Shown: piece after piece, positions 1 through 64,000 of the stretch
How the letters are laid out: each line of letters opens with the position of its first letter
How positions within the stretch are numbered: position 1 is the first letter of the stretch
Assembly: GCA_964016885.1 (NCBI GenBank)
Contig: OZ024741.1
Coordinates: 45,446,001-45,510,000, forward strand
Direction of reading: 5' to 3'
From: Eledone cirrhosa
Taxonomy: Eukaryota
DNA length: 64,000 nt
Position numbers and translations under genes: made by a program
Notes under the pieces: generated by a model
Told to the model about the DNA's origin: nothing
What the model saw: only the letters and a program-made list of their open reading frames with translations
Database searches by the model: none

Positions 1-296
1 ACACAAGAGAGAGAGTTACCTTGGGAGAGATTTAATAGTCCCTATATATTTCGGATTCACATCCATCAACTGGGGGTTTTTTCCGGGGTGGGGGAAAAGG
101 TTGTCTGTCGGACAATTCGGAACGCGTCTTTCGCTGTTTGTTGATATTCAAATCAACAAACAGCGAAAGACGCGTTCCGAATTGTCCGACAGACATCCTT
201 TTCCCCCACCCCGGAAAAAACCCCCAGTTGATGGATGTGAATCCGAAATATATAGGGACTATTAAATCTCTCCCAAGGTAACTCTCTCTCTTGTGT
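1..296. repeat. Near-perfect inverted repeat (arms ~1-145 and ~152-296; may extend beyond window)
   Basis: acacaagagagagagttaccttggg...cgctgtttgttgat is the reverse complement of atcaacaaacagcg...cccaaggtaactctctctcttgtgt with only 1-2 differences. Confidence 0.95.
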
Positions 297-515
297 TGTT
301 ATTATTATTTTTATTCTTTTACTCTTCCCTTTATTCTACACATCTCACACATCTTATACACACCACGCATCTCAACGTACACCCACTTACATATCTCTCT
401 CCCCACCACCGGACCTTGTTACCCGGAGATTTACCCATTTGCATTGTCGAGGCTTCCAAACGACTTATAAATATTTACTTATTGTTCCACAATGCTTCAA
501 GCAAACTTCAATACT

Positions 516-518
<3 letters not shown>

Positions 519-567
<49 letters not shown>

Positions 568-845
568 CATCGTCGTTGAACATCTATCTTCCACACAAGC
601 AGGTGTTTATACATTTATATAGATATCCAGGGATTGTAGGGCGGAGTTACACCAAAAGGTCCGGCGAGCTGTTGATTACAGAGTCGGGCTAGATCGATAC
701 AGATCGAACCTTGAGCCGATCGATGGCGAAAGGCGCGTCACCAACCAATAAACGTAATGCAGGAGTAACCACTCGTCCTTGTTTTATTTTATTATATATA
801 TATATATATGTGTGTGGGGGGGGGGTGCGTGTGTGTGTGTGCGTG

Positions 846-932
<87 letters not shown>

Positions 933-1237
933 GTGTGTGTGTATTTGTGTGTGTATATATATGGACTCTTTAGTAACGGAGGTAATAATGTGATGTTGCA
1001 ACAAATATAAAAATGGGGTTATCGATATGTAGTTGCAATTACAGTGGCATTAATACTGCACAGGCCATATCCAGTTACTTCTTGTACACTTCATTGTGAA
1101 ATGAGAGACGTTGGATTACGTGTGTACATTCGGTGTGTCAGCTGGACCTCAGTTTTCGATGTAACGCATTCATACGGACACATAAACAGATACACATACA
1201 CATAAATATACACACACGAACACACACAAACACACAT

Positions 1238-1326
<89 letters not shown>

Positions 1327-1651
1327 TATAAATGAAAAGTATAGAAATTGTTGTAGCGAGAACTAACAGTATTCCATAACATATATGCGACTATAGCGTC
1401 AAAATGGGAAAATAGTTAATATAAGATATGGGAAAAATAATTCAGACTCAATTCAAAAGGAATCAGTATATAGATTTATCCAACAGAATTTAGAGAAATC
1501 CAGGGAAAAATCAATAGAGCCTTAACTCATGATAAAACAAAGTCTAAAGTACTCAACCTTCAATTGGGACAACTTCAAATGCTCTGTATAGTCTTCATTT
1601 GTGCGATATGGGAATACACAAACACAGGGCCCACATATGTGTATAGAAATA

Positions 1652-1711
<60 letters not shown>

Positions 1712-1750
1712 TTAGAGATATATATATATATATAATATATGTATATATAT

Positions 1751-1784
<34 letters not shown>

Positions 1785-1855
1785 TATTTCTATACACATA
1801 TGTGGGCCCTGTGTTTGTGTATTCCCATATCGCACAAATGCATACATATATAAAT

Positions 1856-1900
<45 letters not shown>
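519..1900. repeat. Cluster of (TA)n/(TG)n/(CA)n microsatellites
   Basis: Long pure dinucleotide runs; source of the spurious YIYI ORFs. Confidence 0.95.
1596..1840. repeat. ~60-bp inverted repeat flanking a (TA)n tract
   Basis: catttgtgcgatatgggaatacacaaacacagggcccacatatg... at 1596 is reverse-complemented at 1778-1840. Confidence 0.95.
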
Positions 1901-1902
<2 letters not shown>

Positions 1903-1903
1903 T

Positions 1904-2385
1904 TTTAATATAGATGAGATTCTACAGGACTACAACTGTTTCATTCTTTAGAAATTATCAGGAATCTGGGTATCAAAAAATAAATATGGTATTTATAGGC
2001 CTCTTCGGGTGGTAGGAGAGGGATGGGTAGAGGTCATTGGTTGATAGAAAAGGGAATTCATTAAAAGCTAATTCTTTAAAGCTATAGTTTATATTTAGAG
2101 TAACAAAGGCAGAAAGAATTCTATAAACAAGTTCAGAATGTGGTGCCACTCCTTATTTTTAAGTTTCTCTTAAGCTAACAATGCCTATATTTCAGGTGTC
2201 TATAAGATCGTTGGGGTCAGTCATGGTTGATGGATTTAAAGAAAAGGGAAATTCTTTAAAAGCCAATTCTTTAAGGTTCTACTTGGAGTGACAAAGGCCT
2301 AGAGAATTCTATAGACCAGTTCAAAATATTGAGTCCCGATCATACCATTATCTTCAAGTTTCTCTTAGGCTATATTCCAAATGTC
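1904..2385 (-). repeat. Interspersed repeat, likely Penelope pLTR-type fragment; second copy at 11617-11846; internal partial duplication 2225-2385
   Basis: tctacaggacta.aactgtttcattc...aaagctaattctttaaagctata...caaaggcagaaagaatt shared with 11634-11846; carries a CTGATRA...GAAA motif on the minus strand. Confidence 0.6.
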
Positions 2386-2490
2386 AACAGATACATTCAC
2401 AAACACACACACACACACGTCCCCACCATAACCCCCCACACACACACATACATATATACATTATATATAGAGAGATAGATAGATAAATAT

Positions 2491-2937
2491 ACACGGGTGT
2501 GTATGATTGTGTGTAGAAGATTATATTAATAAAAGGAATTCCAACTTTGTCTGATTTACTCGTTTTATTTACAATCCTTTAAAATTTATAATGGTATTAG
2601 AATGAAATAGTATGGTAGAATATTAAATGTTAAGTGTTAATTGAACAAGTACTTCCATGCTTTCGCAATCTTCAGGTTCTTATTCTGTGGTGACAGTCAA
2701 GTTTGCAATTTTCAACTGGGTAAATTTTGTGCCTTATATACAGTGAAAAGTGGCTCCAGAATGCTAAATCTTGCAAACTGTATTTCGACCAATCGGTGTG
2801 TAGTTTCACTGAATTACTAAAGCTGATTGGTTTAGGCGTCACGGTTGGTTGAGCATGTCTAACGACTACTAATTGATCCTATCCAAAGCATCAATGTTTT
2901 GCTATTTTTAGAAATGATGAAAATAGCATTTTCTAGT
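2491..2937 (-). repeat. Penelope pseudo-LTR copy 1
   Basis: ~450-bp direct repeat with 12256-12712; minus strand reads aaccaatcagc, tatataagg, hammerhead, aataaa. Confidence 0.85.
2643..2679 (-). ncRNA. Minimal type I hammerhead ribozyme motif (one core substitution)
   Basis: gaac-CTGAAGA-ttgc gaaa gcat-GGAA-gtac-tt-gttc: stem I gaac/gttc, GAAA-capped stem II, palindromic stem III. Confidence 0.7.
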
Positions 2938-3040
2938 AATCATCACCATGAACATCACTTTTATTATTATTATTATTGTTGTTTTTGTTGTTGTTGTTAA
3001 TGCTCGTAGTCATAGTCATAGTAGGAGTAATTCCCCATTA

Positions 3041-6000
3041 TTATTGTTCATTTAGCTTGGGTTTGAATTTATCAATAAAATTCTTTTCTTTGATTTTTCT
3101 CTTGATTTCACTTGGGCTGTGTAATTTGTAGAATGGGAATATTATAAATATTCCCTGACCACATGTTGCTAGATGGTTACTTAGGGGTATCTGACGGACA
3201 TTTGGATCTCTGATTTGCTGTCGTTGTACCCGTGCACGTTCCGATAGTGCATTTCCAGTTTGACCGACATATAGTTCTTCACAATTCGGGCATTTAATGC
3301 AGTAAATTAGATTTCTGCTTTTGCAGTTCATATTTGCATTTGGGAATATTTTTCCACTTTTTATTTTCATATATTGACCGGCGTATATGGATTGACATGT
3401 GCCACATCGACTATCATTGCATTTAGATACAGTGAATGATTGGTCTTTGTTGTTAAGGTCAAACTTTGCTTTTGTTAGTAATTGCTTCAAATTTTTCGGC
3501 TGTCTTTTACTAAGAGTCAAATACCGATCTGTGATTAAGCTTATTAATTCATTACTTTGAGCAATGATCGGTAGGTTTGCTTTGGCAGTGTTGAAGATAT
3601 TCTGGTGACATGGGTTGTGTGTCATTATAAATGGTATGACAAGTTCTTGGTTTCTTCTTCCTTGGGTTGTTCTAAGTTGTTGTATAGGTATTTTTATAGC
3701 CCGCTGTATGCCATTTTCTATAAGTAGAGATGGGTATTTTTGTTTGAGCAAAAATTCTCTTAGTTCTGTTAGGCGTTTGTACCTGGTATTCGTATCTTCT
3801 ACAATGGTACAAATTCTTCTGGCTAGGCAGTATGGGATGTTGAGGTTGATGGCACGACTTAAAATTCATATATTGATGGGTGTCTGTGTGTTTATGATAT
3901 ATATCCGTAGTAATGGTTGTGTCGTATTTGATTATCATTATATCTAGGAATGGTAATTTGGTCCTACTCATCTCTTTTGTGAATTGGAGAGATGGGTGTA
4001 GGTTATTCAGGAGGATATTGAACTCATCCAGAATATCTAGAGATTTTGTCCAGATGATGAAACAGTCGTCAAGGTATCTCTTCCAAGATTTTTCAATGTA
4101 CTTTCTAAAGTCAGTACTATATTTTTCCTCTATTTCTTGGTAGAGTTGTTGTTCTAAGTATCCCATTACAGAGTTCGCGTAAACGGAAGCAAACTTCGTT
4201 TCCATCGCTGTGCCTCTAATTTGGATGTAATTCTTTCCATTGAAGAAGAAAGTGTTGTTTTCCAGAATAAGTTTAACTGCGTCTAATATAAATGGCGCTG
4301 TGAATATAATGGGAATCACTTCTCTATGTTTTTCCACCCAGTATTTAACCGCCTTTATTCCTAAATCATGTGTAATGTTGGTGTAAAGGCTTACCACATC
4401 AAAACTAAGTAGAAGTGAATTCGTTTCCGTGGCTTTGGGAAGATGGGACAGGAAGTCGATATCATCCCGGATGAAACTGGGTATGTGAATACATAGTGGT
4501 TTCAAAATAATGTCAACAAAATTGCTTAGACGGTGGGTGGGGCATGTTGGACCAGCTATAATAGGTCTAAGTTTTAAGTCTTTTGGGTGTAGTAAGTCTT
4601 TTGAATGTACTCACTGTTTTGTTCTCTTACTGCCAGTTGTATTTCTTTTGACTTATGAACTTTCGGTAGGCCATACAAGTTGCTGGGTTTTGGCTCAAAA
4701 TTGGTGATGTAGTCTCTTTCCTTATCAGTAAGTGAGTTGTGGTATTTTGAAGCCAGGTTGTTGATCTTCTTCATGATGTTGTGGTCTATATTTGACGGTA
4801 TTTCATGATAGAATGTTGTCTTTCAGTTGTTCCTCAACCAAATCCTTGTAGTATTCAGTATCCATTATAACAACTGCACCCACTTTATCTGCTTGTTTAA
4901 TTATTATTGTTCTATCATTTTGTATACGTTTAAGTGCAGACATTTCTGATTTGTTAATGTTTGGCCTAACATTAGTATTACGTCTAAGAGGAAGTTTAGA
5001 CAGGATATCAATGTATTGGTAGAGATAGATATTTCTTCCTTTTGGCGGAGCGAAATTTGATTTATTCTTTACTAGTGATTCATCACTCTCATTACTTTTA
5101 TCAGCGAAAAATTCTACAAGACGTAATTTTCAACAGAATTCTTGGGTATCCTCCTTCAGTTCTTGGTGGTTGACTGTCGGAGTCGGTGTGAATTTCAGTC
5201 CTTTTGACAGAATTTGCATTTCATCATTGTCAAGATCTCTTTTGGATAAATTAATTATTTTAGGATCTACGTGTACAGTTGTTTTGGGTATGTTTCCTCC
5301 TGGAGTTTTTCTTTTTCCGGTTTTTGTTGTCCTGACGTTAAAAAATGTATTTTCCTCTGTTCAGGATTTATATTCCTGTTGGTGTTTGCTTGATGAACTT
5401 TTGGTCGTGATATTATATTTGGTTTCGTTATGTATTTGTCCTATTTTTTTGGTATTACGTATATTATTTTTCAATTTCTTGTTAGCATTATTTTTAACAA
5501 TCTGGGGAAATGACCTAGGTTTGCTTTCAGGTTTAGATCGTTTTTTCGCCCAGTTTTTTGTGGGTAATCTCTGTTGAGATCTTGAGAGTGATCTGGTTAT
5601 TCTACGTTTTGTTTCCCCGTTCCTTGTGGGTAGTCTCTGTTGGGATCTTGAAAATGATCTCCTGGTTTTACTACTTCTCATGGTCTGGCCAAAGGAATAT
5701 CCATCGTGTTTGTGCTTTTTGTTCATGTTGTGTGCGATAGGGTGTTTTTTGTAGAAAAAGCAAAGAGTTATTACCGTAGTTCTTCTTTGATACAAGGTAA
5801 GGTGAGTGTTTGTGTTGGCACGTGTTCTGGCGTATGTTGTGTTGGTGAGATTATCCACTTTTAATGCTTTTTCTCAGGGTTCCAGAGTCTTTACTGTAAT
5901 TTGCAGCATATTCGTCGAGAAATAATTGTTTCTGCTGCCATACATTTCTTGATTTGTTTTCTTCTTTTGAGATATCTCTGATCCATAGTTCTCGTAGTTT

Positions 6001-6378
6001 TTCAGCTATAATACCAGTCGTTAGCTTTGAAATTTCAACTTCAATTTGGTCATCGATAACTTCATATTTGGCTTTGTAGCAGGATTGTTTACATTGAGAA
6101 ATGGAGGTGTCGGTCCTGAATTTTGTCAATGTAAGTTCCCATCGGAGTTTTGTTTCTTCTTCTGGTTCTCCTGCAATTTCTGTAATTAGGTATTTACGAG
6201 GGAGTATGGGTGCCGTTAGAGAGAGCCATTTCGAATGTGTTTCGACATATTTTTCGCATTTGTATGTTTTCCAGAAGTTTTCTTTTCTTATGTTAAGAAA
6301 TGTTTTCCATGTCTTCCATATTTCTTTTCTTATTCGATGTGTTTTGTTTTCCAAATTTCTTTCGTTTAGTTTTGACAT
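3041..6378 (-). pseudogene. Penelope ORF (long N-terminus, RT, GIY-YIG endonuclease), frameshifted
   Basis: Motifs LSKGLKFTPTP, IIKQADK, LYGLPKVHK, FDVVSLYTNI, GTAM, RYLDD, LPFLD, IYCIKC..C..LYVGQT across ORFs 5851-6378, 5361-5858, 4574-4774, 3672-4505, 3041-3751. Confidence 0.92.
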
Positions 6379-6520
6379 CCTAGGGGGGTTGTGGTAGGCT
6401 TATATAGTTAAGTTAATCGGCCGATTAACTCACTCGATTAGCAAATTAGGCTGCCCAGCCGTTAATATGCATAAGGAAAGTATATACTTTCAGACCTTCA
6501 ATCATCTGGCAGGAAGGTAT

Positions 6521-6563
6521 ACGTTGCTGACGATAGCTAATAAGCTTCAAACTAGTACAGCGT
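6521..6563 (+). ncRNA. Minimal hammerhead-like motif antisense to the Penelope ORF
   Basis: acgttg-CTGACGA-tagc taataa gctt-CAAA-ctag-ta-cagcgt; stem I acgttg/cagcgt, palindromic actagt; core GAAA reads CAAA. Confidence 0.65.
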
Positions 6564-6679
6564 TCCTTTGTCAGTGTTGAACAAATGAGCAACGATGGTT
6601 GCTAGACACTGTACGGCTTAATACGGGATGTTTGTTTACAAACACACCGAGCATTATAATAAATGTTCGGTGAATCCAT

Positions 6680-6965
6680 ACGTACATATATATATATGTG
6701 TGCATGTATGTATATATATATACATACTACTGTACGTCTGCATACATATATGTATGTAGGTATACATACTTATATTTAAGTAACAGCCGTAGTTAGAGTG
6801 AGAAATGAAATTTCGTTTCGTTTTTTCCGTTTATATATATATATATACATACATACATACATACATACACAGATACACACATACATACATATACACACAC
6901 ATATACACACATATATACATATAAATACATACATATACACACATACACACACACACATACATATA

Positions 6966-7035
<70 letters not shown>

Positions 7036-7196
7036 CATATATACACACATATATATATATATACACATACACACACACATACACATATATACATATATAT
7101 ATATATATACACATATATATACACAAACATACACATACATACATATATACATAAAAATACACATACACATGCATATATATACACACACATATATAT

Positions 7197-7227
<31 letters not shown>

Positions 7228-7300
7228 AATATATATATAAATATATATATATATATACATACGTTTATAAATGCATACATGAAAAGTTACACACATTTAT
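6680..7300. repeat. Compound (TA)n/(CATA)n/(CA)n microsatellite field
   Basis: Simple repeats seen directly; (TATG)n also at 7870-8035. Confidence 0.95.
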
Positions 7301-7864
7301 ATATTTGTAGATACATTCTTAAAAATAACAAGGCCTAATTGAGATTGATCCTGTATCTCCCGAACTCCCATAAATAGATTGCATTGATTTCTACAATTCT
7401 CTCATAACTTACTGATCTATGTCTCACAATTTCCATTCGCTTCGTTTTCAGATTGCTTTGGCACAATAGAAATGTGTTATTAGCCAATTACGCTTTCGTT
7501 CTGTGCCTTGTAACTTCTAAAGCAATCAATGACGATCAAAGTTGCGAAATGTTCACAACACAACAGAATTTGCAGTTGAAATGAATGAAGTAAAGTCTTG
7601 TTGAACTATAAATCAATCAAAAATTGAATATAAATTGACTTCATGTCAGACCAAATAGGCAAAGATTTATGGTTTCCGTCGCTAAAACTGATGTTGATCT
7701 ATGTATTTAAAGTAGTTTATATCCGTTTATTTCTCTAATTCCTCCTAGCTTGCACCGCTATCACCACACAGATTCAACCCCCTACACAAAATCAAACAAG
7801 CAGAGTCACACCGCACACATACAAAGACACATATATTCATAGAGACAATGGCACGCTCAGACAG

Positions 7865-7901
<37 letters not shown>

Positions 7902-8602
7902 TGTATGTATGTATGTATGTATCCATGTATGTATGAACGTATGCATGTATGTATATATATATGTATGAAAGTATGTATGTATGTATGCATACATGTATGT
8001 ATCTGTGTATGTGTATATATATGTGTGTGTGTGTATTTGTTTTACAATATTTTTTTAAGTAAAACGTTATAATTTAGGAAGCACATGCTGCCAAGAAAAA
8101 CATACACTCTAGTTGAGTTTCACAACAATTTATTATTATAATTATTATAATTTCCCGTCGGTTAGTTAAATAGCTGGATAGTTATTTAGAAATTAATTTT
8201 CAAAGCTCTTTCTTCGCACATATTGTGACCTCTTCAGTGACTACTTTTGTTACTTTGTGTCTCTTTTTTGTTCTGTTCTGCACCATCTCATTTTTTATGA
8301 TCTGAGCTCCTTGACTGTGTATGCGTTAATTCCGAGTATGTGTGTGTTTTACTCTCGTTTCTCTTTCCTCACTAGTTAGTTAGTTGTTATCCTGATTTTT
8401 GTATACTACGAGTGCGTGTGTGTGACACGGGATGTCATTCTATATATCTTATTAGTCTTGGTCTTGTGTGTCTATATTTTCTTTGGTCACTCTGTTGTGA
8501 GGTTGTTATTAGTCCAGTCATGTTTTCTATTTAATTTTTGTCGAGGTTTATTTAGAAGTTTTACTTTTGTAATGTGTTAGAGTATTGCATCTGTTCGGGG
8601 TC

Positions 8603-9079
<477 letters not shown>

Positions 9080-9081
9080 AG

Positions 9082-10360
9082 GTTTAAAAAGGTAGGGAGC
9101 CAATGTATCTCCCAGGTACACTCCAGCCAGTATCTCAAAGAACTCTGTCATCCCATCAGGTGTAATGACTTGGGCTTTGGTGTTGGTGTAGAGCAGTGAT
9201 ATCAGGTCCACTCTCTTCTTGGGGATTCCATAAGCCTGTAAAATCTTCATCAGGCAGTGACGGTCCACAGAACCAAAGGCCTTCCTAAAGTCAATGAAAA
9301 CCATGACCCCAGGAAGGCACATTGCTCTAGCTCCCTCTAATATCCTCATCAGCATCAGGATGTGACTGGTGGTTGATCTTCCCTCTCTGAAGACGTTCTG
9401 GTTGTCCCTGAGCTTCTTGTCCATCTCAGGCTGGATCCTGTTAAGAATCATCCTGTTGAGGGTCTTTGCCACAGTGACGCCTTGCACTGGAGAAACACCA
9501 GGACACTGGCTTTACTGTAGCACCGGCTCAGAGCAGGAGAGTTAAGGCGAAAAAGATATCAGATGCTGAATTTGCCGACGACATAGTTTTGGTGACAAAT
9601 ACAGTGAAGGGGGCAAAGGATTTGATGCAGGATGTTGAGACTGTGTCGATGAGTGTGGGGCTGAGAATGAATGAGACTAAAACAAAATATCTGGTAGAGA
9701 ATGTTGAGAAGCCAGAGGGGATCACTAATGTAGGCGGGAAGCCGATAGAATTGGTTGAGGACTTCCTGTATTTGGGAGCAAAGATTGGGAATACGGAAGA
9801 TGATATGGTTGAGAGGAAGAGCAAAGCCTGGGCGGCGTGCCACACTTCAATCGGTGTGGAAGTAGGACATTCGAAAAGACCTGAAAATCCGCCTCTTCAT
9901 TGCTGTAGTGGAGTCTGTGCTGCTGTACGGGTCTGAGACTTGGACACTGACCAAGAAACTCACTCAGATGATGGATGGATGTTACACGAGAATGCTGAAG
10001 ATGGCTCTGAAAATTAATCAGTATTCACATACAGCTCTGAGTATTCACTGAGGATGAAAAACTCAGAGCTGTATGGGAGCCTCCCAAAAGTCAGCTCAAA
10101 AGTGACACAGAGGAGACTAAGGTCAGCTGGACATGCTCACCGACATCCAGAGTTGACATTACACTCAGTGCTCCTGTGGGAGCCCCTACATGGACACACT
10201 GGAAGAGGGAGACAAAGGTTAACGTATGTTGATGCCCTAAGGACTGATACTGGTCTGTTGGAGACGCAGGACATGGCAGCGATAATGAGGTACAGAGACC
10301 GCTGGAGAGAACTCTACCATGGATCTCGGGAATGTTACCCGCCCTAGAAAAAAAAATATA
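9082..10360 (+). mobile_element. RTE-like LINE, 5'-truncated with inverted 5' segment
   Basis: Minus 9082-9487 encodes [28 protein letters not shown]; plus 9487-10347 continues with EFADDI, FLYLG, LLYGSETW, GRGRQRLT..DRWR; A-rich tail at ~10348. Confidence 0.85.
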
Positions 10361-10433
10361 TATATATAGTGGTAGAACACTGGAAGGTAATATCCGTAGT
10401 GGTAGAGCACTCAGTCCATGGGACGATTTAGGT

Positions 10434-10562
10434 AGAAGTGGTTACACAACAATTAGTTCACCATACCGAGAACAATTGTTTCACCTTAGCGGATCTTCAG
10501 CTCGTAATGAAGATCCGCTACAATTGTTCGCGGTATGGTGAACTAACTGTTGTGTAACCACT

Positions 10563-10565
<3 letters not shown>
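10434..10565. repeat. Imperfect hairpin/inverted repeat
   Basis: agaagtggttacacaacaattagttcaccataccg... pairs with ...cggtatggtgaactaactgttgtgtaaccacttct; inner tagcggatcttca/tgaagatccgcta. Confidence 0.9.
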
Positions 10566-10619
<54 letters not shown>

Positions 10620-10734
10620 ATTTACACATACGCCAATTAAACAAAGTCACAGATATATATATTTGTTTAGGCAACCATTCACGATGTGGCTCAATGAAGA
10701 ATTAATAAATTAAATAATCAGTGCAAAATACTAT

Positions 10735-11445
10735 ATAGTAAAGCAAGTCCATACAATTATTTGATAATATATATACATCATTTCTTCTCCCAATTAGCAT
10801 AATTAACCATACAAAAAATCAATTAGACCAGGCTATAAGATTAAAAGGCACCTATGAAGAAACAGTAAATAAATATACCATAACAGCGTCTTCGCGGCAA
10901 ACCGCTATAAAATATCTACCCAATATTTCAACAGCACGTGGAAATTAATTAAATATACGGTCAACCATACACAATTAAGTATAAATTTATGGTTAGAAAT
11001 GCTTATTCGTGTTATATTGAATTCGTGTTTGGCGGGGGCCACTTCGGAAAAAAATCTGTCCTAGCGAGTTTGTCCCCTGACGAGTTTGATACTCGAGATT
11101 TATCCTTAATAGGATATCTCAAAATACGAACGAAACCATGGTATGGAGTTAGTGATTTAATCCTGGTATGTATATAAGCATTTCTAACTTTAATTTTATA
11201 CCTAATTGTATATGGTTGACCGTATATTTAATTAATTTCCACGTGCTATTGAAATGTTGGGTAGATATTTTATATCGGTTGGCCGCGAAGACGCTGCTAT
11301 GGTATATTTATTTACTGTTTCTTTATAGGTGCCTTTTAATCTTATAGCCTGGTCTAATTGATTTTTTGTGTGGTTCATTTTGCTAATTGGGAGAAGAAAT
11401 GATGTATATATATTATCAAATAATTCTATGGACTTGCTTTACTAT
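10735..11445. mobile_element. MITE/fold-back-like element with ~250-bp inverted arms and ~205-bp spacer
   Basis: 10735-10985 is the diverged reverse complement of 11193-11445; TA at both flanks; no ORF. Confidence 0.65.
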
Positions 11446-11616
11446 TATATATATATATATATATATATATTAGAATTGGTGCTCTGAAATGGCGATGTAT
11501 ATATGAATGTATGTATAGTGCCAAACACATATATATATATATATATAAGTTATCCCGGGATCAATCGAGGGTAACCACAGTAAGTAAGGTACTCAATACA
11601 GTGCAGAGTGTAAATG

Positions 11617-11846
11617 TTTAATATAGAAAAGCTTCTACAGGACTAGAACTGTTTCATTCGTGATAAATCATCAGGAAACTGTCCAAGTAAATATGATAGT
11701 ATTTATATCTTTTCTGGTGGTAGGAGAGGGTGGGGATTGGGATGGGTGGGGGCCATTGGTTGATGGGTTTAAAGAAATGGGAATTCTTTAAAAGCTAATT
11801 CTTTAAAGCTATAATTTATATTTAGAGTGACAAAGGCAGAAAGAAT
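11617..11846 (-). repeat. Second copy of the 1904-2122 repeat, with hammerhead-like core
   Basis: Minus strand ggacagtttc-CTGATGA-tttatcacgaat-GAAA-cagttc-tagtcc. Confidence 0.6.
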
Positions 11847-11855
11847 TATATATAT

Positions 11856-11907
<52 letters not shown>

Positions 11908-12255
11908 GTGCACACATACATTATTTATGTATGGTTCCTGTCACAACCATGTTGGAAATGATAACTTGATATCTTTCTTCTCTCTCACTCATTTACACTG
12001 TGTTGACAAGATGTACACTATTCAAGCCCCAGGTACTTATTGATATCTACCTATGTATCCATCTTCAGAAAATGAATAACCAAATCCAACTATTTATCGA
12101 ACAATCTATCTCTCTTTTTAACTCTCTACCTAGCTATTCATCCGTCTATCTATGTATCTGCTTGGCTAGCAATCTGGAGATCTATCTATCCATCCATCCA
12201 TCTATCTATCGATCAACCTATATATCTATCTATTAATTTCTCAATACACAACCAC

Positions 12256-12712
12256 ACACGGGTGTGTATGATTGTGTATAGAATATTATATTAATAGAAG
12301 GAATTCCAGCTTTGTCTGATTTACTCGTTTTATTTACAATCCTTTAAAATTATAATGATATTATAATGAAATAGTATGGTAGAATATTAAACGTTAAATG
12401 TTTAATTGAACAAGTTCTTTCATGTTTTCGCAATCTTCAAGTTCATATTCTGTGGTGACAGTCAAGTTTGCAATTTTCAGCTGTAATGAGATGGCTAAAA
12501 TCTGTGCCTTATATACAGTAAACAAGGGCTACAGAATGCTACGTTTTGCAAGCTGTATTTCGACCAATCGGTGTGTGGTTTCACTAGATTACTAAAGCTG
12601 ATTGGTTTAGGCGTCACGGTTGGTTGAGCATGTCTAACGACTTCTATTTGACCCTATCCAAAGCATCAATTGTTTTGCTATTTTTAGAAATGATGAAAAT
12701 AACATTTTCTAG
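12256..12712 (-). repeat. Solo Penelope pseudo-LTR copy 2 with hammerhead motif at 12408-12444
   Basis: Colinear with 2491-2937; gaac-TTGAAGA-ttgcgaaaacat-GAAA-gaac-tt-gttc. Confidence 0.85.
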
Positions 12713-15031
12713 GGTTTTTATAAAAGAATCTTCAGTAATCATTGGATAGCAAGTGGCATTACCTACCTTCTACCAAAGAACAACGAAACCAAATATCCAA
12801 AAAACTAGCGGCCCATAACCTGCATGTCCACTACTTATAAACTATTAACCTCTATTCTCATGGAAAAAGCATACGTGTTTTGGAGGAGAACAATCTTTTC
12901 CTCATTGAACAAAAAGGGTGCCGACGAAGTTCATACTTTTGATTAATCGTATGATCCTGGTGAACTGTCATAATAAACACAGAAATCTCAGTTCTGCATG
13001 GATCGATTATAAAAAAGCCTATGACAGCATACCACACTCATGGATTCTGAAATCACTGGACATCTTCAAGATCTCACCTGTGATCTCAAACTTCCTGAAA
13101 CACAATATGTCATTGTCGGACACAAATCTCCAATTGTCTCATTCCACTGAGGTACTGTGCTCTAGGAATATAAACATCAACTGTGGTATATTCCAGGGTG
13201 ACTCACTTTCACCCTTGCTTTTCTGCATAGCTTTAATACCCTTATATCCGAACTTAATAGAACAGGGTACGGTTATAGAATTGACAACAAAAAAATAAGC
13301 CACCTATTTTATATGGATGATTTGAAGCTATATTGCAAAGATAATGACGAACTGGAAGGATTTTGCGAACAGTAAAAATATTTAGCGATGACATCAGGAT
13401 GGAGTTTGGACTTGACAAGTGTGAAAAAGAAACTTTCAAGAAGGGGAAGCGTGTCAACTCAGACTAAGTTGAATTGGATGCTGAAACAATCATAAAGGAA
13501 CTTGAACAGCAACAAACCTATAAATACTTACGGATTAATGAGGGCTCTGGCATACAGCATGTAAGTATGAAAGAGAGAATAAGGAAAGAATGTTACAGGA
13601 GAGTATGTGCAGTTCTGAGAGCAGAACTAAACGCTCGTAACAAGGTGTAGGCATAAATTCCTTGGCAGTCCCAGTTGTCACTTATAGCTTCAGTGTGTTG
13701 AACTGGAATATGAGTGAAATCAAAAGAATCGACACCAAAGCCTGTAATAGAATGCACCACCCAAAAGCAGATGTGGATCGTCTTTACCTTCCTAGAACTG
13801 AAGGAGGCCGTGGATGATCCAATTTGAACTTGCTTACAAGACCACCATCATTGGACTGGCCAAATACCTTGAAACAACTAACGACTGTATGCTGAAACTT
13901 GTTGAAAAGCATGAGAGAAGTAAGAAGCTTCATTCTATCTTGAAGGAGAGCAAAAAATATGCTACTGATCTCATGCTTCATACCCAGGCTGGACAGAATA
14001 AAGAAACTGTGGCAACTGACGCTGCTAGGCACATAAAATCACTGGCAAAAGCAAAAGGGCAAAGACAATTAGCATCAAATTGGGAGCAGAAACCTCTGCA
14101 TAGCAAATATGTGGCCCGTAGCAAACAAGCTGACGTTGACCTAAAGCATACCCATCAGTGGCTACGTAGTTCAGGGCTAAAGGCGGAGAGTGAAGGCTTC
14201 ATCTTAGATGCCCAAGATCAAAGCTTATTAACTCATAATTACCAGGCCAATGTGATGAGAAACGGAATAAACCCAAAGTGCCGATTATGCAATGCTGAGG
14301 TTGAAACAGTGGATCACGATGTAAGGTTTTAGCACCAGTAGAATACAAATATAGACATGACAGAGTTGGCCAATATCTACACTAGGTAATATATCGGCAT
14401 TACAAAATCAAAGCTGAAGACAAGTGGTACGATCATCACCCTGACGCTGTAACTGAAGGAGAAAAAGTAACAATTCTCCGGGACTTTCCTGTACATACTG
14501 GCAGGACCATAAAAGCAAATAGACCTGACATTATTGTAAAAGATCAACATAACAAGGTCTGTTTATTGATAGATATGAGCATCCCATGTGATCACAATAT
14601 CGCGGCAAAAGAATTTGACAAGCTACGAAAATATAAAGATCTGCTTATTGAAATTGAGAAAATGTGGCACCTCAAGGCCGTTACAATACCAGTGATTGTG
14701 GGAGGACTGGCAATGATCAAGAAAGGAACAGAACAATATTTGCGAATGATTCCTGGTTTACCCTCTCTGCACGAGGTGCAAAATATTGTTTTGACTGGTA
14801 CTACACACGTATTGAGAAGAGCACTATCCCTCCTTGTATTTACATATGCATATGCACATGTGTATATATGTATAGTTTTTTTTTTAGTTTTTTTATTATA
14901 ATCAATGTGCTGTATTAACTGGCTTACCAATGCACACTGTGAATTTATTTGACCTAGGTGTCAGGAAGTCATTCGGCATATATCTCAGAAACAATAATGA
15001 AATAAAAAGAAAATAATAATAATAATAATAA
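12713..15031 (+). mobile_element. Dong/R4-like LINE family C, 5'-truncated, decayed
   Basis: WIDYKKAYDSIPHSW, GIFQGDSLSP, YMDD, CRLC..ETVDH, RPDI, KYKDL; (AAT)n tail at 15012-15031. Confidence 0.9.
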
Positions 15032-15089
15032 ATGTGAAGACTAAAATCCTAAGAGGGCTCGATAAGGATAAATATATAGAGCAAATATT

Positions 15090-15264
15090 TATTAAAATAA
15101 CAGATTAAAGATTAAAGTTTAAGCAAAGAATCGCTGCTTTTACCCTTAATGGGACCTTCTGAAACTAAAAAAATCAATTGATTGATTTTTTTTTAGTTAC
15201 AGAAGATCCCGTTAAGGGTGAAAGCAGCGATTCATTGCTTAAACTTTAATTTGTTATTTTAATA
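15090..15264. repeat. ~85-bp-arm inverted repeat
   Basis: attaaagtttaagcaaagaatcgctgcttttacccttaa...aaaatcaat pairs with attgatttt...ttaagggtgaaagcagcgattcattgcttaaactttaat. Confidence 0.9.
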
Positions 15265-15277
15265 TATATATATTTTA

Positions 15278-15314
<37 letters not shown>

Positions 15315-15359
15315 TAGAGAGGGGGTTGGATACTAGAGAGATAGATAGATAAATAGATA

Positions 15360-18300
15360 AATTTCTTTATTAGACACAAGGGCACAAAAGAAGGGGACAA
15401 ATACAAATGGGGAGTTTACATACAGGTATATGAAAATAAAACTATTAATACAATAAAAAATAACAATTGAAATCCCCAATAAGGGGGAGGTGTTACACAG
15501 GGGTTGTACACACCCCGAAAAAATGTACAACTCTCATTTCCAGGAGCACCAAGAGTGAGTACTCCCTTCCTCTCTTCCTCTTTTTCCTCAACCTACAGGC
15601 TTATATAGAGAGAAGGCCCAACCACTCGGGCCATCGTTGCCACATTCACCCACCTTTTATGAAATTTGCTGAGGTACAGCACCTCTCTCTCTATCCTGAT
15701 TCTTCTTCCAAAATGATATTTGAAAAAAAGAATCAGTTGCTCGCCGGAGAGAAAGGTGTCTGAACTCACCCCTTTTAATCTCGTCCACCATATAACCTCT
15801 TTCACCATAGCCATAACACATAGGAAAACCGCCTCTCCCTCGTTTTTGAAGGAGGGTGGCGGTTTGATCATGACAATGAACTCGGTGGTCAACTGGATTG
15901 GTCCCACCCGCGACAATAGTCGTTCTACATAACCCCACAGGTCGGTAACGCCCGGGCAGTGTACAAATGCGTGTGCAACGGTTTCATCGTCGCGCATGCA
16001 TCTCGGACAGGTCTTTTTCGAAGGGTCTCTACCCGGGCGCCCTTGTGTGTAGAGCTTGTCTCGAACTGGTAGAGCTCCTCGATAGCACTGCCAGGCCAGG
16101 GACTTTTGAAAGTTGTCCATTGGTCCCGGGCGGAAGGTCCTACCGAAAAGACTGGCCAGTTCGTCCTCCTCTACGCCTAGAGTTTCTCCGAGCGTGTCGT
16201 CGCACTTGCTGCTGACCAACCCTCTATAGAATGTCGAAGTGGAGTCTCCACTGATCGCCGGGTCCGTTTGCCAGAGGACTGTGAGCGCCTGAGCACATTC
16301 GATATACCAGTCGCCCATTTTCCTCGGTCTTTGCTTGACCCAGGTCTGCAGCTCGGTTAGCGAGACGAGTCGTGGGAAGGCTCGCCTCACGAACGGGGCC
16401 CACACCGGTTGTCAGGTGAGGAATACGTGGAGGTGCCGCAGCTTGAGCGCGTGTTCAGCCACGGCATCCCCAGCCCCCCGTTTGAAGGGTGTTGGCAGTA
16501 GATGGATCTTCTCACCAAAGGAGCCCGTTTCTTCCAAAGGAATTGGAAGAGCGCGCGCTCCATTTTGGTGAGCGTTTTGGCTGGACAAGACACAACGGTC
16601 AAGCGGTAGTAGATGACGCTATAAAAGTGTTCGCCACCTCCGCTCGACCTTTAAAGGATAGTTTGCACTCGACCACTTCTGGGTGAGCGCAAACACCTTG
16701 CCATCACCTCGTTCCGGTTCTTCTCCACCTGGAGGTCAGGACCAAACCAGACCCCGAGCAGCTTTACCGGTCCTTCCGTCCAGCGTCCGATGACGTCATC
16801 GGAAGGCATCTGTTTGGTTCTCCACGTTCCGAGTTGCAAACCGACGGTTTTGTCCCGGTTCAGCTTCGCTCCTGTGAACCTTTCGTATTCCTCCAGTAAG
16901 GTGCCGATCTCCCCGATTTGCGAGGTGCTCGACACCATTATGACACGTCGTCGGCGTAGGCCGACGCCGCTTTTCGCAGTCCCAGTTCCAAAGGGATGCA
17001 CTGCAATAGCTACAACTTCCGCAGTAGTGGCTCGAGAGTCAGTACGTACAGAAGGGAGGAGAGAGGGCATCCCTGTCGGATGGATCGCGTGATATGGAAC
17101 GGCTCCGAGAGGTAGCCGTTCACATTGACCCTTGAGCAGATGTTGCTGTTGTGTATTGCAGCAATCCAGCCCCTGAACACGGTACCGAAGCCTGCCGCCT
17201 CGAGCACCGCATCCAGGTAACAATGGTCAACCCTATCGAAAGCCTTAGACTGATCCAAGTTGATCAGGGCCCCACCGAAGCCGGGTTTACACCCTACCCT
17301 CTCTATGATGTATCGCATGAGGTGGAGGTTGTCGTGTATGGACCTGGTCGGGATTGCGCATGTCTGCGCTTCTGCCACCAGGTATTCGACGACAGGCGCT
17401 AGCCTCTTTGCCAACACCTTGGCCAAAATCTGTAACTCTGTGTTGAGCAGAGTTATGGGCCGGAAGTTGCCTATGTCATCCCCCTTGTTCTCGTCCTTCC
17501 TGACTAACGTGATTACGCCCTCACAGAACTGGGAATTCTCCCGTTCAGCTGCCAGTTGCAGTAGACCGCTTCCAGGAAACCGGAGAACAAGTCCGGCATT
17601 GCTACGTAAAATTCGTTGGGTAGACCGTCGAGACCTGGATATTTGCGTTTGCCGCATTGGCTCAGCGCGTCCCCTATCTCAGCGGCCAAAATCGGCCTCT
17701 CACAGAACTTCGCCTTGCTGTCCGAGAGTCGCGGTAGGCTGTCGAGGTATGAACCGAAATCCATGGCCTCTCCTGGCTCCCCGCCCTGCCCGAACAGTTG
17801 AGCAAAGTGCCGCTGAAAGGCCGCGCACATTTGCTTCGGCTCACGTATTGTCACGTCCGTCTTGGTCCTTCCAAGACCAAATCGTGGACTTGTTGCCACT
17901 TTTCGCTCCGTCACTCGGGCCCAGCTAACAGCTTTGGCTCCCTCGTTTCCCAGAGCACGTATTTTGCTTCTGACAACGCAGCCTTCATGCTTTGCGTCGA
18001 AGAACTGTTTCAAGGGCGTTTTTGTCGCTAGCACGCTGGCTACATTGCCACTCCTAAGTGCCTCTTCTATCTTATCTCCCAGTTCCGTTTCGGTCTTATT
18101 TCTATCTAACACTAATTCTTTACTAAAACCTATCGAGTCTAATCTAACTGCCCTCTTGAGAGAGTACCACCATCTGTTGTTGACAATGGCCCCCGTCAAG
18201 TGCTGCTTAACTAATGTGCTAATCCGTCTACTGTAGGCTTTGCATGTCAGTAACGACAAGTTCAGCTTCTAGTAGCCGGGTCCCTGTCTATATGTTTTGT

Positions 18301-19554
18301 CAAGGTTGACTGAGCAGGTCACTAATTTGTGATCTGAATAGGCAACCATGAACATTTGTGGACAGCTTAACATGGCCCTATCCTTCTTTCTGAGTAGAAC
18401 CCTATCTAGGTACGATCTAGATGTTCCGCTACGATTAGTCCACGTCCACAGTGGCACAGTCGGAAAATCTAGTCGATATCTATCGGCCAGGTCAAATCGG
18501 CCGATTAACTGTTTGAGGCTGTTACACCCCCTCTATCGGGACATGCTCCCACATAGTCCCAACGTGCATCTAGGATTCCATTCCAGTCCCCCACTAACAG
18601 CATGGAGCGGGACGTTCCCAGAAAAGTCTCTAGACGTTTGAAGAAGTCTGGCCGCGGTGTCCCGGATGGAGCATATGCGGCCACCAGCCTGAAGGCTCCA
18701 CCTTCACTACCGTCAACGTCTAGGACCACCAGTCGACTCTCCAAGTCCAGATGTACCGTCTGTGTTACGAGGTCCAGGTGTTTCCGCAGCAAAACGGCAA
18801 CCCCATCCCCCACCTCCCGGCTGACAGAGAGATGCGTGGATCTCAAAGTTGTCGAAGATGGAGGCCAGTTGTCGCTCGCTGTGGATCCTGGACTAACAAA
18901 AGGCTACTACATCCATGATGTGCGACCTGAGGTCGTTTAAGAGTTTGCCCTGTTTCCAGGGCATCCCCAGGCCGCGTACATTCACACATGCAACTCTTAT
19001 ATTGGCCATGTTGGTGCTGAAAAGTTAACAGAAGAGGAAAAGAAAGGGTTACCTACGTCGTTAGGAAATTTTTCTTTTAACTGTTTATGTGTGTCCATGG
19101 AGGTCCTAATCATTTTAAGATTAGGATTCTCCGAAGAGTGTGTAAAAGTTTTCCCTTCGGTTTCCAGCGAAGGTTTTTTATATATGGTGTCTGTTAAAGT
19201 TTTATTGTTAGTATTTATGTAGGTGTAACATTTTTGATGTGTTGGGTTGCTTTTTGTCTGTGGTTCTTGTGTGTGTAGTAGGTGTTTTGATTTCAGAAAG
19301 GGGTGTTTTTGTTTGTGCTGTTTGCGTCGCTTGTGTTGGTGTTTGTGTGTTTGTTGCATTTTTGTTTGTGTTATGTCTTTTCTTTTTTCTTTTTACTGGT
19401 CGGAAAGGCTCTCCCTCATCGTCACTGGGTGACGATGATGAGGCCTCATCCGTGTTGTTGGGGAGGGGTACGTTTTGGGATGCTGTTATGTGCGTGGGTG
19501 TTTCTGGAGTTGTTTTAGGTGGGGAGGGGTTGGGTGGGACTGTGTTTGTCGTTT
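15360..19554 (-). mobile_element. Tx1-like LINE family C, 5'-truncated in ORF1, decayed, with 20-bp TSD
   Basis: APE (AYAP, GDWN, YSDH), RT (NLDQSKAFDRV, RQGCPLS), CPRC..ETVAHAFVHC from ATG 19009 to 15593; GATAGATAGATAAATAGATA at 15340-15359 and 19555-19574. Confidence 0.92.
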
Positions 19555-20331
19555 GATAGATAGATAAATAGATAGATACGAAGGTAGGTGGCTTGGTAGC
19601 TAGATTAGACTGTAGGTATATTGGTAGGAAGATCAAATTTTTCACAATTTAATGTATGCTTGTTTGATTGTGATTAAAGAAAATTATTTTAATTAAATAA
19701 ATCTAAAATTCATTTCACGGTGGTGATCGGAGTTACACGAGTGAGATCTTTGAATTTTCACCAACGAATTGATTATCTTTTATTGTGAGCCCTGCCCTTT
19801 TCGACGGGCACTAAGTATATATCTATCATTGTATCGTCAATTAAAGTTTTATTTCTTTCGCTCCATTATATAATATTAGCATGTATAAAAAGACAATTAA
19901 GCAAAGATTTTATTTATATATATAATATCTATGTGTTTGTCTTTCGTGAGCATTTCATATACATTCAAACAAAAACTCAGATATATAATTCTGTTGAATT
20001 ATATAAGCAAATTATAAAATAGATTTTGTTACCACAGTTTCATGGTAAACCTCAAATCCATTAAATTGATTTTAAACGTCCTTTTTATTGAGATAAAAAT
20101 GTGAGTCGACACCAGAATCAATAACAATTGATTGTTGTTAAAATGAAAATATTCTCTTTTGTCTTCATAGGAGTGACATGATATCGGTGGAATTTATGAT
20201 CATCTTTGTTATTATTAATCTTATTTTATTATTCTTGGATTATTGTTGATATTGTTATTTATATTACCATTATCTTCCCCACCATCATCATCTTCATCAT
20301 AGTCATTATTTCTCAGATTCAGCACATTCGG

Positions 20332-20398
20332 ACTGATGCTATTTGCTGATTTTATAATAATAAGTATTATTTTTATAAAGTCAGCAAATAGCATCAGT
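20332..20398. repeat. Short hairpin abutting the first (TAA)n tract
   Basis: actgatgctatttgctga...tcagcaaatagcatcagt. Confidence 0.85.
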
Positions 20399-20436
20399 AA
20401 TAATAATAATAATAATAATAATTATTATTATTATTA

Positions 20437-20763
20437 TTCGACACCAGAGTGCAAGAGAAGGAGAGGGAGAAAATTAACCGATACCAGGACTTAAAGTGGG
20501 AGGTAAAAGGATTTGGAACTGCCATTAAGTCAAAGTGGTCCCGATTGTCATAGTCGCACTAGGTGCTATCTCAAAAGGTTTCCAGGGATGGTTAAAGAAA
20601 ATTGGCCCCGCCCCGATTTTTGGAACACTTCAAAAGGCATGCTTGCTGGGAACAGCAATAACTCTCCGATACGTCCTGAATATCTGAGGTTGCAGGTAGT
20701 GGCTTGATATTCATTTCAACAAACTTTCCAGTTAACTAACATCAATGACTGAGACTCAAAGAA
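20437..20763 (+). mobile_element. Dong family B 3' fragment (plus strand) with (TAA)n tail
   Basis: Reverse complement of family B 3' end (e.g. 25819-26143); tail 20764-20827. Confidence 0.9.
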
Positions 20764-20764
20764 C

Positions 20765-20811
<47 letters not shown>

Positions 20812-20843
20812 TAATAATAATAATAATTATTATTATTATTATT

Positions 20844-23800
20844 ACAGTTGCATTTATATTGCTTTATGTTCATACGAGTTATCACCAAGTCACAACCAGT
20901 GACCTCAAGAGACAACAAGGTCCGCCATGTTCAAGGAAGAACATACATACTCACACATGCATCTTTAGTGTTTAGACTTGTGATGTACTTATATTGACAG
21001 AATCTTCCTTAGTATATGGGCAGTTCCCATTAGTACTATCTTTTGTATTTCTCCGATACGCGGGTTTCCTGGGATCTGCGATAAGTAATCATTAGACCCC
21101 TTAGGTATCATTCCCAGAGCGATTACAACCACTGGTATTGTTTTAGTTCTCAATTTCCACATTTTTCCAATTTCTATCTCCAGATCCTTATACTTGCTCA
21201 ATTTTTCAAATGTTTTTATAGATACATTCTTGTCTATTGGAACAGACATATCAATTAGCAGGCATACCCTCTTTTTAAAGTCCTTCAATATTATATCAGG
21301 TCTATTTGCATCTATTTTTCGGTCTGTTTGGATGCTAAAGTTCCACAAGATTGAGATGTGATCTTTTTCAAGTATGGGAGGTGGTTGATGCTCCCACCAA
21401 TTCTTTTGATGGGGCAGGTCAAAATGCTTACACATTATCCAATGTATGTATTGTGCAGCTCTGTCATGCCTGTTTAGGTATTCGGTTGGAGCTATAGGAC
21501 TGCACATTGAAATTATATGGTCAATGGCCTCTGGTTGTTTTTTGCATACACGGAATAATGGGCTGCATCCATTTTTTATTATGTTGGCTTGGTAATTTTT
21601 TGTTGGCAGACACTGATCTTGTGCTGATATAATCAGTCCTTCAGTCTCCGATTTCAGTCCAGAGGATGCCAACCACTGATGGGTTAAAGTTTTGTCAACA
21701 TCAGGATTGTTAGCTCGCTCTGGGTATTTTCCATACAGAGGCTTTTCTTGCCATTTCTTAGCCAGTTTCTGTAGCAGTTCTTTCTTTGCAGTTACTTTTA
21801 CCTGCTTTGCTTTTTCTGTGTTTTCCATTTCAGCAGTAAATGGGACTTCTGAAATTTGTAGTCCATTACTGTATCTTTGTGCATCTTTTGTAATGGAATA
21901 TGATCTTTTGATGCTTTCGTGTTTCAAAACGAGTTTGATCATCCAATCATGTGATTCCCTTAGATATGTAGATAATCCAATTGTTGCAGTTTTCAACGCA
22001 ATGTCTAACTGGATTAACCCACGTCCTCCTTCTTTCCCAGGGAGATATATTCTATCTATATCTGCCTTAGGATGATGCATTCTGTGCATGGTTAAGAATT
22101 TTCGAATTTTTGTATCGAGCCTACGGATCTCTGTGCTTGACCAGTTGATGACATTGTAACTGTAGGTTACTACTGGTATGGCAAGCGTGTTTATGGCATC
22201 GATCCTATTCCTTGCATTCAATTCCGTTCTTAAGATTGCTCTTACTCTGCTGTAACATTCCTTCCTTATCCTTTCCCTCATTTTCGAGTGCTTGATTCCG
22301 TCTCCTTCACAAACACCTAGATATTTGTAAGTGTTTTCTTGATCAAGTTCTCTTATCACGTTCCCCCGATCAAGATTAATGTCTGAACTCTTCAGCAGCT
22401 TTCCTCGGGTGAACGTTGCTTTGGCGCATTTATCTAGTCCAAACTCCATTTTAATGTCATCACTGAACTGCTCCACAGTGGATAATAGCCATTGCAATTG
22501 TTCATCATTTTTTGCAAATAGTTTCAGGTCATCCATGTAGAACAGGTGATTAATGGTTTTGTCATAGACTTTATATCCATGTTTTGTTTCATTGAGCATT
22601 TTACTTAATGGTATAAGTGCGATGCAGAATAAAAGCGGTGATAAAGAGTCACCCTGAAAAATTCCACAATTAATATTAACTTCTCCAGCTTTCAGTGATT
22701 TTGTTTCACTATTTCAAAGGAGTGTCGTTTTCCATGTCTTCATACTGAATGACAAAAACCTCCTGACAACGGGGGATATTTTTAAAATCTCTAAACATTT
22801 TTCAATCCAACTGTGTGGCAAACTATCGAATGCTTTTTTATAATCTATCCAAGCAATCGATAGATTTTTGTGTCTATTATGACAATCTTCCAGTATCATT
22901 TTGTTAACCAGAAGCTGATCCGTACAGCCATATGAGCCTCGTTTACACCCTTTCTGCTCAATGGGAAATAGGTCATTTGTTATCAGGTGGTCATATGTGT
23001 ATTCAGTTAGGACTGATGGTAAAATATTATACATTGTGGTCAAGCAAGTTATCGGTCTGTAATTTTTTGGATTGTTTGTCTCATCATTCTTCGGAAGTAG
23101 GAATGTACTGCCGTTAACTAGCCATGATGGTATCTTTTCTGGCTCCTTAACTATTTCATTGTAAAGTTGGGCTAACAGCTCATGAGACTCTGTGAAGGCA
23201 TTTATCCAAAAGTTTTGTATTTTGTCTTTTCCTGGGGATTTCCATTTGCTGGTTTTTCTTAGAGCCAAGCGCAACTGTTCAACTGTTATATTTTCCCATA
23301 TTTGTTCCTCAAGGTGAGCTGTATCTTTCATTTGTCTGTCTATCCATGGGGCATGTACGTTATGAACTTTTTCTTCGGCCCAGATCTTTTCCCAGAATTC
23401 TTGCACATCCTCCTTGGGTGGTATTGATTTAGCAGTTATTGTTGACTTACCAATTTTTCTGTAGAAGTTTCTTTGGTTGTTTTTGAACATATTATTGTCC
23501 TTATAGAATCTAGATCGTTTTTCAAAGCGCCTTATACGAGCAGCTTTGGCCGACACTTTTTGCTTGATTATTTCTATCAGCATGTCTATGTTACATGTTG
23601 ATTTTATACTGTACTTTTTTTTCAATTTTCTAAGTTTTGTTTGTTTAACATGTTCACCTACTTTATAGTTTGTTAAAATTTCTATGTCAGATCGGAGAAG
23701 GTTTATTTGGCGATTGATGTTCTCTTGCCAAGTAGATTTCTTTTGGGAATTCCTTTGTTTTTTCATCTTCACTCCACATAAGTGAGTGGTGACTTTAGCC

Positions 23801-25784
23801 GATGCATAATAGAGATGATTTAAATCAGTAATGTTTAGTTTGTTTGTGATGATAATGTTTTTGAGAATTATGTTAGTCTTCTGTATTATCTTTTGGTTCT
23901 GTTTGGAGTTCTGGATCTTAGGGAAGGTGTCTCGTTGCCCCATGTCAGATTCTTTCATTTTCATCCATTCGATCATAATTTCATCCTTCAAGTTGGCAAG
24001 TTCATTCTCATTCATTTCTTTATCATTTACGATCTCATTATTTTCATTTGGAGTTTCATCCTGAGCATGCACGCCCTCCACTTTTTCGATCCTTTCTTTA
24101 ATTTGTTCTGTTGCCAGTGATTCCGCCCCAACCCTGAGGTTCGAAGTGTTACAGTTTACCTCGTTTTCACTGACACATGTTTCATTTTCCCTTCGCTGAC
24201 TTTGTGCTAATAGCTTGATCTGATCAATTTCTATATCAGTTAGTAACTTTTTTCTTACAATATTTCTTCGTATATTGGCTAGTTTCTTACTGTCAATATA
24301 GCCTCTGTTTTCGGGATGTTTCTTTTTCCAGTTGATATATGTCTGTTCTGTATTCGATGTATTTGATGGGTAGTACATGGCAGTGTAAAAAGCCTCAAGG
24401 ACTTCTTTATTATCTTCCCTTGACCATTTTCTCTCTTTTTCTTTGGATTTCTTGGTGGTGAGCATGGAGGGCCAACAGTAGGAGTATTCCGGTTATGGGA
24501 GGTTTCCAGCTCCGTAGTGATGGAAAGGTTTGAACCATTAGCTGATTTTTCGACCCCAGTCTGGTTCCTCTCTGAGGGACGCGGCCCTTTTTTACCCGGG
24601 TGACGGCCGATCCGGTATGAGATTTTATCATTAGACATTTACTTTATTTTGTCGCGTTTTCTCCTTATCCGCCAAGGGGTAATCATTTCGTGTTACCACT
24701 ACTTGAACGATTGTTAACCAAGACTAGAGGGGTCGTTCTCCCCTAGAGACACGGCTATTCCCCGCCGGCCGCCATCCCGGTATTTCTTGGTCACGGGGTT
24801 TTCTTTTTGTTGTTTTTTTTAAATTGTTATTATCATGAGTGGTTCCTTAATGTGAGCATTGCGTGGCTTAAGAATGAAATTATTAATAATTGTCTCCACT
24901 CCAGGCACAAGGCCAGCAATCACCCAGTGCATTACAATAATATAATATACTTTTTGCTGTAGTTGCCTGTTATTGTTGTTGGCTATGTCGGTGGTGGTGC
25001 CGGGGCTTTTTATATTGTTGGTGAGGAAGGGGTGAGCCAGCAGTCCCATAGTTGTTGATGTTGACGTTTGGCCGGTGGCCAGGTCACTAAGTCAATCTAT
25101 TTATATCTGCTAGCATCTCCCTTGTCTAGTGATACCGCCACCTTCCCCTTTCTCTCTCAAGTTAACAGGGGAATAGTGGTGGTAGCAATGAAGGAGTGGT
25201 GGCGGCGGCGATGGGATAGTGGTAGCAAGATGATGGATGGAGTGGTGGCGGCGGTGGCGTTGTGGTTACTGGGTTTTGTGATATGTAGTATCTATGAGTT
25301 TGTGTTCGTATGTTTAATATATATTGTGTTGACATATTCCCGTAAAATTGGAATTAAACATTTTGTTAAAATTTGAGACAATAATAATAGTAATTATTAT
25401 TATCATGCCGGGATTGATGGTGGTGTTGGTGAAATTGCCGTTATCTGGCTGTTATATTTAGTGTGATGGGATAGGTGGTGTATCAAGTTTCTGGTGTTGG
25501 TGAAATTGCTGTTATTTGGCTGTTCTATATAGTGTAGACAGAGGGTGTTTTCTTCCATTTATAACCATTTTCTTTTTTTGAATACAAAATATATAATACA
25601 AAATTGAATATTTGAGCGATATAACAATATAATATGGATCCGAAATTTTATGGGACTTCATTCGGTGGTTTATGCAACATTTGTACTAAGAATTGTTATT
25701 TCACAATTAATTTAAATATGTTAAAAATCATAAACTTACGGGAGCGATTTCATGACCTTCTACCACCTCGTGCGTCTTCTTCCC
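20844..25784 (-). mobile_element. Dong/R4-like LINE family A copy 1, full length
   Basis: Single long ORF region 24638-20989, ~1.1-kb 5' region, (TTA)n at both flanks. Confidence 0.92.
20989..24638 (-). pseudogene. RT + CCHC + PD-(D/E)xK restriction-like endonuclease, disrupted
   Basis: NYRPITCL, WIDYKKAFD, GIFQGDSLSP, YMDDLK, RHD, RPDI..D..P..K..KY.DL; frameshift near 24430 and in-frame TGA at 22714-22716. Confidence 0.92.
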
Positions 25785-25818
25785 TTATTATTATTATTAT
25801 TATTATTGTTATTGTTAT

Positions 25819-27359
25819 TCCTTGAATCTCAGTCATTGATGTTGGTTAACTGGAAAGTCCGTTCGATTGAATATCAAGCCACTACCTGCAGCCTCAGATA
25901 TTCAGGACGTATCGGAGGGTTCTTGCTGTTCCAAGCAAGCATGCCTTTTGAAGCGTTCCAAAAAGCGTGAAGGGGCCGATTTTCTTTAACCATCCCTGGA
26001 AACCTTTGGAGATAGTCCCCAGTGCGCCTATGACAATCGGGATCACTTTGACTTCATGGCAGTTCCAAATCCTTTTCACCTCCCACTTTAGGTCCTGGTA
26101 TCGGTTAATTTTCTCCCTCTCCTTCTCTTGCACTCTCGTGTCGAACGGGCAGGCCACATCCACAATCAGGCACGATCTTTTTTCTTTGTCCACAACCACC
26201 AGGTCAGGTCTATTGTGTTCCAGTTTTTTGTCCGTCTGTATCCTAAAATCCCACAGCACCTTCACCTGACTGTTCTCCATCACCGCCTCTGGCCTATGCT
26301 CATACCATTTCTCAGAATGTGGTAGATTGTTTACTTTGCACAGGTGCCAGTGGATCACCCTGCCCATCACATCGTGTCTCCAGCCCTTATAGTGGGTCTG
26401 GGCTAGGTGTTTACACTCGGACACAATGTGAGCCACAGTCTCCTCTCTCTCTCCACAGATCCTGCACAGTGGGCTAGCCTCCTCCTTGTAGATATGGTGC
26501 TTCAACCACTTCGTTTTGAGGGCCTGCTCCTGCGCAGCCATTAGCATTCCTTCTGTAGCCTTTTTGAGGTCTCCTCTTCTCAACCAGTTCCATGTCTGTG
26601 GATCTCTAAATTAAGTTTTCTCAAAGAAGGTACTATGAAGGGATTTTCCCTTAAGGCTGCTCTTCCTCCTTGATGTTATTTCCTTCTTGATGTTATTTCC
26701 TCCTTGGACATCCCCTGGTCTACTGTCCCCTCCTTCAGTACAGTTCTGAGCATTGGCTCCTTACTATAGGTCACGTATTTGTATAGGTTGTTTTTCTCCA
26801 TCTGAACACAGTCCTCTATGCTGATAAGACCTCTTCCACCCTCAGATCTCCTTAGGTAGAGTCTATCGACATCACTCCTCTTGTGGAACATGTTGTAGAT
26901 AGTCAATAGCTTCCTAGTCTTCCTATCCATTTCTTTTTGTTCAGCAACATTCCATCTCAGAATTCCCGCACTGTACCTAATAATAGACACAGCTCGGGAA
27001 TTTACTGCGCTTATGGCATTTCTGCTGTTCAGATGTGACTTCAATACGCTCCTTACTCTCCGAATGTATTCAGTTCTTAACAATTCCTTCATTTTTTTGT
27101 TCTTTATGCCATCAGCCTCCAGAACGCCCAAATACTTGTATCCTTCCTCAGAGTCAATTTCCTTTATCATCTCACCTGTTGGTATCTGGATCCCGTTACT
27201 TCTGCTCAACCTACCCCTCTTCATCACAATGACTCCACATTTACCAATACCAAACTGCATACATATATCACTGCTGAAAATACGGACAGTGTCAACAAGC
27301 ACATCCAACTCCTTCTCACTTTTCCCGAAGAGCTTAAGATCGTCCATGAAGAGGAGGTG

Positions 27360-27360
<1 letters not shown>
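25819..27360 (-). mobile_element. Dong family B, 5'-truncated at the FMDD motif
   Basis: ORFs 26676-27347 and 25894-26583; (TTA)n on both sides. Confidence 0.92.
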
Positions 27361-27404
<44 letters not shown>

Positions 27405-27420
27405 GTTATTATTATTATTT

Positions 27421-27790
27421 AGTTAAGCAAAAGTTGACAGGGGGATCATCAACAACAGATGGTGGGGTCTCTCAAAGGAGAGATTAGAGTAACTTCGATA
27501 GAGTTCAGCAAAGAACTAGCGTTAGAGCAAAATAGAAAGGCGGGGGAGCTGGTAGAAAAGTTACACGAGGCTATTTGTAGTGGCATTGCAACTGACGTGC
27601 TAGCGGCGAGAATGGCATTAGACCATTTCTTCAATGCGAAACACGAAGGTTGCATTGTCAGAGCTAAGGCGCGTGCGCTGAAAAAGAGGGAACCAAAGCT
27701 GTTCGATGGGCCCGCGTGGCGGAAGCGCAGCGTGGTAATAAAACCACAATTCGCTCTTTGGCGAATCGAGACAGACACGAGATAAGCGAC
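27421..27790 (+). mobile_element. Internal ORF2 fragment of a further Tx1 subfamily
   Basis: Encodes ...SIEFSKELALEQNRKAGELVEKL..GIATDVLAARMALDHFFNAKHEGC, homologous to but distinct from A/B/C. Confidence 0.85.
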
Positions 27791-27814
27791 TCACAGCTAC
27801 ACCAAGTAGCTGAG

Positions 27815-30800
27815 AGCCTCATACCAACATCACCATTGTAAATATCAGTACGTTTGCCAAAACTAAAAATATAAGCAGTAGCAATAATTTAAATTTGTCT
27901 CATGCAGACATTCATTTCCCGCCATTACCAATGACTGCAGGTGTTGAAGCCGCCATCCCCACCACCCCACAGCGACAACAGAAACAAAAGAAAAAAATAA
28001 ATTATCTCGTGACATCAAAATGGATTCACCCAGAATGGACTCTTCCACACCGAACACCACTGATGCGACCACCACCACAACTGAAACTAAAAATAACACT
28101 AACAAAAGTAACGATAACAACAACAGCAACAACAACAATGAGAATAACAACATCTTGTCTTTTGCCAAACAGTTAAAACATGCGAAACAATCCAGGTAAC
28201 TCAGGAGGAACTAGATGAAGCCAAGAAAATTGTAAAGAAAGATGGATACAGGGTCAGCCTCACCCCCCACCAAATAAAATGGACCATCGGTGCCTATGCA
28301 CCGTGTCTTATCGGACGATTAACATAAAATCGCGCCGAGTGGAACCGGCATCTGAGTCCCAAATCCAAAAAGCTTTGGGACATGTGTGGGCAAAAAAAAC
28401 CCACTTCAGACGTGGGAGAAATATGGAACCATGGACGTGTTCTTTGGAACACCACAAGAGGCCAGAGAACACTCCATGGCCCCATTAAGAAGTGACGACT
28501 TCACACTCGTCCTAAGCTATTGTGGCCAGAGACTCGTGAAAATCAGGGTGACCCACGTTCCACCGGCCATCGAAATTTCATGGCTAATAGCTGCCGTCCT
28601 CGCCAGCATCGAGGCCAACACCAAGATAATCGAAATAGCTAAAGAAAAGCAGGAGAACTGCTCCGGATCTGGGATGGAGCTCCTGATTCAAGCGGACCAA
28701 AAAAGCATTGAGGAGATCCCAGAGGTAATAGACCTCACTAACGGCAGCCACTCACGGTAATCGTCGAGGGAAGAAGGCCTAGGTGTGTTGTTTGTGGTGA
28801 AGGAGCCCACCTAAGGGCTTTGTGCCCTCAGGCTAAAAGGTTGAGGCCACCTTTCTTACCCACCCCAGTGACTCAACCATCAACACCACCAGCAGCAGAA
28901 ATGGCAGCAACAACTGTAGCAGCAACAACAGAAGCAACTGTAACAGCAACAATTCCAGCAACAGTAGCAAAACCAACACCACCACCACCCAACGCGCCAG
29001 AACTAGCACCAGGACCTACACGATCCAACACGCCACAACCCAAACCAACGCCTGTGAGGATTTTCCCCTCCCCGACCTATCGCAATTGGAGACCGATTGT
29101 GACGACGAGGAGTGGGAAACGGTATCAGGAAAAAAGAAAAAAAGAAAAAGAAGCCAAAAAAGAAAAAAATCCTCTTCCATCCCCCTCCAAAAACAAAATA
29201 CAATGGAAAACAAATAAACTATCAAACAAGAAAGTTAGGACAGCTATGCCACTATCCACACCAGCATCACCAACCCCATCACGACAAACACCAACACCAT
29301 CACCATCATTAACCCCAACACCACCATCACCAACACCACAAAAGTCACCAAAACAACCAAAACGATACAAAATACACAATATTAAATTTGAACAACAATC
29401 AATTATTACACTACATCCAACACAACACCAGCATCACAGAAAAAGACTACACAACACCCCAAAAGTTCACACCACCTCCACACATACAAATCACTCGAAT
29501 CACACAGAAAACGTACACGACACTAAAACAAAAATTCCCCAAAGACACGGAGACATCCAACAAGCACTCTGCAGGAGGATTTATAAGGACATCCTTCCGG
29601 AGGAGGCCACAAGCAGTGAAAAGGATGGAAAAACCATCCTTCCCCTACGAGAAGTAAGGTAAGTGGTCTTTCCCATCTTTTACACTCCATTTCAACATGA
29701 CCTCACTCAGAATAGGCAGCATAAAGGCGCGTGGCTTGGGGCAGTCATGGAAGCAAGGCCACCTGCTCAACGACCTCAGGTCACTAAACATAGATGTAGT
29801 GGCCATCAGCGAGATTAGAATCGCTGAAGCACGGGCCTTCGCACCGATCTTCGGCGACTACGATGTGTACGCATCTCCCAGCCGTTCTGGATCGGGGGGG
29901 AGGAGTTGCTGTGCTTTTTCGGAGAGGTTTGGATCTCGCCATACGGGCCATCTTCCTGGACCCAGAAGCTAAGTTGGTGGTGCTGGACGTGACCAGCGGA
30001 GCCGGGCAAGCCTTCAGGCTAGTGGCCGTCTATGACCCTACAGGAGCAGGACGGCCTGACATCTTCCGGCGTCTGGAGAACTTTCTTGGAACGTCTCGCT
30101 CTTTAGTGTTAGTGGGCGACTGGAACGGGATCTTAGATGCACGCTGGGACTGTGTGGGATTAGCCGATAGGGGAGGAGGGTGCAAGAGCCTCACCAACCT
30201 CCTCAGGCGTTTCGAACTGTCTGACAGGTACCGATTGGATTTCCCGAATGTGCCAATGTGGACTTGGACAAATCGTATAGGGTCATCCAGATCATATCTA
30301 GATAGAGTATTTTGTAGGGAAATACATAGGTCTAGCATAGGCTGTCCACAATTCAAGATAGTCAGTTACACGGACCACAAATTCGTGATCTGTGTGTTGA
30401 CTTATATAGGCTTCATAGACGAGGACCCGGCTACTGGAAGCTAAACGCGTCTTTACCAGCGCGTAAGGCCTACAGAGACCGGATTAGCGAACTAGTTAAG
30501 CGGGCTTTGACGGGGGCCATCGTCAACAACAAGTGGTGGTTTGCTCTGAAAACAGCGATTAGAATAGAGTCCATTAGGTTTAGTAAGGCTTTAGCAATAG
30601 AGAAAAATAGAGCAGAGGGAGAACTAGTTAGAAAATTAGACGAGGCCCTTAGCAAAGGCATCGCGACCGACGTACTTGCGGCGAAATTGGCCCTTGACCA
30701 ATTCTTCATGCAAAGCACGAAGGCTGCGTTGTCAGAGCTAGGGTGCTTGCTCTCAGACACGAGGGGGCGAAAGCCGTTCAATGGGCCCGAGTGGCGGAAG

Positions 30801-33338
30801 CGCGTTGTGGCAACAAAGCCACGTTCCGGTCTTTGGTGGACCACGACGGGCGCATGCTACTCGATCCCGGGCAAATGTGCGAAGCTTTCCAGCGTCACTT
30901 CGCACAGCTGTTCGGGGGCAGCGGCGGGCCGGTTCGAAGGATGGACTTTAGTGTCTACCTCGACGGACTGCCGCGGCTCTCGGCCTCTGTGGCGGAGTGT
31001 TGCGAAAAGCCGATAACAGCCGCTGAAGTACGGGAGGCAATGACTGGCTGCACAAGGGGTAAATCGCCTAGTTTGGATGGTCTGCCCTATGAACTTTGCG
31101 TACAGATGCCAGACTTGTTCGGAGGCCTCTTGGCGGACGTCTACTGCAACTGGCAACAGAACGGGAGAATTCCCAGCTCTATGAGCCGAGTAGCTGTGGC
31201 GCTGCTGATAAAAAAACCCCCACTTATGGGGATAACAGATAATTTCAGGACCATAACTCTGCTAAACACAGAGTTCAAGATTTTGGCCAAGGTGCTAGCA
31301 AAGAGGTTGGCGCTTGTCGTTGGTGGTCTGGTGGGAGAGGCGCAGACGTGCGCCATTCCCGACAGATCCATCCACGACAACCTCCACCTCATGCGATACA
31401 TCGTAGAGAGGGTAGCTAAGGAACCTGGCACGGGTGGGTACTTGATCAATTTAGATCATTCGAAAGATTTCGATAGGGTCGACCATCGTTACCTAGCAGC
31501 AGTCCTGAGGGCGGCTGGCTTTGGGCCCGTCTTCAGAGGCTGGATCGCTGCCATGCACAGCGACATCTGCTCTGTAGTGAGAGTGAAAGGTCACCTTTCG
31601 GAACCGTTCAACATCATGCGTTCGGTCCGCCAAGAATGTCCCATCTCGTCCCTCTTGTACGTATTGACTCTCGAGCCATTACTACACAAACTGGAGACTT
31701 TGAGGGGGTCCCGTGCGAACTAGGATGCGGAAGATCCGTGTCAGCATATGCGGACAATGTCACCGTAGTGGTGTCGAACGCCAAACACATCGAGGCGATC
31801 TGCATAACACTATGAGAATACGAAGCGGTGACAGGAGCAATGATCAACCAGGAAAAGTCAGTGGGCCTGCAGCTCGGCACCTGGAGAGGCAGGTCCATGC
31901 CGTCCAACAGCGTCGTCGGGCGCTGGAGGGACGTCCGGTTAAATTGCTAGGGGTCTGGTTCGGTCCAGACCTCCAGACGGACAAAAACTGGGACGAGGTG
32001 ACGAGCAGGGTGGCTTCTCTCACCCAGAAATGGGCAGAGAGGAAGCTATCCCTGAAAAGGTCGAGCGGAGGTGGGTAACGCGTACATCGCCTCCGTCATC
32101 TACTACCACCTGATCGTCTTGCCTTGTCCTAAGCCTAGCCAGACTGCGCTGGAGCGTTTGATCTTTCGCTTTTGTGGAAGAGACGCGCTCCGTCTTCTTT
32201 CAACAGCCGCTACGTGGAGGGCTGGGCATGCAATGGCTGATGATGCGCAGACATGCGCTCAGGCTACGACATCTCCACCTCTTCCTCGACGGTGATCTGG
32301 TGTGGTCGCCGTTTGCTAGACGCGTCTTTCCCCAGCTCGTGTTCTTGAGTCCTGGGTCAAACGAAGACCGAGAGGGAGCGCTTGGAGACTGGAATATCTT
32401 CAGGCGCTCACAGCCCTCGACCAATCGGGCAATGTGATCGGTGGAAACTCCATCTTGGCCTTCTATAGAGGATTAGTGGAGGGAAAGAGCGACGACGTAC
32501 TTGGGGAAACTCTAGGCGTCGACGAAAATCAACTAGCCAATCTCTTCGGAAGAACTTTCGGGCCCGGGCCTATGGACAACTTCCAGAAATCCCTGGCCTG
32601 GCAGTGCTACCGAGGAGCTTTGCCAGTTCGAGATAAACTCTACAGGCATGGAGATTCCGTCAGCCGGGCATGTCCGAGATGTGCGCAGGGCGACGAAACC
32701 GTCCTGCACGCACTCGTCCAGTGTCCGAGCATTGCTGACTTGTGGCTTTATGTCGAACGCCTGCTGTCGCGTGTAGGACGGATCCAGCTATCAGCTGAGT
32801 CCTTCGTGAGAATTTCCCGCCCTCTTCCTTTAGCCGGGAAGGGCAGGCAGTTTTCATATGTCTGGTGGCCATGGCGAAAGAGATAGTATGGTGGACACGT
32901 TTGAAAGGGCTGAAGACGAGCACTTACCTCTTTGGTGATGCCCTGATTAACTTTTTCAAATTTCATTTAAAAAGGAAAATCAGGGTAGAGAAGGAAGTGC
33001 TCTCTTCCCAGCATTTTATTGAAAGATGGGTGAGGGAGGCAAGATTGGTCCGAGTGAATGGGCCTACTCTGAGTATGTGTCTGTAAATTAAAGGTGGAAA
33101 ACTGGGAGAGGACAATCGCCCTGGTGGTCAGGGTCACTCTGGCTTTATAATAGGCTTTCTACACGAATGTCCCTCGGAAGTCTCCCCCCTATTGGGGAAT
33201 TTTTTCATTGTTCTATTATTACATCCTCTGTTTCTTGTTTTTTTTACACGCAGAAATGCCCATTTGTACCGTCCTGTATTGTCCTGTACTGTCCTTAATG
33301 TCTACTTTGTGTAAACCCTTGTGGTTAATAAAGAAATC
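27815..33338 (+). mobile_element. Tx1-like LINE family A copy 1, decayed, slightly 5'-truncated
   Basis: Colinear with 37425-43025; ORF1 fragments to 29662, ORF2 fragments 29697-33086; (TTA)n tail. Confidence 0.92.
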
Positions 33339-33350
33339 ATTATTATTATA

Positions 33351-33410
33351 AAGTACCAGTAACACACTGGTTAATTGCTGGCCTTGTGCCAAACGTAGAA
33401 ACAATTATTA
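33351..33410 (+). repeat. Short SINE-tail-like remnant; related copy on minus strand at 24880-24935
   Basis: cactgg..attgctggccttgtgcc...g.a.acaattattaat at both loci. Confidence 0.55.
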
Positions 33411-33420
33411 ATATTATTAT

Positions 33421-36400
33421 AGTTGCATTTATCTTGCTTTATGTTCATAGGAGTTATCACCAAGTCACAACCAGTGACCTCACGAGAAAATAGGGACGGC
33501 CATGTTCAAATAAAGAACATACATACTCACACATGCATCTTTAGTGTTTAGACTTGTGATGTACTTATATTGACAAAATATTCCTTAGTATATGGGCAGT
33601 TTCCATTAGTACTATCTTTTGTATTTCTCCGATACGCGGGTTTCCTGGGATTTGCGATAAGTAATCATTAGACCCCTTAGGTATCATTCCCAGAGCGCCT
33701 ACAACCACTGGTATTGTTTTAGTTCTCAATTTCCACATTTTTCCAATTTCTATCTCCAGGTCCTTATACTTGCTCAATTTTTCAAATGTTTTTATAGAAA
33801 CCATCTTGTCTATTGGAACGGACATATCAATTAGCAGGCATACCTTCTTTTTAAAGTCCTTCAATATTATATCAGGTCTATTTGCATCTATTTTTCGGTC
33901 TGTTTGGATGCTAAAGTTCCACAAGATTGAGATGTGATCTTTTTCAAGTATGGGAGGTGGTTGATGCTCCCACCAATTCTTTTGATGGGGCAGGTCAAAA
34001 TGCTTACACATTATCCAATGTATGTATTGTGCAGCTCTGTCATGCCTGTTTAGGTATTCGGTTGGAGCTATAGGACTGCACATTGAAATTATATGGTCAA
34101 TGGTCTCTGGTTGTTTTTTGCATACACGGAATAATGGGCTGCATCCATTTTTTATTATGTTGGCTTGGTAATTTTTTGTTGGCAGACACTGATCTTGTGC
34201 TGATATAATCAGTCCTTCAGTCTCCGATTTCAGTCCAGAGGATGCCAACCACTGATGGGTTAAAGTTTTGTCAACATCAGGATTGTTAGCTCGCTCTGGG
34301 TATTTTCCATACAGAGGCTTTTCTTGCCATTTCTTAGCCAGTTTCTGTAGCAGTTCTTTCTTTGCAGTTACTTTTACCTGCTTTGCTTTTTCTGTGTTTT
34401 CCATTTCAGCAGTAAATGGGACTTCTGAAATTTGTAGTCCATTACTGTATCTTTGTGCATCTTTTGTAATGGAATATGATCTTTTGATGCTTTCGTGTTT
34501 CAAAACGAGTTTGATCATCCAATCATGTGATTCCCTTAGATATGTAGATAATCCAATTGTTGCAGTTTTCAACGCAATGTCTAACTGGATTAACCCACAT
34601 CCTCCTTCTTTCCTAGGGAGATATATTCTATCTATATCTGCCTTAGGGTGATGCATTCTGTGCATGGTTAAGAATTTTCGAATTTTTGTATCGATCCTAC
34701 GGATCTCTGTGATTGACCAGTTGATGACATTGTAACTGTAGGTTACTACTGGTATGGCAAGCGTGTTTATGGCATCGATCCTATTCCTTGCATTCAATTC
34801 CGTTCTTAAGATTGCTCTTACTCTGCGGTAACATTCCTTCCTTATACTTTCCCTCATTTTCGAGTGCTTGATTCCGTCTCCTTCACAAACACCTAGATAT
34901 TTGTAAGTTTTTTTCTTGATCAAGTTCTCTTATCACGTTCCCCCGATCAAGATTAATGTCTGAATCTTCAGCAACTTTCCTCTGGTGAACGTTGCTTTGG
35001 CGCATTTATCTAGTCCAAACTCCATTTTAATGTCATCACTGAACTGCTCCACAGTGGATAAAAGCCATTGCAATTGTTCATCATTTTTTGCAAATAGTTT
35101 CAGGCCATCCATGTAGAAGAAGTGATTAATGGTTTTGTCATAGACTTTATATCCATGTTTTGTTTCATTGAGCATTTTACTTAATGGTATAAGTGCGATG
35201 CAGAATAAAAGCGGTGATAATGAGTCACCCTGAAAAATTCCACAATTAATATTAACTTCTCCAGCTTCCAGTGATTTTGTTTCACTATTTCAAAGGAGTG
35301 TCGTTTTCCAAGTCTTCATACTGAATGACAAAAACCTCCTGACAACGGGGGATATTTTGAAAGTCTCTAAACATTTTTCAATCCAACTGTGTGGCAAACT
35401 ATCGAATGCTTTTTTATAATCTATCCAAGCAATCGATAGATTTTTGTGTCTATTATGACAATCTTCCAGTATCATTTTGTTAACCAAGAGCTGATCCTTA
35501 CAGCCATATGAGCCTCGTTTACACCCTTTCTGCTCAATGGGAAATAGGTCATTTGTTATCAGGTGGTCATATGTGTATTCAGTTAGGACTGATGTTAAAA
35601 TTTTATACATTGTGGTCAAGCAAGTTATCGGTCTGTAATTTTTGAGATTGTTTGTCTCATCATTCTTCGGAAGCAGGAATGTAATGCCGTTAACTAGCCA
35701 TGATGATATCTTTTCTGGCGCCTTAACTATTTCATTGTAAAGTTGGGCTAACAGCTCATGAGACTCTGTGAAGGCATTTATCCAAAAGTTTTGTATTTTG
35801 TCTTTTCCTGGGGATTTCCATTTGCTGGTTTTTCTTAGAGCCAAGGGCAACTGTTCAACTGTTATATTTTCCCATATTCGTTCCTCAAGGTGAGCTGTAT
35901 CTTTCATTTGTCTGTCTATCCATGGGGCATGTATGTTATGAACTTTTTCTTCGGCCCAGATCTTTTCCCAGAATTCTTGCACTTCCTCCTTGGGTGGTAT
36001 TGATTTAGCAGTTATTGTTGACTTACCAATTTTTCTGTAGAAGTTTCTTTGGTTGTTTTTGAACATATTATTGTCCTTATAGAATCTAGATCGTTTTTCA
36101 AAGCGCCTTATACGAGCAGCTTTGGCCGACACTTTTTGCTTGATTATTTCTTTCAGCATGTCTATGTCACTTGTTGATTTTATACTGTACTTTCTTTTTA
36201 ATTTTCCAAGTTTAGTTTGTTTAACATGTTCACCTACTTTATAGTTTGTTAAAATTTCTATGTCACATCGGAGAAGGTTTATTTGGCGATTGATGTTCTC
36301 TTGCCAAGTAGATTTCTTGTGGGAATTCCTTTGTTTCTTCATCTTCACTCATTATCTTTTGGTTCTGTTTGGAGTTCTGGATCTTAGGGAGAGTGTCTCG

Positions 36401-37105
36401 TTGCCCCATGTCAGACTCTTTCATTTTCATCCATTCGATCATAATTTCATCCTTCAAGTTGGCAAGTTCATTCTCATTCATTTCTTTATCATTTACGATC
36501 TCATTATTTTCATTTGGATTTTCATCCTGAGCATGCACTCCCTCCACTTTTTCGCTCCTTTCTTTAATTTGTTCTGTTGCCAGTGATTCCGCCCCAACTC
36601 TGGGATTCGAAGTGTTACAGTTTACCTCGTTTTCACTGACACATGCTTCATTTTCCCTTCGCTGACTTTGTGCTACTAGCTTGATCTGATCAATTTCTAT
36701 ATCAGTTAGTAACTTTTTTCTTACAATATTTCTTCGTATATTGGCTAGTTTGTTACTGTCAATATAGCCTCTGTTTTCGGGATGTTTCTTTTTCCAGTTG
36801 ATATATGTCTGTTCTATATTCGATGTATTTGATGGGTAGTACATGGCAGTGTAGAAAGCCTCAAGGACTTCTTTATTATCTTCCCTTGACCATTTTTCTC
36901 TCTTTTTCTTTGGATTTCTTGGTGGTGAGCATGGAGGGCCAACAGTAGGAGTATTCCGGTTATGGGAGGTCTCCAGCTCCGAAGTGATGGGAAGGTTTGA
37001 ACCATTAGCTGATTTTTCGACGCCAGTCTGGTTCCTCTCTGAGGGACGCGGCCCTTTTTTACCCGGGTGACGGCCGATCCGGTATGAGATTTTATCATTA
37101 GACAT
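33421..37105 (-). mobile_element. Dong family A copy 2, truncated exactly at the start codon
   Basis: Near-identical to 20844-24638; ~110-bp internal deletion near 36350; same in-frame TGA at 35290-35292. Confidence 0.92.
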
Positions 37106-37115
37106 TATTATTAGA

Positions 37116-37146
<31 letters not shown>

Positions 37147-37363
37147 GGCGACCTACGTAGTAAATCGTATCATCGTGAGCTCCGCAAAGGTTTGTTATTT
37201 CAGTTTGTTAAAAATTGTCATTTATTCATTTATGGAAAATTTTATTGTTAACTGTTTATAAGCGCACATACATTGTTTTCCGAAAAGGACACCCAAAAAG
37301 ATTGGGGCCTTGTGCCCAAAATTTAAACTTTTATTATTATCAAAAAAAATTTCTTAGAAAAAA

Positions 37364-39329
37364 ATGGCTAATTCACCTCTGCACCAAACAGCTGAAAGCC
37401 TTCCTCACAAATTAACACCTCACACCGACACCACCATTGTAAATGTTACTACGTTTGCCAACACAAAAAAAAAAAATATATAAGCAGTAGCAATATTTTA
37501 AATTTGTCTCAGGCAGACATTCATTTCCCGCCATTACCAATGACTGCAGGTGTTAAAGCCTCCACCACCACCACCACCGCGACAACCACCACTCCCACCA
37601 CCACCGCGACAACAGAAACAAAAGAAGAAAAAAAGAAATTAACTCGTGATGTCGAAATGAAATCAAGCAAAATGGACTCTTCCGCAACAAAGACGACTGA
37701 CGTCACCACCACCACAACTGAAACTAAAATTAATATTAACGATAGCAACAACAACAACAATGACATTATAACCCCCCCCCCCCTCAGTTTCGCCAGAGTA
37801 GCAAAGCAATTCGAAAAATTTACGGTAACACAGGAAGATTTAGAAAATGCCAAGCAAATGGTAAAGAAAGATGGGTACAGGGTCAGCCTCACCCCCCCCA
37901 CCTAATAAAATGGAGCATTGGCGCCTATGCACCGTGTCGTATAGAACAATAAATGTAAAATCGCGCCGAGTGGAACGGGCATCCGAGTCCCAAATCCAAA
38001 AAGCTTTGGGACATGTGTGGGCAAGAAAAACCCACATCAGACGTGGGCAAAAGTATGGAACCGTGGACGTGTTCTTTGAAACACCAGAGGTGGCTAGAGA
38101 ACACTCCATGGCCCCATTAAAAAGTGACGACTTCACACTCGTCCCAAGCTATTGTGGCCAGAGACTCGTAAAGATCAGGGTGACCCACGTTCCACCGGCC
38201 ATCGAAATTCCCTGGCTAATAGCGGCCGTCCTCGCCGGCATCGAAGCCAACACGAAAATAATAGCAATATCAAAAGAAAAGCAGGAAAACTGGTCCGGAT
38301 CTGGGATGGAGCTCCTGATCCAAGCGGACCAAAAAAGCATTGAGGAGATCCCAGAGGTAATAGACCTCACTGACGGCAGCCACCTCACGGTAATTGTCGA
38401 GGGCAGAAGACCTAGGTGTGTCGTTTGTGGTGAAGGAACCCACCTAAGGGCTTTCTGCCCTCAGGCTAAAAGGTTGAGACCACCTCTCCTACCCACCCCA
38501 GTGACACAACCATCAACACCACCAGTAGCAGAGATGGCAGCAACAACTGTAGCAGCAACAACAGAAGCAACTATAACAGCAACAACCCCAGCAACAGTAG
38601 CAAAACCAACACCACCACCACACAACGCTTCAGAACTAGCACCAGCGCCTACACCATCCACCACGCCACAACCAAAACTAAAGGCTGTGGAGGATTTTCC
38701 ACTCCCCGGCCTATCACAACTGGAGACAGATTGTGACGACGAGGAGTGGGAAACGATATCCGGAAAAAAAAAAGAAACCAAAAAAGAAGAAATTCTCTTC
38801 CTTCCCCCTCCAAAAACAAAATACAGAGGGAAACAAATAAATTAAGAAACAAAAAAGTTAGGACAGATATGCCACCATCCACACCAGCATCACCAACCCC
38901 ATCAACCCAAACACCAACACCATCACCATCATTAACCCTAACACCACCATCACCTACACCACAAAAGTCACCAAAATGCGAAACAAACAAACCCACAACA
39001 AACGCAAACAAAACAAAACAACCAAAACGATACACACTACACAGCATTAAATTTGAACAACAAGCAATTATTACACTACATCCAACACAACACCAACATC
39101 ACAGAAAAAGACTACACAACAACCCCAAAATTCACACCACCTCCACACATACAAATGACTCGCATCACACAGAAAAAACGTACATGACACTAAAACAAAA
39201 TTTCCCAAAGACATCGGAGACTTCCGACAAGCACTCTCCAGGAGGATTTATAAGGACATCCTTCCTGAGGAGGCCACAAGCAGTGAAAAAGATGGAAAAA
39301 CCATCCTTCCCCTACGAGAAGTAAGGTAA
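37364..39329 (+). pseudogene. Tx1-A ORF1 (gag-like, CCHC zinc knuckle), frameshifted
   Basis: Starts MANSPLHQTAESL; CVVCGEGTHLRAFC knuckle; breaks at homopolymer runs (~37470, ~37895, ~38770, ~39175). Confidence 0.85.
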
Positions 39330-39363
39330 GTGGTCTTTCCCATCTTTTCCACTCCTTTTCAAC

Positions 39364-42300
39364 ATGACCTCACTCAGAATAGGCAGCATAAATGCGCGTG
39401 GCTTGGGGTCGTCATGGAAGCAAGGCCACCTGCTCAACGACCTCAGGTCACTAAACATAGATGTAGTGGCCATCAGCGAGACCAGAATCTCCGAAGCACA
39501 GGCTTTCGCACCGATCTTCGGCGGCTACGATGTGTACGCATCTCCCAGCCGTCCGGGATCGGGGAGAGGAGTTGCTGTGCTTTTTTGGAGAGGTTTGGAT
39601 CTTGCCATACGGGCCATCTTCCTGGACCCAGAAGGTAAGTTGGTGGTGCTGGACGTGACCAGCGGAGACGGGCAAGCTTTCAGGTTAGTGGCCGTCTATG
39701 CTCCGACAGGAGCAGGGCGGCCTGATTTCTTCCGGCGTCTGGAGATCTTTCTTGGAACGTCCCGCTCTTTAGTGTTAGTGGGCGACTGGAACGGGATCTT
39801 AGATGCACGCTGGGATTGTGTGGGATTAGTGGATAGGGAAGGAGGGTGCAAGAGTCTCACCAACCTGCTCAGACGTTTTGAACTGTCTGACAGGTACCGA
39901 ATGGATTTCCCGAATGTACCAATGTGGACTTGGACAAATCGCATAGGGTCATCCAGATCATATCTAGATAGAGTATTTTGTAGGGAAATAGATAGGTCTA
40001 GCATAGGCTGTCCACAATTCAAGATAGTCAGCTACACGGACCACAAATTCGTGATCTGTGTGCTTGACTTAGATAGGCTTCATAGGCGAGGACCCGGCTA
40101 CTGGAAGCTAAACGCGTCCTTACCAGCGCGCAAGGCCTACAGAGACCGGATTAGCGAACTAGTTAAGCGGGCGTTGACGGGGGCCATCGTCAACAACAAG
40201 TGGTGGTTTGCTCTGAAAAGAGCAATTAGAATAGAGTCCATTAGGTTTAGTAAGACTTTAACAATAGAGAAAAATAGAGCAGAGGGAGAACTAGTTAGAA
40301 AATTAGATGAGGCGCTTAGCAAAGGCATCGCGACCGACGTACTTGCGGCGAAATTGGCCCTTGACCAATTCTTCAATGCAAAGCACGAAGGCTGCGTTGT
40401 CAGAGCTAGGGTGCGTGCTCTCAGACACGAGGGTACGAAAGCCGTTCAATGGGCCCGAATGGCGGAGGCGCGTCGTGGCAACAAAGCCACGATCCGGTCT
40501 TTGGTGGACCACGACGGGCGCATGCTACTCGATCCCGGGCAAATGTGTGAAGCTTTTCAGCGACACTTCGCTCAACTGTTCGGAGGCAGTGGCGGGCCGG
40601 ATCGAGGGATGGACTTTAGTGTCTACCTCGACGGACTGCCGCGGCTTTCGGCCACTGAGGCGGAGTGTTGCGAAAAGCCGATAACAACCGCTGAAGTACG
40701 GGATGCAATGACTAGTTGCACAAGGGGTAAATCGCCTGGTTTGGATGGTCTGCCCTATGAACTTTACGTACAAATGCCAAACTTGTTCGGAGGCCTCTTG
40801 GCGGACGTCTACTGCAACTGGCAACAGAACGGGAGAATTCCCAGCTCTGTGAGCCGAGGAGCGGTGGCGCTGCTGAGAAAGAATCCGAACAAGGGGGATA
40901 ACATAGATAATTTTAGGCCCATAACTCTGCTAAACACAGAGTTCAAGATTTTGGCCAAGGTGCTAGCAAAGAGGTTGGCGCTTGTCGTTGGTGGTCTGGT
41001 GGGAGAGGCACAGACATGCGCCATTCCCGACAGATCCATCCACGACAACCTCCACCTCATGCGATACATCGTAGAGAGGGTAGCTAGGGAACCTGGCACA
41101 GGTGGGCCTTTGATCAATTTAGATCATTCGAAAGCTTTCGATAGTGTCGACCATCGTTACCTAGCGGCAGTCCTGAGGGCGGCTGGCTTTGGGCCCGTCT
41201 TCAGAGGCTGGATCGCTGCCATGCACAGCGACATCTGCTCTGTAGTGAGAGTGAACGGTCACCTTTCGGAACCGTTCAACATCATGCGCTCGGTCCGCCA
41301 AGGATGTCCCCTCTCGTCCCTATTGTACGTATTGACTCTCGAGCCATTACTGCACAAACTGGAGACGTTGAGGGGGGTCCCGCGCGAACTAGGATCCGGA
41401 AGATCCGTGTCAGCATATGCCGACGATGTCACCGTAGTGGTGTCGAACGCCAAACACATCGAGGCGATCGGCACTACACTAAGAGAATACGAAGCGGTGA
41501 CAGGAGCAATGATCAACCAGGAAAAGTCAGTGGGCCTGCAGCTCGGCACCTGGAGAGGCAGGTCCATGCCGTCCAACAGCGTCGTCGGGCGCTGGACGGA
41601 CGGACCGGTTAAATTGCTAGGGGTCTGGTTCGGTCCAGACCTCCAGACGGACAAAAACTTGGACGAGGTGACGAGCAGGGTGGCTTCTCTCACCCAGAAA
41701 TGGGCCGAGAGGAAGCTATCCCTGAAAGGTCGAACGGAGGTGGCGAATGCGTACATCGCATCCGTCATCTACTACCGCCTGACCGTCGTACCTTGTCCTA
41801 AGCCCCGCCTGACTGCGCTGGAGCGTTTGCTCTTTCGCTTCTTGTGGAAGGGACGCGCTCCGATGGTCAGGCGGTCCATCTGCTGCCAACACCCGCTACG
41901 TGGAGGGCTGGGCATGCCGTGGCTGATGATGCGCAGACACGCGCTCAGGCTACGACATCTCCACCTCTTCCTCGACGGTGATCAGGTGTGGTCGCCGTTT
42001 GCAAGACACGTTTTTCCCCAGCTCGTCTCCTTGACGGAGCTGCAGTCCTGGGTCAAGCGAAGACCGAGAGGGAGCGCTTGGAGACTGGAATGTCTTCAGG
42101 CGCTCACAGCCATCGACCAATCGGGCAATGTGATCGGTGGAAACTCCACCTTGGCGTTCTATAGGGGATTAGTGGAGGGGAAGAGCGACGACGTACTTGG
42201 AGAAGCTCTAGGCCTTGACGAAAATCAACTAGCCAATCTCTTCGGAAGGACTTTCGGGCCGGGGCCTATGGACAACTTCCAGAAATCCCTGGCCTGGCAG

Positions 42301-42783
42301 TGCTACCGAGGAGCTTTGCCAGTTCGGGATAAACTCTACAGGCATGGAGGTGCCGTCAGCCGGGCATGTCCGAGATGCGCGCAGGGCGACGAAACCGTCC
42401 TGCACGCACTCGTCCAGTGTCCGAGCATTGCTGACTTGTGGGTTTATGTCGAACACCTGCTGTCACGTGTAGGACGGATACAGCTATCAGCTGAGTCCAT
42501 CGTGAGGATTGCCCCGCCCCCTTCCTTTAGCCTGGAAGGGCAGGCAGTTTTTATCTGTCTGGTGGCCATGGCGAAAGAGATAGTATGGTGGACACGTTTG
42601 AAAGGGCTGAAGACGAGCACTTACCTCTTCGGTGATGCCCTGATTAACTTTTTCAAATTTCATTTGAAAAAGAAAATCAGGGTAGAGAGGGAAGTGCTCT
42701 CTTCCCAGCATTTTGTTGAAAGATGGGTGAGAGAAGCAAGTATGGCCCGAATGAATGGGCCTTCTCTGAGTATGTGTCTGTAA
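39364..42783 (+). CDS. Tx1-A ORF2: APE endonuclease + reverse transcriptase + C-terminal Cys motif, intact 1139 aa
   Basis: NARG, SET, YAP, GDWN, LDR, TDH; PGLDG, NFRPITLLN, RQGCPLS, YADD; CPRC..ETVLHALVQC. Confidence 0.96.
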   Translation: MTSLRIGSINARGLGSSWKQGHLLNDLRSLNIDVVAISETRISEAQAFAPIFGGYDVYASPSRPGSGRGVAVLFWRGLDLAIRAIFLDPEGKLVVLDVTSGDGQAFRLVAVYAPTGAGRPDFFRRLEIFLGTSRSLVLVGDWNGILDARWDCVGLVDREGGCKSLTNLLRRFELSDRYRMDFPNVPMWTWTNRIGSSRSYLDRVFCREIDRSSIGCPQFKIVSYTDHKFVICVLDLDRLHRRGPGYWKLNASLPARKAYRDRISELVKRALTGAIVNNKWWFALKRAIRIESIRFSKTLTIEKNRAEGELVRKLDEALSKGIATDVLAAKLALDQFFNAKHEGCVVRARVRALRHEGTKAVQWARMAEARRGNKATIRSLVDHDGRMLLDPGQMCEAFQRHFAQLFGGSGGPDRGMDFSVYLDGLPRLSATEAECCEKPITTAEVRDAMTSCTRGKSPGLDGLPYELYVQMPNLFGGLLADVYCNWQQNGRIPSSVSRGAVALLRKNPNKGDNIDNFRPITLLNTEFKILAKVLAKRLALVVGGLVGEAQTCAIPDRSIHDNLHLMRYIVERVAREPGTGGPLINLDHSKAFDSVDHRYLAAVLRAAGFGPVFRGWIAAMHSDICSVVRVNGHLSEPFNIMRSVRQGCPLSSLLYVLTLEPLLHKLETLRGVPRELGSGRSVSAYADDVTVVVSNAKHIEAIGTTLREYEAVTGAMINQEKSVGLQLGTWRGRSMPSNSVVGRWTDGPVKLLGVWFGPDLQTDKNLDEVTSRVASLTQKWAERKLSLKGRTEVANAYIASVIYYRLTVVPCPKPRLTALERLLFRFLWKGRAPMVRRSICCQHPLRGGLGMPWLMMRRHALRLRHLHLFLDGDQVWSPFARHVFPQLVSLTELQSWVKRRPRGSAWRLECLQALTAIDQSGNVIGGNSTLAFYRGLVEGKSDDVLGEALGLDENQLANLFGRTFGPGPMDNFQKSLAWQCYRGALPVRDKLYRHGGAVSRACPRCAQGDETVLHALVQCPSIADLWVYVEHLLSRVGRIQLSAESIVRIAPPPSFSLEGQAVFICLVAMAKEIVWWTRLKGLKTSTYLFGDALINFFKFHLKKKIRVEREVLSSQHFVERWVREASMARMNGPSLSMCL

Positions 42784-43264
42784 ATTAAAGGTGGAAAACT
42801 GGGAGAGGGCACTTGCCCTGGTGGTCAGGGCCACTGTGGTCTTTTAATGGGTTTTCTCTACAAATGTCCCTTGGAAGTCTCCCCCCTATTGGGGAATTTT
42901 TCATTGTTATTTTATTTCAACCTCTGTTTTTTACACGCAGAAATGCCCATTTGTACCGTCCTGTATTGTCCTGTACTGTCCTTAATGTCTACTTTATGTG
43001 AACCCTTGTGGTTAATAAAGAAAACATTATTATTATTATTATTATTATTGAATGCCATGGTTGACGGAGGCTCGGCTCTGTAAGGTATAGTAATTTTTAA
43101 CCGTTAAAACAATTGTAAATTGTTTAAAACTTGAACCAAATTGTTGATAAAGACACCCTCCTCCTCGTGAGAGGGGTCTTTCTGTCCGTTATTTGGCCCT
43201 TCGGGGTTAAATAACCAGTTATTGGGGTTTTGTACCCAAAATTTCATTTTAAACAAAAAACAAC

Positions 43265-45355
43265 ATGGCTACGAAAAAGAAATTTCATACGTCACTCCCA
43301 CTCATTCCGTCTTCTTCTTCCTCAATCATCACTACAGCAGAGAGAAGATTGTCTCTCTCCCTCCCTTCTTTAAATGTGTCTCTCTCCCTCCCTTCTCTTT
43401 CGCAAGTGACGAAAGAAAAGAAAAGTCCCGTGCAAAGCGTGCAAGGTTTCTCCACGACGACGACGACAGCGACGAAACAGGTGTGCGGGAAATACGAAAA
43501 CCCAGTTCATTCGTCTGACGTCAGGAATAATAGCAGTAGCAGCCGTAATAACAACAGCAACAGTGACAATGAAAACAACAGTAGCAGCCGCAACAGCATC
43601 ACCAGCAGCATAAACAACAACAGCATTAGCAGCAGCAACACCAACAACAACCACAGCAACAGCGGCGGAGGCAGTAGTCGTAGTACCTGCAGCAACAACA
43701 AAAGTACCAGCAGCTCTGACGACAACAACAACAGCAGAGAAAAACCAATCTCATTTGCAGGTATTGCGAAAAACTTGGAAACAATCCTCATAACAAATGA
43801 GGAATTAGAGGAAGCGAAGAAGATGGTGACAAAGAACCGACACCGAGCAATCTGCAAGGCAGCGAAAAATTTTTTCGAAACCCAAGAGCACTGTACGGTC
43901 ACGTACCGTACAGTAAGTACAAAATCCCGTAGGGTGGAAAGAGCCACAGAGGCCCAAATACAAAAAGCCTTTTGGTCTGTGTGGCAGCGGAAAACGCACA
44001 TCACCCGAGGCAAAAAATATGCCACCGTAGACGTACTTTTTGCCACACCCCAGGAGGCAAAGGCCCAATCAGTAGTGACCCTAAGGAGCGAGGAAATGGT
44101 GTTGGTGCCCTCCTACTGTGGGCAAAAAATTGTGAGGGTCAAACTAACCCACGTCCCCCCCGGAATGACCCCTTCTTGGCTGGCCGCGTCTGTCCTCGTC
44201 GGAATCGAGGACAAAACAACTGTACTGCAAGTACAGAAAAAAGTAAGAGAAGATTGGGTCGGCTCCTCCATTGAGATGCTAATCCAAACCAACCAGGAGT
44301 GCATCGAAGCTATCCCGGATGTGATAGACTTCGATAACGGCACTCAACTGCCCATAAGTGTTGAGGGCAAACGCCCGAAATGCTTTCGCTGTGGATCGAA
44401 GACTCACCTCAGGGCCTTCTGCAACGAGAAGACCCTGAGAAAGGAGAAAACCCCCCTCCTTCCGAATCCGGCTCCACGGCTACCAGCAACAGGACAAGCG
44501 GCAACCAGGAACGATAGGTCCGTGGCACCCATACCCACTCCACGGAAATCAAAAACAGCAGCAGCAGTGGAAATATTAACAACAACAGCAATACCAAATG
44601 CAGCTGCAACAGAGACTCCAGTGCAAACATCACCAACAACAAGTGAAAGAGTGGAGCTGGTACCCCTCCCCGACCTCACAGAATCAGACATGGAGTGTGA
44701 GGTGGGAGAGGGATGGCAAAAGGTCGTAAGAAGGCACAAACGCAGAAGCAGCGCATCGTCGCCTTTGAAAAGGGAGGAAAGAAATGAGAAAAGGGTAAAG
44801 TCTACTGCAAAGAGACCCACAGCAGCAACAACACCAACACCATCACCACCCACACTAGCGCCACCATCACCACCGGCGACAACCCCACCGCCAACAACAC
44901 CTTCAACACCACCACCACAAGCACCAACATCGCAAACACAACAACAAAACACACACACCCAGCAACAACGACAAGAAAATAGCAGAACCACACCCCACCC
45001 CCAGAAAAACAAATGCACGGCAATAAATACACACAACAAGAAACTAATGACTTACATAATTGAACACACAAACATTTCACAACAGGACTACATAATACCA
45101 GCACCAATCAAAACGCCAACTAACATAAGACTGCTAAAAATAGCACAGAAACAATACACAAATATTAAAACGAAATTCCCCAACGCAGTTGGTGATTTCA
45201 GAGACCTAGGAGGAACCATCAATCGAAGAGTATACTCAGACATTCTCTTAGAAGAGCCGACGACCAGCCGAAGGGACGATTCAACGGTCCCTTCACCAGA
45301 CGATCAAGTGAAAAGGGATGTAAAAACCATCCCTCCTCTACCAAAAGTACGGTAA
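43265..45355 (+). CDS. Tx1-B ORF1 nucleic-acid-binding protein, 696 aa
   Basis: S/N-rich N-terminus, conserved core shared with ORF1-A, CFRCGSKTHLRAFC knuckle, P/T-rich tail. Confidence 0.93.
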   Translation: MATKKKFHTSLPLIPSSSSSIITTAERRLSLSLPSLNVSLSLPSLSQVTKEKKSPVQSVQGFSTTTTTATKQVCGKYENPVHSSDVRNNSSSSRNNNSNSDNENNSSSRNSITSSINNNSISSSNTNNNHSNSGGGSSRSTCSNNKSTSSSDDNNNSREKPISFAGIAKNLETILITNEELEEAKKMVTKNRHRAICKAAKNFFETQEHCTVTYRTVSTKSRRVERATEAQIQKAFWSVWQRKTHITRGKKYATVDVLFATPQEAKAQSVVTLRSEEMVLVPSYCGQKIVRVKLTHVPPGMTPSWLAASVLVGIEDKTTVLQVQKKVREDWVGSSIEMLIQTNQECIEAIPDVIDFDNGTQLPISVEGKRPKCFRCGSKTHLRAFCNEKTLRKEKTPLLPNPAPRLPATGQAATRNDRSVAPIPTPRKSKTAAAVEILTTTAIPNAAATETPVQTSPTTSERVELVPLPDLTESDMECEVGEGWQKVVRRHKRRSSASSPLKREERNEKRVKSTAKRPTAATTPTPSPPTLAPPSPPATTPPPTTPSTPPPQAPTSQTQQQNTHTQQQRQENSRTTPHPQKNKCTAINTHNKKLMTYIIEHTNISQQDYIIPAPIKTPTNIRLLKIAQKQYTNIKTKFPNAVGDFRDLGGTINRRVYSDILLEEPTTSRRDDSTVPSPDDQVKRDVKTIPPLPKVR

Positions 45356-45389
45356 GTGGTCTTTCCCATCTTTTCCACTCCTTTTAAAC

Positions 45390-48300
45390 ATGACCTCACT
45401 CAGAATAGGCAGCATAAATGCGCGTGGCTTGGGGTCGTCATGGAAGCAGGGTCACCTGCTCAACGACCTCAGGTCACTAAACATAGATGTAGTGGCCATC
45501 AGCGAGACCAGAATCTCCGAAGCACGGGCCTTCGCACCGATCTTCGGCGGCTACGATGTGTACGCATCTCCCAGCCGTCCTGGATCCGGTGGAGGAGTTG
45601 CTGTACTTTTTCGGAGAGGTTTGGATCTCGCCATACGGGCCATCTTCCTGGACCCAGAGGGTAAGCTGGTGGTGCTGGACGTGACCAGCGGAGACGGGCA
45701 AGCTTTCAGGCTAGTGGCCGTCTATGCCCCGACAGGAGCAGGGCGGCCTGATTTCTTCCGGCGTCTGGAGACCTTTCTTGGAACGTCGCGCTCTTTAGTG
45801 TTAGTGGGCGACTGGAACGGGATCTTAGATGCACGCTGGGACTGTGTGGGATTAGCGGATAGGGGTGGAGGGTGCAAGAGCCTCACCAACCTGCTCAGGC
45901 GTTTTGAACTGTCTGACAGGTACCGATTGGATTTCCCGAATGTGCCAATGTGGACTTGGACAAACCGCATAGGGTCATCCAGATCATATCTAGATAGAGT
46001 ATTTTGTAGGGAAATAGATAGGTCTAGCATAGGCTGTCCACAATTCAAGATAGTCAGCTACACGGACCACAAATTCGTGACCTGTGTGCTTGACTTAGAT
46101 AGGCTTCATAGACGAGGACCCGGCTACTGGAAGCTAAACGCGTCCTTACCAGCGCGCAAGGCCTACAGAGACCGGATTAGCGAACTAGTTAAGCGGGCGT
46201 TGACGGGGGCCATCGTCAACAACAAGTGGTGGTTTGCTCTGAAAAGAGCGATTAGAATAGAATCGATTAGGTTTAGTAAGGCTTTAGCAATAGAGAAAAA
46301 TAGAGCAGAGGGAGAACTAGTTAGAAAATTAGACGAGGCGCTTAGCAAAGGCATTGCGACCGACGTGCTTGCGGCGAAATTGGCCCTTGACCAATTCTTC
46401 AATGCAAAGCACGAAGGCTGCGTTGTCAGAGCTAGGGTGCGTGCTCTCAGACACGAGGGGACGAAAGCCGTTCAATGGGCCCGAGTGGCGGAGGCGCGTC
46501 GTGGCAACAAAGCCACGATCCGGTCTTTGGTGGACCACGACGGGCGCATGCTACTCGATCCCGGGCAAATGTGTGAAGCTTTTCAGCGACACTTCGCTCA
46601 GCTGTTCGGGGGCAGCGGGGGGCCGGGTAGAGGGATGGACTTTAGTGTCTACCTCGACGGACTGCCGCGGCTCTCGGCCACTGAGGCGAAGTGTTGCGAA
46701 AAGCCGATAACAGCCGCTGAAGTACGGGAGGCAATGACTGGCTGCACAAGGGGTAAATCGCCTGGTTTGGATGGTCTGCCCTATGAACTTTACGTACAGA
46801 TGCCAGACTTGTTCGGAGGCCTCTTGGCGGACGTCTACTGCAACTGGCAACAGAACGGGAGAATTCCCAGTTCTGTGAGCCGAGGAGCGGTGGCACTGCT
46901 GAGAAAGGATCCGAACAAGGGGGATAACATAGACAATTTCCGGCCCATAACTCTGCTAAACACAGAGTTTAAGATTTTGGCCAAGGTGCTAGCAAAGAGG
47001 TTGGCGCTTGTCGTTGGTGGTCTGGTGGGAGAGGCGCAGACATGCGCCATTCCCGACAGATCCATCCACGACAACCTCCACCTCATGCGATACATCGTAG
47101 AGAGGGTAGCTAGGGAACCTGGCACGGGTGGGTCCTTGATCAATTTAGATCAGTCGAAAGCTTTCGATAGGGTCGACCATCGTTACCTAGCGGCAGTCCT
47201 GAGGGCGGCTGGCTTTGGGCCCGTCTTCAGAGGCTGGATCGCTGCCATGCACAGCGACATCTGCTCTGTGGTGAGAGTGAACGGTCACCTGTCGAAACCG
47301 TTCAACATCATGCGCTCGGTCCGCCAAGGATGTCCCCTCTCGTCCCTCTTGTACGTATTGACTTTCGAGCCATTACTGCACAAACTGGAGACGTTGAGGG
47401 GGGTCCCGCGCGAACTAGGATGCGGAAGATCCGTGTCAGCATATGCGGACGATGTCACCGTAGTGGTGTCGAACGCCAAACACATCGAGGCGATCGGCAC
47501 TACACTAAGAGAATACGAAGCGGTGACAGGAGCAATGATCAACCAGGAAAAGTCAGTGGGCCTGCAGCTCGGCACCTGGAGAGGCAGGTCCATGCCGTCC
47601 AACAGCGTCGTCGGGCGCTGGACGGACGGACCGGTTAAATTGCTAGGGGTCTGGTTCGGTCCGGACCTCCAGACGGACAAAAACTGGGACGAGGTGACGA
47701 GCAGGGTGGCTTCTCTCACCCAGAAATGGGCGGAGAGGAAGCTATCCCTGAAAGGTCGAGCGGAGGTGGCTAACGCGTACATCGCGTCTGTCATCTGCTA
47801 CCGCCTAACCGTCGTACCTTGTCCTAAGCCTCGCCTGACTGCGCTGGAGCGTTTGCTCTTTCGCTTTTTGTGGAAGGGACGTGCTCCGATGGTCAGGCGG
47901 TCCATCTGTTGTCAACACCCGCTACGTGGAGGGCTGGGCATGCCGTGGCTGATGATGCGCAGGCACGCGCTCAGGCTACGACATCTCCACCTCTTCCTCG
48001 ACGGTGATCAGGTGTGGTCGCCGTTTGCTAGACGCGTTTTTCCCCAGCTCGTTTCCTTGACGGAGCTGCAGTCCTGGGTCAAGCGAAGACCGAGAGGGAG
48101 CGCCTGGAGACTGGAATGTCTTCAGGCGCTCACAGCCCTCGACCAATCGGGCAATGTGATCGGTGGAAACTCCACCTCGGCGTTCTATAGAGGATTAGTG
48201 GAGGGGAAGAGCGACGACGTACTTGGGGAAACTCTAGGCGTCGACGAAAATCAACTAGCCAATCTCTTCGGAAGAACTTTCGGGCCGGGGCCTATGGACA

Positions 48301-48809
48301 ACTTCCAGAAATCTCTGGCCTGGCAGTGCTACCGAGGAGCCTTGCCAGTTCGGGATAAACTCTACAGGCATGGAGGTGCCGTCAGCCGGGCATGTCCGAG
48401 ATGCGCGCAGGGCGACGAAACCGTCCTGCACGCACTCGTCCAGTGTCCGAAAATTGCTGACTTGTGGGTTTATGTCGAACACCTGCTGTCGCGTTTAGGA
48501 CGGATCCAGCTATCATCTGAGTCTATCGTGAGGATTGCCCCGCCCTCCTCCTTTAGCCGGGAAGGGCAGGCAGTTTTTATCTGTCTGGTGGCCATGGCGA
48601 AAGAGATAGTATGGTGGACACGTTTGAAAGGGCTGAAGACGAGCACTTACCTCTTCGGTGATGCTCTGATTGACTTTTTCAAATTTCATTTGAAAAGGAA
48701 AATCAGAGTAGAGAAGGAAGTGCTCTCTTCCCAGCATTTTGTTGAAAGATGGGTGAGAGAAGCAAGAATGGCCCGAGTGAATGGGCCGACTCTGAGTATA
48801 TATCTGTAA
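45390..48809 (+). CDS. Tx1-B ORF2 APE-RT, intact 1139 aa
   Basis: All APE and RT motifs intact including LDQSKAFDRV and YADD. Confidence 0.96.
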   Translation: MTSLRIGSINARGLGSSWKQGHLLNDLRSLNIDVVAISETRISEARAFAPIFGGYDVYASPSRPGSGGGVAVLFRRGLDLAIRAIFLDPEGKLVVLDVTSGDGQAFRLVAVYAPTGAGRPDFFRRLETFLGTSRSLVLVGDWNGILDARWDCVGLADRGGGCKSLTNLLRRFELSDRYRLDFPNVPMWTWTNRIGSSRSYLDRVFCREIDRSSIGCPQFKIVSYTDHKFVTCVLDLDRLHRRGPGYWKLNASLPARKAYRDRISELVKRALTGAIVNNKWWFALKRAIRIESIRFSKALAIEKNRAEGELVRKLDEALSKGIATDVLAAKLALDQFFNAKHEGCVVRARVRALRHEGTKAVQWARVAEARRGNKATIRSLVDHDGRMLLDPGQMCEAFQRHFAQLFGGSGGPGRGMDFSVYLDGLPRLSATEAKCCEKPITAAEVREAMTGCTRGKSPGLDGLPYELYVQMPDLFGGLLADVYCNWQQNGRIPSSVSRGAVALLRKDPNKGDNIDNFRPITLLNTEFKILAKVLAKRLALVVGGLVGEAQTCAIPDRSIHDNLHLMRYIVERVAREPGTGGSLINLDQSKAFDRVDHRYLAAVLRAAGFGPVFRGWIAAMHSDICSVVRVNGHLSKPFNIMRSVRQGCPLSSLLYVLTFEPLLHKLETLRGVPRELGCGRSVSAYADDVTVVVSNAKHIEAIGTTLREYEAVTGAMINQEKSVGLQLGTWRGRSMPSNSVVGRWTDGPVKLLGVWFGPDLQTDKNWDEVTSRVASLTQKWAERKLSLKGRAEVANAYIASVICYRLTVVPCPKPRLTALERLLFRFLWKGRAPMVRRSICCQHPLRGGLGMPWLMMRRHALRLRHLHLFLDGDQVWSPFARRVFPQLVSLTELQSWVKRRPRGSAWRLECLQALTALDQSGNVIGGNSTSAFYRGLVEGKSDDVLGETLGVDENQLANLFGRTFGPGPMDNFQKSLAWQCYRGALPVRDKLYRHGGAVSRACPRCAQGDETVLHALVQCPKIADLWVYVEHLLSRLGRIQLSSESIVRIAPPSSFSREGQAVFICLVAMAKEIVWWTRLKGLKTSTYLFGDALIDFFKFHLKRKIRVEKEVLSSQHFVERWVREARMARVNGPTLSIYL

Positions 48810-49070
48810 ACTAAAGGTGGAAAACTGGGAGAGGGCACTTGCCTTGGTGGTCAGGGTCATTGTGGCTTTTTACTGGGCTTTCTCCACAAATGTCCCTCCG
48901 AAGTCTCCCCCCTATTGGGGAATTTTTCATTGTTATTTTCATCGTTATTTTTGTTACATCCTCTGTTTTTGTTTTTTTTACACGCAGAAATGCCCATTTG
49001 TACCGTCCTGCATTGTCCTGCACTGTCCTTAATGTCTACTTTATGTAAACCCTTGTGGTTAATAAAGAAA

Positions 49071-49071
<1 letters not shown>

Positions 49072-49152
<81 letters not shown>
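49072..49152. repeat. (TTA)n target/tail tract shared tail-to-tail by Tx1-B and Dong-B; one of ~11 such tracts
   Basis: Other tracts at 20399-20438, 20764-20843, 25785-25818, 27359-27420, 33338-33421, 37106-37146, 43026-43049, 53918-53978, 58503-58527, 59608-59666. Confidence 0.97.
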
Positions 49153-49154
<2 letters not shown>

Positions 49155-52100
49155 CTTGAATCTCAGTCATTGATGTTAGTTAACTGGAAAGTCCGTTGGA
49201 ATGAATATCAAGCCACTACCTGCAGCCTCAGATATTCAGGACGTATCGGAGGGTTCTTGCTGTTCCCAGCAAGCATGCCTTTTGAAGCGTTCCAAAAAGA
49301 GTGAAGGGGCCGATTTTCTTTAACCATTCCTGGAAACTTTTGGAGATAGTCCCCAGTGCGCCTATGACAATCGGGATAACTTTGACTTCATGGCAGTTCC
49401 AAATCCTTTTTACCTCCCACTTTAAGTCCTGGTATCGGTTAATTTTCTCCCTCTCCTTCTCTTGCACTCTCGTGTCGAATGGGCAGGCCACATCCACAAT
49501 CAGACACGATCTTTTTTTCTTTGTCCACAACCACCAGGTCAGGTCTATTGTGTTCCAGTTTCTTGTCCGTCTGTATCCTAAAATCCCACAGCACCTTCAC
49601 CTGATCGTTCTCCATCACCGCCTCTGGCTTATGCTCATACTATTTCTCAGAATGTGGTAAATTGTTTACTTTGCACAGGTGCCAGTGGATCACCCTGCCC
49701 ATCACATCATGTCTCCAGCCCTTATAGTGGGTCTGGGCTAGGTGTTTACACTCGGACACAATGTGAGCCACAGTCTCCTCTCTCTCTCCACAGATCCTGC
49801 ACAGTGCTCTAGCCTCCTCCTTGTAAATATGGTGTTTCAACCACTTGGTTTTGAGGGCCTGTTCTTGCGCAGCCATTAACATTCCTTCTGTAGCCTTTTT
49901 TAAGGTCTCCTCTTCTCAACCAGTTCCATGTCTGTGGATCTCTAAATTCAGTTTTCTCAAAGAAGGTACTATGAAGGGATTTTTCCTGAAGGCTGCTCTT
50001 TCTCCTTGATGTTATTTCCTCCTTGGACATCCCCTGGCCTATTGTCCCCTCCTTCAGTACAGTTCTGAGCATTGGCTCCTTACTATCAGTCAGGTATTTG
50101 TGTAGGTTGTTTTTCTCCATCTGAACACAGTCCTCTATGCTGATAAGACCTCTTCCACCCTCAGATCTCCTTAGGTAGAGTCTATCGACATCACTCCTCT
50201 TGTGGAACATGTTGTAGATAGTCAATAACTTCCTAGTCTTCCTATCCATTTCTTTTTGTTCAGCAACATTCCATCTCAGAATTCCCGCACTGTACCTAAT
50301 AATAGACACAGCTCGGGAATTTACTGCGCTTATGGCATTTCTGCTGTTCAGATGTGACTTCAATACGCTCCTTACTCTCCGAATGTATTCAGTTCTTAAC
50401 AATTCTTTCATTTTTTTGTTCTTTATGCCATCAGCCTCCAGAACGCCCAAATACTTATATCCTTCCTCAGAATCAATTTCCTTTATCATCTCACCTGTTG
50501 GTATCTGGATTCCGTTACTTCTGCTCAACCTACCCCTCCTCATCACAATGACTCCACATTTGCTAATACCAAACTGCATACATATATCCCTGCTGAAAAT
50601 ACGGACAGTGTCAACAAGCACATCCAACTCCTTCTCACTCTTCCCGAAGAGCTTAAGATCGTCCATGAAGAGGAGGTGATTGATGGTAAGCCCTCCCTTC
50701 CCCAACCCGTATCCTGCTCTCACTTTTCGCAGTACACTGGTCAAGGGCATCAGGGCAAGGACAAACAACAGAGGGGACAGGCTATCTCCCTGGAAGATAC
50801 CTCTACTGATCTTCACGCTTCTCAAGGATTATCCAGTTGATGTCAACTCTGTTTCCCAGGACCTCATACTCTTGCCCAACAACTGTCTGATGTTATCTGT
50901 CACCTTGAAGATCTCCAGGCTTTTGGTGATCCAAGAATGAGGCACCATGTCAAATGCCTTTCTGTAGTCTATCCATCCCATGGCAAGATCAGTGTGTCTC
51001 CTCCTGCAATTCCCCATTACCATCTTATCAATAAGTAACTGGTCCTTTGTACCACGTGACTTCTTTCGGCATCCTTTCTGTTCGTCCGGTAACAAGTTGT
51101 TTGTGTGGAGGTGATGGTAGATTTCCTCAGACACAATGCTCGTCAACAGTTTCCACATTACGGACAGACATGTGATAGGTCTATAGTTGGTAACATCATT
51201 ACCCTTGATTCGGTCTTTCATTATCAGAACTGTGGTACCTTTTGTCAACCACTCTGGTACCTCACCTGACATCAAGCAGTCATTGAACATGGTTGTCAGT
51301 TTCGGGTGGAGGGATGTTATATTTTTAATCCAATACCCCTGCACACCATCTGGGCCTGGTGATTTCCAGTTGGTTAGTTTTTTTGGCCTGCCCCATAAGA
51401 GTTTCAACTGTGATACTCAATTCAGTTTGTTGGTGTGCCTGCTCACCGATCTCCCTTTGTACTGTCTCAATCCATCCTGCCTGGTCATTATGTCTAACAT
51501 CCTGCTCCCATATTCCTCTCCAGAATGTTTTAGTTTGTTCCGCCCGAGGGATCAAGTCGTTGCCTCTTTCTTTCCCCTCAAGCTGTCCAAACAGCATCTT
51601 CTGGTTGTTGTCGAACATGCGGTTCTGTTTATACTGACTGACTCTGTTCTCGTATCGCCTGATTTTTGCACTCTTTGCTACAATGCGTTGCTTCAGTTCC
51701 TCTATGATAATATTTAGCTTTTTCCTCCTAGTTTTGTACGTTTTTTCCAGTTATTTTTAGTGCCTATGTTTTTTAGTGTCCCATTCAGTAGTGACTCAAG
51801 CTTTCCTATGTCATTTCTCATTTCCCTGATTTGACCACTCAGTCGTTTCTTCCACCAAGGCTCTGCTCTTTCTTGTCTGTTGCTTGCTCTCACTTTTATA
51901 CCAAGTAGTTTCCTCACCGTATTTGCTGTTGCTTTGAGGATATTGTTGCACTGGTGAAGGCTCCTCGCCTCAAGGTATGGGATGACTTTGTTTACCTTAG
52001 CTGTTGTTTCTTTTAACTTTTTCCTGTCTACAAATCTTAGGTTCATAGGTCTCCCACTATCATTGTTCAATTCATCTACCACTAAATTTAGGATGTCAAC

Positions 52101-53917
52101 CGAATCTTGTCCTAGCCCGTCAGCATTCATCTCCTCAGTGGCCGTATCTCTGTTCCAGGTATTATTTATCTCAGTATTCAGATCATTGTCTGCTTCGGGT
52201 GGTTCCTCCGTTCTCTCGACCTCTTCACCTTCATTTCCCACTGGCTCGTTTGTCTGGCATACTCTATACTCCATCTCCAAGCTAATCTCTCTGCTCAGTT
52301 CCTCCAGTTCCAGCTCGCTTATCCACCCATTAGTTCTTATTACCCGAGCCTGCCCGGCCAATTTTTGTTCATCTAATTTAAATAGACCAATCTCGTTCCA
52401 GATGTTATGCATCCGTCTCCTATAGCCCCTCTCCTTGGGGTTACTTTTCAGGTAACATTGCATAACAGTTCTATTCAATTCTTTCGTCCAGTTGGTTCTG
52501 GTCCCTTTCCTTCTTCTTCTTCCTCCGACACCAGCAGTATTTGGTTGACAGCCAGGTTCCTGCTGCTGAGCCAGGGAGCACCTGTTGGGTGAGAGTCTGT
52601 CACATGACGTTCTAGTCTCCATTTCACCGTTATTCGAACTGTTCAGGTTCGATATTTAAACACTCTTATCGAGGATTGGCGAATGTATGGTTACATAGCC
52701 ATCTGTGGATTCACCGTCTCCGGCGGTTGCGCTGCTCCACTTGGCTCTTGTGTGGCATTATCACCACGCTGTAGACGAACACAAATAAACAAACAAACAA
52801 ACAGGCAGAAAAAAACCCAAAAATGAATAAGCATAAGTTTCATTGTAATGTAGTGTTCGAATGTCTGACTTAGTTTTTCCCTTCTCTTCTCTGTCCATCC
52901 GCTTGTTTCTCTCTTCATTCTTATTTTCTTTACGTTTTTTTTTGTTTTTGTTTTTCTCTGTTTGTTTTTCTCTTATTTTGCTGTTGTTGCTGTGCTACTT
53001 TGGTTTTGATGTTTGTTTTTTCTTTTGAGTCTATCTATATATTTTGATGCCTTCCTCTTTTTTAGTAGGAATTCTATAATGTGGTGGCAGCAACTAGCAG
53101 GAAGCAATGGGAGAGAATAGCGGCGGTAGCGATACTGAGACAGTGGTGGTGGTGATGTCGATACTGAGGCAGTGGTGGTGGTGATGTGATCGTATTACTG
53201 TAGTGATGGTGTTGTAGCGGTGGTAGCAATGAAGGAGTGGTGGCGGCGGTGATGGGATAGTGATAGTAATGATGGCAGTGGTGGTGGTGATGTGATCGTA
53301 TTACTGTAGTGATGGTGTTGTAGCGGTGGTAGCAATGAAGGAGTGGTGGCGGCGGTGATGGGATAGTGGTAGTAATGATGGATGGGCGGCGTTGTCGTTA
53401 CTGATGTCCGTTCGGTGAATCTATGGGGTTAGTCGCGTATATGTGTTGACATAAATTCCCTTGATGTTGGAATTAAACATTTTGTTAAAACTTGGGACAA
53501 TAATAATAGTATTTATTATTATCATTATTATGTTGAGATTGGTTGTGGTGGTGGTGAAATTGCCGTTATCTGGCTGTTGTGTTTAGTGTACACAGAGAGT
53601 AGATGGGGTAGGTGGTGTATCTAGTTTCTGGTGTTGGAGAGATTGGTGTTGTTTGGCTGTTCTATATAGTGTAGACAGAGGAGGGGGGGGGTTCTTCTTC
53701 TTCCATTTATAGCCATTTTCTTTTTTGAATATACAATGTACAATACATGGTTGAATATTTGAATATTTGAGCCTTATAACAATATATTTTGGGTCCGAAT
53801 TTTTTGGGGGGCTCAAGCCGGATGCTTTACGTAGCATTTGTACTAAGAGTTGTTATTCCACAAATGATTTAAATATGTTAAAAATACAAAACTTACGGGA
53901 GCGATTTCATGACCTTC
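49153..53917 (-). mobile_element. Dong family B copy 1, full length, frameshifted
   Basis: ORF fragments 52622-49228 with RT, CRIC..H...C and RPD motifs; 1.3-kb 5'UTR. Confidence 0.93.
52769..53896 (-). other. Candidate 5'UTR intron of Dong-B
   Basis: Donor GTAAGT at 53896-53891; long U-rich tract ending CTACAG at 52769; both conserved in copy 2 (58463, 57589), acceptor in copy 3 (63262). Confidence 0.55.
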
Positions 53918-53926
53918 TTATTATTA

Positions 53927-53966
<40 letters not shown>

Positions 53967-53978
53967 GTTGTTGTTATT

Positions 53979-56900
53979 CCTTGAATCTCAGTCATTGATG
54001 TTGGTTAACTGGAAAGTCCGTTGGAATGAATATCAAGCCACTACCTGCAGCCTCAGATATTCAGGACGTATCGGAGGGTTCTTGCTGTTCCCAGCAAGCA
54101 TGCCTTTTGAAGCGTTCCAAAAAGCGTGAAGGGGCCGATTTTCTTTAACCATCCCTGGAAACTTTTGGAGATAGTCCCCAGTGTGCCTATGACAATCGGG
54201 ATCACTTTGACTTCATGGCAGTTCCAAATCCTTTTCACCTCCCACTTTAGGTCCTGGTATCGGTTAATTTTCTTCCTCTCCTTCTCTTGCACTCTCGTGT
54301 CGAATGGGCAGGCCACATCCACAATCAGACACGATCTTTTTTCTTTGTCCACAACCACCAGGTCAGGTCTATTGTGTTTCAGTTTCTTGTCCGTCTGTAT
54401 CCTAAAATCCCACAGCACCTTCACCTGATCGTTCTCCATCACCACCTCTGGCCTATTCTCATACCATTTCTCAGAATGTGGTAAATTGTTTACTTTGCAC
54501 AGGTGCCAGTGGATCACCCTGCCCATCACATCATGTCTCCAGCCCTTATAGTGGGTCTGGGCTAGGTGTTTAGACTCGGATACAATGTGAGCCACAGTCT
54601 CCTCTCTCTCTCCACAGATCCTACACAGTGGGCTAGCCTCCTCCTTGTAAATATGGTGTTTCAACAACTTCGTTTTGAGGGCCTGCTCCTGCGCAGCCAT
54701 TAGCATTCCTTCTGTAGCCTTTTTGAGGTCTCCTCTTCTCAACCAGTTCCATGTCTGTGGATCTCTAAATTAAGTTTTCTCAAAGAAGGTACTATGAAGG
54801 GATTTTCCCTGAAGGCTGCTCTTTCTCCTTAATGTTATTTCCTCCTTGGACATCCCCTGGCCTACTGTCCCCTCCTTCAGAACAGTTCTGAGCATTGGCT
54901 CCTTACTATCAGTCAGGTATTTGTATAGGTTGTTTTTCTCCATGTGAACACAGTCCTCTATGCTGATAAGACCTCTTCCACCCTCAGATCTCCTTAGGTA
55001 GAGTCTATCGACATCACTCCTCTTGTGGAACATGTTGTAGATAGTCAATAGCTTCCTAGTCTTCCTATCCATTTCTTTTTGTTCAGCAACATTCCATCTC
55101 AGAATTCCCGCACTGTACCTAATAATAGACACAGCTCGGGAATTTACTGCGCTTATGGCATTTCTGCTGTTCAGATGTGACTTCAATACGCTCCTTACTC
55201 TCCGAATGTATTCAGTTCTTAACAATTCCTTCATTTTTTTGTTCTTTATGCCATCAGCCTCCAGAACGCCCAAATACTCATATCCTTCCTCAGAATCAAT
55301 TTCCTTTATCATCTCACCTGTTGGTATCTGGATTCCGTTACTTCTGCTCAACCTACCCCTCCTCATCACAATGACTCCACATTTGCTAATACCAAACTGC
55401 ATACATATATCCCTGCTGAAAATACGGACAGTGTCAACAAGCACATCCAACTCCTTCTCACTCTTCCCGAAGAGCTTAAGATCGTCCATGAAGAGGAGGT
55501 GATTGATGGTAAGCTCTCCCTTTCCCAACTTGTAGCCTGCTCTCACTTTTCGCAGCATAATGGTCAAGGGCATCAGGGCAAGGACAAACAACGGAGGGGA
55601 CAGGCTATCTCCCTGGAAGATACCTCTCTTGATCTTCACTCTTCCCAAGCATTCTCCAGTTGATGTCAACTCTGTCTCCCAGGACCCCATACTCCTGCCC
55701 AGCAACTGTCTGATGTTATCTGCCACATTGAAGATCTCCAGGCTTTTGGTGATCCAAGAATGAGGCACCATGCCAAATGCCTTTCTGTAGTCTATCCATC
55801 CCATGGCAAGATCAGTGTGTCTCCTCCTGCAATTCCCCATTACCATCTTATCAATAAGTAACTGGTCCTTTGTACCACGGGACTTCTTTCGGCATCCTTT
55901 CTGTTCGTCCGGTAACAAGTTGTTTGTGTGGAGGTGATGGTAGATTTCCTCAGACACAATGCTCGTCAACAGTTTCCACATTACGGACAGACATGTGATA
56001 GGTCTATAGTTGGTAACATCATTACCCTTGATTCGGTCTTTCATTATCAGAACTGTGGTACCTTTTGTCAACCACTCTGGCACCTCACGCGACACCAAGC
56101 AGTCATTGAACATGGCCGTCAGCTTCGGGTGGAGGGATGTTAAATTTTTAATCCAATACCCCTGCACACCATCTGGGCCTGGTGATTTCCAGTTGGTTAG
56201 TTTTTTGGCCTGCCCCTTAAGAGTTTCAACTGTGATACTCAAATCAGTTTGTTGGTGTGCCTGCTCACCGATCTCCCTCTGTACTGTCTCAATCCACCCT
56301 GCCTGGTCATTATGTCTAACATCCTGCTCCCATATTCCTCTCCAGAATGTTTTAGTTTGTTCCGCCCGAGGGATCAAGTCGTTGCCTCTTTCTTTCCCCT
56401 CAAGCTGTCCAAACAGCATCTTCTGGTTGTTGTCGAACATGCGGTTCTGTTTATACTGACTGACTCTGTTCTCGTATCGCCTGATTTTTGCACTCTTTGC
56501 TACAATGCGTTGCTTCAGTTCCTCTATGATAATATTTAGCTTTTTCCTCCTAGTTTTGTACTTTATTTCCAGTTATGTTTAGTGCCTGTTTTTTAGTGTC
56601 CCATTCAGAAGTGACTCAAGCTTTCCTATGTCATTTCTCATTTCCTTGATTTGACCACTCAGTCGTTTCTTCCACCAAGGCTCTGCTCTTTCTTGTCTGT
56701 TGTTTCCTCTCGCTTTTATACCAAGTAGTTTCCTCACCGTACTTGCTGTTGCTTTGAGGATATTGTTGCACTGGTGAAGGCTCCTCGCCTCAAAGTATGG
56801 GATGACTTTGTTTACCTTAGCTGTTGTTTCTTTTAACTTTTTCCTGTGTACAAATCTTAGGTTCATAGGTCTCCCACTATCATTGTTCAATTCATCTACC

Positions 56901-58502
56901 ACTAAATTTAGGATGTCAACCGAATCTTGTCCTAGCCCGTCAGCATTCATCTTCTCAGTGGCCGTATCTCTGTTCCAGGTATTATTTATCTCAGTATTCA
57001 GATCATTGTCTGCCTCGGGTGGTTCCTCCGTTCTCTCGACCTCTTCACCTTCATTTCCCACTGGCTCGTTTGTCTGGCATACTACACCCTCCATCTCCAA
57101 GCTATTCTCTCTGCTCAGTTCCTCCAGTTCAAGCTCGCTTATCCACCCATTAGTTCATATTACCCGAGCCTGCCTGGCCAATTTTTGTTCATCTAATTTA
57201 AATAGAACAATCTCGTTCCAGATGTTATGCATCCGTCTCCTATAGCCCCTCTCCTTGGGGTTACTTTTCAGGTAACATTGCATAACAGTTCTATTCAATT
57301 CTTTCGTCCAGTTGGTTCTGGCCCCTTTCCTTCTTCTTCTTCCTCCAACATCAGCAGTATTTGGTTGACAGTCAGGTTCCTGCTGCTGAGCCAGGGAGCA
57401 CCTGTTGGGTGAGAGTCTGTCACATGACGTTCTAGTCTCCATTTCACCGTTATTCGAACTGTTTAGGTTCGATATTTAAACACTCTTATCGAGGATTGGC
57501 GAATGTATGGTTACATAGCCATCTGTGGATTCACCGTCGCCGGTGTTTGCGCCGCTCCACTTGGCACTTGTGTGGCATTATCACCACGCTGTAGACAAAC
57601 ACAAATAAACAAACAAACACACAGGCAGAAAAGACCCCAAAAATGAATAAGCATAAGTTTCATTGTAATGTAGTGTTCGAATGTCTGACTTAGTTTTTCC
57701 CCCTTCTTCTCTGTCCGTCCGCTTGTTCCCCTCTTCATTCTTATTTTCTTACGTTTTTTTTTTTTTTTTTTTTTTTTTTTTTCTCTGTTTGTTTTTCTCG
57801 TTTTTTGCTGTTGTTGCTGTGCTGCTTTGGTTTTGTTGTTTGTTTTTTTCTTTTTTCTTTTGAGTCTATCTATATATTTTGATGCCTTCCTCTTTTTTAG
57901 TAGTAGGAATTCTATAATGTGGTGGCAGCAGCTAGCAGGGAGAAGTGGGAGACAGTAGCGGCGGTAGCGATACTGAGACAGTGGTGGTGGTGATGTCGAT
58001 ACCGAGTCAGTGGTGGTGGTGATGTGATCGTATTACTGTAGTGATGGTGTTGTAGCGGTGGTAGCAATGAAGGAGTGGTGGCGGCGGTGATGGGATAGTG
58101 GTGGTAATGATGGCAGTAGTGAGTGGTGGTGGTGAAATTGCCGTTATCTGGCTGTTTTGTTTAGTGTACACAGAGAGGTGATGGGGAAGGTGGTGTATCT
58201 AGTTTCTGGTGTTGGTGAGATTGGTGTTGTTTGGCTGTTCTATATAGTGTAGACAGAGGGGGGGTCTTCTTCCATTTATAGCCATTTTCTTTTTTGACTA
58301 TACAATGTGCAATACAAAGTTGAATATTTGAATATTTGAACCTTATAACAATATATTTTGGGTCCGAATTTTTTGGGGCTCAAGCCGGATGCTTTACATA
58401 GCATTTGTACTAAGAGTTGTTATTTCACAAATGATTTAAACATGTTAAAAATTCAAAACTTACAGGAGCGATTTCATCCACCATCTCGTGCGTCTTCTTC
58501 CC
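53979..58502 (-). mobile_element. Dong family B copy 2, full length, disrupted
   Basis: ORF fragments 57442-54053; 5' end ...gtgcgtcttcttccc abutting TTA. Confidence 0.93.
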
Positions 58503-58527
58503 TTATTATTATTATCACCATTGTTAT

Positions 58528-59606
58528 TCCTTGAATCTCAGTCATTGATGTTGGTTAACTGGAAAGTCCGTTGGATTGAATATCAAGCCACTACCTGCAG
58601 CCTCAGATATTCAGGACGTATCGGAGGGTTCTTGCCGTTCCAAGCAAGCATGCCTTTTGAAGCGTTCCAAAAAGCGTGAAGGGGCCGATTTTCTTTAACC
58701 ATCCCTGGAAACCTTTGGAGATAGTCCCCAGTGCGCCTATGACAATCGGGATCACTTTGACTTCATGGCAGTTCCAAATCCTTTTCACCTCCCACTTTAG
58801 GTCCTGGTATCGGTTAATTTTCTCCCTCTCCTTCTCTTGCACTCTCGTGTCGAACGGGCAGGCCACATCCACAATCAGGCACGATCTATTTTCTTTGTCC
58901 ACAACCACCAGGTCAGGTCTATTGTGTTCCAGTTTTTTGTCCGTCTGTATCCTAAAATCCCACAGCACCTTCACCTGACTGTTCTCCATCACCGCCTCTG
59001 GCCTATGCTCATACCATTTCTCAGAATGTGGTAGATTGTTTACTTTGCACAGGTGCCAGTGGATCACCCTGCCCATCACATCGTGTCTCCAGCCCTTATA
59101 GTGGGTCTGGGCTAGGTGTTTACACTCGGACACAATGTGGGCCACAGTCTCCTCTCTCTCTCCACAGATCCTGCACAGTGGGCTAGCCTCCTCCTTGTAG
59201 ATATGGTGCTTCAACCACTTCGTTCTGAGGGCCTGCTCCTGCGCAGCCATTAGCATTCCTTCTGTAGCCTTTTTGAGGTCTCCTCTTCTCAACCAGTTCC
59301 ATGTCTGTGGATCTCTAAATTCAGTTTTCTCAAAGAAGGTACTATGAAGGGATTTTCCCTTAAGGCTGCTCTTCCTCCTTGATGTTATTTCCTCCTTCGA
59401 TATCCCCTGGCCTACTGTCCCCTCCTTCAGTACAGCTCTGAGCATTGGCTCCTTACTATAGGTCACGTATTTGTATAGGTTGTTTTTCTCCATCTGAACA
59501 CAGTCCTCTATGCTGATAAGACCTCTTCCACCCTCAGATCTCCTTAGGTAGAGTCTATCGACATCACTCCTCTTGTGGAACATGTTGTAGATAGTCAATA
59601 GCTTCC

Positions 59607-59608
<2 letters not shown>
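58528..59608 (-). mobile_element. Dong family B 3' fragment (~1.1 kb)
   Basis: ORF 58603-59598; TTA flanks. Confidence 0.92.
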
Positions 59609-59655
<47 letters not shown>

Positions 59656-59666
59656 GTTATTGTTAT

Positions 59667-62600
59667 TCCTTGAATCTCAGTCATTGATGTTGGTTAACTG
59701 GAAAGTCCGTTGGATTGAATATCAAGCCACTACCTGCAGCCTCAGATATTCAGGACGTATCGGAGGGTTCTTGCCGTTCCAAGCAAGCATGCATTTTGAA
59801 GCGTTCCAAAAAGCGTGAAGGGGCCGATTTTCTTTAACCATCCCTGGAAACCTTTGGAGATAGTCCCCAGTGCGCCTATGACAATCGGGATCACTTTGAC
59901 TTCATGGCAGTTCCAAATCCTTTTCACCTCCCACTTTAGGTCCTGGTATCGGTTAATTTTCTCCCTCTCCTTCTCTTGCACTCTCGTGTCGAACGGGCAG
60001 GCCACATCCACAATCAGGCACGATCTTTTTTCTTTGTCCACAACCACCAGGTCAGGTCTATTGTGTTCCAGTTTTTTGTCCATCTGTATCCTAAAATCCC
60101 ACAGCACCTTCACCTGACTGTTCTCCATCACCGCCTCTGGCCTATGCTCATACCATTTCTCAGAATGTGGTAGATTGTTTACTTTGCACAGGTGCCAGTG
60201 GATCACCCTGCCCATCACATCGTGTCTCCAGCCCTTATAGTGGGTCTGGGCTAGGTGTTTACACTCGGACACAATGTGAGCCACAGTCTCCTCTCTCTCT
60301 CCACAGATCCTGCACAGTGGGCTAGCCTCCTCCTTGTAGATATGGTGCTTCAACCACTTCGTTTTGAGGGCCTGCTCCTGCGCAGCCATTAGCATTCCTT
60401 CTGTAGCCTTTTTGAGGTCTCCTCTTCTCAACCAGTTCCATGTCTGTGGATCTCTAAATTCAGTTTTCTCAAAGAAGGTACTATGAAGGGATTTTCCCTT
60501 AAGGCTGCTCTTCCTCCTTGATGTTATTTCCTCCTTGGATATCCCCTGGCCTACTGTCCCCTCCTTCAGTACAGCTCTGAGCATTGGCTCCTTACTATAG
60601 GTCACGTATTTGTATAGGTTGTTTTTCTCCATCTGAACACAGTCCTCTATGCTGATAAGACCTCTTCCACCCTCAGATCTCCTTAGGTAGAGTCTATCGA
60701 CATCACTCCTCTTGTGGAACATGTTGTAGATAGTCAATAGCTTCCTAGTCTTCCTATCCATTTCTTTTTGTTCAGCAACATTCCATCTCAGAATTCCCGC
60801 ACTGTACCTAATAATAGACACAGCTCGGGAATTTACTGCGCTTATGGCATTTCTGCTGTTCAGATGTGACTTCAATACGCTCCTTACTCTCCGAATGTAT
60901 TCAGTTCTTAACAATTCCTTCATATTTTTGTTCTTTATGCCATCAGCCTCCAGAACGCCCAAATACTTGTATCCTTCCTCAGAGTCAATTTCCTTTATCA
61001 TCTCACCTGTTGGTATCTGGATCCCGTTACTTCTGCTCAACCTACCCCTCCTCATCACAATGACTCCACATTTACCAATACCAAACTGCATACATATATC
61101 ACTGCTGAAAATACGGACAGTGTCAACAAGCACATCCAACTCCTTCTCACTTTTCCCGAAGAGCTTAAGATCGTCCATGAAGAGGAGGTGATTGATGGTA
61201 AGCTCTCCCCTTCCCAACTTGTATCCTGCTCTCACTTTTCGCAGCATAATGGTCAAGGGCATCAGGGCAAGGACAAACAACAGAGGGGACAGGCTATCTC
61301 CCTGGAAGATACCTCTCTTGATCTTCACGCTTCCCAAGGATACTCCAGTTGATGTCAACTCTGTCTCCCAGGACCCCATACTCCTGCCCAGCAACTGTCT
61401 GATGTTATCTGCCACCCTGAAGATCTCCAGGCTTTTGGTGATCCAGGAATGAGGCACCATGTCAAATGCCTTTCTGTAGTCTATCCATCCCATGGCAAGA
61501 TCAGTGTGTCTCCTCCTGCAATTCCCCATTACCATCTTATCAATAAGCAACTGGTCCTTTGTACCACGTGACTTCTTTCGGCATCCTTTCTGTTCGTCCG
61601 GCAACAAGTTGTTTGTGTGGAGGTGATGGTAGATTTCCTCAGACACAATGCTCGTCAACAGTTTCCACATTACGGGCAGACATGTGATAGGTCTATAGTT
61701 GGTAACATCATTACCCTTGATTCGGTCTTTCATTATCAGAACTGTGGTACCTGTTGTCAACCACTCTGGCACCTCACCCGACACCAAGCAGTCATTGAAC
61801 ATGGCCGTCAGCTTCGGGTGGAGGGATGTTAAATTTTTAATCCAATACCCCTGCACACCATCTGGGCCTGGTGATTTCCAGTTGGTTAGTTTTTTGGCTT
61901 GCCCCTTAAGAGTTTCAACTGTGATACTCAAATCAGTCTGTTGCTGTGCCTGCTCACCGATCTCCCTCTGTACTGTCTCAATCCACCCTGCCTGGGCATT
62001 GTGTCTAACATCCTGCTCCCATATTCCTCTCCAGAATGTTTTAGCTTGTTCCGCCCCAGGGATCAAGTCGTTGCCTCTTTCTTTCCCCTCAAGCTGTCCA
62101 AACAGCATCTTCTGGTTGTTGTCGAACATGCGGTTCTGTTTATACTGACTGACTCTGTTCTCGTATCGCCTGATTTTGGCACTCTTTGCTACAATGCGTT
62201 GCTTCAATTCCTCTATGATAATATTTAGCTTTTTACTCCTAGTTTTGTATTTTATTTCCAGTTATTTTTAGTGCCTATGTTTTTTAGTGTCCCATTCAGT
62301 AGTGACTCAAGCTTTCCTATGTCATTTCTCATTTCCTCGATTTGCCCACTCAGTCGCTTCTTCCACCACGGCTCTGCTCTTTCTTGTCTGTTGTTTCCTC
62401 TCGCTTTTATACCAAGTAGTTTCCTCACCGTATTTGCTGTTGCTTTGAGGATATTGTTGCACTGGTGAAGACTCCTCGCCTCAAGGTATGGGATGACTTT
62501 GTTTACCTTAGCTGTTGTTTCTTTTAACTTTTTCCTGTCTACAAATCTTAGGTTCATAGGTCTCCCACTATCATTGTTCAACTCATCTACCACTAAATTT

Positions 62601-64000
62601 AGGATGTCAACCGAATCTTGTCCTAGCCCGTCAGCATTCATCTCCTCAGTGGCCGTATCTCTGTTCCAGGTATTATTTATCTCAGTATTCAGATCATTGT
62701 CCGCTTCGGGTGGTTCCTCCGTTCTCAGGACCTCCTCACCTTCATTTCCCGCCGGCTAGCTTGTCTGGCATACTACACCCGCCATCTCCAAGCCATTCTC
62801 TCTGCTCAGTTCCTCCAGTTCCAGCTCGCTTATCCACCCATTAGTTCTTATTACCCGAGCCTGCCCGGCCAATTTTTGTTCATCTAATTTAAATAAACCA
62901 ATCTCGTTCCAGATGTTATGCATCCGTCTCCTGTAGCCCCTCTCCTTGGGGTTACTTTTCAGGTAGCATTGCATAACAGTTCTATTCAATTCTTTCGTCC
63001 AGTTGGTTCTGGCCCCTTTCCTTCTTCTTCTTCCTCCAACATCAGCAGTATTTGGTTGACAGTCAGGTTCCTGCTGCTGAGCCAGGGGGCACCTGTTGGG
63101 TGAGAGTCTGTCACATGACGTTCTAGTCTCCATTTCACCGTTATTCGAACTGTTTATGTTCGATATTTAAACACTCTTATCGAGGATTGGCGAATGTATG
63201 TTTACATAGCCATCTGTGGATCCGCCATCCCACTTGGCCCTTGTGTGGCATTATCACCACGCTGTATACGGACACACATAAACAAACAAACACACGGGCA
63301 GAAAGGGCCCCAAAAATGAATAAGCATAAGTTTCATTGTAATGTAGTATTCGAATGTCTGACTTAGTTTTTGTTTTTTAAGTTTTACTTTTTCCCCCCTC
63401 TTCTCTGTCCGTCCGCCTGCTTCTCTCTTCATTCTTATTTTCTTTACGTTTTTGGGGTGTCTTTTTTTGTTTTTGTTTTTCTCTGTTTGTTTTTCTCGTT
63501 TTTTGCTGTTGTTGCTGTGCTGCTTTTGTTGTTTGTCTTTTCTTTTTTCTTTTGAGTCTATCTATCTATTTTGATGCCTTCCTCTTTGTTAGTAGTAGGA
63601 ATTCTATAATGTGGAAGTGGCAGCCAGCAGAGACTGGCGGCGTTGGCGATACTGAGACAGTGGTGGTGGTGATGTCGATACCGAGGCAGTGCTGGCGGTG
63701 ATGCGACCGTATTACTGTAGTGATGGTGCTGTAGCGGTGGCAGCAGCAGTGAAGGAGTCAAGGGGTGGTGGCGGCGGTGATGGGATAGTGGTGGTAATGA
63801 TGGCCGTAGTGAGCGGTGGCGGTGAAGGTGAAAATGCTGTTGTGTTTAGTGTACACAGATGATGGGGTGGGTGGTGTATCTAGTTTCTGGTGTTGGTGAG
63901 TTTCGCTGTCCTATATAGTGTAGCCAGAGGAGAGGAGGGGGGGGGGGGGTTCTTCTTCTTCCATTTATAGCCATTTTATTTTTTTGGGATATACAGTGTA
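59667..64000 (-). mobile_element. Dong family B copy 3 (runs off window)
   Basis: Colinear with copies 1 and 2. Confidence 0.93.
59742..62207 (-). CDS. Open 821-codon RT + CCHC + restriction-like endonuclease frame of Dong-B copy 3 (disconnected from N-terminal frame)
   Basis: WKSPGPDG, NYRPITCL, WIDYRKAFD, QGDSLSP, FMDD, CRICGEREETVAHIVSEC, RHD, RPDLVVVD..DVACP..EK..RYQDL. Confidence 0.88.
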   Translation of the reverse strand: MKQRIVAKSAKIRRYENRVSQYKQNRMFDNNQKMLFGQLEGKERGNDLIPGAEQAKTFWRGIWEQDVRHNAQAGWIETVQREIGEQAQQQTDLSITVETLKGQAKKLTNWKSPGPDGVQGYWIKNLTSLHPKLTAMFNDCLVSGEVPEWLTTGTTVLIMKDRIKGNDVTNYRPITCLPVMWKLLTSIVSEEIYHHLHTNNLLPDEQKGCRKKSRGTKDQLLIDKMVMGNCRRRHTDLAMGWIDYRKAFDMVPHSWITKSLEIFRVADNIRQLLGRSMGSWETELTSTGVSLGSVKIKRGIFQGDSLSPLLFVLALMPLTIMLRKVRAGYKLGRGELTINHLLFMDDLKLFGKSEKELDVLVDTVRIFSSDICMQFGIGKCGVIVMRRGRLSRSNGIQIPTGEMIKEIDSEEGYKYLGVLEADGIKNKNMKELLRTEYIRRVRSVLKSHLNSRNAISAVNSRAVSIIRYSAGILRWNVAEQKEMDRKTRKLLTIYNMFHKRSDVDRLYLRRSEGGRGLISIEDCVQMEKNNLYKYVTYSKEPMLRAVLKEGTVGQGISKEEITSRRKSSLKGKSLHSTFFEKTEFRDPQTWNWLRRGDLKKATEGMLMAAQEQALKTKWLKHHIYKEEASPLCRICGEREETVAHIVSECKHLAQTHYKGWRHDVMGRVIHWHLCKVNNLPHSEKWYEHRPEAVMENSQVKVLWDFRIQMDKKLEHNRPDLVVVDKEKRSCLIVDVACPFDTRVQEKEREKINRYQDLKWEVKRIWNCHEVKVIPIVIGALGTISKGFQGWLKKIGPFTLFGTLQNACLLGTARTLRYVLNI

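Follow-up and report, generated by a model that had tools for sequence, protein, structure and literature searches.

TRAS1 and SART1, two LINEs of the R1 clade, provide one precedent for the arrangement described here. In Bombyx a single short repeat receives both, each facing the other way (PMC7265360); both, however, are APE elements of the telomeric (TTAGG)n, whereas the present locus combines an APE class with a restriction-like one on dispersed microsatellites. Two endonuclease classes converging on a single target, as here, are known from Keno (APE, Tx1) and Utopia (restriction-like), which both target U2 snRNA genes, but these share the same 3' flank within the gene, and the account consulted does not describe mixed arrays of opposite polarity (PMC4640811). 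Among Tx1 elements, Kibi in (TC)n, Koshi in (TTC)n and crocodilian families in (TTCC)n or (TTTC)n (PMC4494074) are, like ours, L1-group APE elements within microsatellites; compared by target alone, Kibi and Koshi differ both from our Tx1-type family, which uses (TTA)n instead of (TC)n or (TTC)n, and from its (TATC)n sister. On the restriction-like side, Dong of Bombyx mori, DongAg, the snail DongBg and an ostracod Dong belong to the R4 clade, for which (TAA)n is usual in insects, molluscs and cnidarians (PMC3812793, PMC7998251). Finally, Octopus vulgaris has, as here, both classes recently active (Dong-R4 with 5 families and 1,129 insertions, L1-Tx1 with 13 families and 421 insertions) and reported TE hotspots (PMC13282606), the account consulted giving no target sites, polarity or arrays.

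TRAS1/SART1, Keno/Utopia, Kibi/Koshi and Dong are precedents, and it is TTA as the target of a Tx1-type element that we did not find described. Our search, which covered the main texts of mostly openly available papers, returned neither a Tx1 family specific for (TTA)n or (TATC)n nor a mixed Tx1-Dong array; the supplementary material to PMC4494074 and PMC13282606 may contain targets of this kind.

The DNA analysed (the window) is a stretch of 64,000 nucleotides of Eledone cirrhosa (OZ024741.1, positions 45,446,001 to 45,510,000). The original prediction was of a (TTA)n array of about 44 kb with about 12 insertions, seven Dong copies being minus and all Tx1 copies plus, often sharing a tract tail-to-tail or head-to-head. 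The array is real: we mapped 14 element pieces across 47.6 kb (Table 1), extending about 4 kb beyond the window to about position 68005, and recovered the seven minus copies (A1, B1, A2 and B2 to B5), the plus orientation of T0 to T3, both kinds of shared tract and the APE domain start at 45390. Beyond B5, outside the window, the array closes with one more A copy, which is truncated, and a (TTA)20 tract. The copies are of different ages, lying 0.17-5.8% from their nearest sampled relatives (T3 0.17%, T1 5.8%).

Table 1. Elements and repeat tracts mapped in the window (position 1 is its first letter).
Feature	Position	Strand	Description
Left-edge tract	20398..20436		Palindromic (TAA)8(TTA)5; left edge of array
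B0	20436..20766	+	Dong-type family B 3' end, 5'-truncated, within TAA half of palindromic tract
B0/A1 tract	20767..20844		(TAA)14CAA(TAA)5(TTA)6: tail of B0, palindrome centre (likely a duplicate), tail of A1
A1	20845..25784	-	Dong-type family A, full-length
A/B head	25420..25784	-	5' head common to A and B, 365 nt
B1	25820..27362	-	Family B, 5'-truncated
T0	27420..27776	+	ORF2 internal fragment of a more distant Tx1-type family, fused to T1
T1	~27817-33339	+	Frameshifted Tx1-type copy, oldest of its type in array
SINE piece	33349..33405	+	3' piece, polarity as Tx1
A2	33421..37106	-	Family A without 5' UTR; 110-bp internal deletion
Head-to-head tract	37105-37146
T2	37147..43026	+	Tx1-type, full-length, subfamily TB; ORF2 open, ORF1 broken
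T3	43050..49073	+	Young full-length Tx1-type, subfamily TC; ORF1 and ORF2 open
T3 ORF1	43265..45355	+	696 aa; zinc knuckle CX2CX4HX4C
T3 ORF2	45390..48809	+	1139 aa: APE endonuclease, RT (YADD), C-terminal CCHC/zf-RVT
Tail-to-tail tract	49074..49153		(TTA)26, common to T3 and B2
B2	49154..53917	-	Family B, near full-length; ORF broken
B3	53979..58502	-	Family B, full-length; ORF broken
B4	58529..59608	-	Family B, 5'-truncated
B5	59668..64000	-	Family B, full-length; runs 516 bases beyond window end
TD	15355..19554	-	5'-truncated sister Tx1-type element, outside array; (TATC)n at both ends, own sense

The sole exception to the polarity is B0, which is located at the flip from TAA to TTA and has a palindromic (TAA)n(TTA)n tract on either side.

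The Dong-type copies of the array form two families, A and B, that are unlike the described Dong/R4 elements in having a common 365-nt head (80% identical) despite proteins of 39% identity. Like Dong/R4, they have a single ORF containing RVT_1, then a CCHC-like finger and an RPD..D..K motif of the restriction-like endonuclease (Exo_endo_phos, the APE domain, is absent), and (TAA)n in their own sense at both ends, truncated copies included. A1 has a 5' UTR of about 1.1 kb, the RT, CCHC and PD..D..K endonuclease regions and one in-frame stop within the RT region; B5 has an 839-aa open stretch with the same three regions. Among proteins of solved structure, those of R2 come closest (E 7.5e-31, against 1e-13 for L1), and domain order together with the (TAA)n target places A and B, on sequence grounds, as probable members of the R4/Dong type. 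This clade is described with a divergent N-terminal Myb/SANT-like domain and no zinc fingers (PMC7998251); in A and B, where the N-terminus was inspected by eye only, we saw a Trp-spaced segment and no zinc finger. The Bombyx Dong head carries an HDV-like self-cleaving ribozyme (PMC3774820), whereas Rfam and a simple descriptor, both insensitive and the latter run without a positive control, found none in the heads of A, B or the Tx1-type elements.

The Tx1-type elements have two ORFs, the second with an APE endonuclease, an L1-type RT and a C-terminal CCHC; its best solved match is human L1 ORF2 (E 1.6e-51, with R2 at 2e-21). Catalytic motifs are present for both endonuclease types of the array. 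Tx1-clade ORF1 proteins carry a CCHC zinc knuckle, and so does that of T3 (CX2CX4HX4C). The name Tx1 is a provisional one taken from this architecture, the level tested being the L1 group. Homologue, cluster and Atlas searches for both element types gave matches that carry no informative names (at least 120 homologues for the Dong type). T2 and T3 are unlike in 5' UTR and ORF1, T0 is 74-76% identical to T1-T3, and the DNA of TD is about 70% identical to T1-T3; the endonuclease of TD is frameshifted.

Is the pattern peculiar to this locus? We counted exact 3' ends genome-wide (8,661 for Tx1; 10,066 and 2,867 for the two Dong families), and 7,712 of the Tx1 ends (89%) continue into TTATT; the remaining 11% do not, some joining (TTC)n (a few copies: L033, L150, L309), (CTA)n or a single TTA. 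In a set of sampled junctions, with window loci excluded and duplicates removed, Tx1 3' ends face TTA in 79/84 cases and never TAA, and Dong 3' ends face TAA in 131/131; at 5'-truncated ends the counts are 17/25 TTA with one TAA for Tx1, and 56/67 TAA with no TTA for Dong. Background, taken from 20-base windows in 40 evenly spaced 10-kb regions, is 2.9% for TTA and 2.5% for TAA. By the criterion of PMC4494074, one flank type in more than 20% of cases, the Tx1 family has a target preference. TTA targeting by the Tx1 family, which had been suspected, is supported at both ends, as is the fixed opposite polarity genome-wide: our tabulation of flanks and orientation shows neither random insertion with TTA at the 3' end only nor random orientation.

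The 5' evidence requires some care. Full-length Tx1 heads follow TTATTATT in fixed phase (41/41 sampled), and 2,502 of 2,585 subfamily TC heads (96.8%) are preceded by it genome-wide, so that this upstream TTA is probably in part carried on the RNA. We have therefore set it aside as proof of a target, only truncated copies being independent evidence. If we count just the loci taken in position order or at random, TTA adjoins 5/11 truncated Tx1 heads, TAA one and neither of them five, which makes the specificity look looser than the pooled figure. At imperfect sites the target duplications start with TTATT (about 18-21 bp in L002, 17-18 bp in L315), and what the enzyme itself recognises may be a brief ATTAT motif instead of a long tract.

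Tracts of six units or more number 3 in the 400 kb of sampled regions, and two of the three adjoin Tx1- or Dong-type elements. In the first 47.4 Mb of C1, 22/100 Tx1 ends have a B end no more than 200 bp away, in all 22 cases on the other strand (0.08-0.16 expected), and 35/87 clusters hold both classes, so such arrays are routine; mixed polarity occurs in 7/51 multi-copy clusters on C1, part of which were inspected individually. In 27 tail-to-tail pairs, Tx1 is the younger by more than one point in 9, Dong in 6, and 12 are ties, by a crude measure (nearest copies within a sample of a few hundred) that left out 8 listed pairs with one partner too short to date. Since both age orders occur, it is likely that either family inserts into tracts which the other has left behind. 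Mutual landing is supported, and the locus is not a special site but one array among many.

We think it probable that the array consists of separate insertions of the two LINE classes into (TTA)n/(TAA)n, in fixed opposite orientations, each class likely priming on the opposite strand. The fixed opposite facing would then arise because the endonucleases start on opposite strands of the repeat, an assignment deduced from target-primed reverse transcription. In the Dong type, the restriction-like endonuclease would make its first nick on the TTA strand, so that the UAA-repeat end of its RNA pairs there; the Tx1-type APE endonuclease would first nick the TAA strand, with a short AAT as the probable motif, the UUA end of its RNA pairing with the freed primer. 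Every insertion would duplicate or extend part of the tract, leaving two tracts open to either class, and because long tracts are scarce new copies would accumulate next to old ones. A SINE that is abundant and measures about 190 nt at full length inserts at short ATTAT sites, likely by means of the Tx1 machinery, and its short ATT ends could seed fresh sites; its link to Tx1 is a match of 13/22 bases, and folding gave no stem-loop common to the two 3' ends.

The main alternative, which we hold unlikely, is that the Tx1 endonuclease is only loosely specific and that the site is picked mainly by pairing of repeats borne on the RNA (UUA at the 3' end, the upstream repeats at the 5' end), with the same growth of the array. 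It would explain why TTATTATT stands in fixed phase at heads, also at loci that lack a normal duplication and have (TTC)27 or just one TTA as their 3' flank (L309, L310), and why the end of 21/30 random SINE copies is followed by a single TTA unit or none. Duplications of at least 10 bp, however, which 17 of the 30 random SINE copies have, all start with ATTA or TTAT, and this fits a nicking motif too; in TRAS1/SART1, moreover, specificity changes with the endonuclease when that is swapped (PMC7265360). Between the TTA and TATC families the endonuclease hairpin region has 81% identity, the short hairpin differing at two positions, so the enzyme may not set the repeat; but this comparison is partial, the TD endonuclease being frameshifted. 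A wider proposal, which we regard as possible but doubtful, is that the repeat is set chiefly by both RNA ends with a loosely specific endonuclease, that sister families switch between TTA and TATC through these ends, and that the TTA family, the SINE and the two Dong families make and recycle most long TTA tracts of this 3-Gb genome, in arrays with mutually antisense read-through RNA.

Growth of the array by tandem duplication on the spot, or movement of Tx1-Dong pairs as a unit, is very improbable. B4 and B5 are 99.1% identical, and on C2 at least five TC copies follow one another with a spacer that is repeated; nevertheless 5' end and junction are individual to each copy in the window, and B4 and B5 are as near as to each other, or nearer, to a copy located on a different chromosome (0.46% and 0.25%), so we reject duplication for the window. 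Partner ages correlate in tail-to-tail pairs (rho 0.45, p 0.018; Mantel rho 0.29, p 0.02), but in 0/24 cases do the nearest relatives of both partners lie in the same other pair, and co-movement, hinted at by a small sample, was rejected on this larger set. That the locus is a piRNA-cluster-like trap, collecting insertions and kept by the host for silencing, is hardly credible: the array does exceed all 87 clusters of the first 47.4 Mb of C1 in Tx1/B end motifs (9 versus at most 6), and opposite orientation would render read-through RNA antisense to the other class, but its content is limited to TTA-seeking families and one SINE piece, where a trap should hold unrelated elements, and clusters with both classes are commonplace.

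Separate insertion of two classes into one microsatellite would account simply for LINEs piling up locally and for the long TTA tracts of such genomes, for which a host trap is unnecessary. How APE-type LINEs choose microsatellites is not well understood (PMC3812793). With a young copy whose two ORFs are open, at least 2,585 subfamily heads, a close sister using another repeat and a likely SINE passenger, this genome is a test set that could separate aiming by the enzyme from aiming by the RNA.

The element map, built by comparing the window (G000:C2:45446001-45510000, within a 3.0-Gb assembly) with itself and with a library compiled from the elements it contains, places elements back to back from position 20398 onward. 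The tracts that join them are 23-85 bases long and, on the plus strand, are TTA repeats. The original prediction that two LINE classes lie here in opposite polarity is confirmed: seven Dong-type copies (families A and B) are minus and four Tx1-type pieces (T0-T3) plus. Once the neighbouring stretch is added, the array comprises 14 pieces over 47.6 kb and ends near window position 68005, the last piece beyond the window being one further family A copy. The only plus-strand Dong piece has a palindromic (TAA)n(TTA)n tract on either side and thus keeps TAA at its 3' end.

The labels Dong and Tx1 were assigned by architecture and target. In families A and B a single ORF encodes an RT along with a CCHC-like finger and the PD..D..K motif, R2 proteins being the best solved relatives of family B; T1-T3 have an ORF1 with a zinc knuckle and an ORF2 with APE, RT and zf-RVT, for which human L1 ORF2 is the closest solved match. 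Both ORFs of T3 are open, and it lies 0.17% from its closest sampled copy. The A and B proteins are only 39% identical, yet a 365-nt head is common to both at 80%; T2 and T3 show the reverse pattern, matching over the ORF2 half (95.5%) while having different 5' UTRs and ORF1s. Tractless fusions between Tx1-type families (see table) possibly reflect a template switch.

Features in the window and at sampled genomic loci (L-numbers)
Feature	Position	Strand	Remark
GIY-YIG-bearing Penelope-like remnant	3041-4610	-	E 2.7e-4, below Pfam cut-off
Old R4-type remnant	12755-13833	+	about 63% like family A
TD, sister Tx1-type element	15355-19554	-	about 70% DNA identity; (TATC)n at both ends
Plus-strand Dong piece	20436-20766	+	between palindromic tracts
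SINE-like 3' end in family A 5' UTR	about 24870-24935		
Motif in T2 5' UTR	37300-37340		similar to the SINE-like 3' end of family A 5' UTR
Head common to A and B	25420-25784 and 58123-58502		365 nt, 80% identical
Tx1-Tx1 fusions	27420-27817; L157:2408-9057		piece of one family joined to another's truncated copy, no tract between
SINE piece	33349-33405	+	
Dong 5' junctions	37096-37117; L092, L094, L096, L068, L101, L120		often runs of (GAA)n or short repeats of the element's initial bases

The pattern is genuine and genome-wide. Counted by exact patterns (reversed-pattern controls gave 0), the genome holds 8,661 Tx1 3' ends, 7,712 of them followed by TTATT, 2,585 heads of TC, the subfamily to which T3 belongs, with TTATTATT directly before 2,502, and 10,066 B and 2,867 A ends. 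We also surveyed junctions at 281 loci outside the window, most of them chosen by element sequence and not by flank, after removing duplicates and excluding fragments below 85% identity and internal joins. Tx1 3' junctions were TTA in 79/84 cases and never TAA, and full Tx1 heads were TTA in 53/53; Dong 3' junctions were TAA in 131/131, as were 21/28 full and 56/67 truncated Dong heads, with TTA at neither end. Under the same rule, background 20-mers score 2.9% for TTA and 2.5% for TAA. The flank of a truncated head cannot have arrived on the 5' end of the RNA and thus reveals a real target: in Tx1 it was TTA at 17 of 25 (TAA at one, neither at seven). In the 120 position-ordered or evenly spaced loci, the figure for truncated Tx1 heads was only 5/11. 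At imperfect sites (L002, L315) target duplications of about 17-21 bp begin with TTATT. On several chromosomes, copies of one dispersed sequence that includes an imperfect TTA tract carry TC, each time at a different position (L006, L021, L141, L159, L315).

Target-primed reverse transcription starts from a nick in the strand that is complementary to the RNA. Tx1, which reads TTA in its sense orientation, would thus prime on the TAA strand and Dong, with TAA, on the TTA strand, from which we infer first nicks on opposite strands. TTA starts 82/84 Tx1 3' junctions, tract or no tract, which suggests that a UUA end of the RNA pairs with the primer. Full-length heads are joined to TTATTATT in fixed phase (41/41 sampled), even at sites that have (TTC)27 or TTAGCC as 3' flank and no normal duplication, so the upstream repeats were likely carried on the RNA. 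In the TD family (30 loci, one end not located, one being the window's own copy) 25/29 located 3' ends start with TTTATC, and 15/20 truncated heads have a TATC-type flank, judged by eye. The endonuclease hairpin tunes target specificity; yet between TD, which sits in (TATC)n, and T3 its region is 81% identical, against 57-64% for the remaining ORF2. Given this and the fixed-phase heads, the enzyme may decide site choice only in part. Members of the TD family (L172-L199; 1,252 first-look candidates) are frequently stacked head to tail.

The SINE in the array is likely a Tx1 passenger. Its final 22 bases give 13 in-register matches to the Tx1 end (background 0.0017 per position) and six to the A and B ends. 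Evenly spaced regions totalling 400 kb hold 30 of its 3' ends; 26 are followed by ATTAT, 21 have at most one TTA unit, and 17 show duplications of 10-20 bp, all starting ATTA or TTAT (a raw count, one mismatch allowed). If it is a passenger, the enzyme's motif would be short and SINE ends could seed tracts.

Every ingredient has a precedent. Dong is known to target (TAA)n, in molluscs too (PMC3812793, PMC7998251), and the Tx1 group has families that insert into (TC)n, (TTC)n, (TTCC)n or (TTTC)n (PMC4494074). TRAS1 and SART1 insert in opposite directions within one repeat (PMC7265360), and Keno/Utopia show an APE and a restriction-like element arriving at a common site (PMC4640811). See also PMC8869645, PMC3774820, PMC4758252 and PMC3747384. 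In Octopus vulgaris Dong-R4 and L1-Tx1 were both recently active, the sections covered containing no target analysis (PMC13282606). No TTA-specific Tx1 family was found in the full-text literature searched; within that scope, two things are new, namely that a Tx1-type family targets TTA and that Dong uses this target as well, in the opposite polarity.

Such arrays are the rule and not the exception. The first 47.4 Mb of C1 contain 100 Tx1 and 96 B ends, and 160/196 are clustered; 22 Tx1 ends lie within 200 bp of a B end (expected 0.08 by uniform chance, 0.16 after local jitter), all on the opposite strand, and 44/51 multi-copy clusters have a single polarity. Both classes occur in 35 clusters; the window array, with nine Tx1/B ends, exceeds every cluster in this sample. 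Elsewhere, L316-L319 (G000:C2:124755000-124790000) hold a run of five or more TC copies that are 99.4-99.8% identical over the parts compared; between them recurs a spacer of 126-159 bases with a variable left junction. This run may reflect local retrotransposition of RNA starting upstream of the element.

Window copies are 0.17 to 5.8% from their closest sampled relatives. Of 27 tail-to-tail pairs taken in order of position, nine have a Tx1 partner younger by more than one point and six a Dong partner younger by that margin, while 12 are tied; the partners' ages are modestly correlated (rho 0.45). Pairs might also have moved or been duplicated jointly, but this is disfavoured by the two-way age order and by the finding that in 0/24 pairs do both partners trace to one same other pair; the pair data fit separate insertions of each class into the other's fresh tracts. 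In 400 kb there are 11 tracts of at least four units, three of them adjoining these elements; at about 27 per Mb, this is a small target pool against 21,000 element ends.

Follow-up and report, generated by a model that had tools for sequence, protein, structure and literature searches.

Replacement of the 5′ end by that of a related element is known from mammalian L1 retrotransposons. In the F, A and V types of the mouse the outer 5′ segment moves, while the proximal UTR and the ORF stay (PMC3600994, PMC5381506), and 11 such 5′UTR replacements are estimated for mouse L1 (PMC3600994). Template switching is among the routes proposed for mammalian L1, as is strand switching for the mouse (PMC3600994). 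The moving segment holds tandem units, as do the UTRs of many L1 elements (PMC5381506), and promoter activity has been shown for the mouse monomers. Among vertebrate L1 the replacement is nearly confined to mammals; the same paper saw none in L1 of fish, of frog or of clade 2 in the lizard, with one exception in lizard clade 1, and the turnover of 5′ ends is treated as a mark of an arms race between mammalian L1 and its host (PMC5381506). The two retrotransposon families described here, A and B, resemble mammalian L1 in that an outer 5′ segment is common to elements with their own proximal UTR and ORF, and in the tandem units carried in one of the B copies. They differ in that the L1 partners are close relatives within one lineage, whereas A and B, which probably belong to an invertebrate, are 39% identical in protein, carry a restriction-like endonuclease and have a microsatellite target in common; their module is also a putative promoter, where that of the mouse has been shown to be active. 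The likeness to promoter replacement in mammalian L1 that had been proposed from inspection of this DNA holds for the mode of working and fails for the identity of the elements, as A and B are not L1.

A second comparison is with R2 and R1 of Drosophila, for which template jumps at the 5′ end and hybrids of families at one locus have been reported (PMC3414825). In the hybrid SIDEs, as here, the 5′ end of one site-specific family is joined to a family sharing its locus, and the hybrid spreads; however, SIDEs are short, non-coding and ribozyme-bearing, whereas A has a full-length ORF and no ribozyme fold that we could find (PMC3414825). Beyond these hybrids, we found no published 5′ exchange of this kind outside L1 in a search covering few subscription journals and no repeat-library entries. 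The Pr77 hallmark of trypanosomatid L1Tc/ingi is likewise a 5′ signature common to different retroelements of one genome, but it is a short ribozyme within one clade, whereas the A/B module is 610 bp long, has a sharp break and spans an old lineage split (PMC4035085). The Dong element of Bombyx mori shares with A and B a single ORF, a reverse transcriptase (RT), a restriction-like endonuclease motif, a (TAA)n target and, putatively, a conserved N-terminal domain (PMC7998251, PMC3812793, PMC3774820). It differs by an HDV-like ribozyme at its 5′ end (PMC3774820), where A and B have a UTR of 1.1-1.3 kb with none found. Octopus vulgaris has 51 Dong-R4 consensus families, and five recently active Dong-R4 families with 1129 insertions (PMC13282606); octopus Dong elements are also mentioned in PMC9115989 and PMC8967140, and the accessible portions of these three papers contain no treatment of shared Dong 5′ ends.

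Two Dong-like families in a (TAA)n nest

From about 12,700 on, the window (the whole stretch of DNA that was analysed, 64,000 nucleotides) is a nest of non-LTR retrotransposons spaced by (TAA)n runs. The host is probably an octopus, to judge from the octopus-like look of a SINE. Two Dong-like families, A and B, occupy its minus strand, and Tx1-like elements with an APE domain fill the rest. Family A is represented by A1 (minus strand, 3′ end at 20846, start codon at 24638), which has the module at its 5′ end, and by A2 (33421-37106, minus strand), which is 5′-truncated at the start codon and has a short repeat of junction letters inside the (TAA)n run at its 5′ junction. The two are identical at 3598 of 3683 positions (97.7%), i.e. 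2.3% apart. Family B has three longer copies, all on the minus strand: B1 (49154-53917, ATG at 52622), B2 (53967-58502) and B3 (from 59656 to past 64000, where the window stops), with bodies 96.2-97.3% identical (2.7-3.8% apart). A 5′-truncated B 3′ fragment (25808-27359, minus strand) lies directly upstream of the A1 module and is 99.3% identical to B3 over the last 1.1 kb; the (TAA)n run at 25785-25807 (minus strand) is both its tail and the insertion site of A1. Another B 3′ fragment is found at 58520-59607, and a short one on the plus strand (20439-20763, within 20398-20845) has (TAA)n/(TTA)n runs in inverted orientation on its two sides and meets A1 tail to tail, so that both insertion orientations occur at one microsatellite. 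TAA-rich runs adjoin six of six 5′ junctions and seven of seven 3′ junctions, two of the latter runs being short or degenerate. The two families occupy these (TAA)n nests together, frequently in head-to-tail order.

The ORF of A1 (20989-24638, minus strand), with its start ATG at 24638 set by the frame of A2, has a frameshift near 24426 and an in-frame TGA at 22714-22716, and comprises an N-terminal domain in common with the relatives of B, an RT and a restriction-like endonuclease motif. The coding regions of A and B differ as heavily as had been claimed: the proteins are 39.5% identical over 872 residues, and the coding DNA gives a single 41-nt BLAST match (E=0.001). When relatives of B3 were collected (8000 scored candidates), all of the best 120 of 2063 hits were closer to B than A is, with 48-67% identity to B and 36-41% to A; as B was the query, this shows just that many lineages lie nearer B than A does. 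A quick tree on 24 of these 120 places A on a long branch, and the identities alone were used for conclusions.

A and B are not L1, having a single ORF and no APE domain. Pfam finds RVT_1 above the cut-off in both halves of A1 and in B3 and finds no Exo_endo_phos (APE endonuclease) in either, whereas the neighbouring Tx1-like ORFs have the APE domain. In the PDB, B3 has its best matches among R2 proteins (E=7.5e-31). In both families a CCHC knuckle is followed by a restriction-like endonuclease motif, PD...D/E...K, identified by pattern match only; the knuckle is intact in B3, and its first Cys has become Phe in A1 and A2. An N-terminal profile built from 81 relatives of B matches B1 (E=2e-67) and A2 (E=9e-15) and does not match Tx1 ORF1, while BLASTP between the N-termini of A and B yields no match and Pfam names nothing in the N-terminal ORF of B1. 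A diverged Myb/SANT-like N-terminal domain is among the features of R4/Dong (PMC7998251; family traits also in PMC3812793). A and B appear to be R4/Dong-like, the label “Dong” coming from architecture, target and the original prediction, with relatives that carry no informative names.

Other elements of the window are given here for completeness. A third, decayed Dong-like family lies at 12743-14832 on the plus strand, with longer pieces 44-65% identical to the A protein; it is 5′-truncated and so has no 5′ end to compare with the module. At least three Tx1-like APE families are found at 15609-18982 (minus strand) and at 27817-33336, 37418-43023 and 43253-49072 (plus strand). They belong to the same nest, have (ATT)n at their ends and face Dong copies tail to tail. 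Between the Tx1-like copies at 39282-43023 and 45307-49070, ORF2 is 95.5% alike and the ORF1s only about 65%, possibly a second 5′ swap. Broken RT-like ORFs at 3041-4610 on the minus strand, for which Pfam offers no name over 3675-4610, are by eye what we take to be Penelope-like.

The 5′ module of A1 and the B copies

The outermost part of A1 is a module of 611 bp (25174-25784, minus strand; GC 0.36) with 17 CpG, the observed/expected ratio being 1.02 as compared with 0.86 in B1, i.e. not depleted. BLAST finds it on the minus strand of all three B copies, at 53321-53917 in B1 (E=2e-137), 58053-58502 in B2 (E=3e-98) and 63745-64000 in B3 (E=6e-18), where it is cut by the window end. Gap-free identity to the A1 module is 474/556 (85.3%) for B1, 371/426 (87.1%) for B2 and 186/227 (81.9%) for B3, so that A1 is 13-18% away from each B copy in the window, with the B modules up to 11% apart and B1 and B2 agreeing at 406/426 (95.3%). 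By local alignment the module scores 574, and the best of 100 block shuffles reaches 39. Five motifs quoted in the original prediction are present exactly in 25174-25784 (5/5), B2 (5/5) and B1 (4/5), with none of the five in B3, whose module is not only cut by the window end but also more diverged than those of B1 and B2. BLAST, shuffles and quoted motifs thus bear out the colinearity of 25175-25784 with three B 5′ ends; the span proposed for the module, from 25150, is correct as to the homology itself and too long at its boundary, since homology ends at 25174.

A1 and B2 start on the same base after (TAA)n, and B1 starts about 24 nt later. B2 and B3 are without about 160-170 bp of the middle of the module that is common to A1 and B1. 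The UTR of B1 contains two tandem copies of a 106-bp unit (53168-53381, minus strand; 107/108 identical), and homology between A and B stops sharply at 25174, in the middle of this unit. The B UTRs differ in build: that of B1 has two 106-bp units plus a middle segment of ~160 bp (53274-53381, 53382-53544), while B2 and B3 have one unit and no middle segment, B1 and B2 nonetheless being the closer pair by substitutions, and the B subfamilies may be mosaics of each other. In each of the four copies a presumably TATA-like word occurs about 215 nt into the module (25550-25570; 53700-53722; minus strand), and is preceded in the B modules by a presumably YY1-like word that is altered in A.

It is very improbable that the module is a functional RNA or promoter conserved since the ancestor of A and B. 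Such conservation would have parallels in Bombyx Dong, whose 5′ end bears a ribozyme of a conserved type (PMC3774820), and in the UTRs of lizard L1 clade 1, which are alignable between divergent families (PMC5381506). Here, though, 85-87% identity extends over 600 bp including AT-rich spacers, where the coding DNA is unalignable, and the module evolves fast. Non-coding DNA of this identity that is up to 11% apart among the B copies cannot date from the A/B split, and by this comparison the module is not common to A and B by common descent. No ribozyme fold was found either: Rfam gives no match up to E=1 in the UTRs (77 Rfam matches in all, each below its gathering score). An HDV-like descriptor of our own, run with no positive control, gave 0 hits in its strict form, and in its relaxed form 0 sense-strand hits in A1 and B2, none in the module, and a single loose core close to the ORF in both B1 and B3.

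A second alternative makes the module no 5′ end but a short repeat in its own right, or else an extension of the B 3′ end, standing behind B tails and carried by the downstream element. Three of three modules with a visible start do come after a B 3′ end and (TAA)n, but three of the six B 3′ ends in the window have no module behind them, the module is upstream in all three B copies that keep the ORF start, and its start points vary like 5′ junctions, as the later start of B1 illustrates. In public contigs of the run X1 (see below) the module has a bin depth of 15,000-74,000, much less than the 508,000-876,000 of the B 3′ end, as would be expected of a 5′ end, although this is a weak measure. 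We consider this alternative improbable.

Past the break the UTR of A continues with about 535 bp peculiar to this family, 24639-25173. The core 5′ UTR (24639-24884, minus strand; 13 CpG in 24639-24869) is spanned by single contigs in three runs. The A-specific middle UTR (24942-25173, minus strand) has no detectable B homology and is multi-copy (contigs X4 record 10 and X7 record 25; X1 rows 24960 and 25115). A long hairpin is predicted in it right behind the junction (24990-25175, minus strand), none of 200 shuffles being as stable; its z of -3.09 is inflated, as it was picked after a sliding scan of 40 windows, and compares with z=0.79 for the module start and z=0.07 for the core UTR. The proximal UTRs of A and B were said to be unrelated, and BLAST agrees, finding no match between them. 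The possibility that 24940-25173 is a decayed B proximal UTR was rejected: three motifs look similar, yet 89 of 810 control pieces score as well against B1, a 30-nt match to the B3 proximal UTR that exceeds 100 shuffles is not significant against block shuffles and controls, and nhmmer returns E=0.8 for this relationship, which is not significant.

The module in public contigs

As A2 is truncated at the start codon, the window alone cannot tell a feature of family A from a chimera. Contigs of four public runs (X1, X4, X5 and X7, from three studies and under four organism codes) were aligned to 23400-26400. The evidence is drawn from 32 of 11,106 pieces, from 40 of the 130 rows of differences and from 15 of the 44 joints; the depth of contigs does not measure copy number, and loose ends at the first base of the module were left out as repeat (25773-25825).

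Single pieces run from the A ORF through the A-specific UTR in X4 (record 10, 23619-25108, 18 other letters), into it in X7 (record 25, 23400-25024), and over 23400-24956 in X5 (record 17). The module junction is bridged by X7 record 27 (25122-25388), with 52 letters on the left and 215 on the right; of 266, 6 are other letters and 3 are gap letters. By comparison, B1 departs from the window at 33 of 151 columns in 25250-25419, so this contig is far nearer the window than B1 is and is of the A-linked type. Cover continues into the module with X7 record 28 (25373-25673, 8 other letters), X5 record 19 (3) and X4 record 12 (0), and near 25600-25720 there are two slightly different A-linked variants in each of X4 (records 13 and 14) and X5 (records 20 and 21). 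Two low-depth X1 joints (24968-25170 and 24996-25169) also connect the A-specific UTR to the module side. Among the listed pieces 1 of 32 bridges the junction and 0 run from ORF to module, the link being tiled from different runs, with almost no cover in X7 over 25024-25122.

The window's own locus is not the source of these contigs, since they carry majority letters of X1 that are absent from the window. The window's letter has an X1 depth of 12-21 (by subtraction) at 23638, 23743, 24661 and 25426, while the other letter reaches 21,820 at 24960 and 24,307 at 25115. At 12 of 14 places in the ORF the contig letter is found in A2, the remaining two being one gap and one A1 letter (2 of 16 listed rows, which are minor variants, were left out). 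Inside the module the listed other letters equal the B1 letter at 10 of 10 places, so much of the X1 module signal could be B1-type contigs; the other letters of X7 record 27 are also those of B1, which implies that the window's A1 copy has private changes. The X1 depth of about 5,900 at 25264 is a quarter of that at 25115, and perhaps only part of the A copies carry the module. In further samples under the same organism code or from the same study the sequence words are all but absent (X20 0.04, X21 0.00, X22 0.00), and we therefore make no claim of presence in several species; the codes may not stand for host species.

The check that had been proposed was whether other A copies carry the module with A-specific variants, or have a different 5′ end, which would make A1 a one-off chimera. 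The contigs join the A ORF to its UTR and the UTR to the module, with letters not found in the window, and so support the former and argue against the latter, by tiling and not on one molecule. If A1 merely lay, at a single locus, after a 5′ end left there by an old B-like copy, this would fit the presence of the module on only one A copy in the window, the wealth of nested and truncated copies in the nest, and the lack of a single contig from ORF to module among the listed pieces. We nevertheless give it a slim chance, as the junction-bridging and A-UTR contigs show majority letters without counterpart in the window, X1 depth exceeds 24,000 at the A-specific 25115 as compared with 12-21 for window-only letters, and no remainder of a B UTR is found beyond the 3′ end of A1. 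A wrong joining of an A copy to a B 5′ end by the assembly is extremely improbable: tandem repeat nests are hard to assemble, but the module lies 13-18% away from each of the window's B copies, and the junction is spanned by an independent contig. The module is thus likely to be a family-level feature of A, to judge from the tiled contigs.

A search for the module elsewhere gave its 19-base pattern in 10 metagenome and 8 viral loci; 1 of the 18 had a BLAST match (44 nt around the pattern, E=1e-4), and these were dismissed as chance.

Age, possible direction and proposed routes of the exchange

The comparisons above point to a real, probably family-wide exchange of 5′ ends between two deeply split Dong-like lineages. 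Of the original prediction of a recent exchange, the separate history of the module and its spread in the family stand, and “recent” holds only relative to the A/B split. In 220 columns common to the four modules, identities are 203 for A1/B1, 198 for A1/B2, 182 for A1/B3, 210 for B1/B2, 196 for B1/B3 and 196 for B2/B3. Relative to present copies the transfer is not recent, since A1 and B1 differ at 17 of 220 columns and B3 and B1 at 24; the A1 module is no further from B1 than that of B3 is, which makes the transfer about as old as the radiation of the B subfamilies. On these distances it is older than the present A copies (A1/A2 2.3% apart, B bodies 2.7-3.8%).

The direction of transfer appears, weakly, to be from B to A. 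This is favoured by the break inside a B repeat unit, by what A1 shares with B1 alone (the middle segment, and 8 nt close to the 5′ end), and by the smallest four-point sum, which groups A1 with B1 (41, vs 46 and 48, a margin of 5 columns in 220 on an unrooted quartet). An equally real and family-wide exchange with A as donor and B as recipient, or one in which the module came to both families from a third element or from host sequence, seems unlikely to us. It would be compatible with the unrooted quartet, with the about equally long branches of A1 and B3, and with the number of Dong-R4 consensus families in O. vulgaris (51), which would offer many possible donors if the host is similar, the window having two or three. 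Against it, the break lies inside a unit that continues intact and is doubled in B1, A1/B1 agree at 203/220 columns and B3/B1 at 196/220, and the 5′ regions of three Tx1-like families show no module match (11, 20 and 89 of 100 shuffles as good).

The explanation that we favour, and hold as a whole to be reasonably probable, is that the source element of A acquired a B-type 5′ end and was then amplified. A and B would be long-separated (TAA)n-targeting lineages whose copies accumulate, head to tail, in shared microsatellite nests, where the common target would put A beside or inside B 5′ ends. The source element of A would have gained the outer ~610 bp of a B-type 5′ end, replacing or preceding its own, and then multiplied, the presumed donor being a B1-like member of the B lineage. 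The transfer could have occurred if read-through that began at a B 5′ end reached an A copy nested there, or if the reverse transcriptase jumped from A RNA to B RNA, two routes that are indistinguishable here. As an internal RNA polymerase II promoter, the module would allow transcription, and hence spread, of the chimera. Given the rest, we incline moderately to such a promoter role, because CpG is not depleted, a unit is tandemly repeated in B1 and no HDV-like fold is found on the sense strand; the GC of 0.36 is low for an L1-type promoter and counts against it.

If this is correct, swapping of 5′ ends also occurs in the R4/Dong-like clade, between site-specific elements 39% identical in protein and in what is probably a mollusc. 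It would have taken place across a depth that gives no foothold to ordinary homologous recombination, with contact supplied by the common target. It also raises the question of how 5′ ends are formed in Dong-like elements without an evident ribozyme. This is a fact about repeats, and its reach is limited accordingly.

A1 and A2 have in common the in-frame TGA in the RT (22714-22716) and Phe for the first knuckle Cys (21555; 34131 in A2), unlike the private changes of A1 further 5′, which are absent from A2. The source copy of A may thus have been defective, or read through. A bolder reading, which we find doubtful, is that (TAA)n nests are sites of repeated 5′ end trading between anciently separated lineages and that A is a passenger from a defective source, with a B-type 5′ end and dependent on the protein of another element; promoter capture would then have turned a crippled full-length LINE into a successful passenger.

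The UTR of A also contains the 3′ fragment of a SINE-like repeat that is very abundant (24885-24941, minus strand); the fragment is flanked by 6-bp direct repeats (24885-24890 and 24936-24941). It was considered as a scar of the insertion of A itself, an idea weakened by the direct repeats and by an X1 contig without the fragment (depth 33, joint 24868-24936), with a depth peak and loose ends at the fragment. This contig indicates that the fragment is a later insertion into the UTR and not a scar, and one argument for the read-through route is thereby gone. The fragment matches 33359-33413, part of the spacer that separates a Tx1-like tail from that of A2, at 45 of 55 positions, and a weaker motif resembling a SINE end occurs in the 5′ regions of two Tx1-like families, at about 37299-37340 and 43221-43250. 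Each pair scores above 100 shuffles in short alignments, and SINE ends may have entered the 5′ UTRs of several families.

Follow-up and report, generated by a model that had tools for sequence, protein, structure and literature searches.

A leader intron in Dong elements of Eledone cirrhosa and the likely kinship of their 5' heads with those of Tx1 elements

The window analysed here, a 64,000-nucleotide stretch of the Eledone cirrhosa genome (G000:C2:45446001-45510000, in a genome of 3.0 Gb), raises the question of whether LINEs of two clades, one with an APE-type and the other with a restriction-like endonuclease (RLE), can carry one and the same 5' head, as an earlier note on this DNA had claimed. 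From 20.4 kb on, the window is filled by a nest of LINEs inserted within (TAA)n runs, and the elements that matter for the argument are the following, in window positions.

12755..13833, plus strand: DongC fragment, an older sister family of DongA
15609..19520, minus strand: 5'-truncated Tx1C; full copies of this family, found elsewhere, stand after (ATCT)n and have another head
20829..25784, minus strand: full-length DongA with a single ORF (22714-24492 and 20989-22713)
27817-33349, plus strand: second copy of Tx1A
33404..37106, minus strand: headless, 5'-truncated DongA, in divergent orientation to Tx1A, with an (ATT)n run between the two
37147..43036, plus strand: Tx1A, ORF1 frameshifted, ORF2 at 39325-42783
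43050..49083, plus strand: Tx1B, ORF1 at 43265-45355, ORF2 at 45324-48809
49089..58502, minus strand: tandem pair of DongB elements (49089-53917 and 53918-58502)
59607..64000, minus strand: third DongB, its head cut by the end of the window, ATG at 63974

Elements of the nest and their heads

Tx1A and Tx1B each comprise an ORF1 and an APE-RT ORF2. In Tx1B, ORF1 holds an RRM-like region and a CCHC knuckle, and ORF2 holds APE, RT and zf-RVT domains. This is the layout of the L1 group and of the Tx1 clade, namely ORF1 followed by an ORF2 with N-terminal APE, RT and a C-terminal zinc-binding region, and the best solved relative of the Tx1 ORF2 is human L1 ORF2p (E 1.6e-51, residues 5-854). That these elements belong to Tx1 rather than to L1 we infer from their target specificity and the CCHC motif of ORF1, the 12 relatives found being all unnamed. 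The resemblance of the ORF1 core to CCHC/ZCCHC3-type proteins is a lead only. The single ORF of DongA, on the other strand, encodes RT, CCHC and a PD..D-type restriction-like endonuclease. Pfam RVT_1 is present in the Dong proteins and Exo_endo_phos absent, the translations contain the motifs CRIC..H..SEC and RPDL..D..K, and the best solved relatives are R2 proteins. One ORF with RT before CCHC and endonuclease, no APE, and insertion into TAA repeats, with (TAA)n flanking full copies on both sides, are traits of R4/Dong. We take these minus-strand elements to be Dong, a label that rests on domain order and on the target, the relatives in our tree being unnamed. Each tandem DongB consists of a head, about 800 nt, the RT/RLE ORF and a (TAA)n tail. 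The DongC and Tx1C families, which have different heads on full copies elsewhere, served as controls. The present genome resembles that of Octopus vulgaris, as tabulated in PMC13282606, in its abundance of active Dong-R4 and L1-Tx1 families.

The heads and their parts are these.

37147..37366, plus strand: Tx1A head, GCTCCGCAAAGGT at 37179, AG at 37356-37357, ATG at 37364
43050..43267, plus strand: Tx1B head, with a 30-nt first segment, donor-like GTAAGG at 43080, AT-rich leader and the ORF1 ATG at 43265
25740..25784, minus strand: DongA exon 1, 45 nt, beginning GGGAAGAAG directly after (TAA)n
25572..25739, minus strand: DongA leader intron, 168 nt, GTAAGT...AAAAAAAG (its end also cited as TTCAAAAAAAG)
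25174..25571, minus strand: DongA head ATG (25568), short upstream ORF and a CAC/CCA-rich stretch common to DongA and DongB
53714..53917, minus strand: DongB head, copy 1, shortened at its 5' end, predicted intron 53896-53720, ATG at 53716
58283..58502, minus strand: DongB head, copy 2, predicted intron 58463-58289, ATG at 58285

From the 5' end to ATGG, all heads measure 207-227 nt, and that of Tx1E 230. The quoted motifs and the ATGG(C/T)TA at 37364, 43265, 53716 and 25568 lie where the earlier note had put them, and ATGG stands 171-185 nt past the G(T/C)AA motif (37184, 43080, 53896 and 25739), in agreement with the claimed distance of about 170-185 nt. The place of this motif was thus read correctly; that it is a splice donor had gone unrecognized.

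Each Dong head in the window is preceded by the tail of a different Dong element. Genome-wide, the linkage of heads to bodies is consistent. Among the best 30 of 1590 candidate loci of the Dong head, 28 begin at unit position 1-3 right after (TAA)n and all 30 run into a Dong body (25 DongA, 5 DongB). For Tx1A and Tx1B, the loci (25 of 25 in each family) begin behind (ATT)n and lead into the ORF1 of the same family. From the body side, the start of the head was reached in 21 of 30 DongB and 17 of 30 DongA loci, and the remaining ones stop inside the same 5' region. What lies upstream of the Dong heads varies (Dong tails, Tx1 heads, unrelated DNA, on many chromosomes), and these many chromosomes and different neighbours rule out tandem duplication as the source of the linkage. 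Not one of 197 head occurrences joined a Tx1 head to a Dong protein or a Dong head to a Tx1 protein, a count in which 32 occurrences had no marker match, 28 of them Dong heads and most of these in DongB loci, as the marker lacked the DongB N-terminus. The opposite polarity of the two heads with respect to (TAA)n was likewise confirmed by genome-wide patterns: a Tx1A head after (AAT)n and a Dong head after (ATT)n were each matched once, both times at a mixed AAT/ATT junction.

The leader intron of Dong and the exchange of heads within clades

A genome-wide search for Dong exon 1 followed by a base other than G found two places where exon 1 is joined directly to AAAATGG. Both are full-length DongA insertions (L232 and L233), one on C2 and the other on C3, that differ in neighbours and in sub-variant; they lack exactly unit positions 46-213, corresponding to 25739-25572 in the window, and show no microhomology at the junction. 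Allowing one mismatch returned the same two copies. They are spliced retrocopies, and the Dong head holds a GT-AG intron. In DongA, namely, the intron has all the marks of the U2 type: it opens with a GT donor, closes with an AG acceptor and has been cut out exactly from copies made from RNA. It takes up three quarters of the head, and only 3 nt separate it from the ATG. DongB has the same splice signals; the genome pattern search found no spliced DongB copy, nor, with the same exon 1 then non-G pattern, any junction to a downstream TACAG site.

This precise loss means that head and body were transcribed as one RNA and processed by the spliceosome, and spliceosomal processing in turn implies transcription by Pol II. 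Since there are two spliced copies as against 1829 intact donors (about 0.1% of heads), unspliced RNA is almost always the form that is copied. The fixed 5' ends and the splicing fit a putative internal Pol II promoter in the head. A comparable case is that of the human L1 SpIREs, which are spliced integrated copies (PMC5860796). As that source describes them, they share with the present elements the splicing inside the 5' UTR, the rarity of the retrotransposed spliced copies and a donor that is kept where it overlaps a promoter element; unlike them, the present case concerns an RLE-type LINE of the R4/Dong clade, and its donor position is matched in Tx1 families. In the open-access literature we found no report of a spliced leader intron in R4/Dong.

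In Tx1, six genome searches found no spliced copies, with none among 100 of 104, 23 of 23 and 84 of 84 loci examined. All 19 loci from one of the searches for spliced Tx1 proved to be another repeat, and ten odd candidates resolved into an unrelated repeat (eight), a Tx1B head on a Tx1 3' end (one) and a short deletion (one). Many Tx1 heads have no AG ahead of the ATG, so that the acceptor is variable, and 104 Tx1A copies are without AAAG-GT. The donor-like motif of Tx1 may owe its retention to a role in the promoter or in U1 binding, by analogy with L1, whose donor is preserved within a RUNX3 site (PMC5860796).

Within Dong, heads move between deep lineages. Over the first 227 nt, 19 DongA-linked copies match 4 DongB-linked ones at 96.9-99.6% identity, and the DongA and DongB proteins are only 39% identical. 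In a quick tree, DongA pairs with DongC (53% identical), and DongB falls among outside proteins with which it shares up to 69% identity; the outside rows of this tree, every third of 120 found with DongB as the query, favour relatives of DongB. DongC, the sister of DongA, has another head. It consists of two monomers, starts with GAAGAAG, has its donor at 50 nt and a length of 214-221 nt, and ends in AG followed by AAAATGG and a CAC-rich stretch, and in sequence it does not resemble the DongA/B head (z -0.4 to 0.6 under shuffles that preserve the donor and the local composition). One head on bodies that are 39% identical, with a different head on the sister family, is what shows the movement. 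The Dong 5' regions are mosaics in which the A and B types switch within CAC-rich repeats. Tx1A and Tx1B, for their part, are 95% identical in the DNA of ORF2 and differ in both heads and ORF1s. Exchange of the head is thus shown within the DongA/DongB and Tx1A/Tx1B pairs; the suggestion that all these elements draw freely on a common exchangeable module is not supported, there being no cross-clade chimera among the 197 heads.

Within-clade exchange of this kind is known from mouse L1, with recruitment of 5' UTRs and recombination between families (PMC3600994). In what that source describes of mammalian L1, non-homologous or swapped 5' UTRs sit on related bodies, as they do in Tx1A/Tx1B and DongA/DongB, recombination between families occurs in ORF1, and the 5' UTR has tandem monomers. 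The L1 exchange described there stays in one clade; here it reaches Dong bodies that are 39% identical and probably also crosses the divide between APE and RLE elements.

Likeness of Dong and Tx1 heads

Six Tx1 heads were gathered, of the TAA-targeting families A, B, D and E and of the ATCT-targeting C1 and C2, and all six have a donor-like motif at 30-46 nt. For the Tx1 and Dong heads of the window, alignment gave z 2.6-5.9 under lenient and z 0.1-4.6 under blastn scoring (500 dinucleotide shuffles), and under the same shuffles the heads of Tx1A and Tx1B, with z values of 3.8 and 5.6, are about as alike as those of Tx1 and Dong. Single pairs of DongA/B with Tx1 A, B, D and D2 range over z 0.2-4.8 with donor-preserving local shuffles. 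The summed score of Dong against Tx1A, B, D and E, computed with the terminal A-run and ATG removed, tops all 243 GTAAG-anchored windows taken from 20 random 10-kb genome stretches (200 kb), at z 4.5-4.9, or 4.5-5.1 against the AT-rich subset. In the same test, the DongC heads reach z 1.6-1.9 and the ATCT-targeting C1 and C2 z 2.3 and 3.1. The body of the Dong intron alone, donor excluded, scores z 3.9-4.0 and is exceeded by none of the 243 windows; exon 1 alone is non-significant (z 1.3-1.7). The Tx1 and Dong heads thus do beat shuffled and real-DNA controls, though modestly. Together with the genome-wide linkage of heads to bodies, this clears both refutation tests that the earlier note had set.

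The profile search is less favourable. With bias correction, nhmmer with a Tx1-head profile found no significant match in Dong (E 0.4-7 in one search and 0.13-4.4 in another). When the correction is left out, E values of 1e-4 are reached by random AT-rich DNA as well as by three of the four Dong heads, and the Dong heads are moreover not independent of one another. In 344 kb, Dong heads make up three of the five nhmmer matches, the best of them covering profile positions 32-176. In detail, TCGCTCCCGTAAG is identical in Dong and Tx1D, Dong and Tx1E both have GACGCAC, GCTC(G/A)AATATTCA and CAAAAAAAGAA(T/A)ATGG, and a GCTCC(C) ahead of the donor is common to Dong and Tx1. The first segment measures 45 nt in DongA/B and 50 nt in DongC, mostly 30-37 nt in Tx1 and about 46 nt in Tx1E. 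None of the six Tx1 heads is a close donor of the Dong head, and the best Tx1-Dong pairs are about as distant as the Tx1 families are from each other. Judging by sequence, the Dong head thus resembles a further Tx1 head, with a likeness close to the limit of what can be detected. The Tx1 heads are barely alignable among themselves though their ORF2s are 70-95% identical in DNA, so whatever real likeness to Dong survives must date from long after the two clades parted. Homology of the two heads is likely, not proven, and if it holds, transfer between the clades follows. Of the claim of one homologous head, then, a likeness above chance stands and significance in a profile search does not.

Convergence is an explanation that we regard as unlikely, and it deserves to be spelled out. 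It holds that Tx1 and Dong separately reached a short exon, a GTAAG donor, an AT-rich intron and an A-rich ATG leader, a generic build of host Pol II units (captured leaders of host genes, for example), so that only the swap between DongA and DongB was a real transfer. The donor and the A-rich context of the ATG are generic signals, the profile search was non-significant, and DongC has the same build without sequence likeness to DongA/B; because of this last point, part of the Tx1-Dong resemblance has to be put down to generic leader-intron architecture. However, the likeness remains outside the donor and the ATG context, as the score of the intron body shows, it is absent in DongC, which has the generic build, and the shared GCTCC(C) lies outside the splice consensus.

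The direction of a transfer is a matter of the head ATG. In Tx1 it opens ORF1, as the earlier note had it (in Tx1B from 43265), and in all 23 Dong copies it opens only an upstream ORF of 10-43 codons. The decayed ORF1 that the earlier note had seen in Dong is not confirmed: in DongB the head ATG and STLYRTAK... lie in different frames, and in DongA the reading is stopped after 18 codons. Compared with five Tx1 ORF1 starts, Dong shows no significant similarity as protein (z -0.9 to 2.4) and a patchy one as DNA (z -0.3 to 4.0), the latter in low-complexity CA-rich sequence. The idea that Dong captured a Tx1 promoter together with the start of ORF1 keeps its first half as likely, where head likeness reaches z of about 4-5; capture of the ORF1 start is not established.

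An origin in Dong itself, with the DongA/B and DongC heads as saturated homologues and TAA-targeting Tx1 as the recipient, or in a third, unseen element from which both took the head, appears distinctly improbable. The heads of DongA/B and DongC do both begin GAAGAAGA, have first segments of 45-50 nt and end in AG(G)AAAATGG before a CAC-rich stretch. Yet the head ATG is functional only in Tx1, the ATCT-targeting Tx1, outside the TAA group, already have the build, and DongA/B heads are nearer to those of Tx1 than to those of DongC. Finally, the notion that the head is a free-standing repeat, or what is left of an adjacent Tx1 insertion, and was wrongly ascribed to the Dong that follows it in a tandem array, is hardly credible: it could appeal to the adjacency of each Dong head in the window to another Dong's tail, and we reject it given the linkage from head and body sides, with a fixed start after (TAA)n, varied neighbours, many chromosomes and Dong bodies in 30 of 30 loci, and given that the spliced full-length insertions prove a single RNA from head to tail.

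Proposed capture and what it would mean

We lean towards the reading that Dong captured from Tx1 a Pol II leader cassette with a putative promoter. The head would be the internal Pol II promoter-leader of the Tx1 group, its promoter activity probably lying largely inside the intron, so that only unspliced RNA would give fertile copies and spliced copies would be dead ends. Tx1 would be the donor and Dong the recipient, since ORF1 begins at this ATG in the former and the latter has there only an upstream ORF of 10-43 codons. As Tx1 and Dong have, with almost no exception, opposite polarity in the shared arrays, the head of a neighbour is never in the sense of Dong. The reverse transcriptase, on finishing with the Dong RNA, could have made a template jump to the 5' portion of a Tx1 transcript; alternatively, capture could have come about by read-through from an inverted Tx1 5' fragment. 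Either route would yield a same-sense fusion and thereby account for the head's reversed orientation relative to (TAA)n. Tx1 itself offers cases of a head linked to a 5'-truncated body (L160 and L362). Same-sense chimeras are known to arise by template switching (10.1101/2025.02.02.635956), and the U6/L1 and Alu/L1 chimeras treated there resemble the proposed event in being same-sense 5' additions made by template switching or RNA ligation. As that source presents them, they are mostly single dead insertions, in contrast to the fused form found here, which propagates (1829 heads).

In silkmoth (Bombyx mori) Dong, an HDV-like ribozyme self-cleaves at the 5' junction (PMC3774820). With that element and Ascaris R4, as covered by the same source, the present Dongs share the TAA-repeat target and the single ORF with RT and restriction-like endonuclease; the 5' end is an HDV-like ribozyme there and here a 5' region of 1.0-1.4 kb that starts with a spliced leader. 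For such a ribozyme, Rfam gave no match, and a strict descriptor, which was used without a positive-control benchmark and could miss remnants, gave 0 matches in nine Dong 5' regions. The cassette would have replaced the self-cleaving 5' end known from silkmoth and, no ribozyme having been detected here, would have given Dong a start site of its own.

Kibi and Koshi are microsatellite-targeting elements of the Tx1 clade. Such elements, as a class (PMC4640811), likewise have two ORFs, APE, a CCHC ORF1 and target-specific insertion; the present ones differ in that their (ATT)n and (ATCT)n targets are shared with Dong in nested arrays and that, 30-46 nt into the element, they carry a conserved motif resembling a splice donor. 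A wider scenario, which we offer tentatively, is that the cassette jumped from Tx1 to Dong in (TAA)n arrays, turned a co-transcribed element of the ribozyme type into a self-promoting one and spread across lineages that are 39% identical, DongC having taken an analogous cassette separately, and that shared arrays would be sites of exchange between the deepest branches of non-LTR elements. In the open-access literature we found no report of promoter swapping between APE-type and RLE-type clades; libraries of the Repbase type may already contain these 5' ends.

Even without the link to Tx1, the 5' regions are unusable for classifying these families, since one spliced head sits on two bodies that are 39% identical, and a retroelement may retain an intron in its leader if that intron contains the promoter. 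If the link is true, it would extend the L1 type of 5' UTR replacement across the divide between APE and RLE elements, it would explain how transcription is achieved by RLE elements whose microsatellite targets lie outside any host transcription unit, and it would make this question of transcription testable with a single cassette of 220 nt.

Repeated monomers in the DongB 5' region

In some copies of DongB, an RLE-type R4/Dong LINE family, the 5' region contains two to four tandem monomers of about 322 nt each (unit 154-474, counted from the element's 5' end), resembling in this respect the promoter monomers of mouse L1. Namely, such copies are found at the following loci elsewhere in the genome (numbered L, with their own internal coordinates):

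L174:2206-3330
L175:6139-7146
L366
L039
L071

Every monomer carries the acceptor and the ATG of the 5' leader, or head; the donor is not repeated. In addition, judging from its sequence, one tract in the window looks like a candidate second splice acceptor:

57640-57589, minus strand, pyrimidine/TG tract ending in TCTACAG, directly 5' of the DongB ORF

A search for a genomic junction of exon 1 to this candidate found none. As for the Dong donor itself, a genome pattern search returned no point mutants of its G against 1829 intact donors, while the donor patterns of the APE-type families Tx1A and Tx1B, by contrast, gave 23-104 mutants, a difference that may be a search artefact.

Foreign sequence and other repeats

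In the related families DongA and DongC, the 5' regions have incorporated the 3' terminus of a SINE-like repeat, short, dispersed and common:

24870-24935 of the window, minus strand, DongA unit 850-916
L239-L242, DongC, between monomers

In DongA, this piece is followed by a stretch similar, as judged by eye, to an inverted Tx1 3' end, and we read these pieces as probable traces of 5' transduction. The window also holds:

3041-4610, minus strand, decayed Penelope-like element (RT and GIY-YIG matches under Pfam cut-offs)
42609-42704, hairpin (inverted repeat) in a Tx1 3' region
8555-8900 and 10735-11445, palindromic or MITE-like inverted repeats around (TA)n runs

Tx1 heads within and beyond their families

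At L160:7034-8916 and L362, Tx1A and Tx1B heads run straight into the 3' portion of a Tx1 body, which at L160 shares 83% identity with Tx1B; these fusions are non-autonomous elements or template-switch chimeras within Tx1. The Tx1C families (L197-L207) have (ATCT)n instead of (ATT)n as their insertion target and build tandem arrays of their own, and similar Tx1C ORF1s carry at least two different heads, C1 and C2.

In the scoring against the Tx1 heads, the top background match was a 960-nt tandem unit (L255:2244-4164) containing GACGAAATCG...GAGCGTAAGTT. In three of 20 random 10-kb stretches (L248, L249 and L253), a Tx1A-type head adjoins Dong sequence, and nests in TAA arrays therefore make up a large part of the genome.
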